Of a stretch of 64,000 bases of DNA, positions 1-64,000 are shown piece after piece. How positions within the stretch are numbered: the stretch's first letter is position 1; each line of letters begins with the position of its first letter. The translations under genes and the position numbers were made by a program. The DNA lies in sequence record NC_048047.1. One strand, given 5' to 3'. The notes under the pieces were generated by a model. The model had not been told where the DNA came from and searched no databases. It was given only the letters and a program-made list of their open reading frames with translations.

Positions 1-79
1 CGTTCGATCTCTACAGTGAAGATTGGGCCGAGTGGCGCGACGGCTGGCGCGATGCAATCCGAGACAGGAAGCCGTACTC

Positions 80-403
80 ATGAGCGACGAAGCCGAAACC
101 AAGCGCTTTGCTGAGTACGGCTTCTATGACGCTCTCCGCTACAAGGCGCCGTCCATGGACCATCCGGCTTACCGCGCCGAGTACGAGCGCATGGCCGAGC
201 AAAAGATCGACAACCTCGATCCCTGCAAGTTTTGCGGCGCGAAGATGGCAATCCACGAGCCCAATGGCGCGACCTGGACAGGCATCATGTGCGAGAACCC
301 GCGCTGCGATGGCGATGTGAAGATGGGGTTCACAGACCCCGACAAGCACAGGCGCTGGGTGATCCTAGCGGGCGCCTGGAACAATCGGGACATGATCGGA
401 TAG
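80..403 (+). CDS. Lar-like (restriction alleviation) Zn-finger protein
   Basis: LDPCKFCG...CENPRC...AWNNR pattern as in the Lar family. Confidence 0.55.
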   Translation: MSDEAETKRFAEYGFYDALRYKAPSMDHPAYRAEYERMAEQKIDNLDPCKFCGAKMAIHEPNGATWTGIMCENPRCDGDVKMGFTDPDKHRRWVILAGAWNNRDMIG

Positions 404-414
404 GGAGACACGTC

Positions 415-588
415 GTGAGCACTGAAGACCTGGGCCGGCCGCTCTATGAACGTGAGATGCGCAAGGCGGCCGGCGAGCGGAGCGAGAAGGACCGGCGCGG
501 CGTTTCCCTGCCCGAAGCCTTGGTCTATGCCCTGGCGGTCGCAGCCATGCTGATCCTGGCCTGGATCGCCTGGGGACCCCGCGCGTAA
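415..588 (+). CDS. small protein with C-terminal TM helix
   Basis: GTG after GGGAGA; ALVYALAVAAMLILAWIAW. Confidence 0.6.
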   Translation: MSTEDLGRPLYEREMRKAAGERSEKDRRGVSLPEALVYALAVAAMLILAWIAWGPRA

Positions 589-656
589 GAACCCGGTTGA
601 CAGGCCGCGTCACGAGGCCTATCACGGTGTCAACTGCAATGGCACGGAGACCTCTC

Positions 657-938
657 GTGAAGATGGTCATCAAGAAAGAGACCGGCATCCACTTCCACTG
701 GTTCGCCGTGTTGGTGATCGCCGCGCTTCTCTGCGGCGCCGGCTATGTCATCGGCGTGCAGGTCACGCCCCAGCAAGTCACTCGTCCCGTTCTTCCGCCG
801 GCCCAGCCGCTGAAGATCACGGTGCTGAAGGACGGCACCCTGATCGAGGACCCTCGCACCGGTTGCGCCTGGATCGAACGCGGCTGGATGGGCACCTCCA
901 CCCTGCGCGGCGCTGACTGCGAAAAGGTGGTCCGTTGA
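657..938 (+). CDS. single-TM protein with DPxxGCAW motif
   Basis: GGAGA RBS, TM helix, LIEDPRTGCAW. Confidence 0.65.
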   Translation: MKMVIKKETGIHFHWFAVLVIAALLCGAGYVIGVQVTPQQVTRPVLPPAQPLKITVLKDGTLIEDPRTGCAWIERGWMGTSTLRGADCEKVVR

Positions 939-1033
939 GCCCCCTCGATCTCCTCGTCCTGATCGTCTTTGGTATTTTTTGCGTCTGGATGGAAATCCCC
1001 GACGACGCTGAGACCGAGAAGGAAGTCCGTTGA
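935..1033 (+). CDS. 32-aa membrane peptide
   Basis: TTG overlaps upstream stop, its TGA overlaps the next start; hydrophobic LLVLIVFGIFCVW. Confidence 0.5.
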   Translation: MSPLDLLVLIVFGIFCVWMEIPDDAETEKEVR

Positions 1034-1413
1034 ACATCATCGGCTACATCGTCCTCGCCGTGGCTATCGCCAGCGTGATCATCTGGTGGGTGAAGACCAC
1101 CAGCGACTACGAGGCCAAGTTCAAGATCGCCGTCGACGCCAAGGGCGTGCCGGAAGTCTACTCGCTGGCGTTCTTCATCAAGAACATGCGCCAGGAGTTC
1201 GTCACCGATCTGACGAATCCCGAGGAAAGCCGGATCAGCAACCCGACCGCCTATCAGGCGCGCCTGGGCCAAGCCGCCTCGGCCCTCACTCTGTCGGCCG
1301 GCGCCGTCGATCGCGCCATCCGCGCTGACAACGGCGAGGTCCTGGCCGCTGCCCTGCTGCTGGCCGAAAGCCTCAAGGCCGTCGCCGAGGTCAAGAAGCA
1401 CACCAATCCGTGA
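1030..1413 (+). CDS. N-terminal TM hypothetical protein
   Basis: coupled ORF, IIGYIVLAVAIASVIIWW. Confidence 0.7.
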   Translation: MNIIGYIVLAVAIASVIIWWVKTTSDYEAKFKIAVDAKGVPEVYSLAFFIKNMRQEFVTDLTNPEESRISNPTAYQARLGQAASALTLSAGAVDRAIRADNGEVLAAALLLAESLKAVAEVKKHTNP

Positions 1414-1688
1414 CAAGCTGCGCCTGCTCCGAGAAGAAGCGACCGCTGCCGACGGCACTGCCGGAGGGCTCAAACGAGCGCCCCCGGCAATGGTTCGTCC
1501 TGCGGCGCAACGAGAGCGCCAGCGCCTTCAACGGCTACCGCCGGCAGTGGTCGGACAAGTCCTATGTGCAGTGTCGCGTCTGTGGCCGCGCCTGGGACAC
1601 CAAGGCTGCCTACGTGGCCGACCTGCCCAACTGCGAATACTTCCCCGAGCGGGTCGCTCCCGCTGTCGAACCCTGGACCGACCAATGA
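1410..1688 (+). CDS. hypothetical Zn-ribbon protein
   Basis: CACS and CRVCG motifs, coupled. Confidence 0.65.
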   Translation: MTSCACSEKKRPLPTALPEGSNERPRQWFVLRRNESASAFNGYRRQWSDKSYVQCRVCGRAWDTKAAYVADLPNCEYFPERVAPAVEPWTDQ

Positions 1689-2092
1689 TCACGCTGCCCG
1701 AGCCCCTCAAGCCCTGTCCGTTCTGCGGCGGTCCCTTCGCGATCAGCCAGGAACCTCACGACAATCATCCAATTGCGGGGATGTACTACATCTACCATAC
1801 CGAGCGCACGACGCCGCAGCGGCAGCACTGCCGGATCACCGTCGACAACCACTTCCACTCGGTCGAGGAGGCTGTGACGTTCTGGAACGGCCGCCACGTC
1901 TCGGCCGAGCAGATCATCCTGCCCAAGATCAAGGTCGCCGAGCTTTGCTACAGCATGGGCTGGACCGCCGGCTATGGGCAGGCCCTGGTCGAGAAGGGCC
2001 TGTGCTTGTCCGACGCCTGGGACCTTGACAAGCCCGAAGCCATCGCTCGCCTCCAGGCCGGAGGCGAAGACCCTGGAGAGGAGACGCCATGA
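1685..2092 (+). CDS. Lar-like (restriction alleviation) protein
   Basis: LKPCPFCGG...HCRI...SVEEAVTFWNGR. Confidence 0.65.
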   Translation: MITLPEPLKPCPFCGGPFAISQEPHDNHPIAGMYYIYHTERTTPQRQHCRITVDNHFHSVEEAVTFWNGRHVSAEQIILPKIKVAELCYSMGWTAGYGQALVEKGLCLSDAWDLDKPEAIARLQAGGEDPGEETP

Positions 2093-2295
2093 CCGCTGCT
2101 GAACAGATCGCCGAAGCCGGCAAGCGCTACCTCTACTTCAAGAACTGGCGCACCAAGGAAGTCGCGGACAATCCGATCGACGTCACCAACCGCTCCGATC
2201 GCGAGATCGAGAAGATCAAGGCCGGCATGGCCATCAACATCGGCGGTGACTGGTATATCGGCGACACGCTGTATGACCGCGAGGACGTGGCGTGA
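2089..2295 (+). CDS. hypothetical protein
   Basis: ATGA overlap, GGAGA RBS. Confidence 0.7.
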   Translation: MTAAEQIAEAGKRYLYFKNWRTKEVADNPIDVTNRSDREIEKIKAGMAINIGGDWYIGDTLYDREDVA

Positions 2296-2636
2296 AGAAG
2301 CCGACCAAGGCTCAACTACGTATCTTTTCGCGCGCCTATCAGCACCCGCTGAAGCTCGCTGAACCGCATTGGTCCTGGCAGGGCCTCAAGCGCGCCAACT
2401 GGCACGCCACCATGAGCCGACTGGTCGCCCAGGGCTGGTTCAGAACCTATCCTCACGGAGGCGGCTACGAACTCACCGAACTGGGCATTGAGGTGTCGGG
2501 CGTAGGCCAGCCGGCGTTCCTGATCGTCAAAGGCCAGGAGGCGGATATCGAGCATATGCACCGGTCGCTCCAGGAACACATGAAAGACACCTACATCATC
2601 CCGCGAGACGAGGAGGACACCGATGGAACTGCATGA
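2292..2636 (+). CDS. hypothetical protein, possible winged helix
   Basis: TMSRLVAQGWF...GYELTELG. Confidence 0.6.
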   Translation: MKKPTKAQLRIFSRAYQHPLKLAEPHWSWQGLKRANWHATMSRLVAQGWFRTYPHGGGYELTELGIEVSGVGQPAFLIVKGQEADIEHMHRSLQEHMKDTYIIPRDEEDTDGTA

Positions 2637-3057
2637 ACTGCGCGAAGAGGTCGAGAGTGGCCGGCGCATGCTTTCGAGCGAAGCAGTCGACCACCTGCGT
2701 GAGATCGGCGAGCCCTATGTCAAGCTCCAGAAGGAACTGGCCCAGGTCGGCGGCCCCTATCTGTCGACCGGCTACGAGTTCCCCATGGACGTTCAAGGCT
2801 ACGAAGAGTCGCACCACAAGGGTGAGGCGACGGTCTATGTCTGGGGGTCCTGGACGCGGCGCGGCTGCACCGACAAGGAGTCGTGCCATCTGCCCTCGGC
2901 CTACGTCTACGGCACGCTGTCGGAGCAAGCCAACATCCTGTCGGGCATCCGTCAGCAGATCGCCAACCTCCAGGGCGCCAAGGCCGCTGCCGCCGAGAAG
3001 GCCCAGCATGCCGAGTACCTGCGCCTGAAGCAAATCTACGAGCCCGGTAACGGTTGA
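2623..3057 (+). CDS. hypothetical protein
   Basis: GAGGAGG RBS, coupled ORF. Confidence 0.7.
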   Translation: MELHELREEVESGRRMLSSEAVDHLREIGEPYVKLQKELAQVGGPYLSTGYEFPMDVQGYEESHHKGEATVYVWGSWTRRGCTDKESCHLPSAYVYGTLSEQANILSGIRQQIANLQGAKAAAAEKAQHAEYLRLKQIYEPGNG

Positions 3058-3066
3058 GGCAGGAGC

Positions 3067-3348
3067 ATGATTGAGACCAGACGCCAGAAGGCCATCGCCG
3101 AGCGCGAGGAGGCCGTCGCCCTCCTGACGGTGCTGAAGGAGGCCTGCGAGGACTCCACCATCAGTCTCTCTTCGCTGCGCGCCGAGATCAGCGCCATCAC
3201 CCATCGGGCGACCAAGGCCCTGATGGAGGCGCCGCTGCCGCCCTACGACATGTACGACATGGGCGACATCTGGCGGATCGTCAACAAGGTCGCCGACGAA
3301 GGCCCGCGCCTTGCGGCCTTCGAAATCGTCAAGCGGATGCGCCGCTGA
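3067..3348 (+). CDS. hypothetical protein
   Basis: AGGAG RBS. Confidence 0.7.
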   Translation: MIETRRQKAIAEREEAVALLTVLKEACEDSTISLSSLRAEISAITHRATKALMEAPLPPYDMYDMGDIWRIVNKVADEGPRLAAFEIVKRMRR

Positions 3349-3638
3349 TGAACATCTACAAGGAAAACCGCAGCATGGGCACGCTCGAACGGATCAGCCT
3401 CTACGTCGCCATGCCCTTGGCGATCTTCGCCCTGGTCATCAGCATCGTGGCCATCAACAGCAAGGCAGAGCCGGTCGATCGACCGTCGTTGACGCCCAAG
3501 CTGCGGGTCGAGCGCTTGGACGGTGACGGCCGTAAGCAACTGATCCAAGACCCGCAGTCGGGCTGCGCCTGGGTCTCGTCGGTCGAGAACGTCTACAAGC
3601 TGCGTGGCGGCCCGGAGTGCGAGGTCAAGCGCCTCTAG
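3348..3638 (+). CDS. single-TM protein with DPxxGCAW motif (paralog of 657..938)
   Basis: TM helix then LIQDPQSGCAW. Confidence 0.7.
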   Translation: MNIYKENRSMGTLERISLYVAMPLAIFALVISIVAINSKAEPVDRPSLTPKLRVERLDGDGRKQLIQDPQSGCAWVSSVENVYKLRGGPECEVKRL

Positions 3639-3657
3639 CCACTCCACAAGAAAGCGG

Positions 3658-3686
3658 TTGACAATCTGATCCAAGCCTCGCTAGAT
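3658..3686 (+). promoter_or_regulatory. sigma70-type promoter
   Basis: TTGACA-N16-GCTAGAT resembles Caulobacter RpoD consensus; intergenic. Confidence 0.7.
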
Positions 3687-3712
3687 GGGGCCTCGAACCA
3701 AGGAGGTCCCTG

Positions 3713-4138
3713 TTGTCCGACCAAAAACTCCTGAGCCTGCTCAACGAGCTAGAGTGCCTGGAGACCCCGTCGACCGCGCTCGATCTGGAGCTTTGGGGCC
3801 TGCTGTGCGCCAAGCCTGAGTCGCCCGATCCCCGTAAGGTTGGCGTCAAGCCGCCGGCCTTCACGGGCAAGTTCGAGGACGCCTGCTGGCTGGCCTGCTA
3901 CCTGATCAAGCCCAAGGACGCCAGCCTCCGTGAGGCGGTGATCGAAGAGGCTGTCAGAAGCGCTACCCATCGGCTGGCCGAGGACGACTCAAAGTGTCAG
4001 GGCAAGTTCTTCCTGGAGCGTGCCGCCGTCCATGTCTGCGAGAACACCATCAAGGCGGTCCTCGACCCGGACGCCTTCCGCGCCTTCGCCTATCGCCGCA
4101 ACCGCGATCGCGCACACGCTGAACTGATGGTCGACTGA
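3713..4138 (+). CDS. hypothetical protein
   Basis: AAGGAGG RBS. Confidence 0.7.
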   Translation: MSDQKLLSLLNELECLETPSTALDLELWGLLCAKPESPDPRKVGVKPPAFTGKFEDACWLACYLIKPKDASLREAVIEEAVRSATHRLAEDDSKCQGKFFLERAAVHVCENTIKAVLDPDAFRAFAYRRNRDRAHAELMVD

Positions 4139-4368
4139 TGAAGCGACCCACCACCTACACCAGCAGCGCCTCCACCAAGGAGGACCTGCGCCTGGAGAGC
4201 GTCGATCTCGTCGAGCAGGTCCTGAACAACCTCCAGGAACACCGCGCCTCCGAGGTTCGCACCAAGAACCGCAAGGGCCGGCTGCGTGAGATCGATTACG
4301 CAACCACCATCATCGAAGGCCAAATCCTGAAGGTCTTCCAGAACCTTGGCTTCGAGGACAGCAAATGA
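4138..4368 (+). CDS. hypothetical protein
   Basis: TGATG coupling. Confidence 0.65.
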   Translation: MKRPTTYTSSASTKEDLRLESVDLVEQVLNNLQEHRASEVRTKNRKGRLREIDYATTIIEGQILKVFQNLGFEDSK

Positions 4369-4820
4369 GCGACTCCGCCATCGTCGAGATCGACGCGCTT
4401 CTCGACGCCCTCAATCATCCGATCCCCCTGGGCGACCGTCTGCTCTACAACGCCCGCATCGCCATAGCCATCGCACCGCACCGGCAGTGGACCTCGGGCG
4501 TCGTCGAGCAGAAGATCGCCAGGACCAATCCACGCAAGATCGTCACGACCTATCGCCAGACCGACGGTTCGCTGAGCTACGGCACCGCCTGGGCGCCGGA
4601 ATGGATCGAGGACGGCGACAAGGCCTTGGCCTTCATCCGCCAGTCGTTCCCGCATGCGCGCCTGACGATCCACACGCCCTGCGACCTGGACGAGCCGGTC
4701 GTCACCGCCGAGGCCGATATCGGCCACGCGCGCATGTCGACCTTCGGTCCCACCCTGGCCCAGGCCGTGACCGGCGCGGCGCTGATGCTCATCCGCAATC
4801 GCTTGACGGATCGCACATGA
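4365..4820 (+). CDS. hypothetical protein
   Basis: ATGA coupling. Confidence 0.7.
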   Translation: MSDSAIVEIDALLDALNHPIPLGDRLLYNARIAIAIAPHRQWTSGVVEQKIARTNPRKIVTTYRQTDGSLSYGTAWAPEWIEDGDKALAFIRQSFPHARLTIHTPCDLDEPVVTAEADIGHARMSTFGPTLAQAVTGAALMLIRNRLTDRT

Positions 4821-5209
4821 CCCCAACAGAACAGGTGCTCAAGAACGCCCGCCACATCTTCCAGGCCGAGCGGCACGTCTATGCGGTCGGCGATGAGTGC
4901 TGGCGCGCGGATCACGACCGCATCGAGCGCGGTGAGGTCGTGCGCCTCCTGCCCTGCGACTACGACAGCCAGGGCAACATCATTCGCCGGGGCGTGGAAG
5001 GCGGCCCCTACACCCTGACGATCGCCAAGTTCCCTTCGGGGCATCAGGAGCAGACCTACGGGTGGAAGTTCTTTCCGACCAAGGAACTGGCGGTCTACGA
5101 ACTCCAGCAGGTCATCGAGCGGCGGATCAACGACACTAAGCGCGATCTCCAGAAGCTGGAGGACCTGCGAGCCGCCGTCCTGGCCCACGACGTGAAGGTT
5201 CGCGAATGA
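4817..5209 (+). CDS. hypothetical protein
   Basis: ATGA coupling. Confidence 0.7.
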   Translation: MTPTEQVLKNARHIFQAERHVYAVGDECWRADHDRIERGEVVRLLPCDYDSQGNIIRRGVEGGPYTLTIAKFPSGHQEQTYGWKFFPTKELAVYELQQVIERRINDTKRDLQKLEDLRAAVLAHDVKVRE

Positions 5210-5601
5210 CGTGTGAGCATCATCAAGGCCCTTGGAAGTGCTTCCACTGCGGCTATGTCGCCGAAACCATCCGTGATGGCCTGGACCATTTCGGCTACGA
5301 CGAGACCGAGGCGCCGGCGTGCCTCCAGGTCCTGACCGAGACCGAGAAGGCCATCGTCGAGGACCGGCGTTTCTGGCGCCACCGCGCGCTTACCGCCGAA
5401 GATCAACTGGAGCAGGCCGAGCATCAATTGCACATGGCCCGCTACGACATCCACCACCACTTCCGGGTTCATACCCTGGCCGAGGCCGGCAGCGCCTTCG
5501 ACAGCCTTCAGGGCGAGGTCCTGGCACTGAAAGAGCGCGTCAAGTGGGTGCCAGCCTGGATCAGGCGCATCTTCCTGCCCAAGGGGCATTACGATGTGTA
5601 G
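5206..5601 (+). CDS. Zn-finger plus coiled-coil hypothetical protein
   Basis: WKCFHCG...HFG motif. Confidence 0.7.
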   Translation: MTCEHHQGPWKCFHCGYVAETIRDGLDHFGYDETEAPACLQVLTETEKAIVEDRRFWRHRALTAEDQLEQAEHQLHMARYDIHHHFRVHTLAEAGSAFDSLQGEVLALKERVKWVPAWIRRIFLPKGHYDV

Positions 5602-5887
5602 CCGGGGCTATGTGTTCCAGCCGGCGATCTGGGAACGGGTGACCAACACCCGATGGGTGGGCCGCGCCGACGAGCATTACCGGCACATCCCGCTAGCCCG
5701 CTGCTTTGGCGGCTACATGCCGGGGCATGTCGAAGCCAAGGACATGTCGACCTCGATCGGTAACCGCTACCGCATCATGGATCGGCGTACAGGGGAACTC
5801 AGTCCCAATCGCCTGCCGCTCCATCGCGTCTTTGGCGGCTATGCACCGGCCGTGGTTCGCAGCGGCCCCAAGCCCTGGGAAAAGTGA
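5594..5887 (+). CDS. hypothetical protein
   Basis: overlapping ORF with internal repeat (RxFGGYxP twice). Confidence 0.55.
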   Translation: MCSRGYVFQPAIWERVTNTRWVGRADEHYRHIPLARCFGGYMPGHVEAKDMSTSIGNRYRIMDRRTGELSPNRLPLHRVFGGYAPAVVRSGPKPWEK

Positions 5888-5947
5888 TCCATGACGCGGT
5901 TGACGGCGCCGTGTCATCCTGAGATGATCCAAGCCTAGCCATAACGA

Positions 5948-6718
5948 GTGACCATGACCGACTTCGACGCCGCTGAGGCCAAGTTCAATAAGCTGATCAA
6001 GCGCCTCGCCATCAAGATCGGCCAGTCCCAGACGCCCGTGCCCGGCTTTGCCGTTGGGCTGTCGGGAACCGACTCGGCCCTGGCCTTCCTGGCGATCAAC
6101 GCCGCCATCAAAATCGCCTGGGCCGACTATGGCCTCAAGCCGCGTCTGATGGGCATCCACTACGTCACCCAGAACCGGCTCCGTCAGGGCACCTTCGAGA
6201 AGGTCGCCATCCCGTGGCTGCGTCGCGAGGTTCCTGAGGCGATCATCCAGGTGATCTCCCCTCCAGGCGGCAATCATGACCAATACCGCTGGGCGGACCT
6301 GCATGTGCGCGCCCTGAAGGCGATCGACCCGGCGAGCGGCGACCTCACGGCGCTGCCCGTCGAGGAGAGCTTCTGGGTCGCCGGCACGATCAACGCCACA
6401 GAGCATGCCCTGGGCAAGTACAGCGTCTTCGCCAACGCCGTCTCGATCCAGCCGATCCGCTCGATGTGGAAGTCGGAGATCATGGCCCTGGCCAAGCAAT
6501 GGATGCCCGAGGAGATCGTCGAAGCCGCGCGCATCCCTGACTGTCTCTGCGGGCGGGACGAGGCGGCGGCCGAGAACATCGAACTGCTCGATGCGGTCCT
6601 GCGCAACGACTATGATCCCTCGAAGGTCGACCGCAAGCTGCTCAAGACCATCATCGACTACATCCGCGTGACCAAGGCCGAGCACGGCTTTCGCGCGCGC
6701 ATCCCCTACGTGGTCTGA
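5948..6718 (+). CDS. NAD+ synthetase (NadE)-like N-type ATP pyrophosphatase
   Basis: VGLSGTDSALA, VAGTINATE..LGKY, QPIRSMWKSEI. Confidence 0.7.
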   Translation: MTMTDFDAAEAKFNKLIKRLAIKIGQSQTPVPGFAVGLSGTDSALAFLAINAAIKIAWADYGLKPRLMGIHYVTQNRLRQGTFEKVAIPWLRREVPEAIIQVISPPGGNHDQYRWADLHVRALKAIDPASGDLTALPVEESFWVAGTINATEHALGKYSVFANAVSIQPIRSMWKSEIMALAKQWMPEEIVEAARIPDCLCGRDEAAAENIELLDAVLRNDYDPSKVDRKLLKTIIDYIRVTKAEHGFRARIPYVV

Positions 6719-6720
6719 CC

Positions 6721-7047
6721 ATGCAAGACATCTTGGACATTGAGACCTCGGGCCTGGACTGGCCGATGACGCCGCGCAAGACGCTGACCATGAACGTGAT
6801 CGGCGCCGACAAGACCATTCGCACCCTGCAACTGGCCGGCAAGCGGCTGGAAGGCCTCCAGTCCTTCGTGCGGTCGGTCAAGGCCGAGCAGGAGCGCTCG
6901 CGCAAGCAGTTCGCCGCCCGTCGGCGACGCTACATCGAGACCGTCGGACACCGCGATCGCGGCGCGGGCGGACCGCTGCGCAAGGTCGCGCGCCTGACGC
7001 GGGAGGCCCACAAGCTGCGTCGCCAGTTCCGGGGCGCCCATGGCTGA
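6721..7047 (+). CDS. hypothetical basic protein
   Basis: ORF in operon. Confidence 0.65.
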   Translation: MQDILDIETSGLDWPMTPRKTLTMNVIGADKTIRTLQLAGKRLEGLQSFVRSVKAEQERSRKQFAARRRRYIETVGHRDRGAGGPLRKVARLTREAHKLRRQFRGAHG

Positions 7048-7336
7048 TCATCGCTTCAACGTCCTGACGCCCATCGTCCAGAAGGTTCGCGAGAAGACCG
7101 ACCTCAAGCCGGTGCGCAAGGAGCCGTGGTTCAAGCACGTCGAGCGCCTGGAGGCGTGGACGCGAGAGGAGACGCCATATGGTCCAGCCAGCGATCCGAT
7201 GAAACGCGGCTACTTCTCTGGCGACATTGATATCGCCGCCTATCTGGTTCGCCACTCGGATGTTGGTGGCAAACAACTTCGGGCTGACACATGGCGTCGG
7301 CTCCAATATCTGAGGAGCTATTTCCAGTGCAACTGA
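7040..7336 (+). CDS. hypothetical protein
   Basis: overlapping ORF in operon. Confidence 0.65.
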   Translation: MADHRFNVLTPIVQKVREKTDLKPVRKEPWFKHVERLEAWTREETPYGPASDPMKRGYFSGDIDIAAYLVRHSDVGGKQLRADTWRRLQYLRSYFQCN

Positions 7337-7764
7337 CCGTCACCACCGTCGAAAGCGTCGAGGCCTGGGGCGACACGCTGTCCCTTGTCAAGGTCAAGGG
7401 CATCGACAAGACCGTCGTCGCCAACCGCAAGGAAGACGGCTCGTTCCGCTGGACCGTCGGTGAGCCCGTGGTCTACGTGCCCGAAAACGCCGTCCTGCCC
7501 GAAGACGTCCTCAAGGCCCGAGGCTACTGGGACGAGAGCAAGAACAAGGGCCTGCTGGGCGCCTCCAAGGGTAACCGGGTCAAGAACCGTGTCTTCGGCC
7601 GCACCGAGGACAACCCCGGCGTGGAGTCCAGCGGCCTGCTGTTCAAGATCGTCGTCGAGCAGGGCTATGAGTGGTTCGTGATCGGTGGCGCGCTGGGCAA
7701 CAAGCGCGTCTTCGAGGGCGACGACGTCGCCGACTTCCTGGGCGTCACGGAGTATGTGGCATGA
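7327..7764 (+). CDS. stand-alone domain resembling the N-terminal OB-like module of DRB0094-type RNA ligases
   Basis: GAGGAG RBS; VESVE...DTLSLVKV...VGEPVVYVPENAVLPE. Confidence 0.6.
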   Translation: MQLTVTTVESVEAWGDTLSLVKVKGIDKTVVANRKEDGSFRWTVGEPVVYVPENAVLPEDVLKARGYWDESKNKGLLGASKGNRVKNRVFGRTEDNPGVESSGLLFKIVVEQGYEWFVIGGALGNKRVFEGDDVADFLGVTEYVA

Positions 7765-8204
7765 CCGAAGCTGCCGAACACGCCTTCCTTCACGCCAAGA
7801 TCAAGCACGCCATCCTCGACATCGATATCGTCGGCGGGCGTGTCGTGGGCCTAGACCCGATCGTCGACAACGTCATCAAGATCATGGAGGAAGAGGTCCT
7901 GATCAGCAACGACGCGCGACGCTACGACCTGCCGCCGACGATCATCCGGGCGCTGTCCAAGTGCGGCTTCGTGATCCTGGGCGTCTGCAAGGGCGAGCAC
8001 CCTTCCATTTACCGCATCGACTGCACGGGCCAGAAGACGGTGTCCCTGGTGTGGACCCGCTATCCGCAAGAGTCGTGGGCGGTTCTGGGCGCCAGCTTCC
8101 AGGTTGAGGAGGACGTGCTGTCCACCCTGGCCACCACGATCGCCAAGGACTGGGCCGACCACATGGCCCGCGTCAAGCTCGCCAACGACAAGGCCGCCGC
8201 ATGA
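7761..8204 (+). CDS. hypothetical protein
   Basis: ATGA coupling. Confidence 0.7.
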   Translation: MTEAAEHAFLHAKIKHAILDIDIVGGRVVGLDPIVDNVIKIMEEEVLISNDARRYDLPPTIIRALSKCGFVILGVCKGEHPSIYRIDCTGQKTVSLVWTRYPQESWAVLGASFQVEEDVLSTLATTIAKDWADHMARVKLANDKAAA

Positions 8205-8614
8205 GCCTCCTCGATCTCATCAGCCACAAGGACATCGAAAACGCCATCGTGGCCGCCCAGGGTTCCAGACAGCCCGTCCAGGCCGGCGCCAGGGCGATCG
8301 CGGACCTGATCCTCAAGGCCGAGAGCCGGCTGGATTTGGCCGAGCAATACGACATCCCCGTGGCCGTCCTAGACGCCTTCGCCAAGGCCGATCTGCCGAT
8401 CACCGAGATTGCGAGGGGCACGTCCTATAGGTTCATCTGGGAGATCAACGTCCGCGTGGTCTTCGGCGATGACTTCCGCGAGAGCGAGCCCTTGGTCTAT
8501 CTGGTCCAGGGCGCGCATGGCGGCTGGCTCCTGGCCAATGACCGGTATGACGTCCCCAACGACAAGCTTGAAGCGCTGTCCCAGGCGCTCGGAAAGATCA
8601 AGGACCATGGCTAA
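8201..8614 (+). CDS. hypothetical protein
   Basis: ATGA coupling. Confidence 0.7.
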   Translation: MSLLDLISHKDIENAIVAAQGSRQPVQAGARAIADLILKAESRLDLAEQYDIPVAVLDAFAKADLPITEIARGTSYRFIWEINVRVVFGDDFRESEPLVYLVQGAHGGWLLANDRYDVPNDKLEALSQALGKIKDHG

Positions 8615-8912
8615 GAAGTTCGATCCGACCCTAAAGGCCGTCCTGATCGGCGCGGCGATAGCCGTGGCGCCGTTCTTGGGGATGGCCTACTACGCCGGCG
8701 CGCAGGCTGCGGCCTTCACCCCCAGGACCGAGCCGGGCGGCTTTCGCTGGCGCGGCCTGACCGGGGCGGTCAAGCTGACCAAGGTCGCCGAACTGCCCAA
8801 CAACACCTGCACGATCTACCGGGTCGACACCGAAGGTCAACGCCTCTACGTCACCTCCAGCGGCGCCTATTCGTCGTGCTCGCTGACCAACGTGTCCTCG
8901 GACCAGGAGTAG
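8607..8912 (+). CDS. single-TM hypothetical protein
   Basis: AAGGA RBS; AVLIGAAIAVAPFLGMAYYAG. Confidence 0.7.
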   Translation: MAKKFDPTLKAVLIGAAIAVAPFLGMAYYAGAQAAAFTPRTEPGGFRWRGLTGAVKLTKVAELPNNTCTIYRVDTEGQRLYVTSSGAYSSCSLTNVSSDQE

Positions 8913-8914
8913 CC

Positions 8915-9313
8915 ATGCACGCCAAGATCACCGCCTATAAGGGCCTGCTCGTCATCGAGATGACGACCCTGGAATCGATCCAAGGCGAGGTCACCTGCTC
9001 GCTGGACACGCCCGGCACCTTCGGCCAAGTCATCAACGACACCGCCAAGCACCTGGGCATCTCCGTAGAGGGCGTGGCCCTCATGAAGGCCTTCAAGACC
9101 AACGGCAGCAGCCTGGGCGACATCGACTGGTTCGCCACCGGCGAGGGCAAGCACGCCTTCGGCTGGATCGGCGGGCCGTTCGCCCTCAAGGACCCGGCGA
9201 CCGACTCGGGCTCTCGCGACTATCGCGTGTTCGACGGCGCCTATGTCTCGATCCCCAACGATGTGCCCGAAGGCGCCCGCGAAGCCATCGACGCCCAGGC
9301 GGGTCAAGCCTGA
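8915..9313 (+). CDS. hypothetical protein
   Basis: AGGAG RBS. Confidence 0.7.
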   Translation: MHAKITAYKGLLVIEMTTLESIQGEVTCSLDTPGTFGQVINDTAKHLGISVEGVALMKAFKTNGSSLGDIDWFATGEGKHAFGWIGGPFALKDPATDSGSRDYRVFDGAYVSIPNDVPEGAREAIDAQAGQA

Positions 9314-9723
9314 TGGATCGCAAAGACCTCGACGCCATCCTGCATCTGGCCGGCATCAAGCCGCTGGGTGTGTGGGAGACCGTCAACGGCTACTCCAAGA
9401 CCCGCGAGGACCCTTGGTACCTCGTCCACACTGACTTCGGCATGATCCACATCGGCTGGCGCAAGCGCGTGATCAGCATCGACTGGGAGCAGACCAAGGT
9501 CCGCACGATCGTCACCGAGGACGACGTGACCAAGGACGAGACCCAGGTCCATGCCTACAGCATGGCGAACGCCGCCGTCTACCTGCGCACGTGGCGCATG
9601 TTTGCTGAACACACTACCGCCGTGGCGCGTCGCGATGCGATCGACGGCGCCGTGGATGCGGCTAACGAGCGCCTGGATAAGGCCGGCTTCCAGGCGGGCG
9701 GAGCCCCGGTGACCTCATGCTAG
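9313..9723 (+). CDS. hypothetical protein
   Basis: TGATG coupling; IHIGWRKRVISIDW. Confidence 0.7.
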   Translation: MDRKDLDAILHLAGIKPLGVWETVNGYSKTREDPWYLVHTDFGMIHIGWRKRVISIDWEQTKVRTIVTEDDVTKDETQVHAYSMANAAVYLRTWRMFAEHTTAVARRDAIDGAVDAANERLDKAGFQAGGAPVTSC

Positions 9724-10163
9724 ACCTCAACCTCTCCGTCAAAGACATCGTCGACATCCTCGATCGTGAACTGAGCGCGCACGACGACATCATTTATGGC
9801 GAGGACAGCGCCGCTGTACGCATCATGGACTACGTCCAGGCCAAGGCCCTGATCGCGACGCAGCATGCCGCCTACGGCCTGCCGCTGTCGATCCTGGAGA
9901 CCTTCCGCAAGCACAACCTGACCGCTGAGCATGTCAGCCGCAAGGATGAGATGCCGGACGCCATGGACGTCTATTTCGAGGGCGGCCGGGAAATCACGCT
10001 CTGTCGTATCGAGGTCCCGTTCGAGTCCTGGGTGATCGTCTCCTGGAACGGCAAGTTCAAGCGCCCCGACGTGGAGCTTCTCGCCACCGACATGGCCAAG
10101 GCCTGGGGCGCGGAACTGAAGGCCAAGGAAGCTGCCCAGCCCAAGGCCAAGAAGGTCCGCTAG
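9717..10163 (+). CDS. hypothetical protein
   Basis: ORF in operon. Confidence 0.7.
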   Translation: MLDLNLSVKDIVDILDRELSAHDDIIYGEDSAAVRIMDYVQAKALIATQHAAYGLPLSILETFRKHNLTAEHVSRKDEMPDAMDVYFEGGREITLCRIEVPFESWVIVSWNGKFKRPDVELLATDMAKAWGAELKAKEAAQPKAKKVR

Positions 10164-10182
10164 GCATCGTGCGAGAAAGTTG

Positions 10183-10211
10183 TTGACACAAGACTTCGGG
10201 CTGCCCTAGAT
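10183..10211 (+). promoter_or_regulatory. sigma70-type promoter
   Basis: TTGACA-N16-CCTAGAT preceded by GCGAGAAA. Confidence 0.65.
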
Positions 10212-10237
10212 GAGGCCATCGACAACCCGGAGGCCTG

Positions 10238-10540
10238 ATGCCCTCTCTCGCCGAAGCCACTGACCTGATGCTGCTCAAGCAGGGTCTCGCCTCCTTGGAG
10301 GTCCTGGAGCGCAGCCCGACGCTGCGTCCGTCGGCGTGCTATGTGCTTTTCATCGAGACCTTCAACCTCGGCTCCAACCATGACTGGTCCCTCCCCTTCC
10401 TGGAGAAGACCGCCTGGGGCCACCTGGAGGTCCAGACCTGCCACGCCTGCGGCGCCGTGCGTCGCCCGCGCTTTGGCCCCTACTATGGGGTGGCCTCCGC
10501 GCCGATGGCGCCTCTTCAGATCGAAGGACGTGCTGCATGA
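10238..10540 (+). CDS. hypothetical protein
   Basis: GGAGG RBS; CHACG. Confidence 0.65.
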   Translation: MPSLAEATDLMLLKQGLASLEVLERSPTLRPSACYVLFIETFNLGSNHDWSLPFLEKTAWGHLEVQTCHACGAVRRPRFGPYYGVASAPMAPLQIEGRAA

Positions 10541-10788
10541 TCCCCGCCATTCGCCGGTTCTTCGGCCTCTGTGAGCACGTCTGGGAACGGATGCCCCAGA
10601 CCGTTTCCAAGACTCTGGTCCCGGCCAATCCGCGCGTCGATACCTGCCTTGGCTTCGACGTCGTGGTCGTCAAGACCTTCCACCAGCGCTGCTGCCTGCG
10701 GTGCGCCAAGGTCGAGGTCACCTGCATCGGCCATGAAACCTTCCCCCTCTCCACCTGGAAGGGCGACCGCTCGGAGCTTTCGATTTGA
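10537..10788 (+). CDS. Cys-rich hypothetical protein
   Basis: ATGA coupling; CEHVW...CCLRC. Confidence 0.6.
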   Translation: MIPAIRRFFGLCEHVWERMPQTVSKTLVPANPRVDTCLGFDVVVVKTFHQRCCLRCAKVEVTCIGHETFPLSTWKGDRSELSI

Positions 10789-11537
10789 ACGTCCACATCA
10801 CCCACTGCTTCCAGGGCGAGTACGAGGGCTCGTGCAAGTACGGCGACGAGGACTGCCCCGCGCGGTTCGTCGCGCCGGCGCTCGCCCGCCGGATGCTGGA
10901 GGATTCGCGCTACTTCGGCGACGAAGAGGCCCCGTTCAACGGAAAGGCCTTTGATGGCGACAATCGCCTGCTGCTGATCGTCGGCGAGAACGCCTCGGGC
11001 AAGAGCCTGTTGTTCCGAATCCTGGCCGCCGTCGCGCGCCGCGATCATGGACTGACGGGCATCACCATCTCGATCCGCGAACGCACCGATTCCACCGTGC
11101 CGTTCCGCCGCATGTTCATGTTTGGCGACGAAGCGGAGCAATCGACCGGCGCCACCTCGTTCGGCACCATCGAGATGGGCTTCAAGACGGCCAGCGGCGA
11201 GAGCCAGGGCAAGAACCTGCTGATGATCGACGAGCCCGAGATGGGCCTGTCGGACGGCTACGCCCGCGCCTTGGGCGAATACCTGGGTCAGAACGCCCGT
11301 GACCTTCCCGACGCCTGTCATGGCCTTGTTGTGGTGACCCACAACCGCCCGTTGGTGCAAGGCATCCTGATGGGCCTCAACGCCGCGCCGGCCTTTGCCC
11401 ACCTGGGCGCATCGACGCCGCTATACGACTGGCTGGAGCACCGCGAGACCCGCACGGTCAACGACCTGCGCGCCCTCAAGGAGACCGCCTCCGCACGTCG
11501 GAAGCAGACCCAGAAACTGATGGACCAAAAGGACTGA
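10785..11537 (+). CDS. stand-alone ABC/AAA_21-type ATPase
   Basis: Walker A GENASGKS, signature-like SGESQG, Walker B LLMIDEPEMGLS, H-loop VVTHN. Confidence 0.8.
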   Translation: MNVHITHCFQGEYEGSCKYGDEDCPARFVAPALARRMLEDSRYFGDEEAPFNGKAFDGDNRLLLIVGENASGKSLLFRILAAVARRDHGLTGITISIRERTDSTVPFRRMFMFGDEAEQSTGATSFGTIEMGFKTASGESQGKNLLMIDEPEMGLSDGYARALGEYLGQNARDLPDACHGLVVVTHNRPLVQGILMGLNAAPAFAHLGASTPLYDWLEHRETRTVNDLRALKETASARRKQTQKLMDQKD

Positions 11538-11538
11538 C

Positions 11539-11733
11539 ATGCCCAAGCCGACGAAAGCCGACGCCTACGAGAACATCCGCTTTGTGGTGTTCGACGCCCT
11601 GATCGCCAGGATGCCGCGCGGGTCGTACGACTACCTGGAGGAGGCCGCCGTTGTCGCTGCCGAGGCCCTGAAGAACCCGGCCTTCGCCTGGGTGTTCGAA
11701 GTCCTGGCCGAGAAAGAGGACGCGCCGTCGTGA
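11539..11733 (+). CDS. hypothetical protein
   Basis: AAGGA RBS. Confidence 0.6.
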   Translation: MPKPTKADAYENIRFVVFDALIARMPRGSYDYLEEAAVVAAEALKNPAFAWVFEVLAEKEDAPS

Positions 11734-12284
11734 GCGAAGACCGCCTCGATCCGCCGGTCCTCCAGAAGCTGATCTACAAGCACTTCTACAACGGACCCGT
11801 CGGCGGCGCCGCGCTGCGTCTGGCCAAGATCATCAATCGGCACGCCCAGGGTTTGCCGATCATGGCCTTCGAGGAGGTCCTGCAAGAGTTCTTGGTCCGG
11901 CGCCTGGGCCTCAACGAGACGACCGATCCCAAGCTGGCGGCCGAAAACAAGGAAGCCCTGGCGGCCGAGCGGGCGACCTTCTGGAAAGCCCTGAACGGCA
12001 AGGGCGGTGGCGGCATCGTCTTCGACCTGATCGCCTATGCGCGCGCCAAGGACCTCTACGAGTGCCTGACCGAGAAGGTCCAGCAGTTCGACCAGCCCGC
12101 CACCAACGCCCTGGGCATGACCGTCGACGAGACGATCGCGCACCTGCAAGGCGTGATCGCCGACCGCACCGCCGATCTGGCTGTGGAGTCCGACCCCGAC
12201 AGGCGCGCCAACCTGGAGGCGGTGATCGCCGACGTCCAGGCGGCCCTGGCCAAGCTGCAACAGGACGAAGGAACCCGCCCATGA
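11730..12284 (+). CDS. hypothetical protein
   Basis: GTGA coupling. Confidence 0.7.
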   Translation: MSEDRLDPPVLQKLIYKHFYNGPVGGAALRLAKIINRHAQGLPIMAFEEVLQEFLVRRLGLNETTDPKLAAENKEALAAERATFWKALNGKGGGGIVFDLIAYARAKDLYECLTEKVQQFDQPATNALGMTVDETIAHLQGVIADRTADLAVESDPDRRANLEAVIADVQAALAKLQQDEGTRP

Positions 12285-12697
12285 GCCAGGACATCGCCAC
12301 CTCGACCCTGCCCTTCTTCCTGGGCTCGCTGGTCAAGTACGCCAAGGACGGCCCCAGCGCGTGGCTGCTCTGCGAGCGCGCCGAGGATCAGCAATACCTG
12401 CCTGAGATGATCAAGGGCACCTGGAACATCGAAGGCCATCCCAATTCCAGCCACTTCACGCCGGAATTCGTCTACGGCTTCTTCGCCACCAGGGAAGAGG
12501 CCGCGAGAGCCTGGGCTGTCGCCGGCGCCTCGTGGCAGACCAACGCGCTGCTGCTGGCTAAGCTGCGGAGGCAACTGGCGCAAGGCGAGGTCGAACAACG
12601 CCAAGCGGCCATCGCCATTGCCCAGGAATTGGCCACCCTCATCGAAACCGTTCGCGGCGAGGACATCGACGCGACCATCAAACTCGTGGACGTCTGA
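12281..12697 (+). CDS. hypothetical protein
   Basis: ATGA coupling. Confidence 0.7.
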   Translation: MSQDIATSTLPFFLGSLVKYAKDGPSAWLLCERAEDQQYLPEMIKGTWNIEGHPNSSHFTPEFVYGFFATREEAARAWAVAGASWQTNALLLAKLRRQLAQGEVEQRQAAIAIAQELATLIETVRGEDIDATIKLVDV

Positions 12698-12698
12698 C

Positions 12699-12944
12699 AT
12701 GGGCCGCAAGCTGATCCTCACCCGCCTCAATCCCGAGCGTGAACTGTCCCGCGCCGACCAGCGCACCTTCGAGGACATCCAGGACCTGCTGGGCAAGGCC
12801 GGGCAACTGGCCGATCGCCTCGGCCCGGACGTCTCGGTGGTCATGGAACTCTGGGACGCCGAGGAGACCGGCAACACCGTGCGCGGCCGTCTCCAGTACG
12901 GTTGCTCGGGCGCCTCGATCTGCTCCTCGCGCGTCGCCTCTTGA
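12699..12944 (+). CDS. hypothetical protein
   Basis: ORF in operon. Confidence 0.6.
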   Translation: MGRKLILTRLNPERELSRADQRTFEDIQDLLGKAGQLADRLGPDVSVVMELWDAEETGNTVRGRLQYGCSGASICSSRVAS

Positions 12945-12977
12945 CGCCATTCATGACGCCGTGCTACGACCGGCGTC

Positions 12978-13466
12978 ATGAAAGAGCTTCACCACCAGGA
13001 CCTGCACGCGGTAACCTCCGCCACCGGCAAGAGCCGTCTCGTGTTCGGCTCGCCAGCCGACGCCAAGGCGCGCGCCGAGCAGCTATCGCGCCTGGAAGAC
13101 GGCTCCTTGGTCCAGACGTGGCAGGTCAGCGACGTCTATCACATCCTGCACGACCTCGATCCAGGCCCCGCTGAGCGCCGGCGCGCGATCAACACCGTCA
13201 CCATCCTGGGGCAGGTGGCCAAGGCCTCTCCGCTCACCGTCTATAGGGCTCCTGGCGATGCGCGTCCGGTTGAGTCAGACGCCTCGCGCGACGTCGCCGA
13301 GGCGGGCCTGCGCATCGACGCTGGCATGATCATCCATAAGCTCAAGAACGGCCTCTCGCCCGCGACCCTGTCCCAGCGGCAGATCAACACCCTTGTCGAC
13401 GCCTGGGCTCTGATGATCCGCGACATGGGCCGCCTGCACGACCTGGAACTGATGCAGGACGCCTAA
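12978..13466 (+). CDS. hypothetical protein (AWxL motif)
   Basis: ends TLVDAWALMIRD. Confidence 0.65.
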   Translation: MKELHHQDLHAVTSATGKSRLVFGSPADAKARAEQLSRLEDGSLVQTWQVSDVYHILHDLDPGPAERRRAINTVTILGQVAKASPLTVYRAPGDARPVESDASRDVAEAGLRIDAGMIIHKLKNGLSPATLSQRQINTLVDAWALMIRDMGRLHDLELMQDA

Positions 13467-13514
13467 GGCGCCGCGTCGCTCCGCCCCGGCATTAACCTTA
13501 ACGAGAGACGCCCC

Positions 13515-13796
13515 GTGACCAACAGCTTCTACACCGAAGACGGCGACTACGATGACGAGCGTGAGGCCCACCGCGAGGGCATGCTGGGCTTCTTCCGCGA
13601 GGCCGAACAGGAGATCGCCAAGCTGGCCCCGCCGATCGGCCGCGCGCTGAACGAGGCCAGCTACACCATGGGCGAGATCAATCTGTGGATTGATCAGGAA
13701 GGCGGCATCTCCACCCCCGCCATCATCCAGGCCTGGGCTTTGGTGGAGACCCTGCGCCGCAACGGTGGCCAGTTCCCCGCCAAGCTGCGGATGTAG
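13515..13796 (+). CDS. hypothetical protein, AW(A/S)LVE family
   Basis: IIQAWALVETLRRNGG. Confidence 0.7.
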   Translation: MTNSFYTEDGDYDDEREAHREGMLGFFREAEQEIAKLAPPIGRALNEASYTMGEINLWIDQEGGISTPAIIQAWALVETLRRNGGQFPAKLRM

Positions 13797-13800
13797 TCCC

Positions 13801-14076
13801 ATGAGCAACGCCCGCACCAGCGGCTACGTCCAGGAGATCGAGGACGCCCGCGCCACGCTGTTGATCGCCGAACGTGACGCCTTCAACACCGACCTCTTCG
13901 AAGACGCCTTGGCCGACGACAACCTCAAGCGCGAGGTCGCCAAGGGCATCGACGCGATGGTCCAGTCTGGCATCTGGTTCAGCGACGCGGGGCTTCACGA
14001 CGCCATCCAGGCGTGGTCCCTGGTCGAGGCCATCCGACGCAACGGCGGCGTCTATCCGCCGGAGCTTGAGGCATGA
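13801..14076 (+). CDS. hypothetical protein, AW(A/S)LVE family
   Basis: AIQAWSLVEAIRRNGG. Confidence 0.7.
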   Translation: MSNARTSGYVQEIEDARATLLIAERDAFNTDLFEDALADDNLKREVAKGIDAMVQSGIWFSDAGLHDAIQAWSLVEAIRRNGGVYPPELEA

Positions 14077-14510
14077 TGTCCTGGCCCGAGACCTACAGCC
14101 TCACCCGTGAGGAGATGTTGGCCTTCGTCAAGCAGCATGACGCCTATTCGGAGGCCTTCCGCTCGGCCTTTCTGGGCATCCTGGCCGCCAGCGCCAGTGA
14201 TCTGCGCGTGAATATCTTGGGCCTGTCACGCACCGGGCGCCGCGCCGACGGCCTCTGCTATCTGGGCCACATCACCGGCGCCGACGAGCGCCTACTGATC
14301 CGCTGCTTCCATGGCGTGCGCTTTGGCGATACCCCGCCGGTGCTGACCGAAGAGGGCAGCAACGTGCTGCACTTCATCGCCCAGTTCTATCCCGACGAGA
14401 TCAACGACCACATCGGTCCCTTCAGCAAGGTCTATGCGCACCTACGCGCGCCGCCCAAGCCCAAGGCCGAGAAGAAGCCCAAGAAGGATAAGACCGATGT
14501 CGTGGTTTGA
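14073..14510 (+). CDS. hypothetical protein
   Basis: ATGA coupling. Confidence 0.7.
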   Translation: MMSWPETYSLTREEMLAFVKQHDAYSEAFRSAFLGILAASASDLRVNILGLSRTGRRADGLCYLGHITGADERLLIRCFHGVRFGDTPPVLTEEGSNVLHFIAQFYPDEINDHIGPFSKVYAHLRAPPKPKAEKKPKKDKTDVVV

Positions 14511-14886
14511 CGACTTCAAGGCGTGGCTGAGCTACACCCGTCAGCACAACAACCCCAGCCAGGGCGAATTTCGCATCCACCAGTTCGCTCCCGATCGCTT
14601 CGTGGTCCAGCTTCACAATGGTGAAGCCTGGAAGGGGCTGACCGAGGAAGGCAAAATCTCCGGCTACCGTTTCATCAAGCACTACGAGACCCTGGCCCAG
14701 GCTGTCGAGGCCCTGGCTTTGCAGCGCGCCCGCTGGTCGTCCCTGTTCGAGGGTGAGATCGAACGTCTGCTGGGCAGCGAGGTCTCCTACTATCCCGAGG
14801 GCCTGCATCCCGTGCGCAAGCACCGGGGGCGCTCCTGGAAGGTCGAAAAGCGCGCTTTGGAAGTGGCCCTCAAGGGCTTCGAGTAA
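14497..14886 (+). CDS. hypothetical protein
   Basis: AAGGA RBS. Confidence 0.7.
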   Translation: MSWFDDFKAWLSYTRQHNNPSQGEFRIHQFAPDRFVVQLHNGEAWKGLTEEGKISGYRFIKHYETLAQAVEALALQRARWSSLFEGEIERLLGSEVSYYPEGLHPVRKHRGRSWKVEKRALEVALKGFE

Positions 14887-14949
14887 GTTCCCGCGTTGAC
14901 GCCCATCGTGGCGCCATGATAGCCAAGACGTCATAGAAAAGGAATCGTC

Positions 14950-15348
14950 ATGCCCTGGTGGTGGCCCTTCAAAAGCCGGTTGGAAGTGCAGGAGTTTGTC
15001 CACGTCCGCACGCCCCAATCCTACGATGTCCGGGTCGTTCAGGTCGACGACGAGACCTTCTACGTCGAGGCCTATGTCAACGGCGTCTGGCGGCGTCTGC
15101 TCTCCATGCGCCACACCGACTGGCGTCTGACCCTGGCCAGCGGCAAGGCCTGGAAAACCTTCGAGGAGGCCAAGGCCGCCGCCGAGGCCTTTACGGCCTA
15201 TCGTGTCGCTTGGATCGCCAAGGAAACCTCCAGGCTGCGCGAGCACTGCAACACCTTCTATCCGACCGAATACGTGCGCGAGCCTGATTACGCGCATGTC
15301 AACCATGAGGCCCAGGCGGTCGACAACTTCCGTCTGAGCTACGGATGA
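14950..15348 (+). CDS. hypothetical protein
   Basis: AAGGA RBS; TTGACG-type promoter at ~14896. Confidence 0.7.
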   Translation: MPWWWPFKSRLEVQEFVHVRTPQSYDVRVVQVDDETFYVEAYVNGVWRRLLSMRHTDWRLTLASGKAWKTFEEAKAAAEAFTAYRVAWIAKETSRLREHCNTFYPTEYVREPDYAHVNHEAQAVDNFRLSYG

Positions 15349-15656
15349 GGAACCGCGCTCACCAAGTCCTGGCCCTGCTCGCCGACGCCTCCGATGAAGG
15401 TTTCGACGACATCCTGTGCGACGGCGCCTGCTATGTCGGACACGTGCGCATCAGCCGAGGCACGGTGACAGAGCTTCTGATCCACATGGCCATCTCGCGC
15501 TCCGATGAGGAGACCGAGCGCTACACGATCAACAGCACGGGCCTTGCCATTCACCGTCGGCCGGCCCTGGCGCCAGACATCCTCAAGGCGATCGGCCAGG
15601 GCATCGCGTTCACGATCGACGCCGAGGACCAGATCAAGGTCCTGGACTATCCTTAA
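15345..15656 (+). CDS. hypothetical protein
   Basis: ATGA coupling. Confidence 0.65.
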   Translation: MRNRAHQVLALLADASDEGFDDILCDGACYVGHVRISRGTVTELLIHMAISRSDEETERYTINSTGLAIHRRPALAPDILKAIGQGIAFTIDAEDQIKVLDYP

Positions 15657-15674
15657 ACCCTGCAAGGAGCACGC

Positions 15675-16412
15675 ATGCCCCAGACCATGAACGACCTGCT
15701 TGAAGCCGTCCCTGCCGGATCGCTGGAACGCCATCTGCTCAACCAGATGCAGGACAAATCGATGCTGCTGCGCGAGGCGACCTATCTGAAGCTGGCGGGT
15801 GATCAGTACACCTACATTCAGGAAGGCTGGCTGCCCGGCGTGGCGTTCATGGGCGCCTCGGAGACGCCCTCGTCCGGCGATGGCGTACTGAACCCCCGCT
15901 CCGAGACCCTGATCCCCTACGTTCAACGCGACGAACATCTGCCCCGCCTGATCGAACGCGATGTGATCATCGGCGGTAACGGCGATGGTTTCGGCCTCTA
16001 TGACCGCCTGCTTCCGCTCCAGATCATCAAGGCCCCCGACAACGTCTTCACGCCGGCCGACCTCCAGGCGACGATCGACGCGGTCGACGGCCCCACTCAC
16101 GTCTACATGACGCAAGGCAAGTTCGACGCCCTGGTCGCCGCCGAGGTGATCGTCGATGGACGATTGGTCGACAACGAAGACCTGGGCATCCTGATCGCGT
16201 CCGATGGCCTTGGCCTCAACTATGCCGAGATCGACCACGCGATCGTGGTGCTCAACATGGGCGAAGCCGGCGTCGTCATCCTCTACAACGATCCGCCGTA
16301 CGTCGAAGACCAGTTCGCCGCCTGGGACGTGTCGCTGGCCGTGATGAGCGGGCGGGCGGTGGCGCGCTACGAGGACGTCAAGATCATCGAGCCGGCGGTC
16401 GCGCTGGTCTGA
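15675..16412 (+). CDS. divergent, shortened major-capsid-protein paralog (HK97-like)
   Basis: AAGGAG RBS; YIQEGWLPGVAF, GVLNPRSETL, LQATIDAVDGPTHVYM, LAVMSGRAVAR resemble recalled phiCbK-type capsid blocks. Confidence 0.6.
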   Translation: MPQTMNDLLEAVPAGSLERHLLNQMQDKSMLLREATYLKLAGDQYTYIQEGWLPGVAFMGASETPSSGDGVLNPRSETLIPYVQRDEHLPRLIERDVIIGGNGDGFGLYDRLLPLQIIKAPDNVFTPADLQATIDAVDGPTHVYMTQGKFDALVAAEVIVDGRLVDNEDLGILIASDGLGLNYAEIDHAIVVLNMGEAGVVILYNDPPYVEDQFAAWDVSLAVMSGRAVARYEDVKIIEPAVALV

Positions 16413-16414
16413 TC

Positions 16415-16900
16415 ATGACCAAGATGCTGGTGCTCGAACAGGCGATCGAACGCTTCCCCGTCCTGCTCCTCCTGGCGCAGGGCGTGGGACGCTGGACGCG
16501 TCTGCGCGACACTAGCATTGACGAGCCCACCCTGTCGGCGCTGGTGACCGAGGGCGTCGTCGAGGTTGGGCGCTACAAGCCTGACCAGCGGGTGCGTGGC
16601 CGCACGCGGACCTTCCGGGCGCTGGCCCTCACCGCCAAGGGCGAACTGCTGTCGGCCATGCTGCGCGACGCCTTCCGCGAGCACAATCTGGCCTGGAGCT
16701 ATGGTCCTGACGACGGCGTGGGGCGTGTGGCCATGCGCGCCGACTGGGGCCAGCCCAAGATCGAGTACGTCGCTGACGGATACCTGGGTCACCGGCGCAA
16801 GGTGATCACCGCCCGGCCCGACAATCACAAGACCAAGATGAAGAAAGCCGCCCAACAGGCCCTGGCCAAGTGGCGTCTATGGCAGAGAGCACCGACATGA
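16415..16900 (+). CDS. hypothetical protein
   Basis: ORF in operon. Confidence 0.65.
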   Translation: MTKMLVLEQAIERFPVLLLLAQGVGRWTRLRDTSIDEPTLSALVTEGVVEVGRYKPDQRVRGRTRTFRALALTAKGELLSAMLRDAFREHNLAWSYGPDDGVGRVAMRADWGQPKIEYVADGYLGHRRKVITARPDNHKTKMKKAAQQALAKWRLWQRAPT

Positions 16901-17175
16901 GCGATTACGAGCGTCAATTCGAGGAACAGTTCGACGACCTGGAGGTCGACCGTCGCCGTGCGCGCAGCCTGATCGACGACTTCGCCACGCACGCCGTGCC
17001 CGAGGACAAGAAGGATGCGGTCGACAAGCTGATCGGGCTGGCCAACTACTTCGATCACCTGGAGATCAAGCTGGACCTGGAGACGGCGATCGCCGCCTGG
17101 GCGCTCGTTGAGGAGGCGCTGCTGTGCGGCCCCGAGGAGATCGACGACCTCATCCAAGACATCGCGGCGGGCTAA
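16897..17175 (+). CDS. acidic hypothetical protein, AW(A/S)LVE family
   Basis: AIAAWALVEEAL. Confidence 0.7.
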   Translation: MSDYERQFEEQFDDLEVDRRRARSLIDDFATHAVPEDKKDAVDKLIGLANYFDHLEIKLDLETAIAAWALVEEALLCGPEEIDDLIQDIAAG

Positions 17176-17176
17176 G

Positions 17177-17851
17177 ATGCAGACCGGTATCGTCGATCGC
17201 ACCTATGAGACCCGCAAGGAATACTGGGTCGTGCGAGGCTTCTCCAAGAGGTCCAACTGCTACGTCTACCCCAATCATGGCTGGTCCTATACCTCCTGGA
17301 CCCGCACCGTCGGCGACACCTATGACACCCTGGAACAGGCCCGCAGGGGCATCCAGGGCGGCTATATCGAGGACATGATCGAGACCCAGCAGGTCGTCGA
17401 CATCGAGTTCCTGCACTACAAGCGCGTCCGCCAGATCGCCGAGCACGTCGAGGTCTTCGCCTTCCGCGCCGATGGCGAGCCATCGACCCTGGCCACGCCA
17501 ACCGTGGTCGTCGAGAACTGGACGCTACGGCCGGACGACTACATCGGCATCGGAAGCGAAGACAACAGCGACGTCGCCATCTATGGTCGCGTCACCGCCT
17601 TGCGCGACGGCAAGGCCTATATCGACGTCATCAACGGCGGTTGGATCATGGTTGTGCGCATGGACGGCGACCAGACCGTCATCGACGCCGAATCCGGCTG
17701 CTGCCAGGGCGCCGATGAAGGCGAAGACACCAGGGTCGGCAGACCCGTGCGCGTCCTATTCCAGGGCGTGCCCGACCCGCATCAAGACCCCGAGTGCTAC
17801 ACCACTCAGATGGACGCGTGGCGTGACCAGCAGGAGGCGAAGGGCGCATGA
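17177..17851 (+). CDS. hypothetical two-domain protein
   Basis: ORF in operon. Confidence 0.7.
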   Translation: MQTGIVDRTYETRKEYWVVRGFSKRSNCYVYPNHGWSYTSWTRTVGDTYDTLEQARRGIQGGYIEDMIETQQVVDIEFLHYKRVRQIAEHVEVFAFRADGEPSTLATPTVVVENWTLRPDDYIGIGSEDNSDVAIYGRVTALRDGKAYIDVINGGWIMVVRMDGDQTVIDAESGCCQGADEGEDTRVGRPVRVLFQGVPDPHQDPECYTTQMDAWRDQQEAKGA

Positions 17852-18180
17852 TCGAGATCGCTCACTATCGGCATCCCGCGCAAAGCACCCGCTGGGAAAC
17901 GGATTTCTATGTCTTCGCCAGGGTCGAGTTCCCTTCGAGCCAGGGCAAGCCGATCTTCGAGGAAGTCGTCTGGGGCGCCGACTTCGCCAGGACCGGATGG
18001 CGCAAGGTCAATGCTGAAGGCGTCAGTCCGGTCGGGTTCCAGCGCCGTGAAGATGCCGACAAGGACGTGATGTCCGATCGCGCGCGCTGGTTCAACGGCC
18101 AGGAACTCACCGCCGTCCATGATCTGCGCTTCCTCAAGCGCACCGTCGTCACCGCCACCTATTATGAGGACGTGCAATGA
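17848..18180 (+). CDS. hypothetical protein
   Basis: ATGA coupling. Confidence 0.7.
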   Translation: MIEIAHYRHPAQSTRWETDFYVFARVEFPSSQGKPIFEEVVWGADFARTGWRKVNAEGVSPVGFQRREDADKDVMSDRARWFNGQELTAVHDLRFLKRTVVTATYYEDVQ

Positions 18181-18479
18181 TCGACGAGATCGAGGTGATC
18201 CTGCGCACCTACCACAAGTCCGGCCGCGATGGCGATCGGGCCACACGCGACAAGCCCTATCGCGACTACGAGATCGTGCTGCGGCGCCCCGTCGCCGAAC
18301 TCGAAGTCCCCGTCCGCCTCTTCGATGGATATGACAGTTTCAACGTTTCGATCCGCTCTGATCAGTACCGCCTCGCCGAGGCCCTGGCAAACCAGTTGGC
18401 CGACCTCTTCCAGTCAGCCGTCATCCGCGAAGACTATGAGCCTCAGGTCACGACAACCTGGGTCAAACGAGAACAATAA
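18177..18479 (+). CDS. hypothetical protein
   Basis: ATGA coupling. Confidence 0.7.
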   Translation: MIDEIEVILRTYHKSGRDGDRATRDKPYRDYEIVLRRPVAELEVPVRLFDGYDSFNVSIRSDQYRLAEALANQLADLFQSAVIREDYEPQVTTTWVKREQ

Positions 18480-18489
18480 GGGAAACCCC

Positions 18490-19095
18490 ATGGACCGTCG
18501 TTCATTCCTCGCCGCCGGCTTTGCCGCCGCCCTGGCGCCGGCGATCGCCCAGGCCTATCCGCTCACCGATCCAACCAAGCTGATCGACAGCTTCCTGATC
18601 GACCGCGTCACCAGCGGTGATCTGGCCTTCAAGCCCACGACGCCGGCCATGCTCTCGCTGGCCCGCAACATGACCAGCCGTCTGTTCATGCAGCCGGTCG
18701 ACACCACCTCCTACCGCCTCTCGGACTGGGGTGTGCGGCGCGGCCATTTCTTGCTGGTGGATCGTTTGTTCGACCCCTCCAAGGGTGGCGCCAAGAAGCT
18801 GATCCGCGACGTCTACGAGCTTAGCGAGGAACACCACCGTGATCCCACCGGGCGACGGTTCATGTCCGTCGCCGTGGGCAAGGATCGCGATGTGATCGCC
18901 CGTATGCAGTCGCGTGATCGCGCGCCGGGCGGCATCGTCACCACCACCCTGACCCGCACCCAGGCCAAGCAGAACGACTGGCGCATGGCCTATCTGCGCG
19001 CTGGCCGCCTGCGCCCGTCGGGCTACCTGCACACCAGCGACATCCTGCTGCTGGAGCCGACGGCGGCCTTCCCAAAGCTGACGCGTGTGGCATGA
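18490..19095 (+). CDS. Tat-signal exported protein (family member 1)
   Basis: MDRRSFLAAGFAAALAPAIAQA signal. Confidence 0.7.
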   Translation: MDRRSFLAAGFAAALAPAIAQAYPLTDPTKLIDSFLIDRVTSGDLAFKPTTPAMLSLARNMTSRLFMQPVDTTSYRLSDWGVRRGHFLLVDRLFDPSKGGAKKLIRDVYELSEEHHRDPTGRRFMSVAVGKDRDVIARMQSRDRAPGGIVTTTLTRTQAKQNDWRMAYLRAGRLRPSGYLHTSDILLLEPTAAFPKLTRVA

Positions 19096-19403
19096 TCCCG
19101 CTCCCGATCGTCCAGGATACGCATGAGACCAAGACCTACTTCGTCGTCCACGCCCAGGCCCGGTCGACCAAGAGCGGCGCTGTCTGGCCGATCTATCTGG
19201 CCGGCGACCGCGCGTTGCGCGGCTGGGCGCAGTATCCCTACCACATGACCGGAGACCAACCGTTTCGGTTTAAGGCTGTGGAGGAGGCCTGGGCCGCCGC
19301 CGCCAAGGACACCGTCGGCTACAAGGTCGAGGGCGTCGTGGTCACCGAGCACATCGTGGAAACCCGCACCACCCACAAAACGATCGATCACCGATGCACC
19401 TAG
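19092..19403 (+). CDS. hypothetical protein
   Basis: ATGA coupling. Confidence 0.7.
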   Translation: MIPLPIVQDTHETKTYFVVHAQARSTKSGAVWPIYLAGDRALRGWAQYPYHMTGDQPFRFKAVEEAWAAAAKDTVGYKVEGVVVTEHIVETRTTHKTIDHRCT

Positions 19404-19648
19404 ATGTAAAACCCGAACTCTGCCTCATGGGCGAGGATGTGGAACGCGACCTCGACGTCCACGGCGGCTTCGACTGGATGGTGCTGTCCTATGCCCAGAC
19501 CATCTTCTCCCATCCCGTCTTCGTCGAGCGTTTCGACACCGAGGAGATGGCGATCTTCGCTGGCCGTCAGCGGCTCGAAGAGGGCTATCGCCATGTCGAC
19601 GTCGTCAAGCAAGTCGCCTATTCCTGCATGCCCTGGATCGAGGACTGA
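19394..19648 (+). CDS. hypothetical protein
   Basis: overlapping ORF in operon. Confidence 0.6.
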   Translation: MHLDVKPELCLMGEDVERDLDVHGGFDWMVLSYAQTIFSHPVFVERFDTEEMAIFAGRQRLEEGYRHVDVVKQVAYSCMPWIED

Positions 19649-19651
19649 CCC

Positions 19652-20404
19652 ATGAACCTCACTCGTCGCGCCATTCTCGCCTCCGCTGGCATCGCCGGCG
19701 CCTTCTTTGTCATGCCGGCCATCGCCAAGGCGCCGATCAGCGAGCGCGTTGAAAAGTGGCTGGCCCAGATGGTCTATGGCGGCAACTTCTCGGTGCATGT
19801 CCAGGCGGTCGATCCCGAAGTGCTGGAAGCCTTGCGCGCTGGCGCGCTCGCCGAGCAGCATGACGCCTGGGTCCCGGACAGCCCCTCCAACGTCGTCACC
19901 ATCTCCCGCCGCGACATGGTCCGCCTGACGCCGCGCGGCGTCGAGATGGGGCAGGTGTTCCTGGCCGCCCGCCTGGGCCGGCATGCACGCTTCCTGATGG
20001 CCCAGGCGATCGACTCCAAGCCCGCCAAACAAGGCTACGCCTACAAGGTCCTGCGCGGCAGCGAGGCTGAGAACGCCAACTTCAAGCGCGTGTTCGGCAA
20101 GCCATATTCCAACGGCGCCCTGCCGCGCACGGTGTTGACGCAAGAGCAGGCGGCCAGGGGCGACTGGCGCATGGTCCTGCTGCGCGAGGCCTATCTGCGG
20201 CCCGCCGCCGCCGGTTCGACCCTCATCGCCCTGGAGCGCACGCCGGCAGGCGAGGACTGGTATCAGGCTTGCCTGATCGACCAGCAATACGATCGAGTCG
20301 AGGCGCGCCTGAAGAAGATGGGCATCAAACCCGTCTTCGACATGAACAGGGCCGAGGCCTTCGCGGTCAACTTTGGTCGCGGCAAGATCGTGGCCGCCGG
20401 ATGA
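19652..20404 (+). CDS. Tat-signal exported protein (family member 2)
   Basis: MNLTRRAILASAGIAGAFFVMPAIAKA signal; DWRMVLLREAYLRP. Confidence 0.7.
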   Translation: MNLTRRAILASAGIAGAFFVMPAIAKAPISERVEKWLAQMVYGGNFSVHVQAVDPEVLEALRAGALAEQHDAWVPDSPSNVVTISRRDMVRLTPRGVEMGQVFLAARLGRHARFLMAQAIDSKPAKQGYAYKVLRGSEAENANFKRVFGKPYSNGALPRTVLTQEQAARGDWRMVLLREAYLRPAAAGSTLIALERTPAGEDWYQACLIDQQYDRVEARLKKMGIKPVFDMNRAEAFAVNFGRGKIVAAG

Positions 20405-20724
20405 TCGATCGTCGCACCCTCCTGGCAGGCCTCTTCACCGCGCCCGTCGCCCTGCCGGCCATCGCCCAGGCCCTACCTGTCGATCCTAATCCTGGTCCGG
20501 GCAAGATGCTCCTGGGCATCGATCCGGGCGCCCCTGGCGGCGGCACGGCGGTGTGGATGATGCGTGACCCGCGCGGATATCTGGTCACCTGCTACAAGTC
20601 CCAAGGCGGGACCTGGGACGACGCCGTCTATCTGTCGACCGACGGTCTCAATCAAGCCAAGTTGCTGCCCGGCGAGAGCCTGATCCTGCGTGGCGATGGC
20701 GTCATGGAGCATCTGCGTCGATGA
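20401..20724 (+). CDS. Tat-signal exported protein
   Basis: MIDRRTLLAGLFTAPVALPAIAQA signal. Confidence 0.65.
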   Translation: MIDRRTLLAGLFTAPVALPAIAQALPVDPNPGPGKMLLGIDPGAPGGGTAVWMMRDPRGYLVTCYKSQGGTWDDAVYLSTDGLNQAKLLPGESLILRGDGVMEHLRR

Positions 20725-21125
20725 CCGATCAGTTCACCGTCGAGGAGATCGACCGCTTCCGCCAGTGGTACAACCACATGGAGGACAGCAACCTGGAATT
20801 CGTCGAGCCCGAGGACGCCAAGTTGGCGATCAAGGTCCATGACCTTGTCGGCCGCCGGGTCAGCAGCCGCACGCGTGATATCGCCACGCCGCAAAAGCAC
20901 TTCCTGCTCTCCTTCGACGAGGAGGACATGAGCGCCCAGGACTCGGTGTCGTCGACCCTGACGCTCGTCAACGTCCTGATGCGGCGCGGCGTGGCCTTCG
21001 ACATCACCTCCGAAACCACCATCATGCTGGTCTGCGCCCCCGAGGTTCTGGAGAAGGTCATGCCCGACCTGCCCGGCTGGCGTCATGCGCCACTCTACGA
21101 GACGGAAGAGAGTCCTCGCCCGTGA
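20721..21125 (+). CDS. hypothetical protein
   Basis: ATGA coupling. Confidence 0.7.
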   Translation: MTDQFTVEEIDRFRQWYNHMEDSNLEFVEPEDAKLAIKVHDLVGRRVSSRTRDIATPQKHFLLSFDEEDMSAQDSVSSTLTLVNVLMRRGVAFDITSETTIMLVCAPEVLEKVMPDLPGWRHAPLYETEESPRP

Positions 21126-21340
21126 ATGTCACCATCTACCAAGCCAATCCCGCCACCGCACAGGCGTCGCTTTTGGTGATCTGCCTGACGCCGGCCAACA
21201 AGGACTTTCCGTTCGTCTATGAGACGCGCCCCACCTTGAAGGAGGCCGAAGAGTTCGCCTATGCCAGCCTGAGCCGAGGCTACCGCCGCGCCGACGTCTT
21301 CGAGCAGGTCCCCATCGTTTCCTATAGGATCGACGAATGA
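21122..21340 (+). CDS. hypothetical protein
   Basis: GTGA coupling. Confidence 0.6.
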   Translation: MNVTIYQANPATAQASLLVICLTPANKDFPFVYETRPTLKEAEEFAYASLSRGYRRADVFEQVPIVSYRIDE

Positions 21341-21675
21341 GCGCGCCTCAGCCGCCCGGCGATCTCGTAGGCGCCGGCGACGCCGTCTGGGATTGGGCCG
21401 ATCGCCTCTCCACCTACACCCAGGACCTACACCGCAGTCGTGAGCTTTGGCAGCAGATCGTCCGGGGCGACATGTTCTGTGGCTCTTGCCGGCTGTGGAT
21501 GACCAAGTCCTGTCCCCGCGAACACAATGACGGCCTCTCGGGCTACAGCCGAGGCCCTTCCAGCGAAGCCTTGAAATGCAGCCAGTACCAGATCACCCAT
21601 TCGTCGGCGAAACTCTTGGAGGACCGCAAGACGGAGTACCAGCAAGTGGCTGGGCGCCTTCGCAGCGCTGGGTAG
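21337..21675 (+). CDS. Cys-rich hypothetical protein
   Basis: CGSCRLWMTKSCPRE...KC. Confidence 0.65.
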   Translation: MSAPQPPGDLVGAGDAVWDWADRLSTYTQDLHRSRELWQQIVRGDMFCGSCRLWMTKSCPREHNDGLSGYSRGPSSEALKCSQYQITHSSAKLLEDRKTEYQQVAGRLRSAG

Positions 21676-22049
21676 ACTGGTCGTTCGAGGACGGCCTTCG
21701 CCAGCAGGAGGCTCGCCGCGAGAAGTGGTTCCAAAAGCTCCTGATCAATGCCTCCTGGGAGGCCTTGGCCAAGATCGCCTGTCCCGATGAGGGGCTGCGC
21801 GGCATCGTCTATGAAGGCCAACTCTTGTGGTGGAGCCCGTGGTTGGCCACCCACGGCGACGCCATGCACTGGCTGAACAAGCGTGGCTTCGAAGGCCGTG
21901 ACGCCTGCATCGAGATGCACTTCGACGAGGCTGGCAAGCTCTACCTGACGGCCTGGGACCAGTCATCCTATGACGAGGCCCTGGCCCATCCGTCCCTGAA
22001 CGGTAAAGACTGCAAGCCCTTCAGGCTGCGACGAGGCCTGCCGCACTGA
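21576..22049 (+). CDS. hypothetical protein (start uncertain)
   Basis: fills the gap with phage-like codons; N-terminal part overlaps the previous gene. Confidence 0.5.
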   Translation: MQPVPDHPFVGETLGGPQDGVPASGWAPSQRWVDWSFEDGLRQQEARREKWFQKLLINASWEALAKIACPDEGLRGIVYEGQLLWWSPWLATHGDAMHWLNKRGFEGRDACIEMHFDEAGKLYLTAWDQSSYDEALAHPSLNGKDCKPFRLRRGLPH

Positions 22050-22056
22050 GGCCGGC

Positions 22057-22084
22057 TTGACGCACCCTAAGCACCGTGCGAGAA
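22057..22084 (+). promoter_or_regulatory. sigma70-type promoter
   Basis: TTGACG-N15-GCGAGAA immediately before the RNA ligase gene. Confidence 0.6.
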
Positions 22085-22094
22085 AGCCGTTGCC

Positions 22095-23174
22095 ATGACC
22101 CGACCTGTCGACACCAACGCCAAGCTCCTCACCCGCGACCAGTTCCGCGAGGGCGTCTTCGCCCGCGATGGGCATGCCTGCGTCTTTTGCCAGCGCAAGG
22201 CCGAGGAGACGAACGAAGGCAAGCTCGACGCCCACCACATCTTGGAGCGCCGACTGTTCCAGGCGCCGCACGAGAAGGGCGGCTATTTCCTGGGCAACGG
22301 CGCCACGGTCTGCGAGCACCATCACCGCCTATGCGAGTCGACCCAAATCTCCACCGACGAGGTCTATGCCGCCTGCGGGCTGACCAAGCGTGTCCTGCCC
22401 GACCACCTCTACAGCGACTTCGACTACGACAAGTGGGGCAACATCGTCCTGCCCACCGGCGAGCGCCTGAAGGGCGAACTGTTCGGTGATGAGTCGGTTC
22501 AGAAGATCATGGCCGAGGCCTCGCCGCTGCCGGTCTTCAAGCACTACGTCAAGTACCCTCGCACCAACCACCTGCCTTGGTCGCCCGGCCTCAACGATGA
22601 CGACCGGGTGCTCAAGGACATGCTGTCGTTCGTCGGCGAGCGCGTGATCGTAACCACCAAGATGGACGGCGAGCAGACCAACATGTACCGGGATCACTTC
22701 CACGCCCGATCGGTCGAGAGCGCCCACCACGAGAGCCAGGGCTGGGCCAAGAACTTCTGGTCGCAGATTTGCGGCGACATTCCCGAGGAATGGCGCGTCT
22801 GCGGCGAGAACCTCTACGCCAAGCACTCGATCGCCTATGACAACCTGCCCACCTACTTCATGGGCTTTGGCATCTGGACCGACCTCAATGTCTGCCTGTC
22901 GTGGGACGACACCCTGGAATGGTTCGAGCTTCTGGGCGTCACGCCCGTGCCGGTGATCTACGACGGCGTCTATGACGAAAAGCTGATCCGGGAACTCTAC
23001 GACGAGAAGACCTGGGACACCTGTGAGGGCTATGTCATGCGCGTGGCGCGGTCGTTCTCCTATGGCGAGTTCCGCTCCTGCGTGGGCAAGTTCGTCCGCG
23101 CCGGCCACGTCCAGACCACCAAGCACTGGAAGCACGGCCAGCGGGTCGAGAAGAACGGTCTCGTGCCCGCATGA
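22095..23174 (+). CDS. HNH endonuclease-RNA ligase fusion
   Basis: FARDGHACVFC...DAHHI...NGATVCEHHH (HNH); KYPRT, TTKMDGE (KxDG), GEN, EGYVMR, KFVR (nucleotidyltransferase). Confidence 0.8.
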   Translation: MTRPVDTNAKLLTRDQFREGVFARDGHACVFCQRKAEETNEGKLDAHHILERRLFQAPHEKGGYFLGNGATVCEHHHRLCESTQISTDEVYAACGLTKRVLPDHLYSDFDYDKWGNIVLPTGERLKGELFGDESVQKIMAEASPLPVFKHYVKYPRTNHLPWSPGLNDDDRVLKDMLSFVGERVIVTTKMDGEQTNMYRDHFHARSVESAHHESQGWAKNFWSQICGDIPEEWRVCGENLYAKHSIAYDNLPTYFMGFGIWTDLNVCLSWDDTLEWFELLGVTPVPVIYDGVYDEKLIRELYDEKTWDTCEGYVMRVARSFSYGEFRSCVGKFVRAGHVQTTKHWKHGQRVEKNGLVPA

Positions 23175-23356
23175 CCGCCAACGGCAAGTTCATCGTCGTA
23201 CCCACTGCCTCCGGCTATGCAGTGCGGCACCTTTCGCATCTGGGCGAGTCTAATACGATCGCCTTTTACGGCTATGGTGATTACCCCACCAACGAGGCGG
23301 CCAGAAACCTCATAGCCGAACTCAACGCGGCGCTGGAGCGCCGGCTTCTCGCGTGA
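23171..23356 (+). CDS. hypothetical protein
   Basis: ATGA coupling. Confidence 0.55.
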   Translation: MTANGKFIVVPTASGYAVRHLSHLGESNTIAFYGYGDYPTNEAARNLIAELNAALERRLLA

Positions 23357-23634
23357 AGCCGCCAAAGCCGCAGGACTTTGAGTCGCGCCACGCCCGCAAG
23401 GCCGCCGCCATCCAGGCCCGCAAGGATCGGCAGGCGGCCTTCAAGGCCAAGCGCGACGCCGACGGTTTCAAGCGATATGATATCGCCAAGGCTCGCGCCC
23501 TCTATCTGGAGGGCCTGTCTCAATCCGAGGTCGCCCGCCGCGTCGGCGTCCACTTCATGACCATCCACCACATGGTCCATCGCGACTTTCCCGAGATCGT
23601 CGCCGAACGCGCCCGCCTGCGAAAGAAGGCTTGA
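23353..23634 (+). CDS. HTH DNA-binding protein
   Basis: ARALYLEGLSQSEVARRVGVHFMTIHHMV. Confidence 0.7.
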   Translation: MKPPKPQDFESRHARKAAAIQARKDRQAAFKAKRDADGFKRYDIAKARALYLEGLSQSEVARRVGVHFMTIHHMVHRDFPEIVAERARLRKKA

Positions 23635-23669
23635 CCTTGCTCCGACATCGTGCGAGAACCCTGTTGACA
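23631..23669 (+). promoter_or_regulatory. promoter plus adjacent second -35 box
   Basis: TTGACC-N15-GCGAGAA followed by TTGACA at 23664. Confidence 0.55.
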
Positions 23670-23699
23670 CGCCGACAGGCGCCAACGGAGGGCAAGACC

Positions 23700-23873
23700 A
23701 TGAAGACCGCAGACCTGGGCCAAGGCTGGTACGCCAACGCCAATGACGACGGCAGCTTCACGATCCGCAACCCCGACAAGGGCCAGCGCATCAACCTGAC
23801 GGGCGAGGAAGCCGAGCGCTTCGTGGCCCTCTACCGCGCCGCCGAGGCCGAGGTCGCCGTCAAGGCGGGCTGA
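23700..23873 (+). CDS. hypothetical protein
   Basis: GGAGGG RBS. Confidence 0.65.
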   Translation: MKTADLGQGWYANANDDGSFTIRNPDKGQRINLTGEEAERFVALYRAAEAEVAVKAG

Positions 23874-23877
23874 TCCC

Positions 23878-24318
23878 ATGAAGCTCGGCCCCAACGACAT
23901 GTTCGTCATCCGCGATATCATGGGCGGCGTCGCCGTGGCCTTCCGCACGGAAAGCGTCAGCGGCAACCAAAGCTGTAGCCTGGACATCGCCCGCTTCGCC
24001 TTCGCCACCTACCCGACGATCGGCGCGGCCCAAGACGCCGCCCAGGCCCTGCGCAACAAGCTCAACGAGGCCCTGGTCAGCGAACGGCTGGCCAGTCTCG
24101 TCCTGACGACGCCCAAGTGGGACCCCGACCTCGTCTACATCACGGGCGATCAGGTCGCCTATAAGGGCGAAGTCTTCGAATACTGCTCGGCCGAGCCCAC
24201 CCGACCGGGGAGCGCGCGCCCGGACTGGTCCTCCCGCTGGGAGAACGTCAAGCACATCGGCCGGCTCAACCATCGCCGCGCTGAACTGGTGCGCCAAGCC
24301 GCCCAGGCGAAGGCCTGA
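23878..24318 (+). CDS. hypothetical protein with carbohydrate-binding-like motif
   Basis: WDPDLVYITGDQVAYKGEVF resembles CBM5/12-type WxxxxxYxxGDxVxYxG. Confidence 0.55.
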   Translation: MKLGPNDMFVIRDIMGGVAVAFRTESVSGNQSCSLDIARFAFATYPTIGAAQDAAQALRNKLNEALVSERLASLVLTTPKWDPDLVYITGDQVAYKGEVFEYCSAEPTRPGSARPDWSSRWENVKHIGRLNHRRAELVRQAAQAKA

Positions 24319-24395
24319 GATCGGTGTGCTAGAAAACAGTTGACAACGTCGTCTGCGCGCGGTCTATAGGCGCAAGACCTGAAGAGGAGTCCCGC

Positions 24396-24713
24396 TTGCG
24401 CTGGTTGAAAGAACTGTTCGTCCCGTCCTGCAAATGCGAGCGCCTCGGGCATCGCTGCCGCACCGAGTGGCGCGCAGGCTATGTCGAGCGGATCGAAGGC
24501 AATATCTGGAACAACTCCTACGTCGCCTTCTTCGTCCGTCAGGAACGCGTGGTCTGCACGCGCTGCAAGTTCGAAGTCAAGCCCTGGACGGTCGTCAAGC
24601 ACGAGGGCCTTAGCGGGTTTGGTACCTCCCGCGAAAACTGGGAGCAAACCCAGAATGGTGGCTATTGGACCGAGTGGGGTCACAAGCCTTTTTTGAAGGA
24701 ATCTGCGTCGTGA
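24396..24713 (+). CDS. hypothetical Zn-ribbon protein
   Basis: GAGGAG RBS; CERLGHRC, CTRC; TTGACA at 24340. Confidence 0.65.
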   Translation: MRWLKELFVPSCKCERLGHRCRTEWRAGYVERIEGNIWNNSYVAFFVRQERVVCTRCKFEVKPWTVVKHEGLSGFGTSRENWEQTQNGGYWTEWGHKPFLKESAS

Positions 24714-25228
24714 ACCACAACGAAATGGCCGTCCTCTATGTCAGCGACCGCTGCGATGACGATGGCGACACCTACATCTTCCTGACCTTCGACAACGAAG
24801 ACGAGGCCAACGCCCTGGAGCGCCGGCTGTCGTCGGCCATCGCGCGCACCCAGCGTGACGATGGCCTGTCGTACGAGGCCTATCGTCGCCGGCGCCTCGC
24901 CGCGCTCGTCGAGGTCGAACCGACCCTGGACAGCTTCTCGCCCTTCCACGAGATGAACCACCAGCGCATGTCGTTCCACGTCGATGTGGTCCCGCTGCGA
25001 CGGGCGCCACGCGAGCGCATGCAGGTCAGCGACCACCAGCCCTCGGCCATCGCCCAGGATACCGGCCGCGACGAGATCAAGTCGATGCAGCGCGCCGGCA
25101 TGGACGTCAAGCGCGGGCTGCTGGAACACGCCTACTTCCTCCTGCTGGCGGACATGCCCCGGCACGAGATCAACGACAGCGCCACCATGGCCGCCATCCG
25201 CGCGGTCATTGTCGACAAGGCCGCTTGA
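24710..25228 (+). CDS. hypothetical protein
   Basis: GTGA coupling, AAGGA RBS. Confidence 0.65.
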   Translation: MNHNEMAVLYVSDRCDDDGDTYIFLTFDNEDEANALERRLSSAIARTQRDDGLSYEAYRRRRLAALVEVEPTLDSFSPFHEMNHQRMSFHVDVVPLRRAPRERMQVSDHQPSAIAQDTGRDEIKSMQRAGMDVKRGLLEHAYFLLLADMPRHEINDSATMAAIRAVIVDKAA

Positions 25229-25262
25229 CACGGACTTGAAAGCATCAACTTAAGGTTTCACA

Positions 25263-25589
25263 ATGATCTTCTTCGATTCTGATCCGATCGCCAACCTGTC
25301 CTTGAACGTGCTGATGTGGTGGGCCGGCGTGGGCCTCTCCTACATGGTCCTGATGTGGATCGCCGTCATGCTCGACAACGCCATCTGCGCGACCTTCGGC
25401 TGGCGCCCTCATGTCGAGCGGCTGCTGTTCAAGAGCTTTGATCGCTTCGACCTGCCGCCTATGTGCGTGGTCGGCTTCTGGTTCATCGCCATCCCGTTCC
25501 AGGTGTTGTGGGCGGTCATCGGCTTGGTGCAGATGGCGCACAAGCCCAGGTCCGTCAAAAACGAGCGCCCCTATCAAGGCTGCGTCTGA
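25263..25589 (+). CDS. two-TM membrane protein
   Basis: two hydrophobic segments. Confidence 0.7.
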   Translation: MIFFDSDPIANLSLNVLMWWAGVGLSYMVLMWIAVMLDNAICATFGWRPHVERLLFKSFDRFDLPPMCVVGFWFIAIPFQVLWAVIGLVQMAHKPRSVKNERPYQGCV

Positions 25590-25592
25590 TCC

Positions 25593-25772
25593 ATGATCAC
25601 CGCGCAGGAAGAACGAGACGCCCGCGAGGAGGGCTGGCAGGCGGCCAAGGCTGGCAAGCGCAAGTCCTCCAATCCCCACTTTGGCAAGCGCGGGCGCGCC
25701 TGGGACCAAGGCTGGATCGCCGGCAAGGATGATAGCGAGACGCCGCAGCGGCCTGACCTCGACGAGGCGTGA
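25593..25772 (+). CDS. Rmf-like small protein (59 aa)
   Basis: AREEGWQAAKAGKRKSSNPH...RAWDQGWIAG; translated by hand. Confidence 0.55.
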   Translation: MITAQEERDAREEGWQAAKAGKRKSSNPHFGKRGRAWDQGWIAGKDDSETPQRPDLDEA

Positions 25773-25870
25773 CGATGTGAGATCGCGATGGTCTGAGGCC
25801 GTGACGAAGTGAGAGTTTGAAGTCGCGAGCGGGTCGCCGAAGGCGGCGCGTGATGCGTATAAGGAAGACC

Positions 25871-26152
25871 ATGGCCAAGCCTCCCTACCGGATCGCGATG
25901 ATCTACGACATCAACGGCGTGCTCTGGCACCGCTGTGAGAAGTTCGTCAAGATCGCCGGCGTGTCTGACTACTTCCCGCTGGAGATCGGCTGGAGTGGCG
26001 TGGGTGTGCGCCAGGATGCCGTGTTCTCCGAATACGAAGATGCCTTCCGCTACCTGAAGCGCTACATCGCCGCCAGCAATGGAAGCTACCAGCCCAAGGT
26101 CGTCGTCTACTTCGACGACAACGGCAATCCTATCCCTGAAGAGGACCTATGA
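25871..26152 (+). CDS. hypothetical protein
   Basis: AAGGAAG RBS. Confidence 0.65.
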   Translation: MAKPPYRIAMIYDINGVLWHRCEKFVKIAGVSDYFPLEIGWSGVGVRQDAVFSEYEDAFRYLKRYIAASNGSYQPKVVVYFDDNGNPIPEEDL

Positions 26153-26886
26153 CCCAGCCGCCCATCACGCCGCTCGACCGCGACATCGTCGATCTCTTCC
26201 AGGAAGAAGGCGCCGAAACGATCCTGGAGATCGTGCCGCTTCTCTTCGACATGGTCCTGTCGATCGCCCGCGCGCAAAAGCTCTCCTCCAAGGTCCAGCG
26301 CTTCGGCAACGTCAAGAACCCGTTCGCCGGCGAGGGCGTCAAGCCTAACTTTGAACTGCTGGAGGACGAGCTTGGCGACCTGCTGGCCATCGCCGGCATC
26401 CTGGGTTCGCGCGGCATCCTCAACAAGGAGCGCGTCGACGCCCGCGTCGCCTGGAAGACCGGGATGCTCACGACCCACGGCTCGATCGACTGGACCAAGC
26501 TCGATCTGCCCGAGAACCAGCCGCGCACCTTGAAGGACGCCACCGACGAGGACTTGGCCGGCCCGAACTTCGGCGGCTACGTCAACAAGGCGCCATACCA
26601 GGAAATGCGCCTGCGCCAAGCCATGACTGGCTCCAACGCGCCGACCGAGAAGGACTGGGTCGAGGCGCTGAAGGTTCTGAACGCCTTCCTGCGCCTGACG
26701 CCCGAGGAACTGGGCCACCGCCAGGAAATGGCTATGGTCCGTAAGGTTGGTGGTTCGGTGGCCCTGGACTTTGGCGACTACCGCCCGGAGTATCAGGGGA
26801 CTCTGAAGCACCGAGGCGCGGCGATCCTGGACATGCTGTTCGACCGCAACGTCGCCGATGCGCTGGGCCTGTCCGCCGACGCATGA
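26149..26886 (+). CDS. MazG-like NTP pyrophosphohydrolase with C-terminal extension
   Basis: FQEEGAE...SKVQRFG...LLEDELGDLLAI. Confidence 0.65.
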   Translation: MTQPPITPLDRDIVDLFQEEGAETILEIVPLLFDMVLSIARAQKLSSKVQRFGNVKNPFAGEGVKPNFELLEDELGDLLAIAGILGSRGILNKERVDARVAWKTGMLTTHGSIDWTKLDLPENQPRTLKDATDEDLAGPNFGGYVNKAPYQEMRLRQAMTGSNAPTEKDWVEALKVLNAFLRLTPEELGHRQEMAMVRKVGGSVALDFGDYRPEYQGTLKHRGAAILDMLFDRNVADALGLSADA

Positions 26887-27632
26887 AGTCGCCCAAGGCC
26901 GTCGAGGTGATCCTGGCCAAGCACGGCGCCAGGATCGCCGAGGTCGTCACCAAGTACATCACCGGCTTTGAGGGTGAGTCCGATCCGGCCGCCCTGGCGC
27001 GCCGCGTGCTCGACGCCCTGATCGCGGCCGACCCCTCGCCCAACTCGATCTATGTCGACCGCATGATCCTGTGGATGCAGCGCGGCGCCTGGGTCTATGC
27101 CGACGATCTGGAGCATGCCCTATGCGTGCTCGAAATCTACACCCGCCTCAAGCCTAGCCTGCCGCAGGCGCAGCGTGATGTCGGCCGCTTCGACTACTGG
27201 TGGCAGTTCGAGGATTTTGTCGGCAGTCTGCCGGGCGTCGACATCATGGCCTATATCCGGTCCAAGGACATCGCCGCCTACGAGCAGTCCCTGTTCGACG
27301 CCGGCGAGGCCTCGCTGTTCCTCGACACTGACGCGATGCGGATCGTCATCCCCCATACCCTGGCGACCAGCATCTATTTTGGCAAGGGCGCCAAGTGGTG
27401 TACGGCCATGGAAGGAAGCCGCCATTTCGAGGTCTATAACCGATCGGGCTACCTCTACATCGTCACCTTCAAGGACACCGGCGCGCGCTGGCAGCTTCAC
27501 CTGGAGACGAACTCATACTGCGATGAGCGCGACAGGCCTGTCTTCAACTACCATGAGGTCCTGGCGTTGATCGAGGCGCGGCGACAGACCTGGGTCAGGC
27601 TTGCGAGAAAACAGTTGACATCCTCCTATTAG
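26883..27632 (+). CDS. conserved phage protein (KWCT motif)
   Basis: ADPSPNSIYV, GKGAKWCTA, GYLYIV, WQLH. Confidence 0.7.
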   Translation: MKSPKAVEVILAKHGARIAEVVTKYITGFEGESDPAALARRVLDALIAADPSPNSIYVDRMILWMQRGAWVYADDLEHALCVLEIYTRLKPSLPQAQRDVGRFDYWWQFEDFVGSLPGVDIMAYIRSKDIAAYEQSLFDAGEASLFLDTDAMRIVIPHTLATSIYFGKGAKWCTAMEGSRHFEVYNRSGYLYIVTFKDTGARWQLHLETNSYCDERDRPVFNYHEVLALIEARRQTWVRLARKQLTSSY

Positions 27633-27674
27633 CGCGGGACAACGGCGCATCGCTGAAGAACCAAGGAGACGCCC

Positions 27675-28055
27675 GTGCTGCAAATGGTGAAACTGGACCC
27701 GCGCATCGGCGTGCTTCAGACCGAACGCGGCATGGCGTTCTACGCCTATCCGAACGGCTATGACGCGCCGGCCGTGCGCGGCAGCCGCGAGAAGGTCGAG
27801 TACGCCCTGGGCGTGCGCCGGCGCTTCAACGCCCTGGGTGATGTCCCCTTCGGCCCCTACCTGACCGTCTATGACGTCGAGGTCACGGTGCGCTCCTGGT
27901 CGCATGGCTATCTGCGTTTCACCCGCGAGCCCATCCGGTTCGAAGGCATCCGGGCGCCGTCCAAGTCGGCCGCCAACCAGGAGGCCCGTCGCCTGCTCAA
28001 GCACGGTCGCGGCGGCCTGCCGTCGTGCAAGGCCACCTTGCGAGAAAACGGTTGA
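27675..28055 (+). CDS. hypothetical protein
   Basis: AAGGAGA RBS; TTGACA at 27615. Confidence 0.7.
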   Translation: MLQMVKLDPRIGVLQTERGMAFYAYPNGYDAPAVRGSREKVEYALGVRRRFNALGDVPFGPYLTVYDVEVTVRSWSHGYLRFTREPIRFEGIRAPSKSAANQEARRLLKHGRGGLPSCKATLRENG

Positions 28056-28079
28056 CAGCCTGCTAGGCCTATGCGAGAA
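28052..28079 (+). promoter_or_regulatory. promoter of the array family (outlier copy)
   Basis: GCGAGAAA-TTGACA-GCCT-N9-ATGCGAGAA. Confidence 0.7.
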
Positions 28080-28122
28080 CACCTCGAAGACGGCGCCTGC
28101 GCCGCCCGCAAGGACCCCTAAG

Positions 28123-28788
28123 ATGACCTTCGACCGCACCATCACCGCCGAGTTGGGCCAGTATGCCGAGGGCGAGTTCGAGCGCTACGGCACGCGCCAC
28201 TACAACCTGCGCGCCGACGACTATGGCTATGCCCTCGGCTATCTCAAGCACGAAGCCGACGGGACCTGGATCGTCTACAACTTCCACCGCGATGCGATCG
28301 GCATGCCGTCGTGCCCGATCACGCCCTTCCCGACGCAGGAAGCCGCGCTGGCGTGGTGCAACGAACGCTACCTTGCCGCCCACGCGCGCGCCGAGGCCAT
28401 GGTCGCCCAGGCCATGGAAATCATTCGCGCCGATCTGTCGCCGGTTGAACGCTACGAGAAGGACTGGGGCAACTCCGCCTTGACCATCGTGGTGTCGCTG
28501 ATCTTCCCCTGCGAGCCGGGTGAAGGCGTCTCGCTGGCCCACGTCGTCCATGCCCGCATGACCATCGTCGAGGCGCTGACCGCGCTCGACATCCTGGCCG
28601 AGAGCAAAATCTACCCGTCGATCGTCGGCCGCGTCATGGACTTTGACCCGGTGGGCAAGCACCTGGGCGGCGCCTTCTGGCGACGTGACGCCTTCGGCAG
28701 CCATCCGGGCGACTACCACCTGCTGGGCTGGCGCTCGATGCGCAACTGGAACGCCTACCTGCAAAAGAAGAAGGAGAAGGCCGCGTGA
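28123..28788 (+). CDS. hypothetical protein
   Basis: AAGGA RBS. Confidence 0.7.
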   Translation: MTFDRTITAELGQYAEGEFERYGTRHYNLRADDYGYALGYLKHEADGTWIVYNFHRDAIGMPSCPITPFPTQEAALAWCNERYLAAHARAEAMVAQAMEIIRADLSPVERYEKDWGNSALTIVVSLIFPCEPGEGVSLAHVVHARMTIVEALTALDILAESKIYPSIVGRVMDFDPVGKHLGGAFWRRDAFGSHPGDYHLLGWRSMRNWNAYLQKKKEKAA

Positions 28789-29153
28789 AAAAGACCCACA
28801 AGCTCACCAAGGAAGAAGCCGACCTGATCCGGCGCGTGGCCTGCAACAATGTCGGCCGAGGCCGCGTCAAGCTCGAAGTCAACCTGCGCGAGGACAATCA
28901 CGGCAACGCCGGCTACAACATCCTGTCCATGGTCGGCGATCACGACATGACCGACACCGCGCCCTGGGGCCGGTTCCGCAGCCGTGTCTTCCCGCTGGTC
29001 GACGGCGCCGCTATGCTCGACGTAGCGATCCAGTCCTCGCACGAAGATGGCGACGGTCCCGAACTCCTCTCCCATGTCAAGCCGGTCTGGGAGGCCGGCG
29101 TGCTGGTGCGGATCGAAGGCTATGATCGGGTCCTATGGCAGCGCGCCGCGTGA
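28785..29153 (+). CDS. hypothetical protein
   Basis: GTGA coupling, AAGGAG RBS. Confidence 0.7.
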   Translation: MKKTHKLTKEEADLIRRVACNNVGRGRVKLEVNLREDNHGNAGYNILSMVGDHDMTDTAPWGRFRSRVFPLVDGAAMLDVAIQSSHEDGDGPELLSHVKPVWEAGVLVRIEGYDRVLWQRAA

Positions 29154-29623
29154 CCGAACCCGTCATCCCGACCCTGACGCTCCTGGCCATGCTGCGCGAC
29201 GCCCAGACGAGCGTGATCCTGTCGTCGGGCCGCGAACTCAGCTACATCGACGCCGACGTGCTGATCAAGGGCGTGGCCGAGTACGTCAGCGACTACACCG
29301 TCCTCTGGCTGGAAAAGCTGCTGCTCGGCGTCCACATCACCGAGGCCGAGCACATCCTGTCGGCCGCGCAGAACGACCCGGAATTTCCGAACTATGTCGC
29401 CCTGCGCGTCTGGGCGCATCGGGTCAACGGCAAGTGGAACCGCGACTTCATCAAGATGCTGCGCGCCCGCGCCACCACCCAGCCGCCCGGCGTCACCGAC
29501 ATGCTGGCCCAGGCCGATCCCGATGACTGGGCGGTCAAGCGCTACCTGGGCAACGGCGACGTCATCGTGCGCCTCACCACCAGCGGCGTGATCGCCGACG
29601 TCGAAGCCGTCAAGCTGGTCTGA
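29150..29623 (+). CDS. hypothetical protein
   Basis: GTGA coupling. Confidence 0.65.
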   Translation: MTEPVIPTLTLLAMLRDAQTSVILSSGRELSYIDADVLIKGVAEYVSDYTVLWLEKLLLGVHITEAEHILSAAQNDPEFPNYVALRVWAHRVNGKWNRDFIKMLRARATTQPPGVTDMLAQADPDDWAVKRYLGNGDVIVRLTTSGVIADVEAVKLV

Positions 29624-29625
29624 CC

Positions 29626-29865
29626 ATGGCTCGCAAGCCCAGGCTCGTCAGCGTGCGCGGCAAGGCCGAACTGGTCGAGGGAACCAAGGTGCGCTTCATC
29701 TGCCCGCTGGGCCACACCCAGGTCGAGGACCTGGGCCGAAAATCCCTGCCGCTACCCAGGCGCTACTCGGCCGAGGCGGTCAAGCGGCTGGCCCACTGGT
29801 GGCGCCAGGGCGTGACCTTCGACTGCAAGCGCTGCACCAAGGATCAGGCCGCTTCGAGACAGTAG
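29626..29865 (+). CDS. Zn-finger hypothetical protein
   Basis: CPLGH...CKRC. Confidence 0.65.
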   Translation: MARKPRLVSVRGKAELVEGTKVRFICPLGHTQVEDLGRKSLPLPRRYSAEAVKRLAHWWRQGVTFDCKRCTKDQAASRQ

Positions 29866-30077
29866 CGCTTGCGCAGCACGTCCTTGTAAAAGGTCATCGC
29901 CTCGGCTTCGGTGGGATAGCGCTTGAGGCTGGTCCCGTCCTCGAACTGGTAACGGGCGCGGACCTCCCAGCCCTGGCCATCATGCGAGGCCGAGCAGAAG
30001 AAGTTGTTGCCCTCGTCCTGCCACTTGCGGCTGGCCGCGTTCCAGAAGATCACGTCGTCGACGGTGCTGCGGTTCAT
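29844..30077 (-). CDS. hypothetical protein
   Basis: minus-strand operon with 30081..30278. Confidence 0.65.
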   Translation of the reverse strand: MNRSTVDDVIFWNAASRKWQDEGNNFFCSASHDGQGWEVRARYQFEDGTSLKRYPTEAEAMTFYKDVLRKRYCLEAA

Positions 30078-30080
30078 GTC

Positions 30081-30278
30081 CTAGAAACTCCAGAGATGCT
30101 GGGCGCCGTGCTCGGTCGCCAGCCATTCGCGCAGGCTCTCGTCGTCCTCGATCTCATCGGGGAGTTCCAGGCCCACGAGCATGAGCGCTTTGTCGCAGTC
30201 CTCCTTGACGTCGCCCAGGTTGTCAGCCAGCAGGATGCTGTGGACGAGGCTTATCAAGACGTGCTTGGGATCAGGCAT
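30081..30278 (-). CDS. acidic hypothetical protein, probably leaderless mRNA
   Basis: own leftward promoter places +1 at about the ATG. Confidence 0.65.
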   Translation of the reverse strand: MPDPKHVLISLVHSILLADNLGDVKEDCDKALMLVGLELPDEIEDDESLREWLATEHGAQHLWSF

Positions 30279-30284
30279 GCCGTG

Positions 30285-30313
30285 AGATTAGGACCGCAGG
30301 CACCGTTGGTCAA
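30285..30313 (-). promoter_or_regulatory. leftward sigma70 promoter
   Basis: TTGACC-N17-TAATCT on the minus strand. Confidence 0.65.
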
Positions 30314-30416
30314 GCTAATTGGCGCGCCTGTAAAAGATCGCGTCACGGTGACATTCCCACTTGCATGTCCATTAACCACCCCATAAAGTGAGCCCACGTC
30401 ATCACGAGGGTTTCCC

Positions 30417-31205
30417 ATGACCACGCGCCGCGATCTCTTCGTCTCCGGTTTGGCCCTGGCCGCCGCCTCCGCCTCGGCCATACCGGGTATGGCTGCCGCC
30501 AAGGCCCTGAAAAACAAGGACGATTTCGACAAACGCGTCCTCGACGTCCTGGCGCAGGGCGCCGCGACCGGCGGCGGATTCCAGCAAGGCCTGGACCAAG
30601 ACGTCGCCGACTATCTGGTCAAGCACAAGCTGGCTTTCGGCATCACCCTCAAGAGCTTTGGCGACATCCACGTCTCCAACCCGGCCAAGCCCGCGACCGT
30701 CGACACCTACGGCCCCACCAAGGAAGGCCTCCAGGCGGGCAACATCGTCCTGGCCGATCGCCTCTCGCCTGACGCCGGCGCCATGCTACGCAAGGCCTTC
30801 GCCACCCGCGCGCCCGCCAGTGAAACCCGCAGGGGTTCGCGCGCCGAGGTCGAGCGTCGCCTGTACGCCCACCTGACCGGCCGCGCCTTCAAGGATCGCC
30901 TGCCGGTCGCGCCGCTGGTCCTGAACGAGACCTCCCACCGCCAGGACTTCATCCTCGCCGGCCTGGAACAAGGCTCCCTGCGGCCGGCCTCGTGGTCGGG
31001 GAATTCCTATACCGAAGGCGGCGTCCTCTGGGTCGAGCGCACCCCCACCTTCCTGATCGGCCTGGACTTCTCCTACGGCATGACCTGGGAGATCGACAAG
31101 GTGGCGATGAACAACGACATCGTCCAGTTCCAATCCCTGCCATCCCACGAGCGCGACGTCTTCACGCGCCTCGTCTCCAGTCACCTCACCGACGTCTTCG
31201 GCTAG
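30417..31205 (+). CDS. Tat-signal exported protein (family member 3)
   Basis: MTTRRDLFVSGLALAAASASAIPGMAAA; QGSLRP...WVERTP. Confidence 0.7.
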   Translation: MTTRRDLFVSGLALAAASASAIPGMAAAKALKNKDDFDKRVLDVLAQGAATGGGFQQGLDQDVADYLVKHKLAFGITLKSFGDIHVSNPAKPATVDTYGPTKEGLQAGNIVLADRLSPDAGAMLRKAFATRAPASETRRGSRAEVERRLYAHLTGRAFKDRLPVAPLVLNETSHRQDFILAGLEQGSLRPASWSGNSYTEGGVLWVERTPTFLIGLDFSYGMTWEIDKVAMNNDIVQFQSLPSHERDVFTRLVSSHLTDVFG

Positions 31206-31401
31206 CAGCGCAGCCCGCGACGCGGTTCGCTCCCCCTAGGGTCGAAGTGTGCCGCGCGAAGCGCTCGCGTTATGGTATTTCAAAGTTGCCTGACGGTTGC
31301 CGTATCAACAGGTTTTCTCAATTTCTGAGAGTCATCGCCTAGGCTGCGTTTCGGCACGCCCCCGCGAGGCGATCTCTCATGCCCAGCCACCCAGGAGCCC
31401 C

Positions 31402-31662
31402 ATGCCCATCGGCAGTCACCATCGCTATGTGATCGGCCAGCGCTGGTACACCTCCAGCGAGGTCCAGAGCCTGATCGTCCAGACCCTGCCCCGCCTGCCG
31501 GCCGGCAAGACCGCCGTGCGCCTGGACCTGGAGTTCGGCAGCGCCGATCTCTCCCAGAAGCGCATCAGCGCCATGCTCCAGGCGCTCGCCAAACAAGGCC
31601 GCGTGCGCAAGGTGCGCCATGGCCACTTCGAAGCCGTCCCCAGGAAACCCATCCATGACTGA
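31402..31662 (+). CDS. winged-helix DNA-binding protein
   Basis: AGGAG RBS; ISAMLQALAKQGRVRKVRHGHF. Confidence 0.6.
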   Translation: MPIGSHHRYVIGQRWYTSSEVQSLIVQTLPRLPAGKTAVRLDLEFGSADLSQKRISAMLQALAKQGRVRKVRHGHFEAVPRKPIHD

Positions 31663-32803
31663 ACCCAAGCGCAAGGGCCGCCCGCCCGGTGAGAGCAACC
31701 TGAAGCGCCGCGTCGCCGGCAAGCTCTACGGCACGCGCGAGTTCAAGAACCTGATGATGGAGACCATCGCCAAAATCCCCAAGGGCGAGCCGACCGTCGC
31801 GGGCATCATCAAGCTGTGGGGCGACCCGGACTGGGACACCCCGCCGGCCAAGCTCGACCTGCGCTCCTGCATCGACCGCTATACCCGCCAGGGCACGCTG
31901 GTGCCCATGGAGCGAGGCGTCTACGAGGTCAGCGAAATCCCACGCCTGACGCCCTCGCATGATTTCCAGCTTCTGGCCGAGCGCGCCATCCGCGCCAACG
32001 GCGGCTTCATGAAGGCCAAGGACCTGCGCCGCGCCCTGGGCTATAGCTCCGAGGACGCCCGCAACACCACCCTGTGGAAGTCCCTGCGCATGGAGGGCTC
32101 GAAGGTCCGGCGCGACTGCTTCAAGCTCTACCTCTACAACCTGCCCGAAGACGATCTGCGCAACCTCGTGCTCCAGGGACGCTGGGCCTTGCCCTACTTC
32201 CGGGGCGTCTATCTGGGCATGGCCCCCATGCCGGCCGATCCCAGCGCCCGGCCCTGGCGCGCCCTGCTCGATCAGCATCTCTACAGCGTCGGCGCCGCCC
32301 TGGCCCAGGCGCGCGAAGCCAATGGCGTCGACATCGAAGAGGTCCTGTCCTTCCCCGAGATCGTCGCCGCGCTCGATGTCGCCCGCCTGCGCAATCCCGC
32401 CCGCCTGTCCAATCGCGATCTGGCCCGGCAGGTCGAGGAGATGCCCGACAACGTCATCATCGTGGGCCAGCGCGAGACCCGCACCGGCCGGCTCGTCGAC
32501 ATCAAGGTCACCACGCCGCGCGACGAGTCCGATCCCAAGCACCTCCTGATCCGCGACGTGCGCCTGGATCAACTGGTCCGCCTGGAGAACCCGCCGGCCG
32601 ATCCGCTGAGCGAGTTCCTCGACTATCACGACTATGCCAGCCTCGGCGCGGACTTCTTCGAGGCCTGGGCCAAGGCCTTCAATGTCGATCCGATCGCCCT
32701 GTCGTGGGGGCGCCTTGGTCTGCGTCCCGACAGCGGCTGGCATGTGGGCGCCGGCGATGGGGATGAAAGCGGCTGGGCCGATGACGCCCAGGATGAGGAC
32801 TAA
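31655..32803 (+). CDS. multi-domain putative DNA-binding protein
   Basis: basic N-terminus KRKGRP, wHTH-like IDRYTRQGTLVPMERGVY, MKAKDLRRALGY; acidic C-terminus. Confidence 0.55.
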   Translation: MTEPKRKGRPPGESNLKRRVAGKLYGTREFKNLMMETIAKIPKGEPTVAGIIKLWGDPDWDTPPAKLDLRSCIDRYTRQGTLVPMERGVYEVSEIPRLTPSHDFQLLAERAIRANGGFMKAKDLRRALGYSSEDARNTTLWKSLRMEGSKVRRDCFKLYLYNLPEDDLRNLVLQGRWALPYFRGVYLGMAPMPADPSARPWRALLDQHLYSVGAALAQAREANGVDIEEVLSFPEIVAALDVARLRNPARLSNRDLARQVEEMPDNVIIVGQRETRTGRLVDIKVTTPRDESDPKHLLIRDVRLDQLVRLENPPADPLSEFLDYHDYASLGADFFEAWAKAFNVDPIALSWGRLGLRPDSGWHVGAGDGDESGWADDAQDED

Positions 32804-32929
32804 GGCGCGCCTCACCATCAAAAATCACCAAGCCAATTGGTAGGGTGATTTAATGGTATAGATAAAGAACAGGCCTGGAACCCTTGCGCTGCTTGGGTTC
32901 TGGGCCTGAGTGCTGCCTGGGCCGCCGCC

Positions 32930-33165
32930 CGAGGGCACAGGCTTGCCTACTACAGCTAACGCATAATAAGGCTGCTTTAATAGGGTGCATAAAGAATAGC
33001 TCCCATGAGGATGCAGGACCTCCCCTGGAAAAGCTACCGCATAATAAGGCTGCTTATATGCACATCATAAAGAACACCCACAGACAGGGCACATAGGGCT
33101 TGCCCATAAAAGCTACTGCATAATAAGGTAGCTTATATGCATACCATAAAGAACACATGGCTTGC
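32930..33165. repeat. three ~79-bp tandem repeats with hairpin core GCATAATAAG-N4-CTTATATGC
   Basis: cores at 32961, 33039, 33118 in an AT-rich non-coding gap; first copy more degenerate. Confidence 0.85.
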
Positions 33166-33733
33166 CATGCACATAACCATTCTCCCTCACTATTCTCACC
33201 ACTAACACTTTTATTATCTATATAAATAACCTTATTTTCCATCTATTGGGGTAGTAAAGAAGGAATCTAGTAGATAAGAGAGTAGAAAGGGTTGTGCAGC
33301 GTCTGGTTGTATGGTTGCCAGATCGAATGGGCGACAGGGAGACACAGATGAGGCCCGCTCCGCGTAGGACGACACTGAAGGGTCGGTTTGAACCTCCATC
33401 CGAATGATCACTCTGAGTGCTCTGGACGGTTCGAGGATAAACCCCGCGACCGGCGAATGGACGACCCCGGAGAAACAATCGCGACTGACGAAGGAGGGCG
33501 CAGCCCGAGTGAGGCAGGACGCGTAGCAAACCTATGGACCTTGAGCTTCCAACCTACGGACCTCCTGGCGTAGCGCCGCTCGAAAATGAGAGGCCCGACC
33601 GGCGATCGAGGCGCAGCCGAGGAGACGGGATGGGAAAGGATTCATGACCCGATGTCGCGTTTCTTGACGTGTGTCACGTGACGTGTCATGAAGGTCCTCG
33701 AAGATGGTTAATGCGCCATCCAGGACCCACCCG

Positions 33734-34459
33734 ATGTTCACCTCCATCCGCGCCGCTGATCCGCAAGACCCCCGTCCTCAACTGACGGACGATGCGACGC
33801 TGTGCGCCTCGGTCGCCACGACCCTGCCGCTCTATGCGGCCCTGGCCAAGAAGCGCGGCTCCGACCTCACCGACGACCAGATCGGCTTCGCCCTCGAAGT
33901 GGCCCTCAAGAAGGCCCGTTACTCGGAGGGCGACTGGGCCTGGAACGCCGCGCGTCTGATGGAGGACGCCTTCGGTCTGCCGGGCGATGGCAAGCTCCTG
34001 GCCCTGGTCGAGACGACCATCGCCCGGCTGAAGATCGAATGGGAGAGCCTGACCCGCGCCTGGGTCATGCGCACCGGCTATCGCATCCCCGCCGCGCTCG
34101 ACGAAAAGGTCGAGGCCGTGGTCAATGGGGCGCCGACGGTGGGCAAGATCGTCGGCGTCTCCCGCGCGCTCGGCGTGGCCTACATGGACAACGAGGCCCA
34201 CACCGAGACCTACCGCATCGACGGCGAGGACATCATCGCCAACTACACCCAAGGCCGGTTCGCGCCCGAGACCCCGATCCTGGGCTCGCGCTATGAGAAC
34301 GCGCCGGCGCTGGCCGCCGCCGCGCAAGGCACGATGGGCAAGGCCCGCAAGCTGCCGGCCGCCGCGTCTGACGACGCCGCCTCGCGCCAGCAACGCATCG
34401 CCGACGCCTACAAGACCGGCAGCTTCGGCGCTGATCTCGACGGGCCGGGAGCGGCCTGA
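33734..34459 (+). CDS. hypothetical protein
   Basis: AGGA RBS, long ORF. Confidence 0.7.
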   Translation: MFTSIRAADPQDPRPQLTDDATLCASVATTLPLYAALAKKRGSDLTDDQIGFALEVALKKARYSEGDWAWNAARLMEDAFGLPGDGKLLALVETTIARLKIEWESLTRAWVMRTGYRIPAALDEKVEAVVNGAPTVGKIVGVSRALGVAYMDNEAHTETYRIDGEDIIANYTQGRFAPETPILGSRYENAPALAAAAQGTMGKARKLPAAASDDAASRQQRIADAYKTGSFGADLDGPGAA

Positions 34460-36647
34460 TGCTCGGGACCGTGCTGATGGTCGTCTACTGCGTCGCGATC
34501 GTCGCCCTCTTCGGCGTCCTCCTGGCGCTGGCCTTCACCCCGTACCCGGCCCACCGTGATTGGTTCCTGGACTGATGATCGACACCGACACCTTCCTGCT
34601 GAGCATGGGCTTGATGGCCATCGTCGTCATCGGCCTGACCCTACTGATCCGCGCCGCCGACGCCCGCTACGACTATGAGCGAGGTGTCAAGTGATCGGCC
34701 TGGGGTTCCTAGCCGCCCTGGCGTTCGGCGCCTTTTTCATGTGGCTGCTCGGCTTTGATTTCGAGTTCACCGGACCGGACTGCGCCTGATGCTGACCGGC
34801 TTCCTCATCACCCTGGGCGTCTTCGCCCTGATCTGCGTCGGAGCCGTTGCCGCCTTCTGGGTGGGCGTCATGTTCGTCATCTCCACGGCGATGTCGATCC
34901 TCACCTCGGGCCGCGCCGGCTACACCGACGCCAGCGCCTATACACCCAAGCCCTGGCCCGCCCGGCTGCATCTGGAAACCCTCTGATGGACACCCTTGGC
35001 CTCATCCTGCTGCTGATCGTCGGGGTGCTGATCCTGACCATCGCGCTCGGCTTCTGGGCCACCATCGCCATGGTCAACATCCTGGCCAAGGAGGTGCGCG
35101 TCGTCGTCGCCGACCAGCGCCATCTGCCCAAGGAGGCCTCGTGATCAACGCCCTGCTGATCCTGGCCATCCTCTGCCTGGGGCCGTTCGCCCTGCTGGCG
35201 GCGATCCTGCTGTTCTCGGCGCTGTTTTCCTGGGCCGCCTTCCGCCACGCCGACGTGCAGAAGACCCTGACCGTCAAGGTGGGGCCTTAAGGTGGAAATC
35301 CTGGTGCTGATGGGCGCGATCTTCGGCGTGGCCTTCGTCCTTTTGTTGGGCGCGGCGGCGATCTATCTGGCCCTGCTGCTGGGCGCGCTGATCCTGGGCT
35401 TTCTCGCCCTCCTCCTTTCGGGGTTCGCCATGATGCTCGACGCCATCGTCGACATGGTGCGCGACACCCTCCGCCGGTGAGCATCGTCACGGCCCTGATG
35501 GCCGCGTCCCTGATCGCCATCCTCTACCACCTCAAGCCGGGGTCTCACCGATGAGCACCTTCCTGCAAGTTACCCTGGTGCTGATCGGCGTCCTCCTGGT
35601 CATCGGCCTGTCCTGGGCCATGGGCCATTTCGAGGAGTTCATGCGCGGCCAACTGGGCGCGTCGGAGCTTCCGGCCCACGACCTGCCCGACGAGAAAAAC
35701 GAGAGCGGCGAGCCCGAGTTCGGATCGGAGCGCCCGTGACCGAGATCATCTTCCCCGCCTGTGTGGCGCTGGGTCTGGTCATCGCGATCTTCCGCCTGAT
35801 CGACCACTACGACGGGACCTGAAGGTCATGAGCCTGCTTCTCGTCGCCGCCTTCATCGTCTGGCTGGCCTATGCCAGCGCCCGCAACCTCAGGGTCTGAT
35901 CCCATGACTTTCATCGCTCTCGTCCTGGCCGCCTCGCTGGTCAACACCGGCGCCCAGATCACCAAGGCCCTCGGCGACTACGAAGAAGGCGCCGTGGCCT
36001 GGGGCGTGCTGCTGGCGATCCTCCAGGCGATCGCACTGGTGGTGCTGTTCAACCTCAAGACCGGAGCCGCCTGATGCTCGCCGCCGCCCTGACCATCACC
36101 TTGGACCTCGTCGTCCTGACCATCCTCACCGCCTACGCGGTGAAGATTTCCCGCAGCGAGCAAAAGCCCGGCTCGATCACCACCGGCACGCTCTACGTGT
36201 CGATCCTGGCCTGGGCCGCCTTCTTCTTCGTCGACTTCCTGGCCATCTACAAGGCGCCCGCATGACCGGCTTCGTCGTCACCCTGCTGATCGCCGCCATC
36301 GTCTACCACGTCCTGATCGTGCGCGACGCCTGCTGCGAGTTCGAAGGCGAAGAGGGCAAGCAGGTCTTCCACGGCGTGACGGCCGGCATCCTGGTCATGC
36401 TGGAGATCATGGCCGTGGGCGCGCTGTGGAGCGGCAAGCTGTGATCGCCTCGATCCTGATCGACCTCCTGGCCATCGCCGCCGGCGTCTATGGCGCGACC
36501 ACCGGCGCCGTGCAAGCCATGGAATCCTCGCTCGATCGCGAGCCCGACCTGCTCGTCGCGCTGTGGGTTTTCATCAGCCTGGGCTCGGCCGCCATCGCCA
36601 GTCTCGGCGCGATCGACCTGTTCATGAGGCTGTTGCCCGCGTCATGA
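34459..36647 (+). CDS. run of 15 coupled small membrane-protein genes
   Basis: ORFs 34459-34575, 34575-34694, 34691-34789, 34789-34986, 34986-35144, 35141-35290, 35292-35480, 35477-35554, 35551-35739, 35736-35822, 35828-35899, 35904-36074, 36074-36265, 36262-36444, 36441-36647; all hydrophobic, 23-68 aa, mostly TGATG/GTGA/ATGA overlaps. Confidence 0.75.
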
Positions 36648-37162
36648 CCCGTATCCTGGGCGTGGACCCTGGCGTCAAGGGCGCCCTGGCCCTGCTCGAC
36701 ACCAACAACTGGACCATCGCCATCCGCGACATGCCCCTGGAGATAGGCACCAAGGGCAAGGAGAAGGTCTCCGCGCGCGGCCTGCTCGATGCGATCGCCG
36801 CCGCCAAGCCCGACGCGTCCTTCCTCGAAGAGGTCTTCGCCTCGCCGCAGATGGGCGTGACCTCGGCCTTCTCGTTCGGGGACGGCTTTGGCTGCACCCG
36901 CACCGCGATCCTGGCCTATGGCTGCGTTCTGTGGCCGATCCGCCCCCAGGTGTGGAAGGCGGCCATGAAGGTCCCCAAGGACAAGAAGCAGGCCACCACC
37001 CGCGCCAGCCAGCTAATCCCCGCCGCCCACAGCCTGTTCTTTGGCCCGCGCGGCGGCGCCTTCGATGGCCGGGCCGAGGCGGCCTTGCTCGCCCTCTACG
37101 GCTGCTTCCACCTCAAATCCACGCCACCCAGACCCCTCAAGGTCGTCGAGTTCCCTGAGTAG
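36644..37162 (+). CDS. RuvC-like Holliday junction resolvase
   Basis: RILGVDPGVKGALA, FLEEV, PQVWKAAM, DGRAEAALLA. Confidence 0.8.
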   Translation: MTRILGVDPGVKGALALLDTNNWTIAIRDMPLEIGTKGKEKVSARGLLDAIAAAKPDASFLEEVFASPQMGVTSAFSFGDGFGCTRTAILAYGCVLWPIRPQVWKAAMKVPKDKKQATTRASQLIPAAHSLFFGPRGGAFDGRAEAALLALYGCFHLKSTPPRPLKVVEFPE

Positions 37163-37170
37163 CACCCAGT

Positions 37171-37680
37171 ATGACCTTTTTCACCGTCCAGCCCTACCGG
37201 GTCCGTCAGCGCAAGACGCGGCTGAAGATCACCAGCGCGCTCGACCGCGTCGACCTGATGCCGCGCCCGACCGCCACCGTCCACCCGTTCGCGCCCAAGA
37301 AAAAGCGCGCCCGCCTGACGGGGCCATACCAGCCGGTGGCTGGCCATACTCAGCCATACCGCGTCATCGGCGGGGTCCACCCGGTCTATGACGAGTGCTT
37401 CGCCACCGCCGACCACGTCTACGAGGAGCCGCGTGGTCCGCAGATCGTCCCGACCGGCATCCTCGACGAACGCGGCGTCATGCTCTGCCGCGTCACCATG
37501 CCGATCAAGCAGCAATTGGGCATCAACACCGGCGGCAACGCCTGGACGGGTGAGTTCGAGGACGAGGTCGAGGCCCTGATGCCGGCCGACATGCTGCGCA
37601 TCTCCACCGGCGGTGGCGGGGTCAGCGAGATCGACGCCTCGGAATTCGACGAAGACTTCGAAGACGAGGACGAGGACTGA
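37171..37680 (+). CDS. hypothetical protein, acidic C-terminus
   Basis: ORF in operon. Confidence 0.7.
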   Translation: MTFFTVQPYRVRQRKTRLKITSALDRVDLMPRPTATVHPFAPKKKRARLTGPYQPVAGHTQPYRVIGGVHPVYDECFATADHVYEEPRGPQIVPTGILDERGVMLCRVTMPIKQQLGINTGGNAWTGEFEDEVEALMPADMLRISTGGGGVSEIDASEFDEDFEDEDED

Positions 37681-37907
37681 TGGCCTATTTCAACGACCGC
37701 GACTGGCAGATGGCTGGCCTGATGCTGGCCCTGGGCATGGTCACCCTGTTCGCCATCATCGGCGCGCTAATCGCCGCCGGCCTCGCCCTGCCGTTCATGC
37801 TCTGGTGGCACGACTTCTCGGTGCTGCCGACCTTCCTGGCCGTGGGCGCGGGGGCCGGCGTGGTCTTCACCGGCGTGGCCCTGCGCCCCTGGGATATGCT
37901 GGCATGA
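37680..37907 (+). CDS. two-TM membrane protein
   Basis: TGATG coupling, hydrophobic. Confidence 0.7.
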   Translation: MAYFNDRDWQMAGLMLALGMVTLFAIIGALIAAGLALPFMLWWHDFSVLPTFLAVGAGAGVVFTGVALRPWDMLA

Positions 37908-38227
37908 CCCGCGCCACCGACGAGATGCTGAAGCTGGCGGCCGAGATCGAGGAGGCCGAGGCGCGCCTGTCGGCCGCCACCGATTACTGGGCCGATCGCC
38001 AGAAGGACTATCTCAACGCCACCGAGGAGACCGACGACGCCAAGGTCCTGGCCGACATCCAGTTGAAGGCCCTGGTCGCCTATGAGCAGGTCGTCGACGC
38101 CATCGCCTTCAGGGGCGTCATGACCGTCCAGCTTCGCCGGCTCCAGAAGGCGCGCAGCGACCAGATCACCCGCCGAGGCCAAGCCCGCAAGCGCATGGGC
38201 GGCGCCGACGATCGCGAGGCCGCATAA
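37904..38227 (+). CDS. coiled-coil hypothetical protein
   Basis: ATGA coupling. Confidence 0.7.
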   Translation: MTRATDEMLKLAAEIEEAEARLSAATDYWADRQKDYLNATEETDDAKVLADIQLKALVAYEQVVDAIAFRGVMTVQLRRLQKARSDQITRRGQARKRMGGADDREAA

Positions 38228-38950
38228 ATGCCGGTGCTCGCCAACGCCAAGCAGGAGCTTTACTGCAAGCACCGCGCCAACGGCTTTGTCCCCAAGAAGG
38301 CCGCCCAGGCCGCAGGCTACGCCACCGGCAGCGCCGTCTACCAGGGCCTGGAGGAAGACGCCGACGTCGTCGCCCGCATCCATGAACTGATCGACGAGCG
38401 CAATGAGGCCAAGGCCGCGCGCATGGCCGCCGCCCAGGCCAAGGCCCTGGCCGAAGGACACACCGTCGGCACCATGACCGGCGTCTCCCACGCCTGGGTC
38501 ATCGAGCAGTTGAAGATGAACGCCGAGGACGCGCGCGAGAGCGGCGACTTCAAGGAAAGCAACGCCTCCCTGAAGCTGATCGGCGAAGCCCTAGGCATGT
38601 GGGGCGGCGGGCTCGCCGGCAAGGACGGCGCAGGACCGGGCCTGCTCAACGGTTCGGGCGATGGCCCGATGCTGATCGACCTGGACTCGATCGACAAGCT
38701 GATCGGCGTCACCGACCAGTTTCACCAGATCGCCCTGGCTCCGCCCGGCGAACTGTCCGTCGAGGACCGCGACATCGCCATGAACCTGATCGCCGGCCAA
38801 GGCTCCAAGAATCTGGCGGGCGATCGCCAGCTTTCCACCGGCAGTGAGACCGACGTGGCTCTGCAACTGCTCGACGCCCTCGACGATGGCGAGAGCGAAA
38901 TCCCGGCGCGCGAGATCATCCCGCCGCCGCCTTACCAAGACGAGGACTAA
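38228..38950 (+). CDS. terS: terminase small subunit
   Basis: LANAKQELYCKHRANGFVPKKAAQAAGY HTH N-terminus, VARIHEL; just upstream of terL. Confidence 0.8.
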   Translation: MPVLANAKQELYCKHRANGFVPKKAAQAAGYATGSAVYQGLEEDADVVARIHELIDERNEAKAARMAAAQAKALAEGHTVGTMTGVSHAWVIEQLKMNAEDARESGDFKESNASLKLIGEALGMWGGGLAGKDGAGPGLLNGSGDGPMLIDLDSIDKLIGVTDQFHQIALAPPGELSVEDRDIAMNLIAGQGSKNLAGDRQLSTGSETDVALQLLDALDDGESEIPAREIIPPPPYQDED

Positions 38951-38955
38951 GACCC

Positions 38956-39105
38956 ATGGGCCAGCCCAACTTCGCTCCCAACTCGCCGCTGGTCGGCTTC
39001 AAGAAGTTCCTGCTCGGCGGCACCGCCGTCTACCGCGTCGCCATGCAGGAGACCACCGTCAAGTCGGCCTATGGTCCGATCCAGGCCTGGGGCGTGCTGG
39101 GCTGA
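38956..39105 (+). CDS. 49-aa hypothetical protein
   Basis: ORF translated by hand between terS and terL. Confidence 0.5.
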   Translation: MGQPNFAPNSPLVGFKKFLLGGTAVYRVAMQETTVKSAYGPIQAWGVLG

Positions 39106-39251
39106 TGCGCGCGCGCCTCGCCCTGCTGCTGGCCGGCGTCACCGGCGCCCTGGTCCTGTCGCTCACCCGTCCGGTCAGCGCCAGGACCAAGCTGATCTCC
39201 CTGGCGGCGCGTCCGCCGTGGGTGGGCAGAAAGCTCTCCGTTCCCGTCTAA
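39105..39251 (+). CDS. 48-aa protein with N-terminal hydrophobic/signal segment
   Basis: TGATG coupling; MRARLALLLAGVTGALVLSL. Confidence 0.5.
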   Translation: MRARLALLLAGVTGALVLSLTRPVSARTKLISLAARPPWVGRKLSVPV

Positions 39252-39343
39252 GCCGACCCCTCAAGGCCCGCCCGATCAACGAGGCGGGCCAATCCCATTT
39301 TCGATGACGAGTAGCCCTTTTCCAACCTGGACTGCTCAATCCT

Positions 39344-42160
39344 GTGACCCTCGCTTCCCATAAGACCGCCCTCTCGCCCTATCCCCATGAGGAGCGCGCC
39401 AAGCGCCGCGCCGGTGTGCGCCGTATGCGCAAGCTCGCCGAGGACATCCGGGCCGATCACGTCCGGGACCGCGAGCAGGACCCCCAGCGCGCGGCTGCCG
39501 CCACCGCCATCACCGGCGTGACCGAGCCCCATCACCAAGTCGCCCTGCTGGAGCAGATCGCCGACAAAATCCAGACCGAGCACCTGGACAAGCTTTATCC
39601 GCTGGCCCGTGACGACTTCTCCGCCTTCTGCGAGGTCATCAGCCCCGAGGAGCCGCCCGAGAGCCCCTGGCACATCTGGCTGACCAACTTCCTGCAAGAG
39701 GTCGAGCTTTCGCCCGATCTCAACAAGGTGGTGCTCAACGTGCCGCCCGGCCACGCCAAGCCCCTGCACGAGGACACCCTGGTGCTGATGGGCGATGGCG
39801 CCTATCGGCCGCTCAAGGACATCCAGGTCGGCGACCGCGTCTGGACCCACGCCGGCCGCGCCCGTCCCGTCACCGCCGTCCACGAGCAGGGCAAGCTCTC
39901 CACCGTCGAGATCGTCACCGAGGCGGGCCGCATTGTGCGCGCCGCCCCCGACCACCCGTTCCTGGTCAAGCTGGGGACCAAGGACGACGGGACCCCGATC
40001 GCCGAATGGATCAACGCCGGCGACCTGCGGCCGGGCATGCCCGTGGTGATATCGGCCCACAAGCCGCCGAGCGTCGAGCACCGTCACTATGACGGCGACC
40101 ACACCACGGCCGAGACCTACAACAAGCCCCTGCGCCGGGCCGAGGCCCTGGGCTACATGGCGCTGGGCGGGGCGCTGCACTGGCAGAAGTCCAAGACCCA
40201 GGTCACCCCCTCGCCCGACTTCCGTCTGTCGACCCACAAGCGCGCGCTGATGAAGCACATCGTCAAGCTGGTCAAGACCGGCCTTGGCCACCACATCAGC
40301 GTCTGCAAGGTCGCCTCCCAGAACACCTTCGTCGCCCGCCTGGGCGTCAAGGGTTTCCGTGATCTCAACGCCGGCGACTGGTTCACCTACGAGCCGGAGA
40401 AGCGCCGCGTCCCGCCGTGCATCTTCACCGCCAGCAAGGACGAGATCGCCGCCTTCCTGGGCGCGGCCTTCTCCCTGCGCGGCGAGGTCATCCGCCGGCT
40501 GCGGGGCAAGAACCTGCGCCTCTACCATCGCTCTATGGACCTGCTTCTGGACGTGCAGAAGTTGTGCGCCACGCTAGGGGCCGCAGGAAGCCTCGACAGG
40601 GGCGATCCTGACTTCGGGGGCCGACCCTGCTTGAACCTCGACTTCGCCGCTGTGGCAGCCCTCCAGGCGGCCGGAGTGAGCTTCGATGGCGAGACCGACA
40701 CCGACCTCGTCAATCAGCCGCCCTTCACCATGCTGATCCCGCGTCCGAGCGACACCGACGCGGTCGTCTCGGTGCTGCCGGCCAAGAAGGCCCGCTGCCT
40801 GTGCCTGACCGTCGAGGAGGACCACAGCTTCACCGCCGAGACCCTGGTGGTCAAGAACTCCACCTATGCCTCGCGCCTGTTCGTGGCGTGGCGCCTGGGG
40901 CGTGACCCCAACCAGCGCATCATCGGCGGCGGCCACAGTCAGAACTTCGTCGAGAACGAGTTCTCCTCGAAAATCCGCAACATCGTCACCTCGCCGGAAT
41001 TCCAGCGCGTCTTCCCTGGCATCACCGTCGACCACCAGACCAACGCCAAGCAGCAGTGGGCGATCGCCGGCTACAAGGGCCAGTACGTGGCGCGCGGCGT
41101 GGGCCAGGGCATCCACGGTTTCCGCGCCACCTTCATCTGCGTCGATGACCCCTACTCCAAGATCGAGGACGCCAACAGCCCGGTTCACCGGCGCAAGGTC
41201 GAGCAGTGGTTCGACGCCGACATTGGTTCGCGCGCCCTGCCCAACTGCAAGACCTTCCTGATCATGACCCGCTTCCATGGTGAGGATTTGACTAATCACC
41301 TGGAGGAGATGAACAAGGTCCTCCCCGACAATGCAAAGTGGAAGATCGTTACTGTTCCGGCCATCTGCTTTGATGAAGAAACAGACCTTCTAGGCCGCAA
41401 AATCGGTGAGTTTTTGTGGGATTACTATCCGTTGTCCTACTTCGTTGACAAGAAGATTCAGTTTGGATTTCTGGGTTTCGCCCTCACCTACCAACAGGTG
41501 TCGTCTGCCGCAAATCCCGACAACATCGCCAGCAAGTTCAACTTCTACGATTCCCTGCCCCACGAGTCGCCTGAAGTTAAGGCCCGCGCCCCTCGCGACC
41601 AGTTCGGCAGGCCGCAGATTAACGAGGGTGATTTTTACCGGCGCACCATCGTCTCGGTCGATACCGCCTCCAAGACCACCGAACGCGCCGACTACACGGT
41701 CGTGCAGGTCTGGCGCGAGGATTTCCGGGGCAAGCACTACCTCGTCCACCAGGACCGCCGGAAGGTCGAGTTCAACGACCTGATCTCGATGATCGAGGCG
41801 CCGGCCATCAAGTACCGGGCCGACCAAATCCTCGTCGAGGACAAGGGCTCGGGCACCCAGTACCTGCAAAACCGGGGCTCGACCGACAATCAGAAGCGTC
41901 AGGCGCCCTGTCCGCTGGTGGCGGTCAATCCTGGCGTGGCCGGCAAGAGCTTCCGTTTTGACGGTGTCACGCCCATGATCGAGGGCGGCGATGTCTGGCT
42001 GCCCAAGGATGCGCCCTGGATCGAGCAGCTTCTGGTCGAGATCGGCCAGTTCCCCGACAGCGCTCACGATGACCAAGTCGACGCCATGAGCCAGTACCTC
42101 AACCACGCCAAGAAGAACCGCACCCGCTACGGCAGTCGCAAGATCACCAAGCACACGTAA
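39344..42160 (+). CDS. terL: terminase large subunit, intein-containing
   Basis: Walker A NVPPGHAK/STY split by the intein, Walker B FICVDDP, LIMTRFH, nuclease SVDTASK...ADYT, HDDQVDA. Confidence 0.93.
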   Translation: MTLASHKTALSPYPHEERAKRRAGVRRMRKLAEDIRADHVRDREQDPQRAAAATAITGVTEPHHQVALLEQIADKIQTEHLDKLYPLARDDFSAFCEVISPEEPPESPWHIWLTNFLQEVELSPDLNKVVLNVPPGHAKPLHEDTLVLMGDGAYRPLKDIQVGDRVWTHAGRARPVTAVHEQGKLSTVEIVTEAGRIVRAAPDHPFLVKLGTKDDGTPIAEWINAGDLRPGMPVVISAHKPPSVEHRHYDGDHTTAETYNKPLRRAEALGYMALGGALHWQKSKTQVTPSPDFRLSTHKRALMKHIVKLVKTGLGHHISVCKVASQNTFVARLGVKGFRDLNAGDWFTYEPEKRRVPPCIFTASKDEIAAFLGAAFSLRGEVIRRLRGKNLRLYHRSMDLLLDVQKLCATLGAAGSLDRGDPDFGGRPCLNLDFAAVAALQAAGVSFDGETDTDLVNQPPFTMLIPRPSDTDAVVSVLPAKKARCLCLTVEEDHSFTAETLVVKNSTYASRLFVAWRLGRDPNQRIIGGGHSQNFVENEFSSKIRNIVTSPEFQRVFPGITVDHQTNAKQQWAIAGYKGQYVARGVGQGIHGFRATFICVDDPYSKIEDANSPVHRRKVEQWFDADIGSRALPNCKTFLIMTRFHGEDLTNHLEEMNKVLPDNAKWKIVTVPAICFDEETDLLGRKIGEFLWDYYPLSYFVDKKIQFGFLGFALTYQQVSSAANPDNIASKFNFYDSLPHESPEVKARAPRDQFGRPQINEGDFYRRTIVSVDTASKTTERADYTVVQVWREDFRGKHYLVHQDRRKVEFNDLISMIEAPAIKYRADQILVEDKGSGTQYLQNRGSTDNQKRQAPCPLVAVNPGVAGKSFRFDGVTPMIEGGDVWLPKDAPWIEQLLVEIGQFPDSAHDDQVDAMSQYLNHAKKNRTRYGSRKITKHT
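39761..40858 (+). mobile_element. 366-aa intein with degenerate LAGLIDADG region
   Basis: starts PLHEDTLVLMGDG, block B APDHPF, block F CLCLTVEEDHSF, ends VVKN/S(+1). Confidence 0.9.
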
Positions 42161-42335
42161 CCGCCCCAAGTCGACGATAGCCGACATCTCCAGGTGTCGC
42201 CGATCGACGACTTTGACGCCTGCGGGGCGCGTTAACCATGTTTGTTTACCCTCTTTGGCCCGTTAACCTTAATAAAATCCCAGGTAGTACCAGGTATGGC
42301 CGGTACTACCAGCGGTAATACCGGAGAAAAGCCCT

Positions 42336-42905
42336 GTGTTTCGCTATCTGACCGCCCTTTTCGACCACATCGTCCACTACAAGCTCGCCCCGGCCCATCG
42401 CCGCATCGCCCCCGAGGGGCAGGCGGCCCTCGACCGCCTCAAGGCGGTTGATCGCCAGATCGAGGCCGGCGTCTACCAAGGCAGCGACGTGCGCGGCACC
42501 CGCGCCTACGCCTTCCACCACATCCCGCCGCGCGAGCGCCTGATCGCCGCCAACAAGGGCCGCGACGTCACCGGCCTTACCCCGCGTCGCGAGCGGCGCC
42601 TGTCGGTGGCGGGCAAGAAGCCCTGGCAGCCGCTGCTGGTCACCGAGCCGCCGCGTGATCCCGAGGAACTGGCCCGTGAGCGTGAGGATGAGGCCAGCAC
42701 GTTGCGCGCCAGCGCCGAGCATCTGGCCAAGCGCGCGGCCTCGCGCCTGATGCGCCAGCGGCTGGGCGAGCGCTATGCGCCTTACCGTAGCCTGGGCCAG
42801 GAGGTGCTGAGCAATGTCGGCCTGGACGCCACCTGGGTGAGGGCCGGCTATCAGCAGGCCATCGACGATGCTCACCCGATCGCCGCCACGCCGGACGAGG
42901 TCTAG
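42336..42905 (+). CDS. basic hypothetical protein
   Basis: GGAGA RBS, GTG start. Confidence 0.65.
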   Translation: MFRYLTALFDHIVHYKLAPAHRRIAPEGQAALDRLKAVDRQIEAGVYQGSDVRGTRAYAFHHIPPRERLIAANKGRDVTGLTPRRERRLSVAGKKPWQPLLVTEPPRDPEELAREREDEASTLRASAEHLAKRAASRLMRQRLGERYAPYRSLGQEVLSNVGLDATWVRAGYQQAIDDAHPIAATPDEV

Positions 42906-43013
42906 GGACCCTGCGTCCAAGCCCTTGGGGACCCTGGCTGAAAAACCGCCAGGGACCCTGGACAAAACAGGTCAGGGACCCTGCGCCAAAACGGTCGGGG
43001 ACCCTGGCCAAAA
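42905..43013. repeat. 5 x GGGACCCTG direct repeats, 23-24-bp period
   Basis: at 42905, 42928, 42952, 42975, 42998; the last four are followed by A-tracts. Confidence 0.9.
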
Positions 43014-43046
43014 TCGCTTCCAGCCCAGCCGGAAATTCACATCCCC

Positions 43047-43202
43047 ATGCTCCTTTCCCTCACCAGCCTGATCGGCGCCCTGCTGATCGCCGCCGTCGCG
43101 GTCTTCGCCCTGTGCGGCGAGATCGACTGGTGCATTGACGGCCAGTGCGGCTCCTGGCGCGGCCCCTTTGCCCCGCCCGGTCCTAGTTCATCGCTTTCGT
43201 GA
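43047..43202 (+). CDS. 51-aa membrane peptide
   Basis: MLLSLTSLIGALLIAAVAVFALCG; translated by hand. Confidence 0.4.
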   Translation: MLLSLTSLIGALLIAAVAVFALCGEIDWCIDGQCGSWRGPFAPPGPSSSLS

Positions 43203-43832
43203 CAGGTCTTGATTTCCTTGGGCTTTTTGGCCTGCTGTCACGATTCAAAAGGTTTCACGCGTGCCCCGAGCCCTGAAAATCCACCCAAAATGGGCGATTT
43301 TGATCGATCTCTGGCTCTGGGCGGCGGTCCGCGTCTACGCATGGGTCCACAATGCGAGGCCGGAGGCCGGTGCGCCACCCACCAAGTCGTGAGACATGTC
43401 AAGCCCCCTCGCTTGACATGTCATAGTTTGTCCGAAAGGTGACAGCGTCGGCGCAAAAGAAATCGCGTTGACTCCGCAAACCCAGGCCAGCCTTGACGTT
43501 GCGCCATTCTCCGCAGGTTTTGCGGTGATTGCCCCGGCTATTCGCCGCACGTGTCAGCAAAACCGCCTATGTGACGTCCTGCTTGACATGGCTCAAGTTC
43601 CGTGGCACGGGAAAGGCTCGGGCGTGTGCTCGGATGGAAAGCTCCGCTGTCGGCTTCAAGCCAAGGCCTGGGTGGAACACCAGCGCTAGACCTGCCCGCC
43701 GACGCCCTCGACCCCATGCGATCGCCGGCGGGGGACCACCGCCTTCGCCTGCCACACCCGGCGAGGATCGAAGGCGAGAAACGCCCACCAGAGCCCGCCG
43801 CCCTGGTGGGCGTTTTGGTGTCCGGCCTTGAA

Positions 43833-44026
43833 CTTGACGTCGGGCCATTTCGCCGCCGACTTGACGTCGGATCATTTGCCCGGCCGACTTGATGATCGCC
43901 CATTTCGCCTGGACTTGACGCCGGCGCATTTCAAATTTGACGCGAGCGCATTTCCTTCCCAAATTTGACGAAAGGCCATTTCAAACTTGACTTGACGTCA
44001 TTTCATTTCTTGACCTGACGCCATTC
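43833..44026. repeat. 8 x YTTGAC-N7-CATTT-like repeats
   Basis: at 43833, 43860, 43888, 43914, 43936, 43964, 43986, 44009. Confidence 0.9.
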
Positions 44027-44042
44027 CATCCCGCTGGCCGGG

Positions 44043-44258
44043 TAAGGTTAACGGCCGATTAACCATGTGGCGAGTAAGGTTAATTTTCAAGGTTAACGCG
44101 CATGGTGAACGAACAGGGTTAACGCGCCTTAAGGTTACCCGTTAAGGTTAACAGGCGTTAAGGTTAACGGTTAGGGTTGAAAATTAAGGTTAACCCGGCT
44201 CAAGGCCCTACCGGCGGCCGTTAAGGTTAACGCCAGGGGCAAAATCGTTAAGGTTAAC
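44043..44258. repeat. ~11 x (T)TAAGGTTAAC repeats including one TTAA-N7-TTAA
   Basis: copies at 44043, 44075, 44088, 44114, 44129, 44142, 44158, 44172, 44184, 44221, 44248 (some degenerate). Confidence 0.9.
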
Positions 44259-44262
44259 GCCC

Positions 44263-44356
44263 AAAACAGCGAAAATCAGCAAAAATCGTCCAAAAATAGC
44301 GAAAATCAGCGCAAAATAGCGCTTTTTAGGCCGAAAATCACCGAAAATCCGGTTTT
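44263..44356. repeat. helically phased A/T tracts (predicted DNA bend)
   Basis: tracts at 44263, 44272, 44281, 44292, 44302, 44313, 44323, 44334, 44344, 44353. Confidence 0.85.
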
Positions 44357-44657
44357 CTGACCCATTTTAGGGTTAATGTCGCGCCCTAACCCGATTTTGG
44401 GCGACACCCAGGCGAACGGGCGCCGGCCGGGTCGTGATCCCCGGCCGGTGGGTCAGTGGAGCAGCCAGAGCAGAAACGCCAGCGCCGCCAGTGACCAGCC
44501 GTTCAGCAATTTCAGGGTGGGCGCCTCTCTCGTCTGCCGTGGCCGCTCGCCACCCCTCATTCATCGCATACAAGAAAACTGTTGCCAAGCCCCAAAGATC
44601 GCTTGACAGCATAAAAGCCCAATGCGACAAGAGGCCATCCAAACGGGAGACACCCCA

Positions 44658-45230
44658 ATGACCGAGCAAACCCTAGACCTTCTCTATCCGGCCCTGATGC
44701 TGGAGCAGAAGATTCCCCACCGCGAAGGCATGTTGCGGCTGGCCATCGTCCTGCGCGACTTTGGCCCCAAGGCGCCCCATCGCTACGTCACCCACCTGCG
44801 GATCGAAAACCCCGTACCGGGCTCGGAACACGCCTTCACCTACAGCTATGACCACGGCACCTATTCGGCCGACCTGCGCCGCGCCACCACGGTCTATTTC
44901 GAGCGCGTCGCCGAGCGGGTCATGACCGCCATGGTCGCCCTTCACGACCTGCCCGAAGTCGCCCCGCCCCCGCCGACCGTCACCATGCCGCTCGAACTGG
45001 CCCAGACCGCCTATGGCCTGATCGATGACAACGAACTGGACCTGTCCAAGGCCTGCGGCAACGTCACCTTGGTCGAGGCCGCCATTACCGGGCTGGCGGG
45101 CGTCCTGGGCTCGCTCAAATACTTCCGCGACGTCGAGGAAGGCAACGCCAAGCTTCTGGAGGCCTATGAAGCCGCCCAGGCCGCCCGTGACGCCGCCCTG
45201 GAGGCCGAATCCGAGGCCGAAGAGGCCTAA
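44658..45230 (+). CDS. cassette hypothetical protein
   Basis: promoter 44603, GGGAGACACC RBS. Confidence 0.75.
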   Translation: MTEQTLDLLYPALMLEQKIPHREGMLRLAIVLRDFGPKAPHRYVTHLRIENPVPGSEHAFTYSYDHGTYSADLRRATTVYFERVAERVMTAMVALHDLPEVAPPPPTVTMPLELAQTAYGLIDDNELDLSKACGNVTLVEAAITGLAGVLGSLKYFRDVEEGNAKLLEAYEAAQAARDAALEAESEAEEA

Positions 45231-45374
45231 AAGGACGCGCCCAGGCCTCCCCGGCCTGGGCGTTGCCCATTCACCAGGCGTTAAGGTTAACCGCGAAATT
45301 AGTGCGAGAAATCTGTTGACACGCATTGAGGCCCTATGCGAGAACAAAGCTCCACTTCATGAGGAGCGCCAAGC

Positions 45375-46031
45375 ATGGCCCTGCCCGATCGCCTCTTTGT
45401 TTCCACCGACGGCGCGCTTTACGACACGGCCGCAGAGGACTGGAGCCGCCGCGCGCCCGTGCGCCGCCGCTACAATATCCTGACCAGCGAGGTCACCGAT
45501 ATGCAGGACGTCAAGGCCGCCCTGCGCCATGGCCCCTACGCCTTCCCCGGCGGCTATCCGCACTATTTCGTCACCCGCGACGGCGTGGCCCTGTCCTTCG
45601 ACAGCGTGCGCAAGATGCTCTATCAGGTCGCGGACGATTTTCAGCATGACGCCTCGACCGGCTGGCGCATCGCCGCCATCGTCCCCAATTTCGAAGACGA
45701 CGATCTCGTCTGCGACCACAGCGGCGAGAAAATCCCCTCGGCCTATGGCGCGGGCGATGAGTCGCAAGACGATGACGCCCCCATGGCCTGGGCGGTCGGC
45801 GCCAACGTCTCGGGCTTCATGCCCGACAGCGAGCCGGTGCATTATGCCGATTGGACCGACGCGCGGCGCGGCCTGATCGACCTAATCGGACAAGCCCGCG
45901 AGGCCTACGAGGAAGACTCCGCCGAGGACGCAGCTTTCCAGACCATGCTGGACGCCTTGCGCGCCGTGCCCGATGAGGCTGAGTTCAATTGGGGCGCGGT
46001 CGGCTATCGCTGGTGGCTTGAGCGCCTGTAA
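45375..46031 (+). CDS. cassette hypothetical protein (acidic)
   Basis: promoter 45316, GAGGAG RBS; YAFPGGYPHYF. Confidence 0.8.
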   Translation: MALPDRLFVSTDGALYDTAAEDWSRRAPVRRRYNILTSEVTDMQDVKAALRHGPYAFPGGYPHYFVTRDGVALSFDSVRKMLYQVADDFQHDASTGWRIAAIVPNFEDDDLVCDHSGEKIPSAYGAGDESQDDDAPMAWAVGANVSGFMPDSEPVHYADWTDARRGLIDLIGQAREAYEEDSAEDAAFQTMLDALRAVPDEAEFNWGAVGYRWWLERL

Positions 46032-46183
46032 CCGCGAGCCCAGGCCTTCGCGCCTGGGCTTTGCCCCGCCCCCTGGGCGTTAAGGTTACCCGCGAAAATA
46101 GTGCAAGAAACCTGTTGACTCGCTTTGCCGCCCATGCGAGAACAGGGCTCAGACGAAACGACGAGACCACAAAGGAGGCCGCC

Positions 46184-46192
46184 ATGAAGTAG
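46184..46192 (+). other. two-codon minigene ATG-AAG-TAG
   Basis: AAGGAGG at 46172-46178 directly upstream. Confidence 0.45.
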
Positions 46193-46213
46193 CGACAATC
46201 TGGAGCACATCTC

Positions 46214-46687
46214 ATGGAAATCTACGTTGGCCTGCGTGACGATCTGGTTCAGGTCGGGACTCATTGGGAGGACGGGGAACCGGAGTTTGCCCGTGTCATC
46301 ACGGTCTATCTCCAGGCGCCTGACGGCTCCCGGATCATCCACGATTACCGGTTCACCACGCGCGGCCCCCAAACCCAGGATGGGGATGGGATGCCATGTT
46401 GGCCACAACTCGATATCGAGGCTGTCGTCACCGAGGCGCAAGCCTTCCGCGACAAGGTGGAAGCCCATCTCAAGGCTGGTGGCCGCATCAAGCGCGAGCA
46501 TTGGCGCGAGATCGATCCGGCCTACGGGTCCAGGGCCTATGCCGATCTCGACCAGTTCGGCTATTGGCGCGCCATCGAACGTCAAGGCTGGCGCGACCAT
46601 GGCGAGAACGTTCCGCCCGATCAGTGGGACGCCATCGCCGGTTTTGCCGAACCCAACGGCTGGCCCTTGCCAGACCTCTTTGCCTGA
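46214..46687 (+). CDS. cassette hypothetical protein
   Basis: GGAG RBS, terminator after the stop. Confidence 0.75.
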   Translation: MEIYVGLRDDLVQVGTHWEDGEPEFARVITVYLQAPDGSRIIHDYRFTTRGPQTQDGDGMPCWPQLDIEAVVTEAQAFRDKVEAHLKAGGRIKREHWREIDPAYGSRAYADLDQFGYWRAIERQGWRDHGENVPPDQWDAIAGFAEPNGWPLPDLFA

Positions 46688-46873
46688 TCCCAAGGCCCGC
46701 CTCCCCGGCGGGCCTTTTCTTGACCACCGCCTGGGGTTAACCTTAACGTCGCCTTAAGGTTAACCCGCCCAGGCCGGCGCCCAGGCGAAAAAGATTGCGA
46801 GAAACCTGTTGACACGCATGGAAGCCCTATGCGAGAACAGGGCACCAATTCAACGCCAGCCGGGAGACACCCC

Positions 46874-47455
46874 ATGGCCCTTGTCACCGAGTCCTTTGTC
46901 GTCGATATCGACTGCACCCGCGCCCTGACTGCCGCCGAGCGGCGAGGACTGGCCGGCGCCATCGCCCAGGTCCTGGGCGTCAATATTGATCGTGTCGAGC
47001 CCGAACCGGGCGGTTTCCTGACCGCCAATATCGGCCGCGTGCGCCCGGCCGGCATGGTCGGCGCCTCAGGTCAAGAGGCTCGGATCAAGACCGAGGCCCT
47101 GACCAGCCGCGACCATGACGCGCCCGTCGCCCTGACCCTGGAGGCTGGCGAGCGCGTCGATGTCATCGCCCGCTTCTACTGCATGGCCGATGCTGAGACC
47201 TATCTGAACGAAAACCCCGACATCGACCCGGTGTCGCTGAACCTGGGCTGCTATGGCATTGACGCGCCGTTTGGCGTGGCCAGCGACGCGGACGGCGACA
47301 AGCTCCTCTATGAGCTGGGCTATCGCCTGCACGCCACGGGCGGCGGGTCGTGGTCCTTCACCGATCCGAAGGGCTATCTCTGGGACGGCGGCGGCAAGCG
47401 TGAGGCCGTGGTCATGATCGCCCTGAAACAAGCCGCCGACGCCGAGGAGGCCTAA
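46874..47455 (+). CDS. cassette hypothetical protein
   Basis: promoter 46809, GGGAGACACC RBS. Confidence 0.75.
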   Translation: MALVTESFVVDIDCTRALTAAERRGLAGAIAQVLGVNIDRVEPEPGGFLTANIGRVRPAGMVGASGQEARIKTEALTSRDHDAPVALTLEAGERVDVIARFYCMADAETYLNENPDIDPVSLNLGCYGIDAPFGVASDADGDKLLYELGYRLHATGGGSWSFTDPKGYLWDGGGKREAVVMIALKQAADAEEA

Positions 47456-47459
47456 GACC

Positions 47460-47876
47460 ATGACCGGTTACACGATCAAGCTCGAAGTTCAGGTCAACCC
47501 GGCTGACAGCCTGGAGCAGGCGCGCAAGGACGTCGAGACCGCCATTATCAAGGCCGATCTTCCGGCCTGGATGGAATGGATGATCATCGACGCCGCGCCC
47601 CTGGCGCCGGTGATCGCGCCGGCCACGCGCTGGGCGACCTTCGTCGGTCAGGCCTGGATCAACGGCCACACGATGGAAGTGGACGACAGCCGCGTGAGCT
47701 ACGGTGTCACTGACGAGGAGTTTGACGAAAACGGCGGGGACGAGCCGGCCGACTTCGACGCCCTGGCCCAGGCCGCCCGCGCTCCCGACTGGGTGCGCAA
47801 CTGGTCAGGCCCCTTCGACATCTACATCTCGGACATTCCAGACGGGCAGGACCCGGATATTCCGGTTTTCGGCTAA
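47460..47876 (+). CDS. cassette hypothetical protein (acidic)
   Basis: GAGGAGG RBS. Confidence 0.75.
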   Translation: MTGYTIKLEVQVNPADSLEQARKDVETAIIKADLPAWMEWMIIDAAPLAPVIAPATRWATFVGQAWINGHTMEVDDSRVSYGVTDEEFDENGGDEPADFDALAQAARAPDWVRNWSGPFDIYISDIPDGQDPDIPVFG

Positions 47877-47945
47877 GGGTGCAAGAAAGCTGTTGACAGC
47901 ATAACAGCCCTATGCGAGAAAGGGTCATAGCAAGGAGACACCGCT

Positions 47946-48176
47946 ATGACCCCCAACCCGACCGAAGAGGGCAAGGCCGCCGCCCGCCAATGGCTGGCCA
48001 ACTCGACCAGCGAATGGGCGCCCGAGCCCAAGAACCCCTATCGCACCCTGGCCCGGTCGATGACCGCCCGCACCGACGAGGAACGCCGCTGGGACGCGGG
48101 CTATCAGCACATCCTCGACCTGGAATTCCCCGACGACGGCGCCGAGCAGCGCGCCGAACGCGCCTTTGGCTGCTAG
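47946..48176 (+). CDS. cassette hypothetical protein
   Basis: promoter 47893, AAGGAGA RBS. Confidence 0.75.
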   Translation: MTPNPTEEGKAAARQWLANSTSEWAPEPKNPYRTLARSMTARTDEERRWDAGYQHILDLEFPDDGAEQRAERAFGC

Positions 48177-48329
48177 AGAGGTCCGCCGGCTCACCCCGGC
48201 GGACTTTCCACCACCGCCCGGCGTTAACCTTAACGCCGCCTTAAGGTTACCCGCGAAAATAGTGCAAGAAAGCTGTTGACAGCATAGAGGCCCTATGCGA
48301 GAAAGGCTCATCGAAACGGGAGACACCCC

Positions 48330-48839
48330 ATGGACGACACCTATCCGCCCCTGACCCCCGGCCAGCAGGACGCCCTGGTCGCCTTCGCTGACCAGCATGG
48401 CGGCCTGGGCGAGGCCTGGAAGGAAGCCCTCGGCGACGCCTGGAGGACGTGCAGCGAGCCCGAGGCGCTCAAGGCCGACCTGCGGACCATCCGCAACACC
48501 TATGGCCCCTCCTGGCTCTATGATGAATACGCCTGGGGCTGGCGCCCGACCCTGCCGGCCTGGGAGCGCGCCGGGCGCTGGACCGACACCCCGCCCGAGC
48601 CGACGCCGGGCAAGGCCCGCTGGAGCGCCGCCTTCGACCCGCCGGCCATCGGCGAGCGCGTCCGGGTGACCACCAACGGCCTGGGCTGGGCCAAGGTCAC
48701 CGGCTACTTCGTCGAAGGCGACTGGCTGGGCGTGATCGTCAAGCTGGAGGCCCCGGCCGACTGGTATGTCAAACAGAACGGCGGCAACGTCCCCGGCCAC
48801 AGCTTCGGGACCGAGATCGCCCTGACCGACCCCGCGTGA
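48330..48839 (+). CDS. cassette hypothetical protein (two modules, C-terminal SH3-like)
   Basis: promoter 48276; LRTIRNTYGPSWL; PAIGERVRV. Confidence 0.75.
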   Translation: MDDTYPPLTPGQQDALVAFADQHGGLGEAWKEALGDAWRTCSEPEALKADLRTIRNTYGPSWLYDEYAWGWRPTLPAWERAGRWTDTPPEPTPGKARWSAAFDPPAIGERVRVTTNGLGWAKVTGYFVEGDWLGVIVKLEAPADWYVKQNGGNVPGHSFGTEIALTDPA

Positions 48840-49020
48840 CCTGGGCGGCCCTGGCTGGGAGACCAGCCGGGGCGACGCCTTGGCCGGCGCGGTTAACCTT
48901 AAGGCCGCGTTAAGGTTAACCGCCCGCGCCCTCCGCCCGGCGAAAGAAAATGCAAGAAAGCTGTTGACACGCATCCGAGACCTATGCGAGAAAGGCGCAT
49001 CGAACAACGGAGGCCCTTCC

Positions 49021-49863
49021 ATGGCCAAGCTTTTCAGCGATCTCCAAGACCTTGCCACCTCGACCTATGTCGTGCGCATCGTCGACAATGGCGGCGAGAG
49101 CGCCGACCGTTACACGATCGTCACCGCCGATGGCGACTATTACGCCTACAGCGCCAATCCCTCCCATCCCCAAGGCGTGGGCCTGAGCGGCGAGGGCATC
49201 GACCCGCAAGTTCTGGCCGACTGGGTAGAGCGCGGGCAGGCCATCGACCTGACCATCGGCGAACTACCCGAGGGCGCCGCCCGCTGCCTGCTGGCGTCGA
49301 TCAACGCCAGCGTCGAGGACTTCCTGGCCGCTGTCCTGGACCCGACGTCCAACGCCGTGGCCCCGACCCGCGAAAAGGCGGAGATCAACGAGGGCGTCAT
49401 GGATTGCTTCGGCAAGGGCATCTATCGTGTCGGCGAGGGTTTCGCCGTGCGTATGGATGGCATGGACGCGGGCGATGATCGCGGACCGTTCATGACCGCT
49501 GTCGATGCGGTCAAGGCCACCCTCCCCGATGAATACGCCTGGGCGGGCGAGGAATACCTGTCGCCGCGCGACATGACCAAGGTCACGCCCGAAGCCAAGC
49601 CGCTCGTCTTGGTTCACGCCCTGGAGGCCATTCGCGACTATGAATATCAGCGCGACACACCCGGCGCGTTTTTCGACGGCCTGCACAAGGACGACACTGA
49701 CGCGGGCCTGGGCATCGTGCGCCGCACGCGCTACCTGTCCAAGGTCACCGGTGATGCGACCATCGTCGGGCTGATCGGCGAGGCGCCGGCTTTCGCCCTG
49801 GCCCATGCGTGCCTCGACCAACTGTGGACCCTGGCGCAAGAGCGTTGGGAGGCGGGCCAGTGA
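49021..49863 (+). CDS. cassette hypothetical protein
   Basis: promoter 48964; DNGGESADRYTIV, NPSHPQGVG. Confidence 0.8.
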   Translation: MAKLFSDLQDLATSTYVVRIVDNGGESADRYTIVTADGDYYAYSANPSHPQGVGLSGEGIDPQVLADWVERGQAIDLTIGELPEGAARCLLASINASVEDFLAAVLDPTSNAVAPTREKAEINEGVMDCFGKGIYRVGEGFAVRMDGMDAGDDRGPFMTAVDAVKATLPDEYAWAGEEYLSPRDMTKVTPEAKPLVLVHALEAIRDYEYQRDTPGAFFDGLHKDDTDAGLGIVRRTRYLSKVTGDATIVGLIGEAPAFALAHACLDQLWTLAQERWEAGQ

Positions 49864-50099
49864 GCGCCCGCGAACGCCGCGCCCTCGCCGAACTGCTGGC
49901 CCTCTTCCATGCCGTCAATAGCGGCCATGTCAAGGGCCGCAACCCCTACGCCTTCCCGGCCGTCAAGCTCGCCAACGCGGCGTTGACGGGCGATCCGCTG
50001 GACGGGGGATTCCACGTCGCCGAAGCGCTGGACACCCTGCGCACGTCCGATGGCAAGGCGCTGCTATTCGACACCGAATTTCCCGAAGAAAGCGGTTGA
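49860..50099 (+). CDS. cassette hypothetical protein
   Basis: GTGA coupling; stop lies in the next -35 box. Confidence 0.65.
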   Translation: MSARERRALAELLALFHAVNSGHVKGRNPYAFPAVKLANAALTGDPLDGGFHVAEALDTLRTSDGKALLFDTEFPEESG

Positions 50100-50150
50100 C
50101 AGCATAAGGGGCCTATGCGAGAAAGGGTCATCAACGGAGACACCCCGCCC

Positions 50151-50291
50151 ATGTGGACCGACAAGACGTTCAAGACCCGGACCGCCAAGGAGGCCTGGAT
50201 CGCCCGCAACGAAGACCGCTATCAGATCGTCGAGATCGTGGTCTGCAACGCTTACGGCGTGTCCTACAAGCCCCTGCGACGCGTCTACTAG
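50151..50291 (+). CDS. 46-aa cassette protein
   Basis: promoter 50096, GGAGACACC RBS; translated by hand. Confidence 0.65.
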   Translation: MWTDKTFKTRTAKEAWIARNEDRYQIVEIVVCNAYGVSYKPLRRVY

Positions 50292-50302
50292 GAGACCCGC
50301 CC

Positions 50303-50494
50303 ATGATCCCCGACTCGGTCCGCAACCCCAAGGACCACTGGACCCCCATCGCCACCCGCGCCGAGGCGGACGCCCTGGCCTTCCGCTACAACCAAGACGA
50401 CGACGGCCCCGGCCTCTACGAGGTCCACGAAAAGGGCGCGACCTTCGCCATCGCCTACTATGACGAAGACGGCGTGTTCTGCGCCTACGTCTAG
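50303..50494 (+). CDS. cassette hypothetical protein
   Basis: AGGAGA RBS, terminator after. Confidence 0.7.
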   Translation: MIPDSVRNPKDHWTPIATRAEADALAFRYNQDDDGPGLYEVHEKGATFAIAYYDEDGVFCAYV

Positions 50495-50683
50495 CCGTCA
50501 CCTCGTCACCTTGAAGGCCGGCGCCGCTCTCCTGGCGCCGGCCTTTTCTTTGCGCCCGGCCGCCCGGTTAATCTTAAGGCGGCGTTAAGGTTAACCCGCC
50601 GCATCCCGCCCTGATGCAAAAAACCTGTTGACACGCATGGAAGCCCTATGCGAGAAAGACGACGAACACGGGAGACACCCCTT

Positions 50684-51688
50684 ATGACCACCGCCACCAT
50701 CGCCGGCGCCGAACACACGATGATCGGACAAGCCGCCTACCGCTCCACCCAGCGCCCGCATCAAGTGCAGGACATGGCCTATGGCGCGTTCCCGGCCGCC
50801 ACGTCGGACTCGCCCTTCGCCGTCAAGCCTGCCTGCGGCAAGACCCCGAGCGCGCGCGTGCTGGAGGACTTCGACCCCGCCGACGTCTTCACCATCAAGC
50901 CGCGTGATCGCGGCGACGGCTTCCTTGCGGTCGCCAACTTCGGCGGCTCTGAGGTGTCGTGGATCAGCGTCGCCGGCTATGGCGACACCGAAGACGCCGC
51001 GCGCGCCAACCTCATGGCCAAGTTCATCGACGATCGCGACGGCAAGAGCAAGTTTGGCCCCCATGAGCCGCTCAAGGGCTATGACTGGTCCTATAAGCTG
51101 GCGCCCTATTGGGACATGCTGGAGCGCGAGGCCGCCATTCGCCAGCCCTTCAAGCGCACGCTCTACCTGGGCAAGCTGAAGTCGGGCCGCCCCAATCCCA
51201 AGGGCTTTGACGTGTTCGTCGATGTCGAATGGACCGGCGAGCGCCTGAGTCTGTCGGGCGTCATCGGCCCCAAGGCCAATGGCAACGCCTGGGGCGGCTG
51301 TGGTCAGATCGTCGGCAGTCTTGCGCGCAAGGACTTTCTGGAGTTCGCCCCGTCCTGGCATTATGGCTCGGCCCTTGACGGTCTGGTCAAGGCCTGGACC
51401 CGCTGGCACCTGAACGACATGCGCGCCGGCACGCCTCGCCAGCAAGAACACCTGCGAGGCTATCAGGCCAAGCGCAACATTGAGCAGGCCAAGGCCGCCG
51501 GCGCCCACCATCTCGACGCCACCCGCGCCGAACTGGCGCGCGTCCATCTGGAGCCCGACACCTGGGAGCGCCGCAACGGCCGGCCCTATAGCTACGGCTC
51601 CGCATGGTTGCGCGAGGAGGTCCCCACCTTCGTTCTCGACTTCCTGCGCAATCTCCCCGCCCCCGTCAAAACCAGCCCCTGGAGGTAA
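50684..51688 (+). CDS. cassette hypothetical protein
   Basis: promoter 50628; WTRWHLNDMRAGT, YSYGSAWLREEVP. Confidence 0.8.
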   Translation: MTTATIAGAEHTMIGQAAYRSTQRPHQVQDMAYGAFPAATSDSPFAVKPACGKTPSARVLEDFDPADVFTIKPRDRGDGFLAVANFGGSEVSWISVAGYGDTEDAARANLMAKFIDDRDGKSKFGPHEPLKGYDWSYKLAPYWDMLEREAAIRQPFKRTLYLGKLKSGRPNPKGFDVFVDVEWTGERLSLSGVIGPKANGNAWGGCGQIVGSLARKDFLEFAPSWHYGSALDGLVKAWTRWHLNDMRAGTPRQQEHLRGYQAKRNIEQAKAAGAHHLDATRAELARVHLEPDTWERRNGRPYSYGSAWLREEVPTFVLDFLRNLPAPVKTSPWR

Positions 51689-51695
51689 CCCGCCC

Positions 51696-52130
51696 ATGGC
51701 CATCAACACCGCCGGCCTCGTCGGCAAGCTCAAGGAAGCCCTGGCCAGCGCGCCGAACCTGACCCTTTGGGCCAAGGAACGCGGCCTCTTCCACCAGAAC
51801 GTTTCGGCCGCCGCGCGCGGCGACACCGTGCCGCAAGACAGCATCGCCAAGGCCCTGGGCTATCGGCGCGTCCACGTCCAAGCCTATCTGGCGCCCGGCG
51901 AGGCCCTGCCGCTTCTGCCGCCCGGCTGGGAGGAAGTGGTTCCGGGCTCGGCGACCCCGGTCGACTGGAAGCCGCGCGACAAGACCGCCGAGCCGGCTCA
52001 TCGCCGCGTTGGCTCGCCTGAGCAAATGGCGCGCGCCCGCTCGCTTCGCCGGCAGGAAGACCCCGAGGCCGTGGCGGCGGTGCAGGAAGCCCTTGCCGAC
52101 GCCAAGGCCAAGCTGCGAAAAACCGGTTGA
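51696..52130 (+). CDS. Cro/XRE-like HTH protein
   Basis: GGAGG RBS; LTLWAKERGLFHQNVSAAARGDTVPQDSIAKALGY. Confidence 0.6.
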   Translation: MAINTAGLVGKLKEALASAPNLTLWAKERGLFHQNVSAAARGDTVPQDSIAKALGYRRVHVQAYLAPGEALPLLPPGWEEVVPGSATPVDWKPRDKTAEPAHRRVGSPEQMARARSLRRQEDPEAVAAVQEALADAKAKLRKTG

Positions 52131-52181
52131 CAGCATAAGGCGGCTATGCGAGAAAGGCTCATCACTTTCTGGAGCAAGCCC

Positions 52182-52391
52182 ATGGCCGCCTTCCTGATCA
52201 ACACCGATCTCAACGCCCTGGTCGAGGACATCGCCTATGACGTCGAGATGGAAGACCGCGCCGCCGAGGAACTCGATGGCATGGACTTTGGCGACCGCTG
52301 CTATTACGGCGACCGCGCCTATCATGGCCAGCTTGAGCTTGCCCGGATCATCGAAGCGGCCACCGCCGCCCATCCCATCCTGTACGCCTAG
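52182..52391 (+). CDS. cassette acidic hypothetical protein
   Basis: promoter 52127. Confidence 0.7.
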   Translation: MAAFLINTDLNALVEDIAYDVEMEDRAAEELDGMDFGDRCYYGDRAYHGQLELARIIEAATAAHPILYA

Positions 52392-52406
52392 CAGAGGAGG
52401 CGCCGC

Positions 52407-52619
52407 TTGACCCGTTACCGCACCGACTACAGCCAAGACGACGGCAAGACCGTCATTATCGAGGAAGGCCTGACCCGGACCGAGGCCATGCAAAAGGCCG
52501 CGATCCTGTCGCGCAAGCACGGGACCGCCTACGCCGTCGCCTCCGACGACAAGGGCCGCGACACTGGCCAAAGGGTCTATGCTGACGGCCGGTTCAGCTA
52601 CCAAGACGACAAGTTCTAA
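52407..52619 (+). CDS. cassette hypothetical protein
   Basis: GAGGAGG RBS, TTG start. Confidence 0.7.
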   Translation: MTRYRTDYSQDDGKTVIIEEGLTRTEAMQKAAILSRKHGTAYAVASDDKGRDTGQRVYADGRFSYQDDKF

Positions 52620-52778
52620 GGCAAGAGGCCCGGAGCGATCCGGGCCTCTTGTCTGTCCCGAGCCGCCCGTTAACCTTAACCCCCTGGGACGGGGCGTTAA
52701 CCGAACAATCTGCAAGAAACCTGTTGACACGCATCTGAGGCCTATGCGAGAAAGGCTCATCGAACAACGGAGGACGTC

Positions 52779-53486
52779 ATGTCCAAAACGTCTATTGATC
52801 CTGTGATCGCCCAAGCCCTCGCCGAACTGCGCCAAGGCCCGGTCATGGTCGATCATGGCCCCCAAGACCGCACCCAAGTCGTGAGCTTCGGCGCGACCCA
52901 AGCCCGGATGGCCAATGTCGCCCTCACGATCGAACAAGCCCTGTCGCAAAGCCCCGCGCCCTACGCCCTGGGCTGGTTGCTGGTCACTGAATATGACCGC
53001 CTGGGCGACAATTGGGGTGGCTTTCTGGGCGGCCCTCTCGATGAGGGGCAAACCCTCAAGGACGCTGACGAGGTGCTGGCGTGGTTCCGCGCCACCTTCC
53101 CCGAGGACCCGGAAGGCTTTGCCGGGCAGATGGCCGGCGCCCTGCCCAATGACGAGACCCGCGCCAAGATCGAAGCCGGCTACGCCGAGGCCCTGGCCAT
53201 CAAGGACACGGTCGCGCCCCTGGCCAATATCGGTTCGGCCGAGGCGGTCGCCGACATGATGTCCACCATGTTCGGCTCTGCTGTCAACGCTGCTCAGGCC
53301 CTGGGCTATCTCGTCACCACCCTGGGCGCGGGCCGCTTCGGCGTCACCCATGACGACGGCGCCACCCTGGCCACGCGCCTGGAAATCGACCACCCGACCC
53401 AAGAGGCCGCCGCCCGCGCCGCCCTGGTCTACCATGTCCAGCACCTGCAAGCCGACACCCTGGCGCTGGCCAATCTGAAGGACTGA
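52779..53486 (+). CDS. cassette hypothetical protein
   Basis: promoter 52724, GGAGGA RBS. Confidence 0.75.
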   Translation: MSKTSIDPVIAQALAELRQGPVMVDHGPQDRTQVVSFGATQARMANVALTIEQALSQSPAPYALGWLLVTEYDRLGDNWGGFLGGPLDEGQTLKDADEVLAWFRATFPEDPEGFAGQMAGALPNDETRAKIEAGYAEALAIKDTVAPLANIGSAEAVADMMSTMFGSAVNAAQALGYLVTTLGAGRFGVTHDDGATLATRLEIDHPTQEAAARAALVYHVQHLQADTLALANLKD

Positions 53487-53488
53487 CC

Positions 53489-54115
53489 ATGACCGCCGCC
53501 GCCTCTCTCTTCGAACAAGCCCAGATCGAAGCCGCGCAAGCCGCGATCGATCTCAACACCGCCAAGGTCGGGCTGGAAACCGAGGACTCCAGCCCTGGAA
53601 CCGACCTCTTCCACCTGCTGGGCTCGCTGCTGACCTGGGCGGACGCCTGGGGCGTGGACTTCGACGACATCCTGTCTCAGGTCCGCGAGCCGGTGAACGT
53701 CACCACGACCCTGACCCGCAATGATCCGGCGACCTATGGCCAAGATCAGCGGTTCGCCGCCATCCTGGCCAATCTCGACCAGCGCAATACCCCTTCCGTG
53801 CCGGTCCTGACCCGTGATGAGGCCGAAACCGAGGCCATGCGCGATCTCGCCGCCGTGGTCGGCAAGGTGATCAAGGTCCACGACATCACCGGCTATTTCG
53901 GCGAGACGGGCCAAGAGGACTTGCGCCCCCATGAAGGCGCGCCGGCCTTTTCGGTGATCGTCCTGCCGTCTGAGCGCGGCGATGTCATCCACTGGAATGA
54001 CGAGCATCTGGACGTGCGCTGGAACGTCACCCCCGCGCCGGGCGAAACCCGCCTCTATGAACTGCGCTCGCTGTGGGTGTTTGGGCGCGGCTACGTCGTC
54101 GAGAAGGAGGGCTAA
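53489..54115 (+). CDS. cassette hypothetical protein
   Basis: AAGGA RBS; DLFHLLGSLLTWAD. Confidence 0.75.
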   Translation: MTAAASLFEQAQIEAAQAAIDLNTAKVGLETEDSSPGTDLFHLLGSLLTWADAWGVDFDDILSQVREPVNVTTTLTRNDPATYGQDQRFAAILANLDQRNTPSVPVLTRDEAETEAMRDLAAVVGKVIKVHDITGYFGETGQEDLRPHEGAPAFSVIVLPSERGDVIHWNDEHLDVRWNVTPAPGETRLYELRSLWVFGRGYVVEKEG

Positions 54116-54118
54116 GGC

Positions 54119-54439
54119 ATGGCCATGCCCCTGGGCTTGCGGACCACCGCCACGAGCTACGCCATCGACGTGGATGATGACCAGTTCCTGGCCATGATCC
54201 AGGCCGAGAGCTACAAGGGCGGCGACTTCGAACCGACCCTGTTCGACAAGCTGCAAAAGACCGACGCCCGCGACATCGAGTATAACGGCCACTTCGGCGC
54301 GTCCGTCTATTTCACCCTCAACGAGGAGGACGACACGCCCGCCCTCCGCGCCGAACTCGCCCGGCTGATCGCCGAACACCTCACCCTCTGTGTCGCCCAC
54401 ATGGCGACCTACGACAAGGACGCGCCCGATGCTGACTGA
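54119..54439 (+). CDS. cassette acidic hypothetical protein
   Basis: GGAGG RBS; DIEYNGHFGASVYF. Confidence 0.75.
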   Translation: MAMPLGLRTTATSYAIDVDDDQFLAMIQAESYKGGDFEPTLFDKLQKTDARDIEYNGHFGASVYFTLNEEDDTPALRAELARLIAEHLTLCVAHMATYDKDAPDAD

Positions 54440-54728
54440 GGCCTCCATTCGTCTCGCCCCGTCCGACCTGCAAACGACCTTCGTCGTGGTCGGCAAGGTG
54501 CATCTGCATTTCTTCCTGACCACCCTGGTGGGCTTTCGCTGTCCGCGCCTGGGCGCGGTGCGCAACCCCGAGGGCCACAACGCCGGCGCCCGCGCCAAGG
54601 CCCATCTCCAGGCCCTGGGCTACTACGCCGAGGGCACGGGTAAAACCGCCACCGAAGAAGACTTTCAGCGCCTCGCCATGGCCGCGCTCGCCGGCTCCAG
54701 TGGTCCTGACTATCTCCTGTTGAGATAA
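54429..54728 (+). CDS. cassette hypothetical protein
   Basis: AAGGA RBS, overlap. Confidence 0.65.
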   Translation: MLTEASIRLAPSDLQTTFVVVGKVHLHFFLTTLVGFRCPRLGAVRNPEGHNAGARAKAHLQALGYYAEGTGKTATEEDFQRLAMAALAGSSGPDYLLLR

Positions 54729-54844
54729 GACCGCCTCCCACGTCTAGGGCTGTCACGAATCCCCCCATCTATGACAGCCCAGACGCCCGTTTAGTCTTCC
54801 CTGTACTCTATTGCGCCAGTATCGGCGCGGAAAGTGATGCGCCT

Positions 54845-54907
54845 ATGAAGCTCCTCGAAGGTGGCGGACTGCTGGCCCTGTGCTTCCTTTTCTGGCTCCT
54901 CCACTGA
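54845..54907 (+). CDS. 20-aa hydrophobic peptide MKLLEGGGLLALCFLFWLLH (copy 1)
   Basis: same protein sequence as 58497..58559 with only synonymous differences. Confidence 0.75.
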   Translation: MKLLEGGGLLALCFLFWLLH

Positions 54908-54971
54908 CAAGGCTGTTGACAGCATAAAGGCACTATGCGAAAAGGGGTCATCGCCACCGGAGACACCCGCG

Positions 54972-55238
54972 ATGACCGAATATGACGACTACGGCCAAGA
55001 CGCCTATTTCGACCACCTCCACGATCAGGCCGTCGATGAGGCTTTCGAGCGCCACGCCGACGACGCCTATGAGGACGACCTAGGCGACGAGGACCCCGAC
55101 CTCGAAATCCCCGATGAGGAAGACGAGGAGGAGGGCCTTCGCCGGGCCGAAGGGCTCATGCCCTGGGCGACCCCCGAAGGCGTCGAGCCTGGGCAGTTCC
55201 CGCGCCGGGCCTATGACGACGACGAAATCCCGTTCTGA
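54972..55238 (+). CDS. 88-aa highly acidic protein with SSB-like C-terminal tip (DDDEIPF)
   Basis: promoter 54916; about 33 of 88 residues D/E; ends YDDDEIPF. Confidence 0.75.
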   Translation: MTEYDDYGQDAYFDHLHDQAVDEAFERHADDAYEDDLGDEDPDLEIPDEEDEEEGLRRAEGLMPWATPEGVEPGQFPRRAYDDDEIPF

Positions 55239-55444
55239 TCTCCTCCCTTCGAAAGGCCCCGCGCGGGCCTTTCTTTTTGCCCCGCGCCTGGGGTTAACCT
55301 TAAGGCGGCGTTAAGGTTAACCCGGACCATTTTTCGTCTTTTGTGTCGGGCCATTTTTCGCTTTTCGTGTCGAGGTGCAAGAAAGCTGTTGACAGCATAA
55401 AAGCCCTATGCGAGAAAGGCTCATCGCAACCAAGGAGCCCGACC

Positions 55445-55636
55445 ATGGGTCTCAAGATCGAAATCGACACCGGCAACGACGCCTTTCAGGGTGTGGCCGG
55501 CGAGCACTGCGCCAGCCTCCTGCATGAGGTGGCCCGCAAGCTCGACCAAGGCGCCCGCGCCGGCAATATCTACGACGGCAACGGCAACAAGGTCGGGACC
55601 TACGAACTCGACCACACCGACGCCCCGGAGTCGTAA
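55445..55636 (+). CDS. cassette conserved phage protein
   Basis: promoter 55389; KIEIDTGNDAF...YDGNGNKVG. Confidence 0.75.
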   Translation: MGLKIEIDTGNDAFQGVAGEHCASLLHEVARKLDQGARAGNIYDGNGNKVGTYELDHTDAPES

Positions 55637-55639
55637 GCC

Positions 55640-55963
55640 ATGGCCTATTTCGACGTCATCACCACGGTGCGCGTTGAGGTCGAGGACATCCCCGATCTCT
55701 TCGCCGCCGCCCTGGCGCGCGCGGTCAAGGACGGCATGGAAGAGGGCGACGCCCGCGACCTGCTGACCAACTCCGACCCCCTGGGCCGCCCCGACATCAA
55801 GTCGTGCCTGATCATGCTGTTTGATCCGGGCGTGAGCCCGGACGGCACGTCGATCAGCGGCACGGAAGTCCAGCGCCCCGACATGGACGAAGACGACGCC
55901 ATGGACGCCTACGAGGACGCCCACGGCGAAGACGAGGAAGGCGACGGCGATGACGAGGACTAA
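55640..55963 (+). CDS. cassette acidic protein
   Basis: D/E-rich tail. Confidence 0.7.
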   Translation: MAYFDVITTVRVEVEDIPDLFAAALARAVKDGMEEGDARDLLTNSDPLGRPDIKSCLIMLFDPGVSPDGTSISGTEVQRPDMDEDDAMDAYEDAHGEDEEGDGDDED

Positions 55964-56300
55964 GGGCAAGTCGCGCGTTCCCCAACGCCTGCTGATCGCC
56001 AGTCGGCCGACCCTGGTCGCCGGCCCCTCGCCAGCCACCCGCCGCCACTGGTGGGACCTTCTGGACAGCGCGGGCCACCCGCGCGACCTTGAGGCCCTGC
56101 TGGTCGTCACCATCGACCAAGACGCGGCCGAAACCGTCGTCGCGGTCCTGCCGCTCGCCGCCGCCGACTACAGCGAAGAAGCCGTCAAGGCTGACGCCCT
56201 GGTCGCCGCCCACACCCGCCCCCGCAGCCCTGGCAAGCGCGACGCGCTCAACGCCTATGTGCTGCATGTCAATGACCCCCATGCGGAGCATCAACCGTGA
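55950..56300 (+). CDS. cassette hypothetical protein
   Basis: overlap coupling. Confidence 0.6.
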   Translation: MTRTKGKSRVPQRLLIASRPTLVAGPSPATRRHWWDLLDSAGHPRDLEALLVVTIDQDAAETVVAVLPLAAADYSEEAVKADALVAAHTRPRSPGKRDALNAYVLHVNDPHAEHQP

Positions 56301-56755
56301 GCTATTCCGGCCCGATCACCATTTCGCAAGGCCTGCGCTGGCGCCTCGATAGCTACGGCAACGGCGCGGCCTATGCCTTCTATGACCTGTCGGCCGGCGC
56401 CAGCGTCTGGCTTGAAGGCGACGACGCCACCACGTTCCGCGACGACTACGACAACGCCGAAAAGCGCCGGCCGCAAGACGAGCCTGACGAGATTATGGGC
56501 CATCTGTGGCATGATCACGAATACGGCGCCGCCGCCAAGGTCCGGGCCGTCACCGTGCGCCGGATCATCCGCGAAGACACCGTGATCCTGTTGCGCCCCG
56601 GCGAGAGCGAGGCCGACGCCAAGGAACGGGCGATCTTCAATCAATCCTCGCTCAAGTGGGACACCTACGATTGCGAGTATAGCGCCGACGCCGCCGAGGA
56701 CGCCCCCGCCGAGGAATACGCCTATCTGCTGACCGGCCACCCCTGCGCCATCTAA
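56297..56755 (+). CDS. cassette acidic hypothetical protein
   Basis: GTGA coupling; YGNGAAY, VWLEGDDA. Confidence 0.7.
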   Translation: MSYSGPITISQGLRWRLDSYGNGAAYAFYDLSAGASVWLEGDDATTFRDDYDNAEKRRPQDEPDEIMGHLWHDHEYGAAAKVRAVTVRRIIREDTVILLRPGESEADAKERAIFNQSSLKWDTYDCEYSADAAEDAPAEEYAYLLTGHPCAI

Positions 56756-56898
56756 GCCAAGGCCCGCCCCTCCCTTCAGGCAAGGAAGGCGGCGGGCCTT
56801 GCCCTGGGCGATCGCGGTTAACCTTAACGTGCAAGAAATCTGTTGACACGCATTGAGGCCATATGCGAGAAAGGACCACCGCAACGGGAGAGACCCCC

Positions 56899-57207
56899 AT
56901 GACTGCCCAAGCCGTTCTGACCGCCCGCCTTGACCGCGCCGTCGCCGTGATCTCTGGCGACATCCCCAAGAGCCGGCGCAAGGTGCGCAAGGCCCGCCGC
57001 GCCTTCCAGCGCGCCCTGGAAGGGATGGACATCCCGACCTATGTGGCGTGGATCAACCACCCCGACTCGTTCATCGCCCTCACCGACGATGTCGAGCACT
57101 GGGCGCAAAGCGGGATCACCACCGCCGCCCAACTGGGCGCCTATCTCGACGGCTGCGCCCGCCATGAGGCCCGCAAGGACTTGATGAGCGGCTACCTCGA
57201 CGACTAG
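56899..57207 (+). CDS. cassette hypothetical protein
   Basis: promoter 56843. Confidence 0.7.
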   Translation: MTAQAVLTARLDRAVAVISGDIPKSRRKVRKARRAFQRALEGMDIPTYVAWINHPDSFIALTDDVEHWAQSGITTAAQLGAYLDGCARHEARKDLMSGYLDD

Positions 57208-57301
57208 GCGGCAAAAAGGCCCGTCCCCTGGTGGGGCGGGCCTTGTCCTGTCCGATCGGGATTAACCTTAACGCGAGATTAAGGTTAACGCAGCCTTAAG
57301 G

Positions 57302-57544
57302 TTAAGTGGCGTTCTTGCGCGTCGTGGCCTGGGGATTGGCCTTCAACCATGCGTCGGCTTCCGTCCGGGTCGAGAACGGCGCCCCGCCAATGCCCTGCGT
57401 CCCGTCGTCCCATTGGATGGTCCAACCCACGTTCTTGATTTCCCAATCTTCGGCCACGCCGTGGGGGATCGGGGCGTGTACGCCAATACGGGTAAACGGC
57501 GCCCGCTTCAGTTGACGGACACGCGCCGGGATCACTTGCGGCAT
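57302..57544 (-). CDS. inverted cassette hypothetical protein
   Basis: AGGA RBS on minus strand; own leftward promoter; WTIQWDDG...FSTRTEADAWL. Confidence 0.65.
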   Translation of the reverse strand: MPQVIPARVRQLKRAPFTRIGVHAPIPHGVAEDWEIKNVGWTIQWDDGTQGIGGAPFSTRTEADAWLKANPQATTRKNAT

Positions 57545-57597
57545 TTCAGGGATTTCCTATTGACAAAGGCCTTGCCCCATGGGCGGCCCGAAAGGCG

Positions 57598-57625
57598 ACT
57601 GTATCAAGCGGCGCCGCCGTGTCAA
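57598..57625 (-). promoter_or_regulatory. leftward promoter
   Basis: TTGACA-N16-TACAGT on the minus strand. Confidence 0.6.
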
Positions 57626-57725
57626 GAAACGCGACACAGACTGAGAAAGCGGTTGACACGCATCTAAGCCCTATGCGAGAAAGATCAGGCACGGCGCACC
57701 CCCGCGCCCCTGGGAGACACCCCGC

Positions 57726-58496
57726 ATGGACCTGACCACGTTTTCGGCCTCGGCTGAATTTGTTCTCTGCAACAAGCCGGTGAAGATCACCGTCAAGCCC
57801 GCCGGCCGACCGCTCTACCTGTCGTTTTCCATCGAACAGATCGGCATGATCGGCGGTAGCGACGAATTGATGAGCGAGGCCGAACAACACGACGTTGAGG
57901 ACTTGGTGACGGTCTTGACCATCGCCGACGTCCTGTCCCTCAAGCCCATCGAGACCTATAACGACGAAGACCGCGACGCCGTCGAGAGCGTGCGCTATGC
58001 GCTGATCATGCTCAACGGCGAGCGCTACGCTTCGGCCGTCGCGTTCGAGGATGTCGGCGAGGCCGATTTTTCCAATCGCGACGACACCATTGACACCCGC
58101 CAAATCGTCGAGCGGGTCGAGGTGCTTCGGAGCGCCCTGGAGACGGCCGGCGTCGAGACCGGCGACCTCGCCGCCCTGGAAGCCCTCGACGAAGAAGAGG
58201 CCGTGACGGACCAAGACCAGCGCGAGACCTTCAACGAGATTCGCGAGGAATATCTGATCCTGGCGCGCATGGTCGAGGAGGGCGCCAACTACGGCGAGGA
58301 TTGGACGTTCGGCGCCACCCTGGTCCGCGAATCCTACTTCACCGAGTTCGCGCAAGAAGAGTGCGAAAGCCTGGGCTACATCGCCAAGGACTTCCCGTCG
58401 TGGATTTCCATCGACTGGGAAAAGACCGCCAACACGATGAAATCCGACTATACCGAAATCGACTTTGACGGCGTGAGCTACTACGTTCGCGCCTAG
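57726..58496 (+). CDS. ArdA-like antirestriction (DNA-mimic) protein
   Basis: very acidic; C-terminal ESYFTEFAQEECESLGYI...PSWISIDWEKTA...DYTEIDFDG. Confidence 0.55.
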   Translation: MDLTTFSASAEFVLCNKPVKITVKPAGRPLYLSFSIEQIGMIGGSDELMSEAEQHDVEDLVTVLTIADVLSLKPIETYNDEDRDAVESVRYALIMLNGERYASAVAFEDVGEADFSNRDDTIDTRQIVERVEVLRSALETAGVETGDLAALEALDEEEAVTDQDQRETFNEIREEYLILARMVEEGANYGEDWTFGATLVRESYFTEFAQEECESLGYIAKDFPSWISIDWEKTANTMKSDYTEIDFDGVSYYVRA

Positions 58497-58559
58497 GTGA
58501 AGCTCCTCGAAGGCGGCGGCCTGCTCGCGCTCTGCTTCCTCTTCTGGTTGCTTCATTAA
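58497..58559 (+). CDS. 20-aa hydrophobic peptide (copy 2)
   Basis: GTG directly after the upstream TAG; terminator after. Confidence 0.75.
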   Translation: MKLLEGGGLLALCFLFWLLH

Positions 58560-58656
58560 CCCCGGCCGGCGTCCATGACCTGGGCGCCGGCCTTTTCTTT
58601 GCGCCGCGATCGGGGTTAACCTTAAGGCGGCGTTAAGGTTAACGGCGGGCCTGGGA

Positions 58657-58752
58657 GGAAAGGCGTCAAGGCCGCGAGCTAGGATTACACGCGATGGCTT
58701 AGCCGGCGTCCAGCCGGCGGCGCCTTCGACCACCGCGAGGCGGCCTTGACCC
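58657..58752 (-). ncRNA. candidate ~95-nt structured small RNA
   Basis: minus-strand TTGACA-N15-GCGAGAT promoter (58785-58758); 11-bp closing stem 58665-75/58740-50; nested stems; no evident ORF. Confidence 0.45.
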
Positions 58753-58871
58753 TCGTAATCTCGCCGACCCGTCGCCCGGTGTCAACCGTTTTCTTTCTCC
58801 AAGAATTCTGTTGACACGCATCGAAGCCCTATGCGAGAAAGGGTCATCTTCAACGCCTGGAAAGAAAATCC

Positions 58872-59528
58872 ATGCCCCGCACCGTCACCAAACAGGTCTT
58901 CACGTTCAAGGAGTTGAACGACAAGGCCAAGGCCAAGGCTATCGAGTGGTATCGCGGCCTCAACGACCAAGACTCCGGTTGGTGGGAGTTCGTCTATGAC
59001 GAAGCCGACCGCATCGCCGACGCCTTCGGGATCACCCTGCGCCGCAAGGAAGCCGGCAAGCCCAATAGCGGCCCGGACATCATGTTCACCGGCTTCTGGA
59101 GTCAAGGCGACGGCGCCTGTTTCCAAGGTCGCTACGAGTCGCCCCAAACCCCGGCCGTCGAAGCCTTCGCCGCCCTGGGAATCGAAGACGACACGCTCAA
59201 GGCTCTGGCCGCCCGTCTGGACGCTCTGAGCGCCAAGGTTCGCCTGATCACCACGGTCAAGCACTCTGGCCACTACTACCACGAGTATTGCACCGACTTC
59301 GAAACCGAACGCATGGTTCCCGACGAAGCCGGCGACGCCTTCGACCCTTACGACTTCGAGCACGAAGACGAAAAGGAACTGATCGACATTCTGCGCACCT
59401 TCATGAAGTGGATTTATCGCCAGCTTGAAGTCGTCGAGGAAGACCGCAATTCCGACGAAACGATCAGCGAATATCTGACCGACTCTGATTACGAGTTCGA
59501 GGCGGACGGCTCGCCGACCAACGACTAA
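58872..59528 (+). CDS. conserved acidic protein (FWSQGDG family)
   Basis: promoter 58811; VFTFKELNDKAKAKAIEWYR, FTGFWSQGDGACF. Confidence 0.75.
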   Translation: MPRTVTKQVFTFKELNDKAKAKAIEWYRGLNDQDSGWWEFVYDEADRIADAFGITLRRKEAGKPNSGPDIMFTGFWSQGDGACFQGRYESPQTPAVEAFAALGIEDDTLKALAARLDALSAKVRLITTVKHSGHYYHEYCTDFETERMVPDEAGDAFDPYDFEHEDEKELIDILRTFMKWIYRQLEVVEEDRNSDETISEYLTDSDYEFEADGSPTND

Positions 59529-59700
59529 GCCAAGCCCGCCGCGCCCGGCCTTTTCGCCGGGCGCGTGTCGGGTTTTGGTTTTCCAAGGTCTTGTTAAGGT
59601 TAACGAAAAAAGCCCTCCAGCGACCTGAGAAACTGCAAGAAAAATGTTGACTGCATCCAAGCCCTATGCGAGAAAGGCTCATCGCAACGGGAGACACCCC

Positions 59701-59988
59701 ATGACGACCCCGACCAAGAAGCGCCGCAAGCGCTACCCGCCCAAGAGCGACGCGGCTAAGGCTCGCGCCGCCGCCAAGAGCAAGGCGTTCTTCGCCAAGC
59801 ACGCGCTCAAGGCCACCGAGGCCACGATCGCCGCCATGAAGGCCGGCGACCAAAAGGCCGTCCAACGCCACGCCAAGGACGCCCGGCGCCTGAACCGCTG
59901 GATGATCCACAAGCGCGACATCGCCGCCGCCTTCGCGGCCCTTTTCGACCTGCGCGCCGCGCGCCTCGCCCTGGAGCTTGCCGCATGA
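59701..59988 (+). CDS. cassette basic protein
   Basis: promoter 59647; K/R/A-rich. Confidence 0.7.
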   Translation: MTTPTKKRRKRYPPKSDAAKARAAAKSKAFFAKHALKATEATIAAMKAGDQKAVQRHAKDARRLNRWMIHKRDIAAAFAALFDLRAARLALELAA

Positions 59989-60200
59989 CCCGTCGCCCTG
60001 CCTATCTGACCGTCCTGGGCGGTATCGGCCTCATCCTCGCCAGCCTCGCGCTTTCGGCCGCCAGCGCCCCGGAAAAGCGGGTTCTCGTGGGTCAATACTG
60101 CGACGGCGACCTTGTGCGCCTCTACGGCCTGGAAGACGGCGAGGAAGCGGCCGAGGCCTGCGCCATCGTCGAAGTCCACGCCCTGCCCAAGGGCCTTTGA
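59985..60200 (+). CDS. small exported or membrane protein
   Basis: ATGA coupling; signal-like N-terminus. Confidence 0.65.
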   Translation: MTRRPAYLTVLGGIGLILASLALSAASAPEKRVLVGQYCDGDLVRLYGLEDGEEAAEACAIVEVHALPKGL

Positions 60201-60202
60201 CC

Positions 60203-60541
60203 ATGGAACGCCTCAACGTTCACGTGCTGACCATCACCTATGACAGCGGCAACCCCGTCCCGCCGTTTGTCGCTCTGGCCATGTCCAAGGAGGAGCTTGA
60301 CGACAACCTGCAAGCCAAGGCGCGCGAGGAAGTCGAAAACCTCTATTTCGAGGAAGACGACCTCTTTGACGACCTCGCCAAGGTCCTGACCGCCGAACGC
60401 GTCGCCGAGCTTCAGCCCCTGGGCCTGGACGCCATCGGCCTCCTGACCCCGGTCGAAGTCGTCACCATGGCCAAGCAATTTGCGTCGATCACGCCAAGCT
60501 TTGACGTGCTTCCGCTCTACCTCGAATCGACCCCGACCTGA
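60203..60541 (+). CDS. cassette acidic hypothetical protein
   Basis: ORF in cassette. Confidence 0.7.
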   Translation: MERLNVHVLTITYDSGNPVPPFVALAMSKEELDDNLQAKAREEVENLYFEEDDLFDDLAKVLTAERVAELQPLGLDAIGLLTPVEVVTMAKQFASITPSFDVLPLYLESTPT

Positions 60542-60621
60542 CGCAAGAAAGCTGTTGACAGCATAATTCGCCTATGCGAGAAATGACTGTCAACGGCGAT
60601 TCCCGCCGCATGGAGACACCC

Positions 60622-60966
60622 ATGAAGCTGATCAAACACGACGTTCTCGACCACGGCCGCGCCTCGACCCTGCGCAACGCCCTGGGCACGGCCCTGGAAC
60701 GATACGCCGAAATCGCCAAGGACTTCGAAGGCTACGCCATCGAATACGCGGCCCTGGACGAGGCGGGCAAGCAAGCCTGGAAGGCCACCAATAGCTGGAT
60801 CAATCCGCGCGCCCTGCCGGACCTGAAAAAGCAATTCGAGCGCCAAGTCACCGAGGTGCAAGACCTCATCGACTGGCTGGACGGCGACAAATTCCAAGAC
60901 GAAAACGGTCAATACCCGGAAAACACCGAGTTCACCGTCGTCGCCGGCCTGATCCGCGACTTCTAA
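60622..60966 (+). CDS. cassette hypothetical protein
   Basis: promoter 60555, GGAGACACC RBS. Confidence 0.75.
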   Translation: MKLIKHDVLDHGRASTLRNALGTALERYAEIAKDFEGYAIEYAALDEAGKQAWKATNSWINPRALPDLKKQFERQVTEVQDLIDWLDGDKFQDENGQYPENTEFTVVAGLIRDF

Positions 60967-61161
60967 ACGCCCTGGCCAAGGCCCGCCCTCACGGCGGGCC
61001 TTTTCCTTGACCCCGCGCCGCTGTTAACCTTAACGTGCAAACGTTCGCCGATTAACCTTAACGAGACATGTCCGTTCCGTTAACCCTGTCGTGCAAAAAA
61101 GCTGTTGACTCGCATCCAAGCCCTATGCGAGAAAAGGCCATCAGCAACGGGAATGACCCCC

Positions 61162-61572
61162 ATGACCAAACCCGAAATGACCCCGGAAGAACGTCGAGCC
61201 CAGCTTGACGACATGCTCAAAATCTGGCGCGAGCGCGTCGAGACCGCCAAGCAACGCCTGTCGATCAACGTCCTGGTCGGCCGAGGCTTCCTCTGCGTCC
61301 TGGAGCGCGAGCCCAGCGGCATGGCCATCGGCCCGACCGAGGATGACAAGGGCTGGCGCCTTGTGGCCATGAACCCCTGGTTCACCGGCTGCGTCAAATG
61401 GGCCAAGGCCGACGCCGAACAAGTCGCCGCGCACTGGAACGCCAACCTCACCGGCGACGCGGCCCTCTACTGCGTGGTCAAGGTCATGCACTATCGCGCC
61501 GTCCTCGAAGAGATGGTCACCAAAGGCGAGGAGATGATCGCCTTCATGGAAGACCGCTATAAGGCCGCCTGA
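61162..61572 (+). CDS. cassette hypothetical protein
   Basis: promoter 61105; alternative start at 61153. Confidence 0.7.
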   Translation: MTKPEMTPEERRAQLDDMLKIWRERVETAKQRLSINVLVGRGFLCVLEREPSGMAIGPTEDDKGWRLVAMNPWFTGCVKWAKADAEQVAAHWNANLTGDAALYCVVKVMHYRAVLEEMVTKGEEMIAFMEDRYKAA

Positions 61573-61760
61573 TCTTGACGCCCTCCGGCTCCGGCCGGAG
61601 GGTTAATTTTTGGTCGACCCGGCGTCAAGGTTAACGCGCTCCAGCCTGGGGTTAACCTTAACCCGCAACCGTTTGCACGTTAACCATTTGGCGCAAGAAA
61701 CCTGTTGACACGCATTTCTGTCCTATGCGAAAAGAGGCCATCCAATCAACGGAGGCCCGC

Positions 61761-62417
61761 ATGGCCAGCCCTGAAGATATCGCCATCGTCCAAGCCGCGC
61801 CGGTCAGTTTCGACCTCGAAGCGTGGGAGGAAGAAAACGGCCAATATGCCCAAGACCACTGGCGCCACCTCAACTACGCCTTTGAGATCAAGGGCTATAA
61901 GCACATGTTCACGCAAGATCAGCGCGCCGCCGCCGATCGCCTGATCGCCGAATATGAGGAAGCCCAAGACGACCACCGCGAAACCTACCGCGCCGAAAGC
62001 GACGCCGTTTTCTGGGCGGCCGACGCCTTCGCTCGCCAGTACATCGGCACGGCGCTCTGGACGGGCGTTAGCTACCCCATGGGCGATGATCGCGGCGGAA
62101 GCGACAGCTACTATGACGGCGAATCGGCCTGGATCACGCCCAAGACCCTGCGCGAGATGATCGAAGATTGCGACGCCTTCCAGCGCGACAACGTCGCCGC
62201 CCTGGCCAAGGCCTATGCGTCTGACGTCTGGATCGAAGGCGAGCGCTACAACGCCAGCAACGCCGGTCACGATTTTTGGTTGACCCGCAACGGTCACGGC
62301 GTCGGCTTTTGGGATCGTGGCCTAGGCGAGGTCGGCGAGACCCTTTCCGAAGCCGCCCGCAAGGTCGGAGAATACAGCCTAGCCCTTGACGACAACGGCG
62401 AAATCAGCCGCATGTAA
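61761..62417 (+). CDS. conserved phage protein (GHDFWLTRNGHG family)
   Basis: promoter 61705; AGHDFWLTRNGHGVGFWDR. Confidence 0.8.
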   Translation: MASPEDIAIVQAAPVSFDLEAWEEENGQYAQDHWRHLNYAFEIKGYKHMFTQDQRAAADRLIAEYEEAQDDHRETYRAESDAVFWAADAFARQYIGTALWTGVSYPMGDDRGGSDSYYDGESAWITPKTLREMIEDCDAFQRDNVAALAKAYASDVWIEGERYNASNAGHDFWLTRNGHGVGFWDRGLGEVGETLSEAARKVGEYSLALDDNGEISRM

Positions 62418-62579
62418 CCCCGGCAAAGGCCCGCTTGACAGCGGGCCTTTTTCGTGCCTGCGCCTGGGGTTAACCTTAACGCCACCCCGCTCCGCCTTAA
62501 CGCTCTTTTCTGCAAGAAAACAGTTGACTCGCATCCGCGCCCCATGCGAGAAAAGGTCATCAACCACGGAGCGCGGCAC

Positions 62580-62954
62580 ATGGCCAAGCAAGAACAACTT
62601 GAAATCGCCCTGGTCCTGCTGGACGAGCACAAGGCCAAGATCGGCGCCCCTCGCGCCTTCACCTACGGCGAAGTCATCGAGGCGTACCGCGACGCGGGCG
62701 CCCTGATCAGCGCCGAGGTCCGCTTGCAGCGGATCGCCGAAAACGAGTGCAACGGCTACCGCGACGAGACGGCCGAAAAGCTCGATGAGCGCCGCCGTCA
62801 GACCCTCGAAGCCAAGGCCGGCGAAATCGCCAAGCGCTACGGCGTGGCCCTGACGTTCGGCGGCGACCCGCGCGGATCGGCCCTCAAGATCAAGACCCCG
62901 CACACGGGCCGTTACAACGGCTTTGGCGGGCGTGAGGATGGATGGGCCGTCTAG
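62580..62954 (+). CDS. conserved phage protein (GDPRG family)
   Basis: promoter 62524; LQRIAENECNG, FGGDPRG. Confidence 0.75.
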   Translation: MAKQEQLEIALVLLDEHKAKIGAPRAFTYGEVIEAYRDAGALISAEVRLQRIAENECNGYRDETAEKLDERRRQTLEAKAGEIAKRYGVALTFGGDPRGSALKIKTPHTGRYNGFGGREDGWAV

Positions 62955-63021
62955 GCCCATTCTGACCCCTTCCACCCCTGTAGCGCGTCCCCTCTCAACC
63001 CCTGGCCCTAGGAGACACCCC

Positions 63022-63192
63022 ATGGCCCGCACGACCATCCACACCCGCACCGACAAGGCCAATCGCGAGGCGCTGACCCCGTGGGAATATGAGCGCCAGC
63101 ACCGCGCCGACAAGAAAGCCGCCAAGTCCTGGCGCACCGATCGCCAAGGCCGCCGCGCCCTGGCCTCTTCGGACGCCTTCAAGGCCCACTAA
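63022..63192 (+). CDS. small basic protein
   Basis: AGGAGACACC RBS. Confidence 0.65.
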   Translation: MARTTIHTRTDKANREALTPWEYERQHRADKKAAKSWRTDRQGRRALASSDAFKAH

Positions 63193-63286
63193 ATCGGCCT
63201 CGAAAAAAGTTCGGCTCGATGCGAGAAACCTGTTGACTCGCATCGAGCCCCTATGCCATAAAGGGTCATCAAACGGAGACACCGAC

Positions 63287-63451
63287 ATGACCCACTTCCA
63301 ACGCGCCACCGAAGACCAAGTCACCGTCGCCCACCACACCGTTTCGGGCGGTGAACTGACCGTCACCACCCGCCCCCTGGCCCGCCCGGTCTACCGCCTG
63401 AACGGCTTCAAGATCAGCGCCGCCGACGCCGCCCGCAAGCTGGCCGCCTAA
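63287..63451 (+). CDS. cassette small protein
   Basis: promoter 63233, terminator after. Confidence 0.65.
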   Translation: MTHFQRATEDQVTVAHHTVSGGELTVTTRPLARPVYRLNGFKISAADAARKLAA

Positions 63452-63685
63452 GACCCCTCCCCTAGAAGGCCCCCTCCCTGGAGCGGGGCCTTTTTCGTGG
63501 CCGTTAGGCAGGCGTTAGGGTTAACCGGTAGGGTGAATTCGTTAACCTTAATGGGGCGTTAAGGTTAACCCAGCCAGCCCAGGCTGTTAACCATGTAGGC
63601 GAAGAAAGTGCGATCTCGTGTAAGAAAGCTGTTGACTGCATAAGAGCCATATGCGACAAAGGGTCATCAGCAACGGAGCTACCCG

Positions 63686-63856
63686 ATGTCCTTCCGCCTT
63701 TCCCTCACTGACGAAGCCCGTTTCACCGCCGCGCGCGGCGCCGTTCGCACCGTCCGGGAACAGGCCCGCCCTGAGCCGGCCAAGGACGGTTCGGGCAAGT
63801 ACGTCCTGGCCTCGCAAGACGCCCTGTCGCGCATCCGCGCCGTGCTGGGCAACTAA
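63686..63856 (+). CDS. cassette small protein (56 aa)
   Basis: promoter 63632, GGAG RBS; translated by hand. Confidence 0.65.
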   Translation: MSFRLSLTDEARFTAARGAVRTVREQARPEPAKDGSGKYVLASQDALSRIRAVLGN

Positions 63857-63859
63857 GCC

Positions 63860-64000
63860 ATGAAGGTCACGGCGCACTATGGCAACGGGCTCTCGCGGGT
63901 CATCCCCTGCGAGACGCGAGAGGCCGCCCTGGACGCGATCAAGGCCGCGTTGCGCTATGATCGCTCGGCGACCTTCACGGTTGACAAGCGGATCACCCAA
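63860..64000 (+). CDS. hypothetical protein, truncated by window end
   Basis: MKVTAHYGNGLSRVIPCETREAALDAI... Confidence 0.55.
   Translation, partial: MKVTAHYGNGLSRVIPCETREAALDAIKAALRYDRSATFTVDKRITQ

Follow-up and report, generated by a model that had tools for sequence, protein, structure and literature searches.

CcrBL9 is a lytic giant Caulobacter phage, and the inner TTAA pair of its repeated palindromes (TTAA-N7-TTAA) is the canonical box of CtrA, a cell-cycle response regulator of the host. The clustering of CtrA sites in its direct terminal repeat (DTR) has already been published, so that this observation is mostly known: CcrBL9 was placed among the phages with DTR-clustered sites, with 32 predicted CtrA sites of low positional entropy ('LPEG' class), and CtrA gel shifts and CtrA-dependent reporters were reported for phiCbK gp005 and gp018 (Mascolo et al., 2022; PMC9437464). 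The ChIP motif of SciP includes the TTAACC half box (Fumeaux et al., 2014; PMC4083442), and the pilA promoter of the host is known to be repressed through CtrA sites located upstream (PMC11264516). For phiCbK, the layout of terminase gene and terminal repeat was described, while a recombinase of the gp482 type was left without an assigned target (Gill et al., 2012).

The window, the whole stretch of 64,000 nt analysed here, was 100% identical to NC_048047.1 and represents the 3' end (last 64 kb) of CcrBL9. The repeat is annotated at 1-22260 in that record, and its right copy begins at record position 300013 (window 41741). The original prediction placed an array of promoter-gene-terminator cassettes at 44600-64000, but the array proved to be the entire right DTR (Table 1). 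A large terminase ORF (PF17289, Terminase_6C, 5e-12) extends into the repeat, and the annotation of the left copy has its 3' portion (41789-42160) as gp001; phiCbK has the identical layout (Gill et al., 2012). With the exception of the terminase fragment, the 39 ORFs of the DTR had no Pfam match. Blastp of the DTR ORFs against one another found no paralogues, in agreement with the predicted unrelated small ORFs. Counterparts of gp029 and gp030 were found in CcrSC, BL47 and RB23. The DTR consists of about 40 small orphan genes in 23 short transcription units. Because these genes lie within the repeat and have promoters of the host type, we infer that they are early genes.

In the ~85-nt module at the start of each unit, a -35 element of the TTGACA type and a conserved downstream box are combined with a short leader and a ribosome-binding site (GGAG). 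The promoter (TTGAC, 13-14 nt, TATGCGA) was found in 23 copies, all on the plus strand between 44603 and 63656, with conservation from -13 to about +18 after TATGCGA; the start codon lay 28-35 nt downstream of the block in 18 of them. GGAGACACC, which is the ribosome-binding site with its spacer, occurred 12 times versus 0.66 expected, every copy being in the repeat, on the plus strand and immediately 5' of a start codon. A conserved promoter and leader per unit, as originally described, were thus recovered. Many units terminate in a GC-rich hairpin. In 16 long intergenic gaps such a hairpin was followed by a TTAA element and then the promoter, with one to several 10-mers (TTAA-CC/GG-TTAA) between terminator and next promoter. 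However, this order, proposed for the whole array, did not extend to seven promoters in short gaps, which had no TTAA element at all, or to the convergent gene junction at 57260-57307, which had no promoter. The promoter at 44603 had its sole TTAA 230 nt upstream. Both the seven TTAA-free promoters and the occurrence of the elements after terminators in long gaps, even at the promoter-less junction, count against CtrA.

TTAA was found 79 times in the 22-kb repeat versus 74 times in the other 278 kb of the genome, and 78 of the 79 were intergenic, leaving one in the 16.7 kb of coding sequence in the repeat. Sixty of the 79 sat inside copies of the 10-mer, which is the basic repeat (n = 30 in the DTR) and in 18 copies carries G..C flanks that produce a 5-2-5 dyad. 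The predicted 11-7-11 palindrome (31 nt) is present, but it is only one arrangement of this unit, namely an inverted 10-mer pair seven bases apart. TTAA-N7-TTAA was observed 10 times against 0.02 expected, all within 44048-63562, and was found nowhere in the remaining 277,752 nt of the CcrBL9 genome. The nine cores listed originally were all in place with their spacers, and a tenth was located at 44048. The ten boxes had eight different spacers, with GGCGGCG at three sites, and the extended arms GGTTAACC-TTAA ... TTAA-GGTTAACC were discernible at 6-8 box sites. At four junctions a 10-mer was followed by N17 or N18 and then TTAA. The 10-mer stood at -54/-48 (+/-1 nt), counted from the T of TTGAC, in nine of the 16 TTAA-bearing promoters. 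The -35 element was intact and free of boxes; these lay upstream of it at distances of 19-195 nt and did not keep strict helical phase (-46, -54, -65, -66, -84, -89 and -189).

Table 1. Coordinates of the features in the right terminal repeat of CcrBL9 (window positions)
Feature	Position	Strand	Remarks
Right DTR, 22,260 bp	41741..64000	+	whole cassette array inside
Large terminase ORF	39344..42160	+	ORF call; extends into repeat
~6 GGGACCCTG repeats	42906..43046		array, period ~23 nt
Non-coding hub, 1,455 nt	43203..44657		
Hub: TTGACG..CATTT repeat array	43832-44029		
Hub: TTAAGGTTAA 10-mer array	44040-44262		one TTAA-N7-TTAA at 44048
Hub: A-rich 10-nt repeat	44263-44321		
gp029-gp030	57302..57692	-	record annotation; sole annotated minus-strand genes of repeat
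Promoter 1	44603..44627	+	before gp004
Promoter 2	45316..45341	+	gp005
Promoter 3	46115..46139	+	gp006; one mismatch
Promoter 4	46809..46834	+	gp007-008
Promoter 5	47893..47917	+	gp009; short gap, no TTAA
Promoter 6	48276..48300	+	gp010
Promoter 7	48964..48989	+	gp011-012
Promoter 8	50096..50120	+	gp013-014; no TTAA
Promoter 9	50628..50653	+	gp015-016
Promoter 10	52127..52151	+	gp017-018; no TTAA
Promoter 11	52724..52749	+	gp019-022
Promoter 12	54916..54940	+	gp023; no TTAA
Promoter 13	55389..55413	+	gp024-027
Promoter 14	56843..56868	+	gp028
Promoter 15	57653..57678	+	gp031; overlaps minus-strand gp030; no TTAA
Promoter 16	58811..58836	+	gp032
Promoter 17	59647..59671	+	gp033-035
Promoter 18	60555..60579	+	gp036; no TTAA
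Promoter 19	61105..61130	+	gp037
Promoter 20	61705..61730	+	gp038
Promoter 21	62524..62549	+	gp039-040; one mismatch
Promoter 22	63233..63258	+	gp041; one mismatch; no TTAA
Promoter 23	63632..63656	+	gp042-043
Terminator-like hairpin	46692..46716	+	3' of gp006; kept in CcrSC despite different upstream gene
Terminator-like hairpin	50513..50546	+	3' of gp014
Terminator-like hairpin	55251..55273	+	3' of gp023
Terminator-like hairpin	57216..57244	+	3' of gp028; kept in CcrSC despite different upstream gene
Terminator-like hairpin	58564..58592	+	3' of gp031
Terminator-like hairpin	60978..61002	+	3' of gp036
Terminator-like hairpin	61580..61603	+	3' of gp037
Terminator-like hairpin	62433..62446	+	3' of gp038
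Terminator-like hairpin	63476..63488	+	3' of gp041
Full palindrome, inverted 10-mers	46735..46765		spacer CGTCGCC
Full TTAA-N7-TTAA box	48222..48252		right arm imperfect; spacer CGCCGCC
Full palindrome	48891..48921		spacer GGCCGCG
Full box	50566..50596		left arm imperfect; spacer GGCGGCG; double box at CcrSC site
Full palindrome	55292..55322		spacer GGCGGCG; CcrSC orthologue spacer is exact reverse complement
Double box, three 10-mers	57260..57307		17-nt period; 3' of gp028 terminator
Full palindrome	58614..58644		spacer GGCGGCG; CcrSC spacer flipped; N17 in BL47 and RB23
Full palindrome	63540..63570		spacer TGGGGCG; CcrSC spacer identical
10-mer-N17-TTAA	52670..52700		two helical turns; -54/-48/-27 relative to -35 element
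Two TTAACCTTAA 10-mers	61024..61083		N18 and TTAA after second
10-mer-N18-TTAACCAT	61652..61687		
10-mer-N17-TTAA	62470..62500		
Lone 10-mer TTAAGGTTAA	45281..45290		-35 element 35 nt downstream
Lone 10-mer TTAACCTTAA	56818..56827		-35 element 25 nt downstream
Lone 10-mer TTAAGGTTAA	59594..59603		at -53/-47

No TTAA letter differed between CcrBL9 and CcrSC, whereas the spacers did at 25 of 70 positions, and the spacer orientation flipped between orthologous sites without rearrangement of the flanks. At the orthologous site 3' of gp031, the N7 of CcrBL9 and CcrSC corresponded to N17 in BL47 and RB23, a spacing longer by exactly one helical turn. Such a pattern is typical of a protein site whose spacer goes unread. 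It could be argued that the palindromes are functionless passengers of a terminator-promoter module spread by duplication and gene conversion (PeSL-type). In fact, modules do recombine, junction modules with the same spacer have similar terminators (for example, 50574 and 58622), and only the CcrBL9/CcrSC sub-lineage was rich in exact inverted pairs (6 and 8, against one in RB23 and none in Ccr2). However, TTAA is strongly depleted elsewhere and invariant in the elements, the change from N7 to N17 keeps the helical phase, and the distance to the -35 element is fixed in nine promoters, indicating that the TTAA letters themselves are under selection; we regard mere passengers as improbable.

Across four Bertelyviruses the most conserved unit was the 10-mer, in which the two TTAA begin 6 nt from each other and not at the 11-nt CtrA spacing: each phage had 26-45 10-mers versus 4-12 full boxes (26 and 4 in RB23). 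This persistence of the 10-mer counts against CtrA, and another protein may be the reader. The 10-12-nt (G)TTAA-CC/GG-TTAA(C) would then be the operator of a protein other than CtrA alone, either SciP with CtrA or a phage HTH protein, with the protein block positioned directly after each terminator for early shut-off or insulation. The 5-2-5 dyad is typical of dimeric HTH operators, several XRE-type HTH proteins are encoded by CcrBL9, and the arm shares TTAACC with the SciP motif. The restriction of the elements to gaps opening with a hairpin terminator, the promoter-less one included, and the repression of pilA from upstream CtrA sites also agree with it. We nevertheless find such an operator rather unlikely, though worth keeping in mind, as the TTAA pairs are spaced by N7 or N17/18, which agrees with CtrA half-sites one or two helical turns apart, direct DNA recognition by SciP is disputed in the literature, and the extended palindrome precedes a flagellin gene in bacteria lacking the phage. 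The exact 29-nt form was found in only four of 185,579 reference genomes. In Hansschlegelia a gene with the N-terminal domain of flagellin followed 56 nt downstream of it, and in two Methylopila genomes the palindrome likewise preceded an ORF starting with a flagellin-type N-terminus. This location in bacteria without CcrBL9 points to a host factor that is conserved, and not to a protein of the phage. The extended palindrome also recurred in five unrelated metagenomic phage contigs.

The original prediction favoured cassette shuffling, with the palindromes as site-specific recombination cores (integron-like, or the target of gp482). Inverted arms of 11-12 nt around a 7-nt spacer would suit tyrosine-recombinase cores, GGCGGCG is common to three sites, and there is a tendency for left-arm halves to stand after terminators and for right-arm halves to stand before promoters. 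The statement that the window encodes no recombinase stood for the ORFs of the repeat, in which a profile search found none, but a minimal tyrosine recombinase, gp482, is encoded elsewhere in the genome (record 155823-156551; PF00589, 3e-16), and XerC-like and XerD proteins could be aligned with it over the HxxR, GH and Y box. However, recombinases of this type occur in all Dolichocephalovirinae and many other phages, including Ccr2 with no palindrome and RB23 with one. Furthermore, none of the 20 CcrBL9/CcrSC breakpoints lay in a palindrome or within 15 nt of a palindrome centre, whereas 13 were no more than 15 nt away from an ORF edge or promoter end (P about 1e-7) and 11 were at ORF edges. 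When an intervening ORF was swapped, terminator, palindrome and promoter were kept, the terminator remaining with the junction and not with the gene. In recent duplications the crossovers mapped to promoter modules, to paralogous genes or to the edges of ORFs; for example, BL47 had a 1,428-nt duplication with the crossover within two promoter modules and an 885-nt segment amplified five-fold between paralogous copies of promoter plus gene. The spacers were conserved neither in length nor in sequence or orientation, and each cassette, in contrast to those of integrons, carries a promoter of its own. The spacer conservation in both orientations, read originally as a sign of recombination, reflects the symmetric pattern S-GC-S-GC-S and the flips between orthologous sites. 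Site-specific shuffling is largely refuted by the breakpoint positions, and recombination cores are extremely improbable. The cassettes are exchanged and duplicated, apparently via ordinary homologous recombination between repeated regulatory modules, the repeated promoters and terminators offering portable homology by which ORFs are replaced, duplicated and amplified.

The non-coding hub, which also includes the first promoter of the array, has an architecture common to the phiCbK-like Ccr2, and the GGGACCCTG array was found in the Ccr2 repeat as well. The hub holds the densest array of TTAA elements, beside two repeat arrays conserved from phiCbK-like phages to Bertelyviruses. Together with the restriction of the elements to the terminal repeat, this might point to a role at the DNA level (replication, packaging or stepwise DNA entry, as origin-like or pause sites) and not in transcription. 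But outside the hub there is one element per junction at fixed distances from promoters, the data do not link the elements to the repeat ends, and the equivalent boxes of phiCbK are functional promoter elements, which leaves such a role very improbable.

Gating by CtrA, the other alternative of the original prediction, is the best supported of its two and has already been published. It fits the confinement of the boxes to intergenic repeat DNA, the invariant TTAA, the N7 to N17 change, the palindrome upstream of a flagellin gene in other Alphaproteobacteria and the predicted sites of Mascolo et al. (2022; PMC9437464). The TTAA elements would be putative sites for CtrA, possibly with its partner SciP, by which the host cell-cycle state may be fed into transcription of the phage's first genes, a mechanism that was described in phiCbK-like phages under the name 'lytic deferment'. 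We consider the whole reading, with CtrA-bound TTAA elements at the early units and homologous recombination behind the cassette look, reasonably probable. Since the -35 element is intact and the boxes lie 19-195 nt away on its upstream side, the putative binding may activate, repress or insulate, and the sequence is compatible with each. This architecture is different from that of the phiCbK promoters that were tested: in the phiCbK-like Ccr2 the TTAA box takes the -35 position, whereas every CcrBL9 promoter has its own TTGAC(A) -35 with the boxes far upstream, and CtrA dependence is therefore not simply transferable from phiCbK to CcrBL9. In their behaviour, the modules of CcrBL9 are like the PeSL modules of T4-like phages.

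The sequence from 44600 to 64000 was 100% identical to the genome of Caulobacter phage CcrBL9 (NC_048047.1, 322,272 bp, genus Bertelyvirus). A query with positions 30000-46000 returned record positions 288272-304272, and the window is thus the final 64,000 nt of the record. The host entry of the record is Caulobacter vibrioides CB15, i.e. an alphaproteobacterium with CtrA. The record annotates a direct terminal repeat (DTR) of 22,260 bp, the right copy of which is 41741-64000. The 20-kb array of the original prediction was real, though its extent had to be revised to essentially the whole of this terminal repeat. At the left border, the annotated fragment gp001 matched the terminase RNaseH-like domain; the layout of terminase and repeat was reported earlier in phiCbK (Gill et al., 2012). 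Among 39 ORFs of the repeat that were tested, the terminase fragment alone had a Pfam match, and a WI12 match was disregarded as sub-threshold (17 bits versus a cut-off of 27 bits). We found no paralogues among these 39 ORFs either, in keeping with the claim that the small ORFs are unrelated. An Rfam search of the repeat gave zero family matches. The gp005 product is named 'DNA ligase' in RefSeq; it had no Pfam match at E <=0.01, and the label looks unsupported. In or near a 1.45-kb non-coding hub toward the left end of the repeat we found three repeat arrays, and the repeat of the phiCbK-like phage Ccr2 (about 780-2200) carries the same three in identical order. The hub may serve as an origin, as the recognition region of terminase or in regulation.

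Coordinates of the features discussed in the text (window positions unless a record, contig or other phage is named)
Feature	Position	Composition	Remark
Large terminase ORF	39344-42160		repeat begins inside gene
Non-coding hub with repeat arrays	43203-44657 and 42906-43046		
Hub-region array 1		GGGACCCTG	about 6 copies, 23-nt period
Hub-region array 2		TTGACG..CATTT	about 10 copies
Hub-region array 3		TTAAGGTTAAC 10-mers	then A-rich 10-nt repeat
Irregular 10-mer array	44040-44262		in the non-coding hub
TTAA-N7-TTAA cores originally predicted	46743, 48230, 48899, 50574, 55300, 57268, 57285, 58622, 63548		
Additional TTAA-N7-TTAA core	44048		
10-mer followed by single TTAA	52670, 61052, 61652, 62470	10-mer, N17 or N18, TTAA	four junctions
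Single 10-mers	45281, 56818, 59594		
Three-unit 10-mer array (double box)	57260-57307		17-nt period
gp005	45375-46031		RefSeq 'DNA ligase'
gp006 leader	46139-46214	ATG-AAG-TAG	two-codon mini-ORF
Direct repeat	55323-55372	24-nt unit	2.1 copies
gp037	61130-61213		in-frame ATG at about 61162
Extra promoter copy 1	record 22337		just past the repeat
Extra promoter copy 2	28052-28076		exact, at coding-region end
gp482, tyrosine recombinase	record 155823-156551		L032:33563-34291 in our numbering of loci
BL47 duplication	BL47 25338-29830	885-nt three-gene unit, about 5 copies	arose between two 81%-identical promoter-plus-gene copies
BL47 duplication	BL47 21647-24577	1,428-nt unit, two copies	74-nt overlap = two promoter modules
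BL47 duplication	BL47 14973-15879	454-nt two-gene unit, two copies	bounded by ORF edges

All nine TTAA-N7-TTAA cores of the original prediction were present with the spacers assigned to them, and a tenth was added. The ten cores (0.02 expected) were all located in the repeat, while none was found in the 277,752 nt outside it, which were scanned as five separate pieces. TTAA itself occurred just 74 times in those 277,752 nt and 79 times in the repeat, where 78 of the 79 were intergenic. From base composition about 40 TTAA were expected in the 41.7 kb of the window outside the repeat and about 17 in the 16.7 kb of repeat coding sequence; the observed numbers were 12 and 1, respectively. Such a depletion would be expected under selection against stray CtrA half-sites. 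Most of the TTAA in the repeat (60 of 79) belong to a 10-mer, TTAA-NN-TTAA, with 30 copies, of which all but one have CC or GG as NN and 18 have G..C flanks. GTTAAC was found 36 times in the window, every time within the repeat. The predicted "11-7-11 palindrome" is two inverted 10-mers 7 bases apart, and CcrBL9 has six exact palindromes (12-7-12) together with two to three imperfect ones. Searching the literature for the 10-mer and the 12-mer as literal strings returned nothing relevant.

The conserved promoter that had been proposed between the cassettes (TTGAC, 13-14 nt, TATGCGA) was found in 23 copies in the CcrBL9 repeat, all on the + strand. In the related Bertelyvirus phages CcrSC, RB23 and BL47 there were 23, 24 and 34 copies, respectively. 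According to column counts, the conserved block begins 13 nt upstream of TTGAC and reaches about 18 nt past TATGCGA, and a start codon lies 28-35 nt downstream of it in 18 of the 23 copies. GGAGACACC, with 12 occurrences against 0.66 expected, is the ribosome-binding site plus spacer. A generic sigma-70 and terminator scan missed the conserved promoter, whose spacing is unusual, and gave fewer terminators than in shuffled sequence; promoters and hairpins were instead found by pattern searches and dedicated hairpin scans. The promoter family has two further copies in the genome, and the one at the coding-region end has no TTAA nearby. A start codon 28-35 nt from the promoter is the rule (18 of 23 units), and on this basis an in-frame ATG located 17 codons upstream of the annotated start suggests itself as the probable real start of gp037. 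The mini-ORF in the gp006 leader follows a good ribosome-binding site.

Inspection of the printed gaps revealed a common order of hairpin, TTAA element, promoter and leader. All 16 long gaps (>=143 nt) that start with a stable GC-rich hairpin past the stop codon hold TTAA elements, a link that rests partly on gap inspection and hairpin energies, the strict terminator rule having returned only 7 hairpins. The remaining seven promoters lack a TTAA element; six of them lie in gaps of 33-94 nt and the seventh in a gap of 243 nt. For 16 of the 23 promoters, TTAA elements occur within 260 nt upstream. Between the convergent genes gp028 and gp029, a terminator and the double box are present without a promoter. 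Every promoter copy retains TTGAC(A), and the boxes are located 19-195 nt upstream, not strictly in helical phase. The position of the TTAA element relative to the promoter is nonetheless not random: in 9 of the 16 TTAA-bearing promoters a 10-mer was found at -54/-48 (+/-1 nt) from the T of TTGAC. The distance between the palindrome at 55300 and its promoter at 55389 is longer because a 24-nt direct repeat lies between them.

Two explanations of the palindromes had been put forward: sites of site-specific recombination at which cassettes would be shuffled, or CtrA boxes gating early genes. Spacer conservation in both orientations had been taken to favour considering recombination. Between CcrBL9 and CcrSC, TTAA was identical at ten orthologous sites, whereas the spacers differed at 25 of 70 positions. 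The ten CcrBL9 sites have eight different spacers, A or T accounts for only 6 of their 70 letters, and most match S-GC-S-GC-S. Since this pattern reads alike on both strands, it explains by itself why GGCGGCG and its reverse complement are both present. At two sites the spacer was flipped: the CcrSC counterpart (14277) of the site at 55300 has the exact reverse complement, and that (17686) of the site at 58622 the reverse complement with one mismatch, arms and flanks being unchanged in both cases. These flips are small loop inversions, which are expected at perfect short inverted repeats, and they show that selection does not act on spacer orientation. Spacer length varies as well. At the junction after gp031 the 10-mers are N7 apart in CcrBL9 and CcrSC, and N17 apart in BL47 and RB23; the difference is one helical turn and parallels the four N17/18 junctions of CcrBL9. 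Taken together, the spacer data provide evidence that the TTAA elements would be protein sites whose spacer is not read.

To obtain breakpoints, the repeat of CcrBL9 was compared with that of CcrSC, its closest relative (about 88% identical), and the blastn blocks were chained; ten gaps gave 20 breakpoints. Against BL47 and RB23 (70-80% identity), HSP ends mostly reflect divergence, and the statistics were limited to CcrSC and to the BL47/RB23 pair. Crossovers inside conserved modules are invisible between diverged genomes, and therefore the near-identical BL47 and RB23 were also compared with each other. None of the 20 breakpoints fell within 15 nt of a palindrome centre, where the recombination proposal had placed the ends of indels and inversions. 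For eleven of them an annotated ORF edge was no more than 15 nt away (10.5% expected; P about 1e-6), and for 13 when the promoter end was counted too. In alignments of three junctions, where the upstream ORF was replaced, homology restarted at or just before the terminator and continued through the palindrome and the promoter. Here a gene moves and leaves its terminator and half-palindrome behind, the opposite of an integron-like cassette. The BL47 repeat has three recent tandem duplications missing from RB23, which account for its greater length (30.2 kb), and none of the three has its junctions at palindromes. Tandem Repeats Finder reported nothing on BL47, the period being above 500 nt, while an offset self-comparison revealed the 885-nt array.

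The statement that no recombinase is encoded in the window agreed with the repeat ORFs tested, none of which was a recombinase. A search of the rest of the genome, which had been proposed as a check, did reveal a tyrosine recombinase, gp482, of 242 aa and annotated as such in RefSeq. It matched the whole catalytic domain of PF00589 (3e-16) with only about 40 residues preceding the domain, and its C-terminal HxxR, GH and Y box aligned with XerC-like and XerD proteins. A PDB sequence search at 1e-3 found nothing, and looser thresholds gave weak XerC-like/XerD matches. A minimal recombinase was described in all phiCbK-like phages and suggested to resolve multimers (Gill et al., 2012). A related-locus search with gp482 alone returned only CcrBL9 and CcrSC, but tblastn against the phage collection gave a wider range, with orthologues in every Dolichocephalovirinae genome present, those of all phiCbK-like and Bertelyvirus phages among them, and in many other phages, including large phages of Ruegeria, Rhodobacter, Phaeobacter and Brevundimonas as well as Gordonia and Mycobacterium phages. 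The carriers include Ccr2, in which the 11-7-11 palindrome is absent, and RB23, with a single one; recombinase and palindromes therefore do not appear to be co-distributed, and none of the data support a link between the two. The palindromes do resemble the cores of tyrosine-recombinase sites (lox, FRT, dif) and attC in their inverted arms of about 11-13 nt around a short asymmetric spacer of 6-8 nt, and the genome encodes such an enzyme. However, spacer length, sequence and orientation are unconserved, the breakpoints lie elsewhere, and isolated half-sites and two-turn variants are common. Breakpoints and spacers thus do not support site-specific recombination. The integron-like idea fared no better: every unit has its own promoter, no recombinase was among the repeat ORFs, and there is no integrase/attI/Pc platform. 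It is highly improbable that the 31-nt palindromes or 10-mer pairs would be the target of the minimal tyrosine recombinase (gp482; gp143 in phiCbK), with recombination between the two DTR copies circularising or resolving the genome, occasional exchange at junctions moving cassettes, and CtrA binding coupling this step to the cell cycle.

The distribution of the palindrome outside these phages also bears on its reader. Besides CcrBL9 and CcrSC, an exact scan for the 29-nt extended palindrome returned five unrelated metagenomic phage contigs, which differ in base composition and in their spacers. Of 185,579 reference genomes of bacteria and archaea only four had the palindrome, and Caulobacter was not among these. 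The Hansschlegelia copy is 56 nt upstream of an ORF with a flagellin N-terminal domain, and in two Methylopila genomes the palindrome precedes an ORF that starts like the flagellin-type ORF of Hansschlegelia. CtrA classically targets flagellar genes in Alphaproteobacteria. These occurrences are evidence for a reader that would be a host factor and not a phage-specific one. Dense arrays of 10-mers and extended palindromes were seen in metagenomic phage contigs of 48-58% GC (L012, L015, L016 and L024 in our numbering; IMG/VR 3300036945_000620, 3300017716_002524, 3300017778_003242). Their spacers contain A/T and are of a conserved type, C/T-AGGCT-G/A; next to the arrays lie TTAACCATG hairpins. 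These contigs are probably from further Alphaproteobacteria phages with CtrA-type clusters.

Gating by CtrA is the best explanation of the boxes, and it has already been published for CcrBL9 at the computational level. Mascolo et al. screened phage genomes for CtrA boxes and defined the LPEG class, pilus- and flagellum-dependent phages that infect Alphaproteobacteria and have clustered, intergenic, high-scoring CtrA sites in terminal repeats or gap regions; CcrBL9 was named among them, and in the supplementary table it is labelled LPEG, with 32 predicted sites and 0.66 as its normalised positional entropy (Mascolo et al., 2022; PMC9437464). Our analysis likewise found in CcrBL9 an excess of boxes, their positional concentration, intergenic promoter-proximal sites and a CtrA-bearing host. 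The CtrA alternative of the original prediction thus stood as far as the sites, their clustering and the published prediction are concerned, and CtrA binding and its effect in CcrBL9 are predicted. CtrA binding together with an effect on expression has been demonstrated for phiCbK, vB_BsubS-Delta and Cp1R7A-A1 only (Mascolo et al., 2022; PMC9437464). For phiCbK gp005 and gp018, phosphorylated CtrA gave gel shifts and the reporters depended strongly on CtrA, from which "lytic deferment" was proposed (Mascolo et al., 2022; PMC9437464). Activation by CtrA is not simply transferable from phiCbK to CcrBL9, because the CcrBL9 boxes lie upstream of an intact -35 element. In the host pilA promoter, upstream CtrA sites repress (PMC11264516). 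At the CcrBL9 sites, CtrA could activate, repress or insulate. A ChIP motif of SciP, another host regulator, was reported and an "extended CtrA box" suggested (Fumeaux et al., 2014; PMC4083442); the palindrome arm and this motif both contain TTAACC.

The main phenomenon, the clustering of CtrA sites in the CcrBL9 DTR, is therefore already published. In the literature searched, several descriptions appear to be new: the 10-mer as a double half-site, the strict link of TTAA elements to terminator-bearing gaps, boxes upstream of an intact -35 element, the N7/N17 change at an orthologous site and the spacer flips between orthologous sites, and dynamics in CcrBL9-type phages like those of the PeSL (promoter-early stem-loop) modules of T4-like phages. 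If the CtrA explanation is true, CcrBL9 would have a second promoter design for phages that sense the host cell cycle via CtrA, in which the -35 element is self-sufficient and the boxes, rather than taking its place, act from upstream of it and are paired with terminators; this could mean modulation or insulation versus simple on/off gating. The PeSL principle, that repeated regulatory modules are recombination handles, was described in T4-like phages, and the cassette dynamics seen here bring giant Caulobacter phages under it as well. No major open question is altered by these results, and the new details are concrete handles for specialists.

Compared with known systems, CcrBL9 is like the LPEG phages in having the same motif (TTAA-N7-TTAA plus half-sites), confined to intergenic DNA of the DTR upstream of orphan genes. 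However, its boxes are made of 10-mer double half-sites, often extended to a 31-nt palindrome, and are limited to long gaps that open with a hairpin terminator. In the phiCbK promoters used for the published experiments the box takes the place of the -35 element, as seen in Ccr2, whose recurring promoter has a TTAA box there and lacks TTGACA; the CcrBL9 boxes are upstream of an intact TTGACA. Host promoters with multiple CtrA sites (pilA, PMC11264516; the replication origin) similarly have several boxes or half-sites at variable upstream distances, and there the upstream sites modulate activity and can repress. Unlike in CcrBL9, the host sites deviate from the consensus, one of them overlaps the -35, and no 10-mer double half-site has been described. 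In phi29-like Bacillus phages, Spo0A boxes also place the sites of a host developmental master regulator in a phage early region, but regulator, host and genome location are different, and Spo0A acts there as a repressor with a tie to sporulation (Mascolo et al., 2022; PMC9437464). For the gene traffic itself, the closest likeness is to the PeSL modules (Arbiol et al., 2010, PMC2839356; Comeau et al., 2014, PMC4122927). As in those, a strong host-type early promoter and a stem-loop terminator are reiterated between small orphan genes, which are non-essential in T4-like phages, and insertions, deletions, replacements and duplications end at the modules in CcrBL9 and its relatives. The differences are that CcrBL9 belongs to another phage lineage with another host, that its modules add a regulator-binding element, and that they are located in the terminal repeat, while those of T4-like phages are in internal hyperplastic regions.

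Follow-up and report, generated by a model that had tools for sequence, protein, structure and literature searches.

The window, by which we mean the whole 64,000-nt stretch analysed, is the right end of the Caulobacter phage CcrBL9 (genome of 322 kb), and its positions 41741..64000 are the direct terminal repeat of this phage (22,260 bp). The terminal-repeat part of the window contains 23 near-identical host-type promoters, all on the plus strand and co-oriented with the genes. Since the array lies inside the direct terminal repeat, two copies of it are present per genome. One additional promoter with the inverted repeat GCAT-N9-ATGC (dyad) is located 77 bp beyond the repeat, outside the window. 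The features are listed below; promoter coordinates run from -35 to -10 and are based on the dyad match together with the promoter pattern match.

44603..44631, plus strand: array promoter 1, 17-bp spacer, dyad 44609..44625, start codon 26 nt downstream
45316..45345, plus strand: array promoter 2, 18-bp spacer, dyad 45323..45339
46115..46143, plus strand: array promoter 3, deviant (GCTT-N8-ATGC); the CcrSC orthologue has the exact dyad
46809..46838, plus strand: array promoter 4, dyad 46816..46832
47893..47921, plus strand: array promoter 5, dyad 47899..47915
48276..48304, plus strand: array promoter 6, dyad 48282..48298
48964..48993, plus strand: array promoter 7, dyad 48971..48987
50096..50124, plus strand: array promoter 8, dyad 50102..50118
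50601..50617, plus strand: extra dyad, 34 bp upstream of dyad 50635; its ATGC opens the UP-like box
50628..50657, plus strand: array promoter 9, dyad 50635..50651, predicted to drive 50684..51688 and the HTH gene 51696..52130
51696..52130, plus strand: gp016, 144 aa, predicted Cro/YdaS-like N-terminal HTH, candidate binder
52127..52155, plus strand: array promoter 10, dyad 52133..52149
52724..52753, plus strand: array promoter 11, dyad 52731..52747
54916..54944, plus strand: array promoter 12, dyad 54922..54938
55389..55417, plus strand: array promoter 13, dyad 55395..55411
56843..56872, plus strand: array promoter 14, dyad 56850..56866
57653..57682, plus strand: array promoter 15, dyad 57660..57676
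58811..58840, plus strand: array promoter 16, dyad 58818..58834
59647..59675, plus strand: array promoter 17, dyad 59653..59669
60555..60583, plus strand: array promoter 18, dyad 60561..60577
61105..61134, plus strand: array promoter 19, dyad 61112..61128
61705..61734, plus strand: array promoter 20, dyad 61712..61728
62524..62553, plus strand: array promoter 21, dyad 62531..62547, inverted repeat reaching 7 bp
63233..63262, plus strand: array promoter 22, -10 CATAAA, dyad 63240..63256
63632..63660, plus strand: array promoter 23, dyad 63638..63654
22057..22085, plus strand: sister promoter outside the repeat, TTGACG-N14-TGC-GAGAAA, no GCAT, G at -16
23631..23659, plus strand: sister promoter outside the repeat, no GCAT, G at -16
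28052..28080, plus strand: sister promoter outside the repeat, near-dyad GCCT-N9-ATGC, one base off

The array promoters follow one order: an UP-like A-tract, TTGACA, a spacer of 17 or 18 bp, TGC and GAGAAA. All 23 promoters had TTGACA or TTGACT as their -35 element, close to the TTGaCg of the published C. crescentus sigma-73 consensus (TTGaCg / GCtANAWC), and in 18 of them a start codon was found 24-31 nt 3ʹ of the -10 element. The spacer, measured to GAGAAA by the hexamer convention, falls within the sigma-73 range of 16-18 bp; an earlier sequence-only reading of this DNA, which counted 15 or 16 bp to the 8-mer GCGAGAAA, had correctly recognised the same two classes. This 8-mer matches GCtANAWC at five of the seven specified positions, and it has no T at -12 and neither T nor C at -7.

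The dyad, GCATNNNNNNNNNATGC (GCAT-N9-ATGC), had 24 exact matches in the window, compared with 1.13 on average and at most four in shuffled sequences. As the earlier reading had reported, 22 of these (44609..63654) sit in the spacers of the 23 look-alike promoters, starting immediately 3ʹ of TTGAC[A/T] or TTGAC[A/T]C, and only the promoter at 46115 deviates. Its statement that the dyad is missing from the same-class promoters at 3658, 10183, 22057 and 23631, with 28052 as a near match, was also borne out. The arms are of 4 bp, extending to 5-7 bp in some promoters with the 18-bp spacer. The whole-genome scan that had been proposed found the dyad concentrated in the array promoters and not enriched away from promoters, with four scattered copies elsewhere in the 322-kb genome, about the number expected by chance. 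The dyads at 43339 and 50601 lie outside any promoter and are the sole suggestive ones among the extra sites; the one at 50601 is kept in CcrSC and missing in BL47 and RB23.

Our alignment comprised 79 distinct promoters of the four Bertelyvirus genomes BL9, SC, BL47 and RB23. Every GCAT position was kept in 76-79 of the 79 promoters and all four ATGC positions in each of them, while the information content after GCAT was 0.1-0.4 bits at -25..-22 and 0.6-1.3 bits at -21..-17. The spacer was of 17 bp in 37 promoters and of 18 bp in 42, and the additional base was always placed between the -35 element and GCAT, so that the distance between the arms is constant and the -35 element floats by 1 bp. 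In 13 orthologous BL9/SC promoter pairs, no substitution occurred in the eight arm positions, as opposed to 22 in eight positions between the arms. Three uncultured relatives (divergent Logan contigs) retain the arms, even where the neighbouring protein is only 54% identical, and have lost the inner GCCC block and T-17. The centre is asymmetric in the four isolates, with a conserved right side (GCCC[T/C]) and a variable left side; such one-sided conservation is unlike the prediction for a symmetric site. The inner positions showed no excess of complementarity (observed 30, 25, 15 and 27, expected 23.5, 23.7, 16.3 and 26.5), and fold z-scores of the promoters ranged from +0.2 to -2.4; an N4-type hairpin promoter or a cruciform was rejected on these grounds.

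Owing to the promoter layout, the right arm coincides with an extended -10 element, whose TG is found at -15/-14 in 79 of 79 promoters, and with the GC of the sigma-73 consensus. It is not independent evidence for an operator, because the TG is the extended -10, the GC belongs to GCtANAWC, and TGC is kept where GCAT is missing. The sister promoters 22057 and 23631 retain TGC-GAGAA, with neither GCAT nor A-16, and the form TTGAC-N15-ATGC-GATAAT occurs, again without GCAT, in unrelated metagenomic promoters. RNA polymerase contacts alone account for three of the four right-arm bases, which counts against an operator.

The earlier reading had named two HTH proteins as possible binders of the dyad. 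The one encoded at 23353 is a poor candidate, since it is missing from the BL47/RB23 group, which retains the dyad. For gp016, assigned by that reading as Cro/XRE-like, the assignment is supported by Foldseek, the ESM Atlas and a profile search, but not by Pfam (no match at E<=0.05) or PHROGs (no match), neither of which made an HTH call; there was also no PDB match by sequence. The AlphaFold2 model (pLDDT 59) has four helices at the N-terminus. The top 50 Foldseek matches of this pLDDT-59 model were nearly all XRE/Cro HTH domains, at non-significant E values of 0.3-4, comparison with the ESM Atlas gave TM scores of 0.6-0.8 to HTH_3 clusters, and the profile search reached P0142 and P0139, proteins with YdaS/HTH_3 matches. 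These three lines of evidence suggest, with weak to moderate confidence, that gp016 is a Cro/YdaS-like HTH protein. In four homologues H33-A38, R41 and G42 are invariant, as is the putative recognition helix. Homologues were seen only in dyad-bearing phages, and in BL9 and SC the second dyad (50601) lies upstream of the dyad promoter of gp016 itself. The BL47 homologue has a 1-nt frameshift in a C run, yet BL47 carries more than 30 dyads; the frameshift could be an assembly error. The leading candidate binder is gp016.

The inverted half-sites at fixed spacing and the conserved arms around a free centre both agree with an operator, and the dyad is probably a shared site at which one regulator docks, as the earlier reading had proposed. 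Near-invariant arms and fixed spacing in 79 promoters partly support that proposal, although the right arm does not contribute independently. We tentatively favour a fuller reading, a realistic possibility, in which sigma-73 promoters carry a 17-bp operator read by a phage HTH dimer that turns the array down. The 23 elements would be strong promoters for host RNA polymerase (sigma-73) and would drive short units of one to four ORFan genes. Each combines a UP-like box rich in A (-48..-40), TTGACA or TTGACT as the -35, an extended -10 (T-15 G-14 C-13), a weak -10 GA(G/C)AAA and a discriminator rich in G; transcription would begin at CA, about 20 nt ahead of the start codon. The operator would cover -29 to -13 and be read by a dimeric phage-encoded HTH protein, most likely gp016, itself predicted to be transcribed from a dyad promoter. 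Since the right half-site includes the TG that the weak -10 presumably needs, an occupied operator would exclude RNA polymerase, and the regulator would thus lower the whole array at once, either as negative feedback or to shut it off early.

Alternatively, host RNA polymerase alone, through sigma-73, alpha-CTD and spacer contacts, could contact -48..+2, including GCAT, or this block could tune DNA shape; the symmetry between the extended -10 (ATGC) and an unrelated conserved tetramer in the spacer would then be coincidental. We consider this unlikely, even though TG and GC occupy -15/-14 and -14/-13, as in known polymerase elements, TGC outlasts GCAT in the sister and unrelated promoters, and both the asymmetric centre in the four isolates and the lack of enrichment far from promoters fit it. 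GCAT would then need a polymerase contact at -29..-26, where we know of no base-specific contact in sigma-70 promoters, nor, to our knowledge, does the left arm have any role for RNA polymerase. The host sigma-73 consensus is empty at the GCAT position, and same-class promoters occur without GCAT, which is fixed to the -10 side and not to the adjoining -35 hexamer. The base at -16 is A in 79 of 79 array-type promoters and G in the two sister promoters without GCAT (22057 and 23631). Moreover, chance would make a second invariant tetramer exactly reverse-complementary to the first only about once in 256 per register.

It is improbable that the operator is read by a Caulobacter protein, which would couple the terminal-repeat genes to a physiological signal of the host, as the phage seems to do with CtrA. 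Recruitment of host CtrA to terminal repeats is already known in this phage subfamily, the CcrBL9 repeat has 10 CtrA-form boxes (TTAA-N7-TTAA) against 0.02 expected, and the phiCbK XRE protein TgrL has targets in common with host XRE paralogues. However, a literature search gave no Caulobacter regulator with GCAT-N9-ATGC and no paper with the motif string, and the array is limited to Bertelyvirus and its uncultured relatives, being absent from phiCbK, Colossus and PW, phages of the same host.

We give the same low probability to an activator, or a phage-modified transcription apparatus (sigma-appropriation-like or virion-delivered), which would dock at the dyad to use the weak GAGAAA and would not be a repressor. 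The missing T at -12 and -7 of the -10 hexamer, the failure of an E. coli-type promoter scanner to call any of the 23, a conserved block of about 50 bp that exceeds a plain promoter, and the 9-mer TGC(A/G)AGAAA found twice per promoter all speak for it. Nevertheless, host polymerase should manage with the near-consensus -35, UP-like tract, extended -10 and GGG discriminator. A dimer centred at -21 would overlap the extended -10 contact, a typical repressor position, and the annotation of the CcrBL9 genome lists neither a sigma factor nor an RNA polymerase gene. MerR-like spacer activators require spacers of 19-20 bp, and a MerR-type spacer operator was rejected with the 17-18 bp found here. 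That the dyad has no function, reflecting promoters that were recently duplicated or gene-converted, or a DNA hairpin or cruciform under selection, is very improbable: the promoters are clearly paralogous, two of them have been freshly duplicated in tandem in BL47 and some copies have a fold z near -2, but the free variation next to the arms within and between genomes, the persistence of the arms beside diverged proteins, the unremarkable inner complementarity and the wide span of fold z-scores leave this reading, including the duplication-only explanation allowed for earlier, largely refuted.

Among known systems, extended -10 (TGn) promoters share the TG exactly at -15/-14 before a weak hexamer, but they account only for the right arm and not for GCAT, A-16 or the fixed arm spacing. 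The shared operator that we favour resembles the OR/OL operators of lambda, 434 and P22, which are 14-18-bp dyads lying over the -35/-10 region, their outer arms conserved and their centre variable. There, a small dimer of the Cro/XRE fold reads early-promoter sites, and Cro turns early transcription down; in CcrBL9 the reader is a candidate only. In lambdoid phages two promoters each carry a tandem set of three operators, whereas CcrBL9, a virulent or pseudolysogenic phage, has some 24 promoters in each repeat and 48 per genome, with a single operator apiece, arms of only 4-5 bp and a putative binder.

Cluster A mycobacteriophage stoperators (the L5 gp71 sites) are asymmetric 13-bp intergenic sites that are bound by a monomer and block elongation. 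They resemble the array in having 20-30 copies of one site, spread through the genome in a single orientation relative to transcription, and their genome-wide control by one protein is like that proposed here, but the CcrBL9 dyads are symmetric and lie inside promoter spacers. The pre-early region of T5 appears similar in its long non-permuted terminal repeat, small ORFan genes and strong host-type promoters; we know of no dyad shared by T5 pre-early promoters, and the CcrBL9 gene annotated as A1-like is not in the repeat and lacks support from Pfam. The phiCbK termini were likened to those of T5 in the original phiCbK paper.

Finally, CtrA boxes have been described in the terminal repeats of phiCbK-like phages, in a published set that includes CcrBL9 and CcrSC, and were interpreted in a lytic deferment model. 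CtrA-form boxes occur 45-90 bp upstream of many array promoters, where, according to the published work, they are a second layer of control, which the earlier reading had overlooked; the dyad has a different sequence and was rejected as a CtrA box. The two elements share the region and the idea that many terminal-repeat promoters answer to a single regulator, but the CtrA box is a direct repeat read by a host factor and occurs in all genera, whereas the dyad lies in the spacer and is confined to Bertelyvirus and its uncultured relatives.

Caulobacter phage CcrBL9 (NC_048047.1), a Bertelyvirus of the subfamily Dolichocephalovirinae with a genome of 322,272 bp, carries a direct terminal repeat whose left and right copies are identical. 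By megablast, 44000..64000 matched this genome at 100% identity, and the window corresponds to record positions 258273..322272. The array of 23 look-alike putative promoters (+ strand, 44603..63660) is located within the right copy and is therefore present twice per genome; 38 annotated genes lie behind it, in units of one to four. Part of the repeat is gene-poor (42900..44600), and the features of this region were as follows:

39344..42157 (record 297616..300429), large terminase
41741..64000, right copy of the direct terminal repeat, 22,260 bp, annotated in the record
42928, tandem repeat, 23 bp x3.7, in the gene-poor part
43832, tandem repeat, 27 bp x3.7, of the TTGACG...CCATTTCGCC type, in the gene-poor part
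44091-44193, GGTTAAC/TTAAGG cluster, in the gene-poor part
44263, tandem repeat, 10 bp x5.9, in the gene-poor part

The tandem arrays of 42900..44600 possibly represent an origin or a packaging signal. TTGACGC arrays of a similar kind also occur in one Logan assembly contig (L236) and in the repeats of phiCbK, Colossus and PW, where they lie about 1.5 kb from the left end.

The inverted repeat GCAT-N9-ATGC (hereafter, the dyad) occurred in exact form 24 times in the window, in comparison to 1.13 expected and a maximum of 4 after shuffling; the dyad array is real and highly non-random. Directly after TTGAC[A/T], or after this hexamer and one extra base, stood 22 of the 24 copies, which bore out the sequence-only reading that all array promoters but the one at 46115 carry the dyad; the latter, of the same build, has GCTT-N8-ATGC. 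Its description of the sites outside the repeat was equally correct: 22057 and 23631 have TGC-GAGAA without GCAT, and 28052 is one base off. At 3658 and 10183, the -10 is of a host-like type (CTAGAT). The entire genome contained 53 dyads, namely 24 in each repeat copy, one in a promoter located 77 bp beyond the left repeat, and four scattered ones, as predicted by chance. Within the unit genome, the promoter class TTGAC-N14-16-TGn-GAnAAn comprised 26 members, none of them outside the repeat and the 20 kb before it. The search of IMG/VR by TerL found only BL9, SC, and relatives at no more than 52% identity, a loose pattern search of IMG/VR returned chance matches only, and the Rfam search of the terminal repeat matched no family. 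We also noticed a stand-alone dyad, GCATGGGTCCACAATGC (43339..43355), in a gene-poor stretch outside any promoter, which is kept in the related phage CcrSC (SC) with one inner change.

Alignment of the array copies revealed a block of about 50 bp that is conserved among them, composed of:

-48..-40, (T/C)GC(A/G)AGAAA, resembling a proximal UP element
-38..-30, CTG-TTGACA
-29..-26, GCAT, the left arm, then four free bases and G(C)CC(T/C)
-16..-13, ATGC, the right arm
-12..-7, GA(G/C)AA(A/G), the -10 hexamer, then a G-rich discriminator and tCAtC

Downstream of the block come a Shine-Dalgarno sequence (GGAG) and the start codon, with a hexamer-to-start distance of 24-31 nt in 18/23 cases. The TG is exactly at -15/-14, the position of an extended -10, and GCGAGAAA agrees with the -10 of the C. 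crescentus sigma-73 consensus (TTGaCg and GCtANAWC) at 5/7 specified positions. An E. coli-type scanner demanding T at -7 called 0/23 array promoters, and the E. coli-type pattern TTGACA-N17-TATAAT had no match. These elements are therefore assigned as putative promoters on the strength of their -35, their spacing, their extended -10 and their position before genes. Taking CTATGC as the -10 (sigma-32-like or with a short spacer) was ruled out by the spacing, as read from the sequence. The box at -48..-40 is almost identical to the 9-mer of the -10 box, TGCGAGAAA, and could be either a simple UP element or another site of recognition. Boxes of its type were also found at 10170, 27602 and 28039, ahead of promoters whose -10 is host-like.

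We compared 79 distinct promoters from BL9 (CcrBL9) and the related Bertelyvirus genomes SC, BL47 and RB23. Each GCAT position was conserved in 76-79 of them, ATGC was intact at its four positions in 79/79, and the four positions 3ʹ of GCAT held only 0.1-0.4 bits. The spacer was 17 bp long in 37 promoters and 18 bp in 42, and the extra base (C, A or G) always separated GCAT from the -35 hexamer and was never inserted between the two arms. In 13 orthologous BL9/SC pairs, the eight positions of the arms had no substitution, in comparison to 22 in the eight positions between them. The arms were also retained in three uncultured relatives from Logan assemblies: L232 (five of seven exact, two with GCAC), L205 (one) and L237 (one complete promoter and one cut at the contig end), the protein adjoining the promoter in L237 being only 54% identical; the inner GCCC block and T-17 were lost in all three contigs. 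Judged from these alignments, the pattern of conservation is that of a two-armed protein site. The inner positions displayed no excess of complementarity and the fold z-scores of the dyad promoters were inconsistent; thus a hairpin is not what is conserved, and a hairpin or cruciform was ruled out.

The sequence-only reading had gone further and proposed that one regulator uses the dyad as a master operator. This idea is supported in part. The two-armed pattern speaks for it, but the right arm is not independent evidence, because RNA polymerase accounts for three of the four ATGC bases and TGC persists in the sister promoters, of the same class and outside the repeat, that have no GCAT. When a metagenome was scanned with no constraint on the left arm, the only matches were unrelated TTGAC-N15-ATGC-GATAAT promoters, from genomes of 40-57% G+C, none of them with GCAT. 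No polymerase role is known for GCAT at -29..-26, for A-16 or for the constant distance between the arms. Promoters 22057 and 23631, wholly devoid of GCAT, have G, not A, at -16. Tentatively, we favor a repressor dimer bound to the dyad, and we infer binding, sign and timing alike. Bound at -29..-13, a dimer would mask the TG needed by a promoter with a weak hexamer, and repression would be the expected effect; a repressor encoded by the array itself would provide negative feedback or an early shut-off of the whole repeat.

Among the alternatives, a promoter element read by polymerase only would explain the right arm and leave the left one without a known role, and we consider it somewhat unlikely. 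A host regulator as the reader of the dyad seems quite improbable. The phiCbK, Colossus and PW repeats, from phages infecting the same host, had no such promoter array (thus these more distant phages give no covariation comparison), and blastn with one array promoter gave matches limited to 11 Bertelyvirus records. No less improbable is a dyad serving an activator or a modified transcription apparatus. A dyad without function is very improbable indeed; neither descent alone nor DNA shape readily accounts for the conservation of the arms.

Host control of the terminal repeat is suggested by the CtrA-site form TTAA-N7-TTAA, found 10 times in the window in comparison to 0.02 expected; all 10 boxes are located in the repeat, and most of them precede an array promoter by 45-90 bp:

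44048, 46743, 48230, 48899, 50574, 55300, 57268, 57285, 58622 and 63548, TTAA-N7-TTAA boxes

These boxes match the published enrichment of CtrA sites in the terminal repeats of phiCbK-like phages, CcrBL9 and CcrSC included.

As the binder of the dyad, the sequence-only reading had named two HTH proteins, and the one encoded within the array is gp016:

51696..52130, gp016 gene, second gene behind the dyad promoter 50628

Only promoter 50628 is preceded by an additional dyad (50601, 34 bp upstream), which is kept in SC and absent in BL47/RB23. None of the approximately 40 terminal repeat ORFs had a significant Pfam domain, and the proposed Cro/XRE-like nature of gp016 (144 aa) was not supported by a Pfam or PHROG hit; Foldseek, the ESM Atlas and profile searches did give signs of an HTH. 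The AlphaFold model, of low confidence (pLDDT 59), has a four-helix N-terminus, and Foldseek matches to the model were almost exclusively XRE/Cro domains (among them HipB, 434 Cro, SinR and C.Esp1396I), with E of only 0.3-4. In the ESM Atlas, residues 1-66 adjoin HTH_3 clusters (TM 0.6-0.8). An exhaustive profile search reached about 20 small proteins via the N-terminal 60 residues, and in the ten that were scanned, one (P0142) was above the YdaS and HTH_3 cut-offs and another (P0139) was close. The only three close homologues besides gp016 itself come from dyad-bearing phages, and H33-A38, R41 and G42, invariant in the four full-length homologues, would be the putative recognition helix. Against gp016 counts the BL47 homologue (11915..12075, aligned to RB23 12600..12760), whose frame is broken by a 1-nt deletion in a C run in a phage that retains more than 30 dyads; this may be an assembly error or, alternatively, a real frameshift.

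The second proposed binder, a small protein with HTH_23 at 25.2 bits (23353..23634), was rejected since it is missing from the BL47/RB23 group; its occurrence is limited to BL9 and SC, and in SC it is part of a larger fusion protein. Its gene and that of an RNA ligase (Pfam RNA_ligase, 3.8e-28; span 22095..23634) are driven by promoter 22057, which has no dyad. The annotated XRE regulator gp491 was dismissed as a dedicated binder, being a subfamily core gene present also in phages without the dyad.

Some further observations concern the genes of the array. In BL47 (25300..30000), a unit of about 884 bp with two dyad promoters and three small genes is present in about five tandem copies, which shows recent duplication to be a way in which the array expands. 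Behind promoter 61105 (61105..61213), the annotated gene start is 78 nt from the -10, and an in-frame-looking ATG with a Shine-Dalgarno sequence is present at 26 nt, the usual distance; the true start may thus be upstream of the annotated one. The protein gp032 (58872..59528) is a member of a widespread family with 130 hits (phrog_5162), in which one protein is called an antitoxin by one source; its homologues at 51% identity or less are located in unrelated elements, and more distant members adjoin ArdC-like genes in other mobile elements.

The literature that was searched contained no description of this promoter array or dyad. In Caulobacter biology, the giant phages of the phiCbK type are standard tools, and one operator common to all repeat promoters would offer a simple handle on how they time their hundreds of ORFan genes. 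The array promoter is compact, modular and probably strong in Caulobacter, and if repressible, it could serve as a genetic part. TgrL, an XRE protein of phiCbK, regulates host genes as an early factor; for the subfamily, lysis deferment via host CtrA has been reported, and Dolichocephalovirinae have been described as episomal pseudolysogens. It is conceivable, if unlikely, that gp016, a genus-specific Cro-like ORFan, and one 17-bp operator in about 24 promoters per repeat (48 per genome) form a single-input switch over host CtrA control, setting the early ORFan set on or off. Such a switch, if true, could be the basis of early shut-off, or of the lytic deferment and persistence as episomes reported for the subfamily. 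The candidate dyad operator resembles known phage repressor operators in being built into early promoters; in contrast to them, a single operator would stand over about 24 terminal repeat promoters, with half of it common with the extended -10.

Follow-up and report, generated by a model that had tools for sequence, protein, structure and literature searches.

The Caulobacter jumbo phage CcrBL9 carries four unannotated genes of 17–20 codons (c1–c4), which encode one very hydrophobic peptide, and this peptide is the only thing common to the four loci. The window analyzed here is the last 64 kb of the genome (GenBank MH588546.1). Three of the four loci lie within it, in the direct terminal repeat, so that a packaged CcrBL9 genome has seven gene copies. 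Judging from the comparisons described below, it is near certain that these are real protein-coding micro-genes, and their function is inferred. The reading that we favor, and to which we would give an even chance, is that of a small genus-specific membrane peptide that acts in trans at the host membrane, mostly early in infection. A sequence-only reading of this DNA had picked out c1 and c2; the two additional paralogs are c3, within the window, and c4, in the core genome.

54845..54907, plus strand: c1, 20-codon ORF (ATG...TGA) for the hydrophobic peptide, ancestral paralog
58497..58559, plus strand: c2, 20-codon ORF (GTG...TAA), peptide identical to that of c1
44453..44515, minus strand: c3, 20-codon ORF (CTG...TGA), diverged paralog, 65% identical to c1
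Core genome, outside the window: c4, 17-codon ORF with an ATG start and GGAGG 6 nt upstream

Translating the two 63-nt stretches of c1 and c2 bore out the earlier claim that the same peptide is encoded twice, with silent differences in nine of the 19 internal codons; with two changed bases in codon 18, they amount to 10 bases and are all synonymous. The starts (ATG/GTG) and the stops (TGA/TAA) are also unlike, as had been stated. When 10 substitutions were placed at random 200,000 times, the peptide never came out unchanged, and the same c1–c2 differences, read in the other five frames, cause 7–10 amino-acid changes in each. Synonymous divergence between the two genes (pS) is about 0.62 at a pN of 0–0.02, and over six pairs the substitutions on codon positions 1, 2 and 3 stand at 16:2:32. 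GC3 of the ORFs is 0.80–0.90, compared with 0.84 in neighboring genes and an intergenic GC content of 0.59. Between BL9 and RB23, the c1 ORF is 73% identical and the 60 nt upstream of it 38%, making the ORF a conserved island. Taken together, orthologs, paralogs, codon-position periodicity, GC3 and initiation signals strongly support what the sequence-only reading had proposed, i.e. purifying selection on a translated peptide that falls below the ORF-track cutoff. Both ORFs do lack annotation in MH588546.1, where they occupy gaps in the 22-kb terminal repeat, c1 between gp022 and gp023 and c2 directly 3' of gp031.

The four genes sit in four different contexts, in which the following elements of the window take part.

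54747..54780, plus strand: conserved hairpin 3' of gp022 and upstream of c1; stem kept and loop different among phages
54916..54946, plus strand: gp023 promoter repeat, starting 8 nt past the c1 stop codon
57726..58496, plus strand: gp031, 256 aa, PHROG 25535, no assigned function; its TAG adjoins the c2 GTG
58564..58592, plus strand: intrinsic terminator (12-bp stem, T-run) that begins 4 nt past the stop of c2
44564..44588, minus strand: c3 promoter-like element, TTGGCA then TATGCGA, in the 18-nt register of the terminal-repeat promoter repeats
44535..44553, minus strand: c3 leader element, 19 nt, invariant in BL9, SC and RB23, non-coding, with a 5-bp hairpin within
44524..44531, minus strand: c3 Shine-Dalgarno (SD) site, GAGAGAGG (AAGGAGG in RB23), 7–8 nt before the CTG
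44423..44448, minus strand: c3 3' hairpin, a few nt past the stop; stem wholly different and loop kept in RB23

c1 has no recognizable promoter of its own and sits downstream of the gp022 hairpin; the gp023 promoter follows it after 8 nt in BL9 (19 nt in RB23), and structure in the region is weaker than in shuffled controls. c2 is a 63-nt insertion, confined to the CcrBL9/CcrSC lineage, between the stop codon of gp031 and the gp031 terminator; at the same site in RB23 the stop codon of the gp031 homolog is followed directly by the terminator. The c2 GTG shares the frame of gp031 and comes immediately after its stop, a point missed in the earlier reading, and the ribosomes for c2 likely come from gp031. 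This GTG is base-paired with the 3' end of its own ORF in a predicted hairpin (z = -4.3). c3 is a complete mini-gene with promoter, SD, a conserved CTG start and a hairpin, and its promoter-like element is kept in CcrSC and RB23. No two of the three aligned phages (BL9, SC and RB23) have the leader in the same frame relative to the c3 ORF, which places the beginning of the ORF at the CTG; a 35-codon ATG-initiated frame was ruled out on the same ground. Long-range pairing of the c3 leader with the ORF, predicted in BL9 and absent from the RB23 prediction, was not relied on. The c4 stop codon is 4 nt from the SD of the next gene, gp255c, and the SD of c4 is buried together with the SD and start of gp255c in one long predicted structure, in BL9 and SC (z = -2.6 and -3.5).

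Paralogs and orthologs were sought by local tblastn and HMM six-frame scans. c1 and c3 are the ancestral paralogs and were found in 4/4 Bertelyviruses examined (CcrBL9, CcrSC, RB23 and BL47); c2 and c4 are precise insertions, present among these phages in CcrBL9 and CcrSC only. No family member is present at the left end of CcrPW (Colossusvirus) or of phiCbK (Shapirovirus). Degenerate codon-pattern scans over IMG/VR, 185,579 species genomes and metagenomes gave CcrBL9 and CcrSC as the only real matches; one IMG/VR scan missed CcrBL9's own c4 despite its fit to the pattern, where the stored contig may be incomplete. Other pattern matches were due to chance, being on contigs of 28–56% GC, inside longer frames, or non-hydrophobic. 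Pfam and PHROGs hold no family for c1 or the 35-codon c3 frame (E <= 0.1), Rfam gave no match, leader families included, and c1 and the 35-codon ATG-initiated frame around c3 are both absent from a 15-billion-protein collection. The family is best read as specific to the genus Bertelyvirus. All four loci lie outside the lysis cassette, far from the lysozyme gene gp180 (record positions 123730–124365).

All copies of the peptide, at lengths of 17–20 aa, have a mean Kyte-Doolittle hydropathy of 1.3–2.1 and share a basic N-terminus (M-K/R-L-L/I), an apolar run of 14 residues, and LW(L/I)LH as an invariant C-terminal end, whose five residues are the most conserved of all. The apolar run is short for a membrane span by itself. 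Judged by composition only, the peptide has the trait of type I toxins of being small and hydrophobic with one predicted membrane helix. The interpretation offered earlier held in part, in that hydropathy and apolar run agree with a hydrophobic single-helix character, but the proposed likeness to type I toxin families found no family match. The functions suggested there, namely superinfection exclusion, a depolarising toxin or inhibition of a host membrane protein, are candidates between which these results do not discriminate. Two other signals were considered and dropped: a lipoprotein signal (LALC), because the Cys is replaced by Ala in c3, and a double-glycine leader, because the segment ahead of GGG is too short for a leader. 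That the C-terminal His serves as a Lon-type degron or decoy is only remotely possible.

According to the reading that we favor, the peptide would be essentially one hydrophobic helix of 17–20 residues, probably made mostly early in infection, that lodges in the inner membrane of the host, N-terminus facing the cytoplasm, and acts in trans. The terminal repeat holds about 20 near-identical host-type promoter units plus CtrA boxes, and this array around the loci points to early expression (PMC9437464); trans action is suggested by the four loci being alike in the peptide alone. Each copy may be expressed by a route of its own, c1 from an unstructured non-SD start, c2 by reinitiation from gp031, c3 from its own promoter with an SD and a weak CTG start, and c4 as an SD-led upstream ORF. 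The precise cassette insertions of c2 and c4 into unrelated contexts would fit selection for more product, and the strict C-terminal motif favors a specific membrane-embedded partner, of host or phage origin, over non-specific membrane damage.

Precedents for such a peptide exist in the same host and in other bacteria. SidA of Caulobacter crescentus, an inner-membrane protein of 29 aa induced by the SOS response, inhibits division by acting on FtsW (PMC4211646). Like SidA, which binds a membrane protein and is non-enzymatic, the phage peptide belongs to the same host cell, is very small and is close to a single hydrophobic helix; unlike SidA, it has 17–20 aa and is multi-copy and phage-encoded, and the likeness may be taken as a functional analogy only. 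Bacterial small membrane-protein regulators are likewise single-helix peptides, modulate larger membrane proteins, and are often missed by annotation (PMC12648545); those described are mostly 30–50 aa long and chromosomal, whereas the phage family has 17–20 residues, is phage-borne, and is amplified in a terminal repeat.

Several observations speak against a membrane peptide acting in trans: the apolar run is short, c1 lacks a recognizable promoter and sits behind a hairpin, and in 3/4 copies only 3–5 nt separate the stop codon from a hairpin or SD site. This last placement, together with the conservation of the last five residues, fits a cis-acting nascent peptide too, and the main rival, to which we assign a minor but real chance, is a cis-acting regulatory peptide, a portable leader/arrest cassette, at c2, c3 and c4. 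The LW(L/I)LH end next to the stop would slow or stall the ribosome, which at c2 and c3 would mask the 5' arm of the hairpin and at c4 would open the structure hiding the next gene's SD, and the outcome would be a tuning of transcription read-through or downstream translation. The stop-to-hairpin distance is 4 nt at c2 and a few nt at c3, where it is kept in RB23 despite the other stem, translating c4 would open the structure that buries the SD and start of gp255c, and conservation is strongest at the C-terminus. A 20-residue peptide would, at termination, still be wholly within the ribosome exit tunnel, which also counts for this explanation. The comparison with the tryptophanase-leader type applies to c2, c3 and c4, each a short ORF with key C-terminal residues and a stop at a short distance before a termination or translation-start signal, but it does not extend to c1, which has no RNA structure downstream and a DNA promoter there instead, in an under-structured region. 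Moreover, conservation reaches beyond the last residues to the whole peptide, with its N-terminal residues and its entire hydrophobic run, terminators adjoin many ordinary genes, plain coupling requires no set peptide sequence, and the leader families of Rfam gave no match. A more specific version has only a slim chance: LW(L/I)LH followed by the stop would arrest the ribosome, perhaps upon a host metabolite or state, and the 54–63-nt module would have been copied to four junctions (two hairpins, a promoter and a structured gene start), tying read-through transcription of unrelated early genes, and their translation, to one signal.

Very unlikely, in our view, is a type I toxin-antitoxin-like module in which c3, and perhaps other copies, would code for a toxin that damages membranes, its translation kept low by an RNA, antisense or acting in trans, that binds the invariant 19-nt leader. 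Type I toxins (Ibs, TisB, Ldr and the DinQ class) resemble the phage peptide in size (17–30 aa), in extreme hydrophobicity and in their weak or guarded starts, and DinQ, a single-transmembrane peptide under antisense RNAs, sets a precedent (PMC3567139). c3 in particular is, like them, predicted to have a short transcript of its own that includes a structured leader: this stand-alone transcript of ~140 nt combines the invariant leader with a strong 3' hairpin, and the weak CTG start is kept in 4/4 Bertelyviruses examined. However, a consensus scan, which may leave promoters unrecognized, detected no promoter repeat and no sigma-70-like site that would face c1, c2 or c3 from the opposite strand, and the family has neither a detected antisense partner nor a match to Pfam or to any known toxin family. 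Type I toxins do not typically have a strict C-terminal motif or occupy four different contexts in a genome, the long-range pairing predicted in BL9 is missing in RB23, and an addiction module is of no obvious use to a strictly lytic jumbo phage. We see next to no chance that c2 is a C-terminal membrane anchor of gp031, made by TAG read-through. It does adjoin the gp031 stop in frame, but a start that abuts a stop is in frame automatically, c1, c3 and c4 are free-standing with start codons of their own, and the idea was rejected because RB23 gp035 and PHROG 25535 end at the last residue of gp031 with no tail, and a suppressor tRNA is absent among the phage's 28 tRNAs. An untranslated DNA or RNA element, e.g. 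a protein-binding site or a structured RNA, could be suspected from the repeat-rich regulatory intergenic DNA in which the ORFs lie, but is barely credible given gene-like GC3, rightly spaced SD sites and the lack of an Rfam match; the third-position-only substitution pattern, with the other frames not conserved, contradicts it and effectively refutes it.

In phiCbK-like and Bertelyvirus phages, the direct terminal repeats are believed to carry the genes deciding how infection runs at its early stage, under control of CtrA, the cell-cycle regulator of the host (PMC9437464), and almost none of the terminal-repeat genes have a known function. Few conserved phage genes with clean evolutionary support so far are as short as those of the present family, and gene callers miss it; a codon-aware comparison of intergenic repeats can recover such micro-genes that annotation overlooks. 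Seven copies per packaged CcrBL9 genome imply that dosage matters, and the peptide, at 20 residues, is a synthesizable candidate through which a jumbo phage may manipulate the envelope of its Caulobacter host or steer early expression of its own genes.

The window is identical to the final 64,000 bases of Caulobacter phage CcrBL9 (MH588546.1, 322,272 bp, genus Bertelyvirus), and its positions 41741-64000 are the right one of two copies of a 22,260-bp direct terminal repeat (DTR), so that all of their content is present twice in the packaged genome. Within this repeat lie two mini-ORFs, c1 and c2, with no feature at either locus in the deposited GenBank annotation (MH588546.1), which the sequence-only reading took to encode one 20-residue peptide with silent codon differences. 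Translation bears this out: c1 and c2 differ in 9 of 19 internal codons (10 bases), all silently, and in their start and stop codons as well. Placing 10 substitutions at random 200,000 times never gave a fully silent outcome, and in each of the five remaining reading frames the same differences change 7-10 residues. Synonymous divergence is near saturation (pS 0.62; pN ~0), and the similarity spans start codon to stop codon exactly, between unrelated flanks. A local tblastn scan added a third copy, c3, which is 65% identical to c1 and has the same ...LWLLH-stop end. The complete CcrBL9 genome (sequence loci L006-L010 plus the window), translated in six frames and scanned with an HMM, yielded a fourth, c4, located in the core genome with a promoter-like TTGACA element on one side and gp255c on the other. 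The c4 peptide starts MRLI... and ends ...LWLLH-stop, as in the family, and beyond these four the whole-genome scan found no more copies.

Mini-ORF copies in CcrBL9
window 54845-54907, plus strand: c1
window 58497-58559, plus strand: c2
window 44515-44453, minus strand: c3
record 182126-182179 (locus L009 12427-12480), minus strand: c4, a 17-codon ORF from the HMM scan

All four copies are present in CcrSC, where the c1 protein is identical to that of CcrBL9 and the others carry only conservative changes (one in c2, two in c3, one in c4). Two other Bertelyviruses, RB23 and BL47, carry just c1 and c3, and the blastn statistics of C1, C2, J4 and two further Bertelyviruses equal those of RB23. 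The RB23 homolog of gp031 has the same last residue and its stop codon runs straight into the same terminator, which makes c2 a clean 63-nt insertion; likewise, the RB23 promoter upstream of the gp255c homolog leads directly into that gene, which makes c4 with its Shine-Dalgarno sequence (SD) an inserted cassette. The c1/c3-only complement of RB23 and BL47, taken with these boundaries, makes c1 and c3 ancestral to the genus and c2 and c4 gains in the CcrBL9/CcrSC lineage. Over six pairs, codon positions 1, 2 and 3 account for 16, 2 and 32 substitutions respectively, those at position 1 being mostly Leu CTN/TTR synonyms or swaps among L, F and I, and all orthologous pairs have a low pN/pS (CcrBL9/RB23: 0.155/0.69 for c1, 0.097/0.51 for c3). 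GC3 is 0.80-0.90 in the mini-ORFs, compared with 0.84 in ten neighbouring genes and an intergenic GC of 0.59. The mini-ORFs are islands of conservation (at c1, CcrBL9 and RB23 are 73% identical in the ORF versus 38% in the 60 nt upstream), and are very probably protein-coding.

The DTR is an array of ~20 near-identical promoter elements, in which a 31-nt promoter-like repeat (TTGACAGCAT...CCTATGCGAGAAAGG; ~20 sites, window 44603-63662) lies ~25 nt ahead of a gene start each time and marks out very short early transcription units. A terminator closes many of these units, with a TTAA-N7-TTAA box behind it. These boxes correspond to CtrA sites, in which the DTRs of these phages are enriched (PMC9437464), and palindromes GGTTAACCTTAAGG...TTAAGGTTAACC with perfect TTAA-N7-TTAA CtrA boxes, just 3' of terminators, agree with that published enrichment. 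Adjoining c3, 1.25 kb without genes (43203-44452) holds several repeat arrays, which may serve as arrays of protein-binding sites, or as a signal for replication or packaging. The paralogy of three 657-nt genes, gp005, gp032 and gp038 (gp032 matches PHROG 5162; the RB23/BL47 counterparts are labelled Pham177), indicates that the DTR is generally prone to gene duplication. Outside the window, ARAGORN predicts a permuted (two-piece) tmRNA, its tag ending ...KLAA, in a gap without GenBank feature (MH588546.1 about 149018-149450; locus L008 29219-29651). At the inner DTR end of BL47, three genes (171, 192 and 195 nt) form a unit that is repeated five times in tandem (locus L013 25791-29984).

Repeats and paralogs in the DTR (window coordinates)
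55294-55320, 57262-57305, 58616-58642 and other sites: GGTTAACCTTAAGG...TTAAGGTTAACC palindromes
43832-43932: 27-nt repeat unit, 3.7 copies
44091-44193: GGTTAAC/TTAAGG arrays
44263-44321: 10-nt AAATCAGCGA unit, 5.9 copies
45375-46031, 58872-59528, 61761-62417: 657-nt paralogs gp005, gp032, gp038

Copy c4 has a canonical SD (GGAGG, 6 nt upstream of ATG) and a promoter of a type unlike the DTR's, and RNA structure buries its own SD and the gp255c start. Copy c3 is a complete mini-gene, comprising a DTR-type promoter, leader, SD, ORF and a hairpin whose loop is the same in RB23 and whose stem is entirely different. Its CTG start is kept in all four phages examined (CcrBL9, CcrSC, RB23, BL47), with an SD 7-8 nt before it (GAGAGAGG in CcrBL9, AAGGAGG in RB23). 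Because of 1- and 2-nt indels, CcrBL9, CcrSC and RB23 each have the c3 leader in a frame of its own, which shows that an invariant 19-nt leader element is a nucleic-acid signal; the differing frame also rules out a 35-codon ATG-initiated reading of c3. Copy c2, flanked by gp031 and a strong terminator, lacks an SD; no nucleotide separates the gp031 TAG from the c2 GTG, which is base-paired with the 3' end of the c2 ORF (z = -4.3). A start adjoining an upstream stop, together with a paired start codon, is the classic layout of termination-reinitiation coupling. Copy c1 lies between a conserved hairpin 3' of gp022 and the gp023 promoter, with a weak GGAAAG as its sole SD-like sequence, and its region has less structure than shuffled controls do, in CcrBL9 and RB23 alike. 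An SD is absent from 75.4% of Caulobacter genes, which use unstructured start regions instead (PMC4117421).

The peptides have no match in Pfam or PHROGs, Rfam holds nothing at the loci, and gp031 matches only PHROG 25535, which is of unknown function. When IMG/VR, species genomes and metagenomes were scanned by pattern, CcrBL9 and CcrSC were the only hits besides low-GC chance matches; the left ends of CcrPW and phiCbK contain no family member, and c1 and the 35-codon c3 frame are both absent from a 15-billion-protein collection. The pattern used picked up no host homolog, and could have missed more divergent forms. The IMG/VR scan gave c4 of CcrSC and not that of CcrBL9, which fits the pattern; the stored CcrBL9 contig may be incomplete. 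The chance matches include one recurring low-GC sequence ending ...LLLGCVLILLFFLLW(F/L)LH-stop, in >20 marine contigs (among the metagenome contigs L038-L078) and two IMG/VR contigs; an abundant marine virus presumably has a conserved gene of which this is one frame, with no relation to the CcrBL9 peptide family.

Every copy has a basic N-terminus, M-K/R-L-L/I, and an invariant C-terminal LW(L/I)LH, and the apolar run measures exactly 14 residues in each. Between copies, the centre varies (EGGG, NGWS or a deletion) and the Cys is not kept. The evidence establishes a very hydrophobic product of 17-20 residues that is translated and under strong constraint, and whose genes have multiplied in the region that houses the early transcription units. 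We propose that it would insert into the inner membrane and act in trans, since the product is the only thing common to the four loci and copies were gained in unrelated contexts; we regard the chances of this mechanism as evenly balanced. The tight C-terminal motif favours action through a specific partner over generic membrane damage. A nascent peptide acting in cis would account for the invariance of the last five residues and for three stop codons lying 3-5 nt from a hairpin or SD, but leaves c1 and the conservation of the whole peptide unexplained, and we think it unlikely. The architecture of c3 would suit a type I toxin-like module, yet no antisense partner was found and the idea is quite improbable. 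Read-through of the gp031 stop into c2 is contradicted by the C-termini of gp031 homologs and by zero suppressor tRNAs among the phage's 28 tRNAs, which leaves it barely plausible, and a non-coding element, excluded by the substitution pattern, is scarcely credible.

For a peptide acting in trans at the membrane, SidA provides a precedent: this membrane protein of Caulobacter, 29 aa long, blocks division via FtsW, which shows that such tiny effectors work in the same host (PMC4211646). Output of the peptide appears to be kept low on purpose, to judge from the weak CTG start that is conserved at c3 and from the guarded starts of c2 and c4. The family is new and genus-restricted but of a known kind, i.e. 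tiny single-helix membrane peptides, and is notable for its small size, its copy number and its four different modes of expression.
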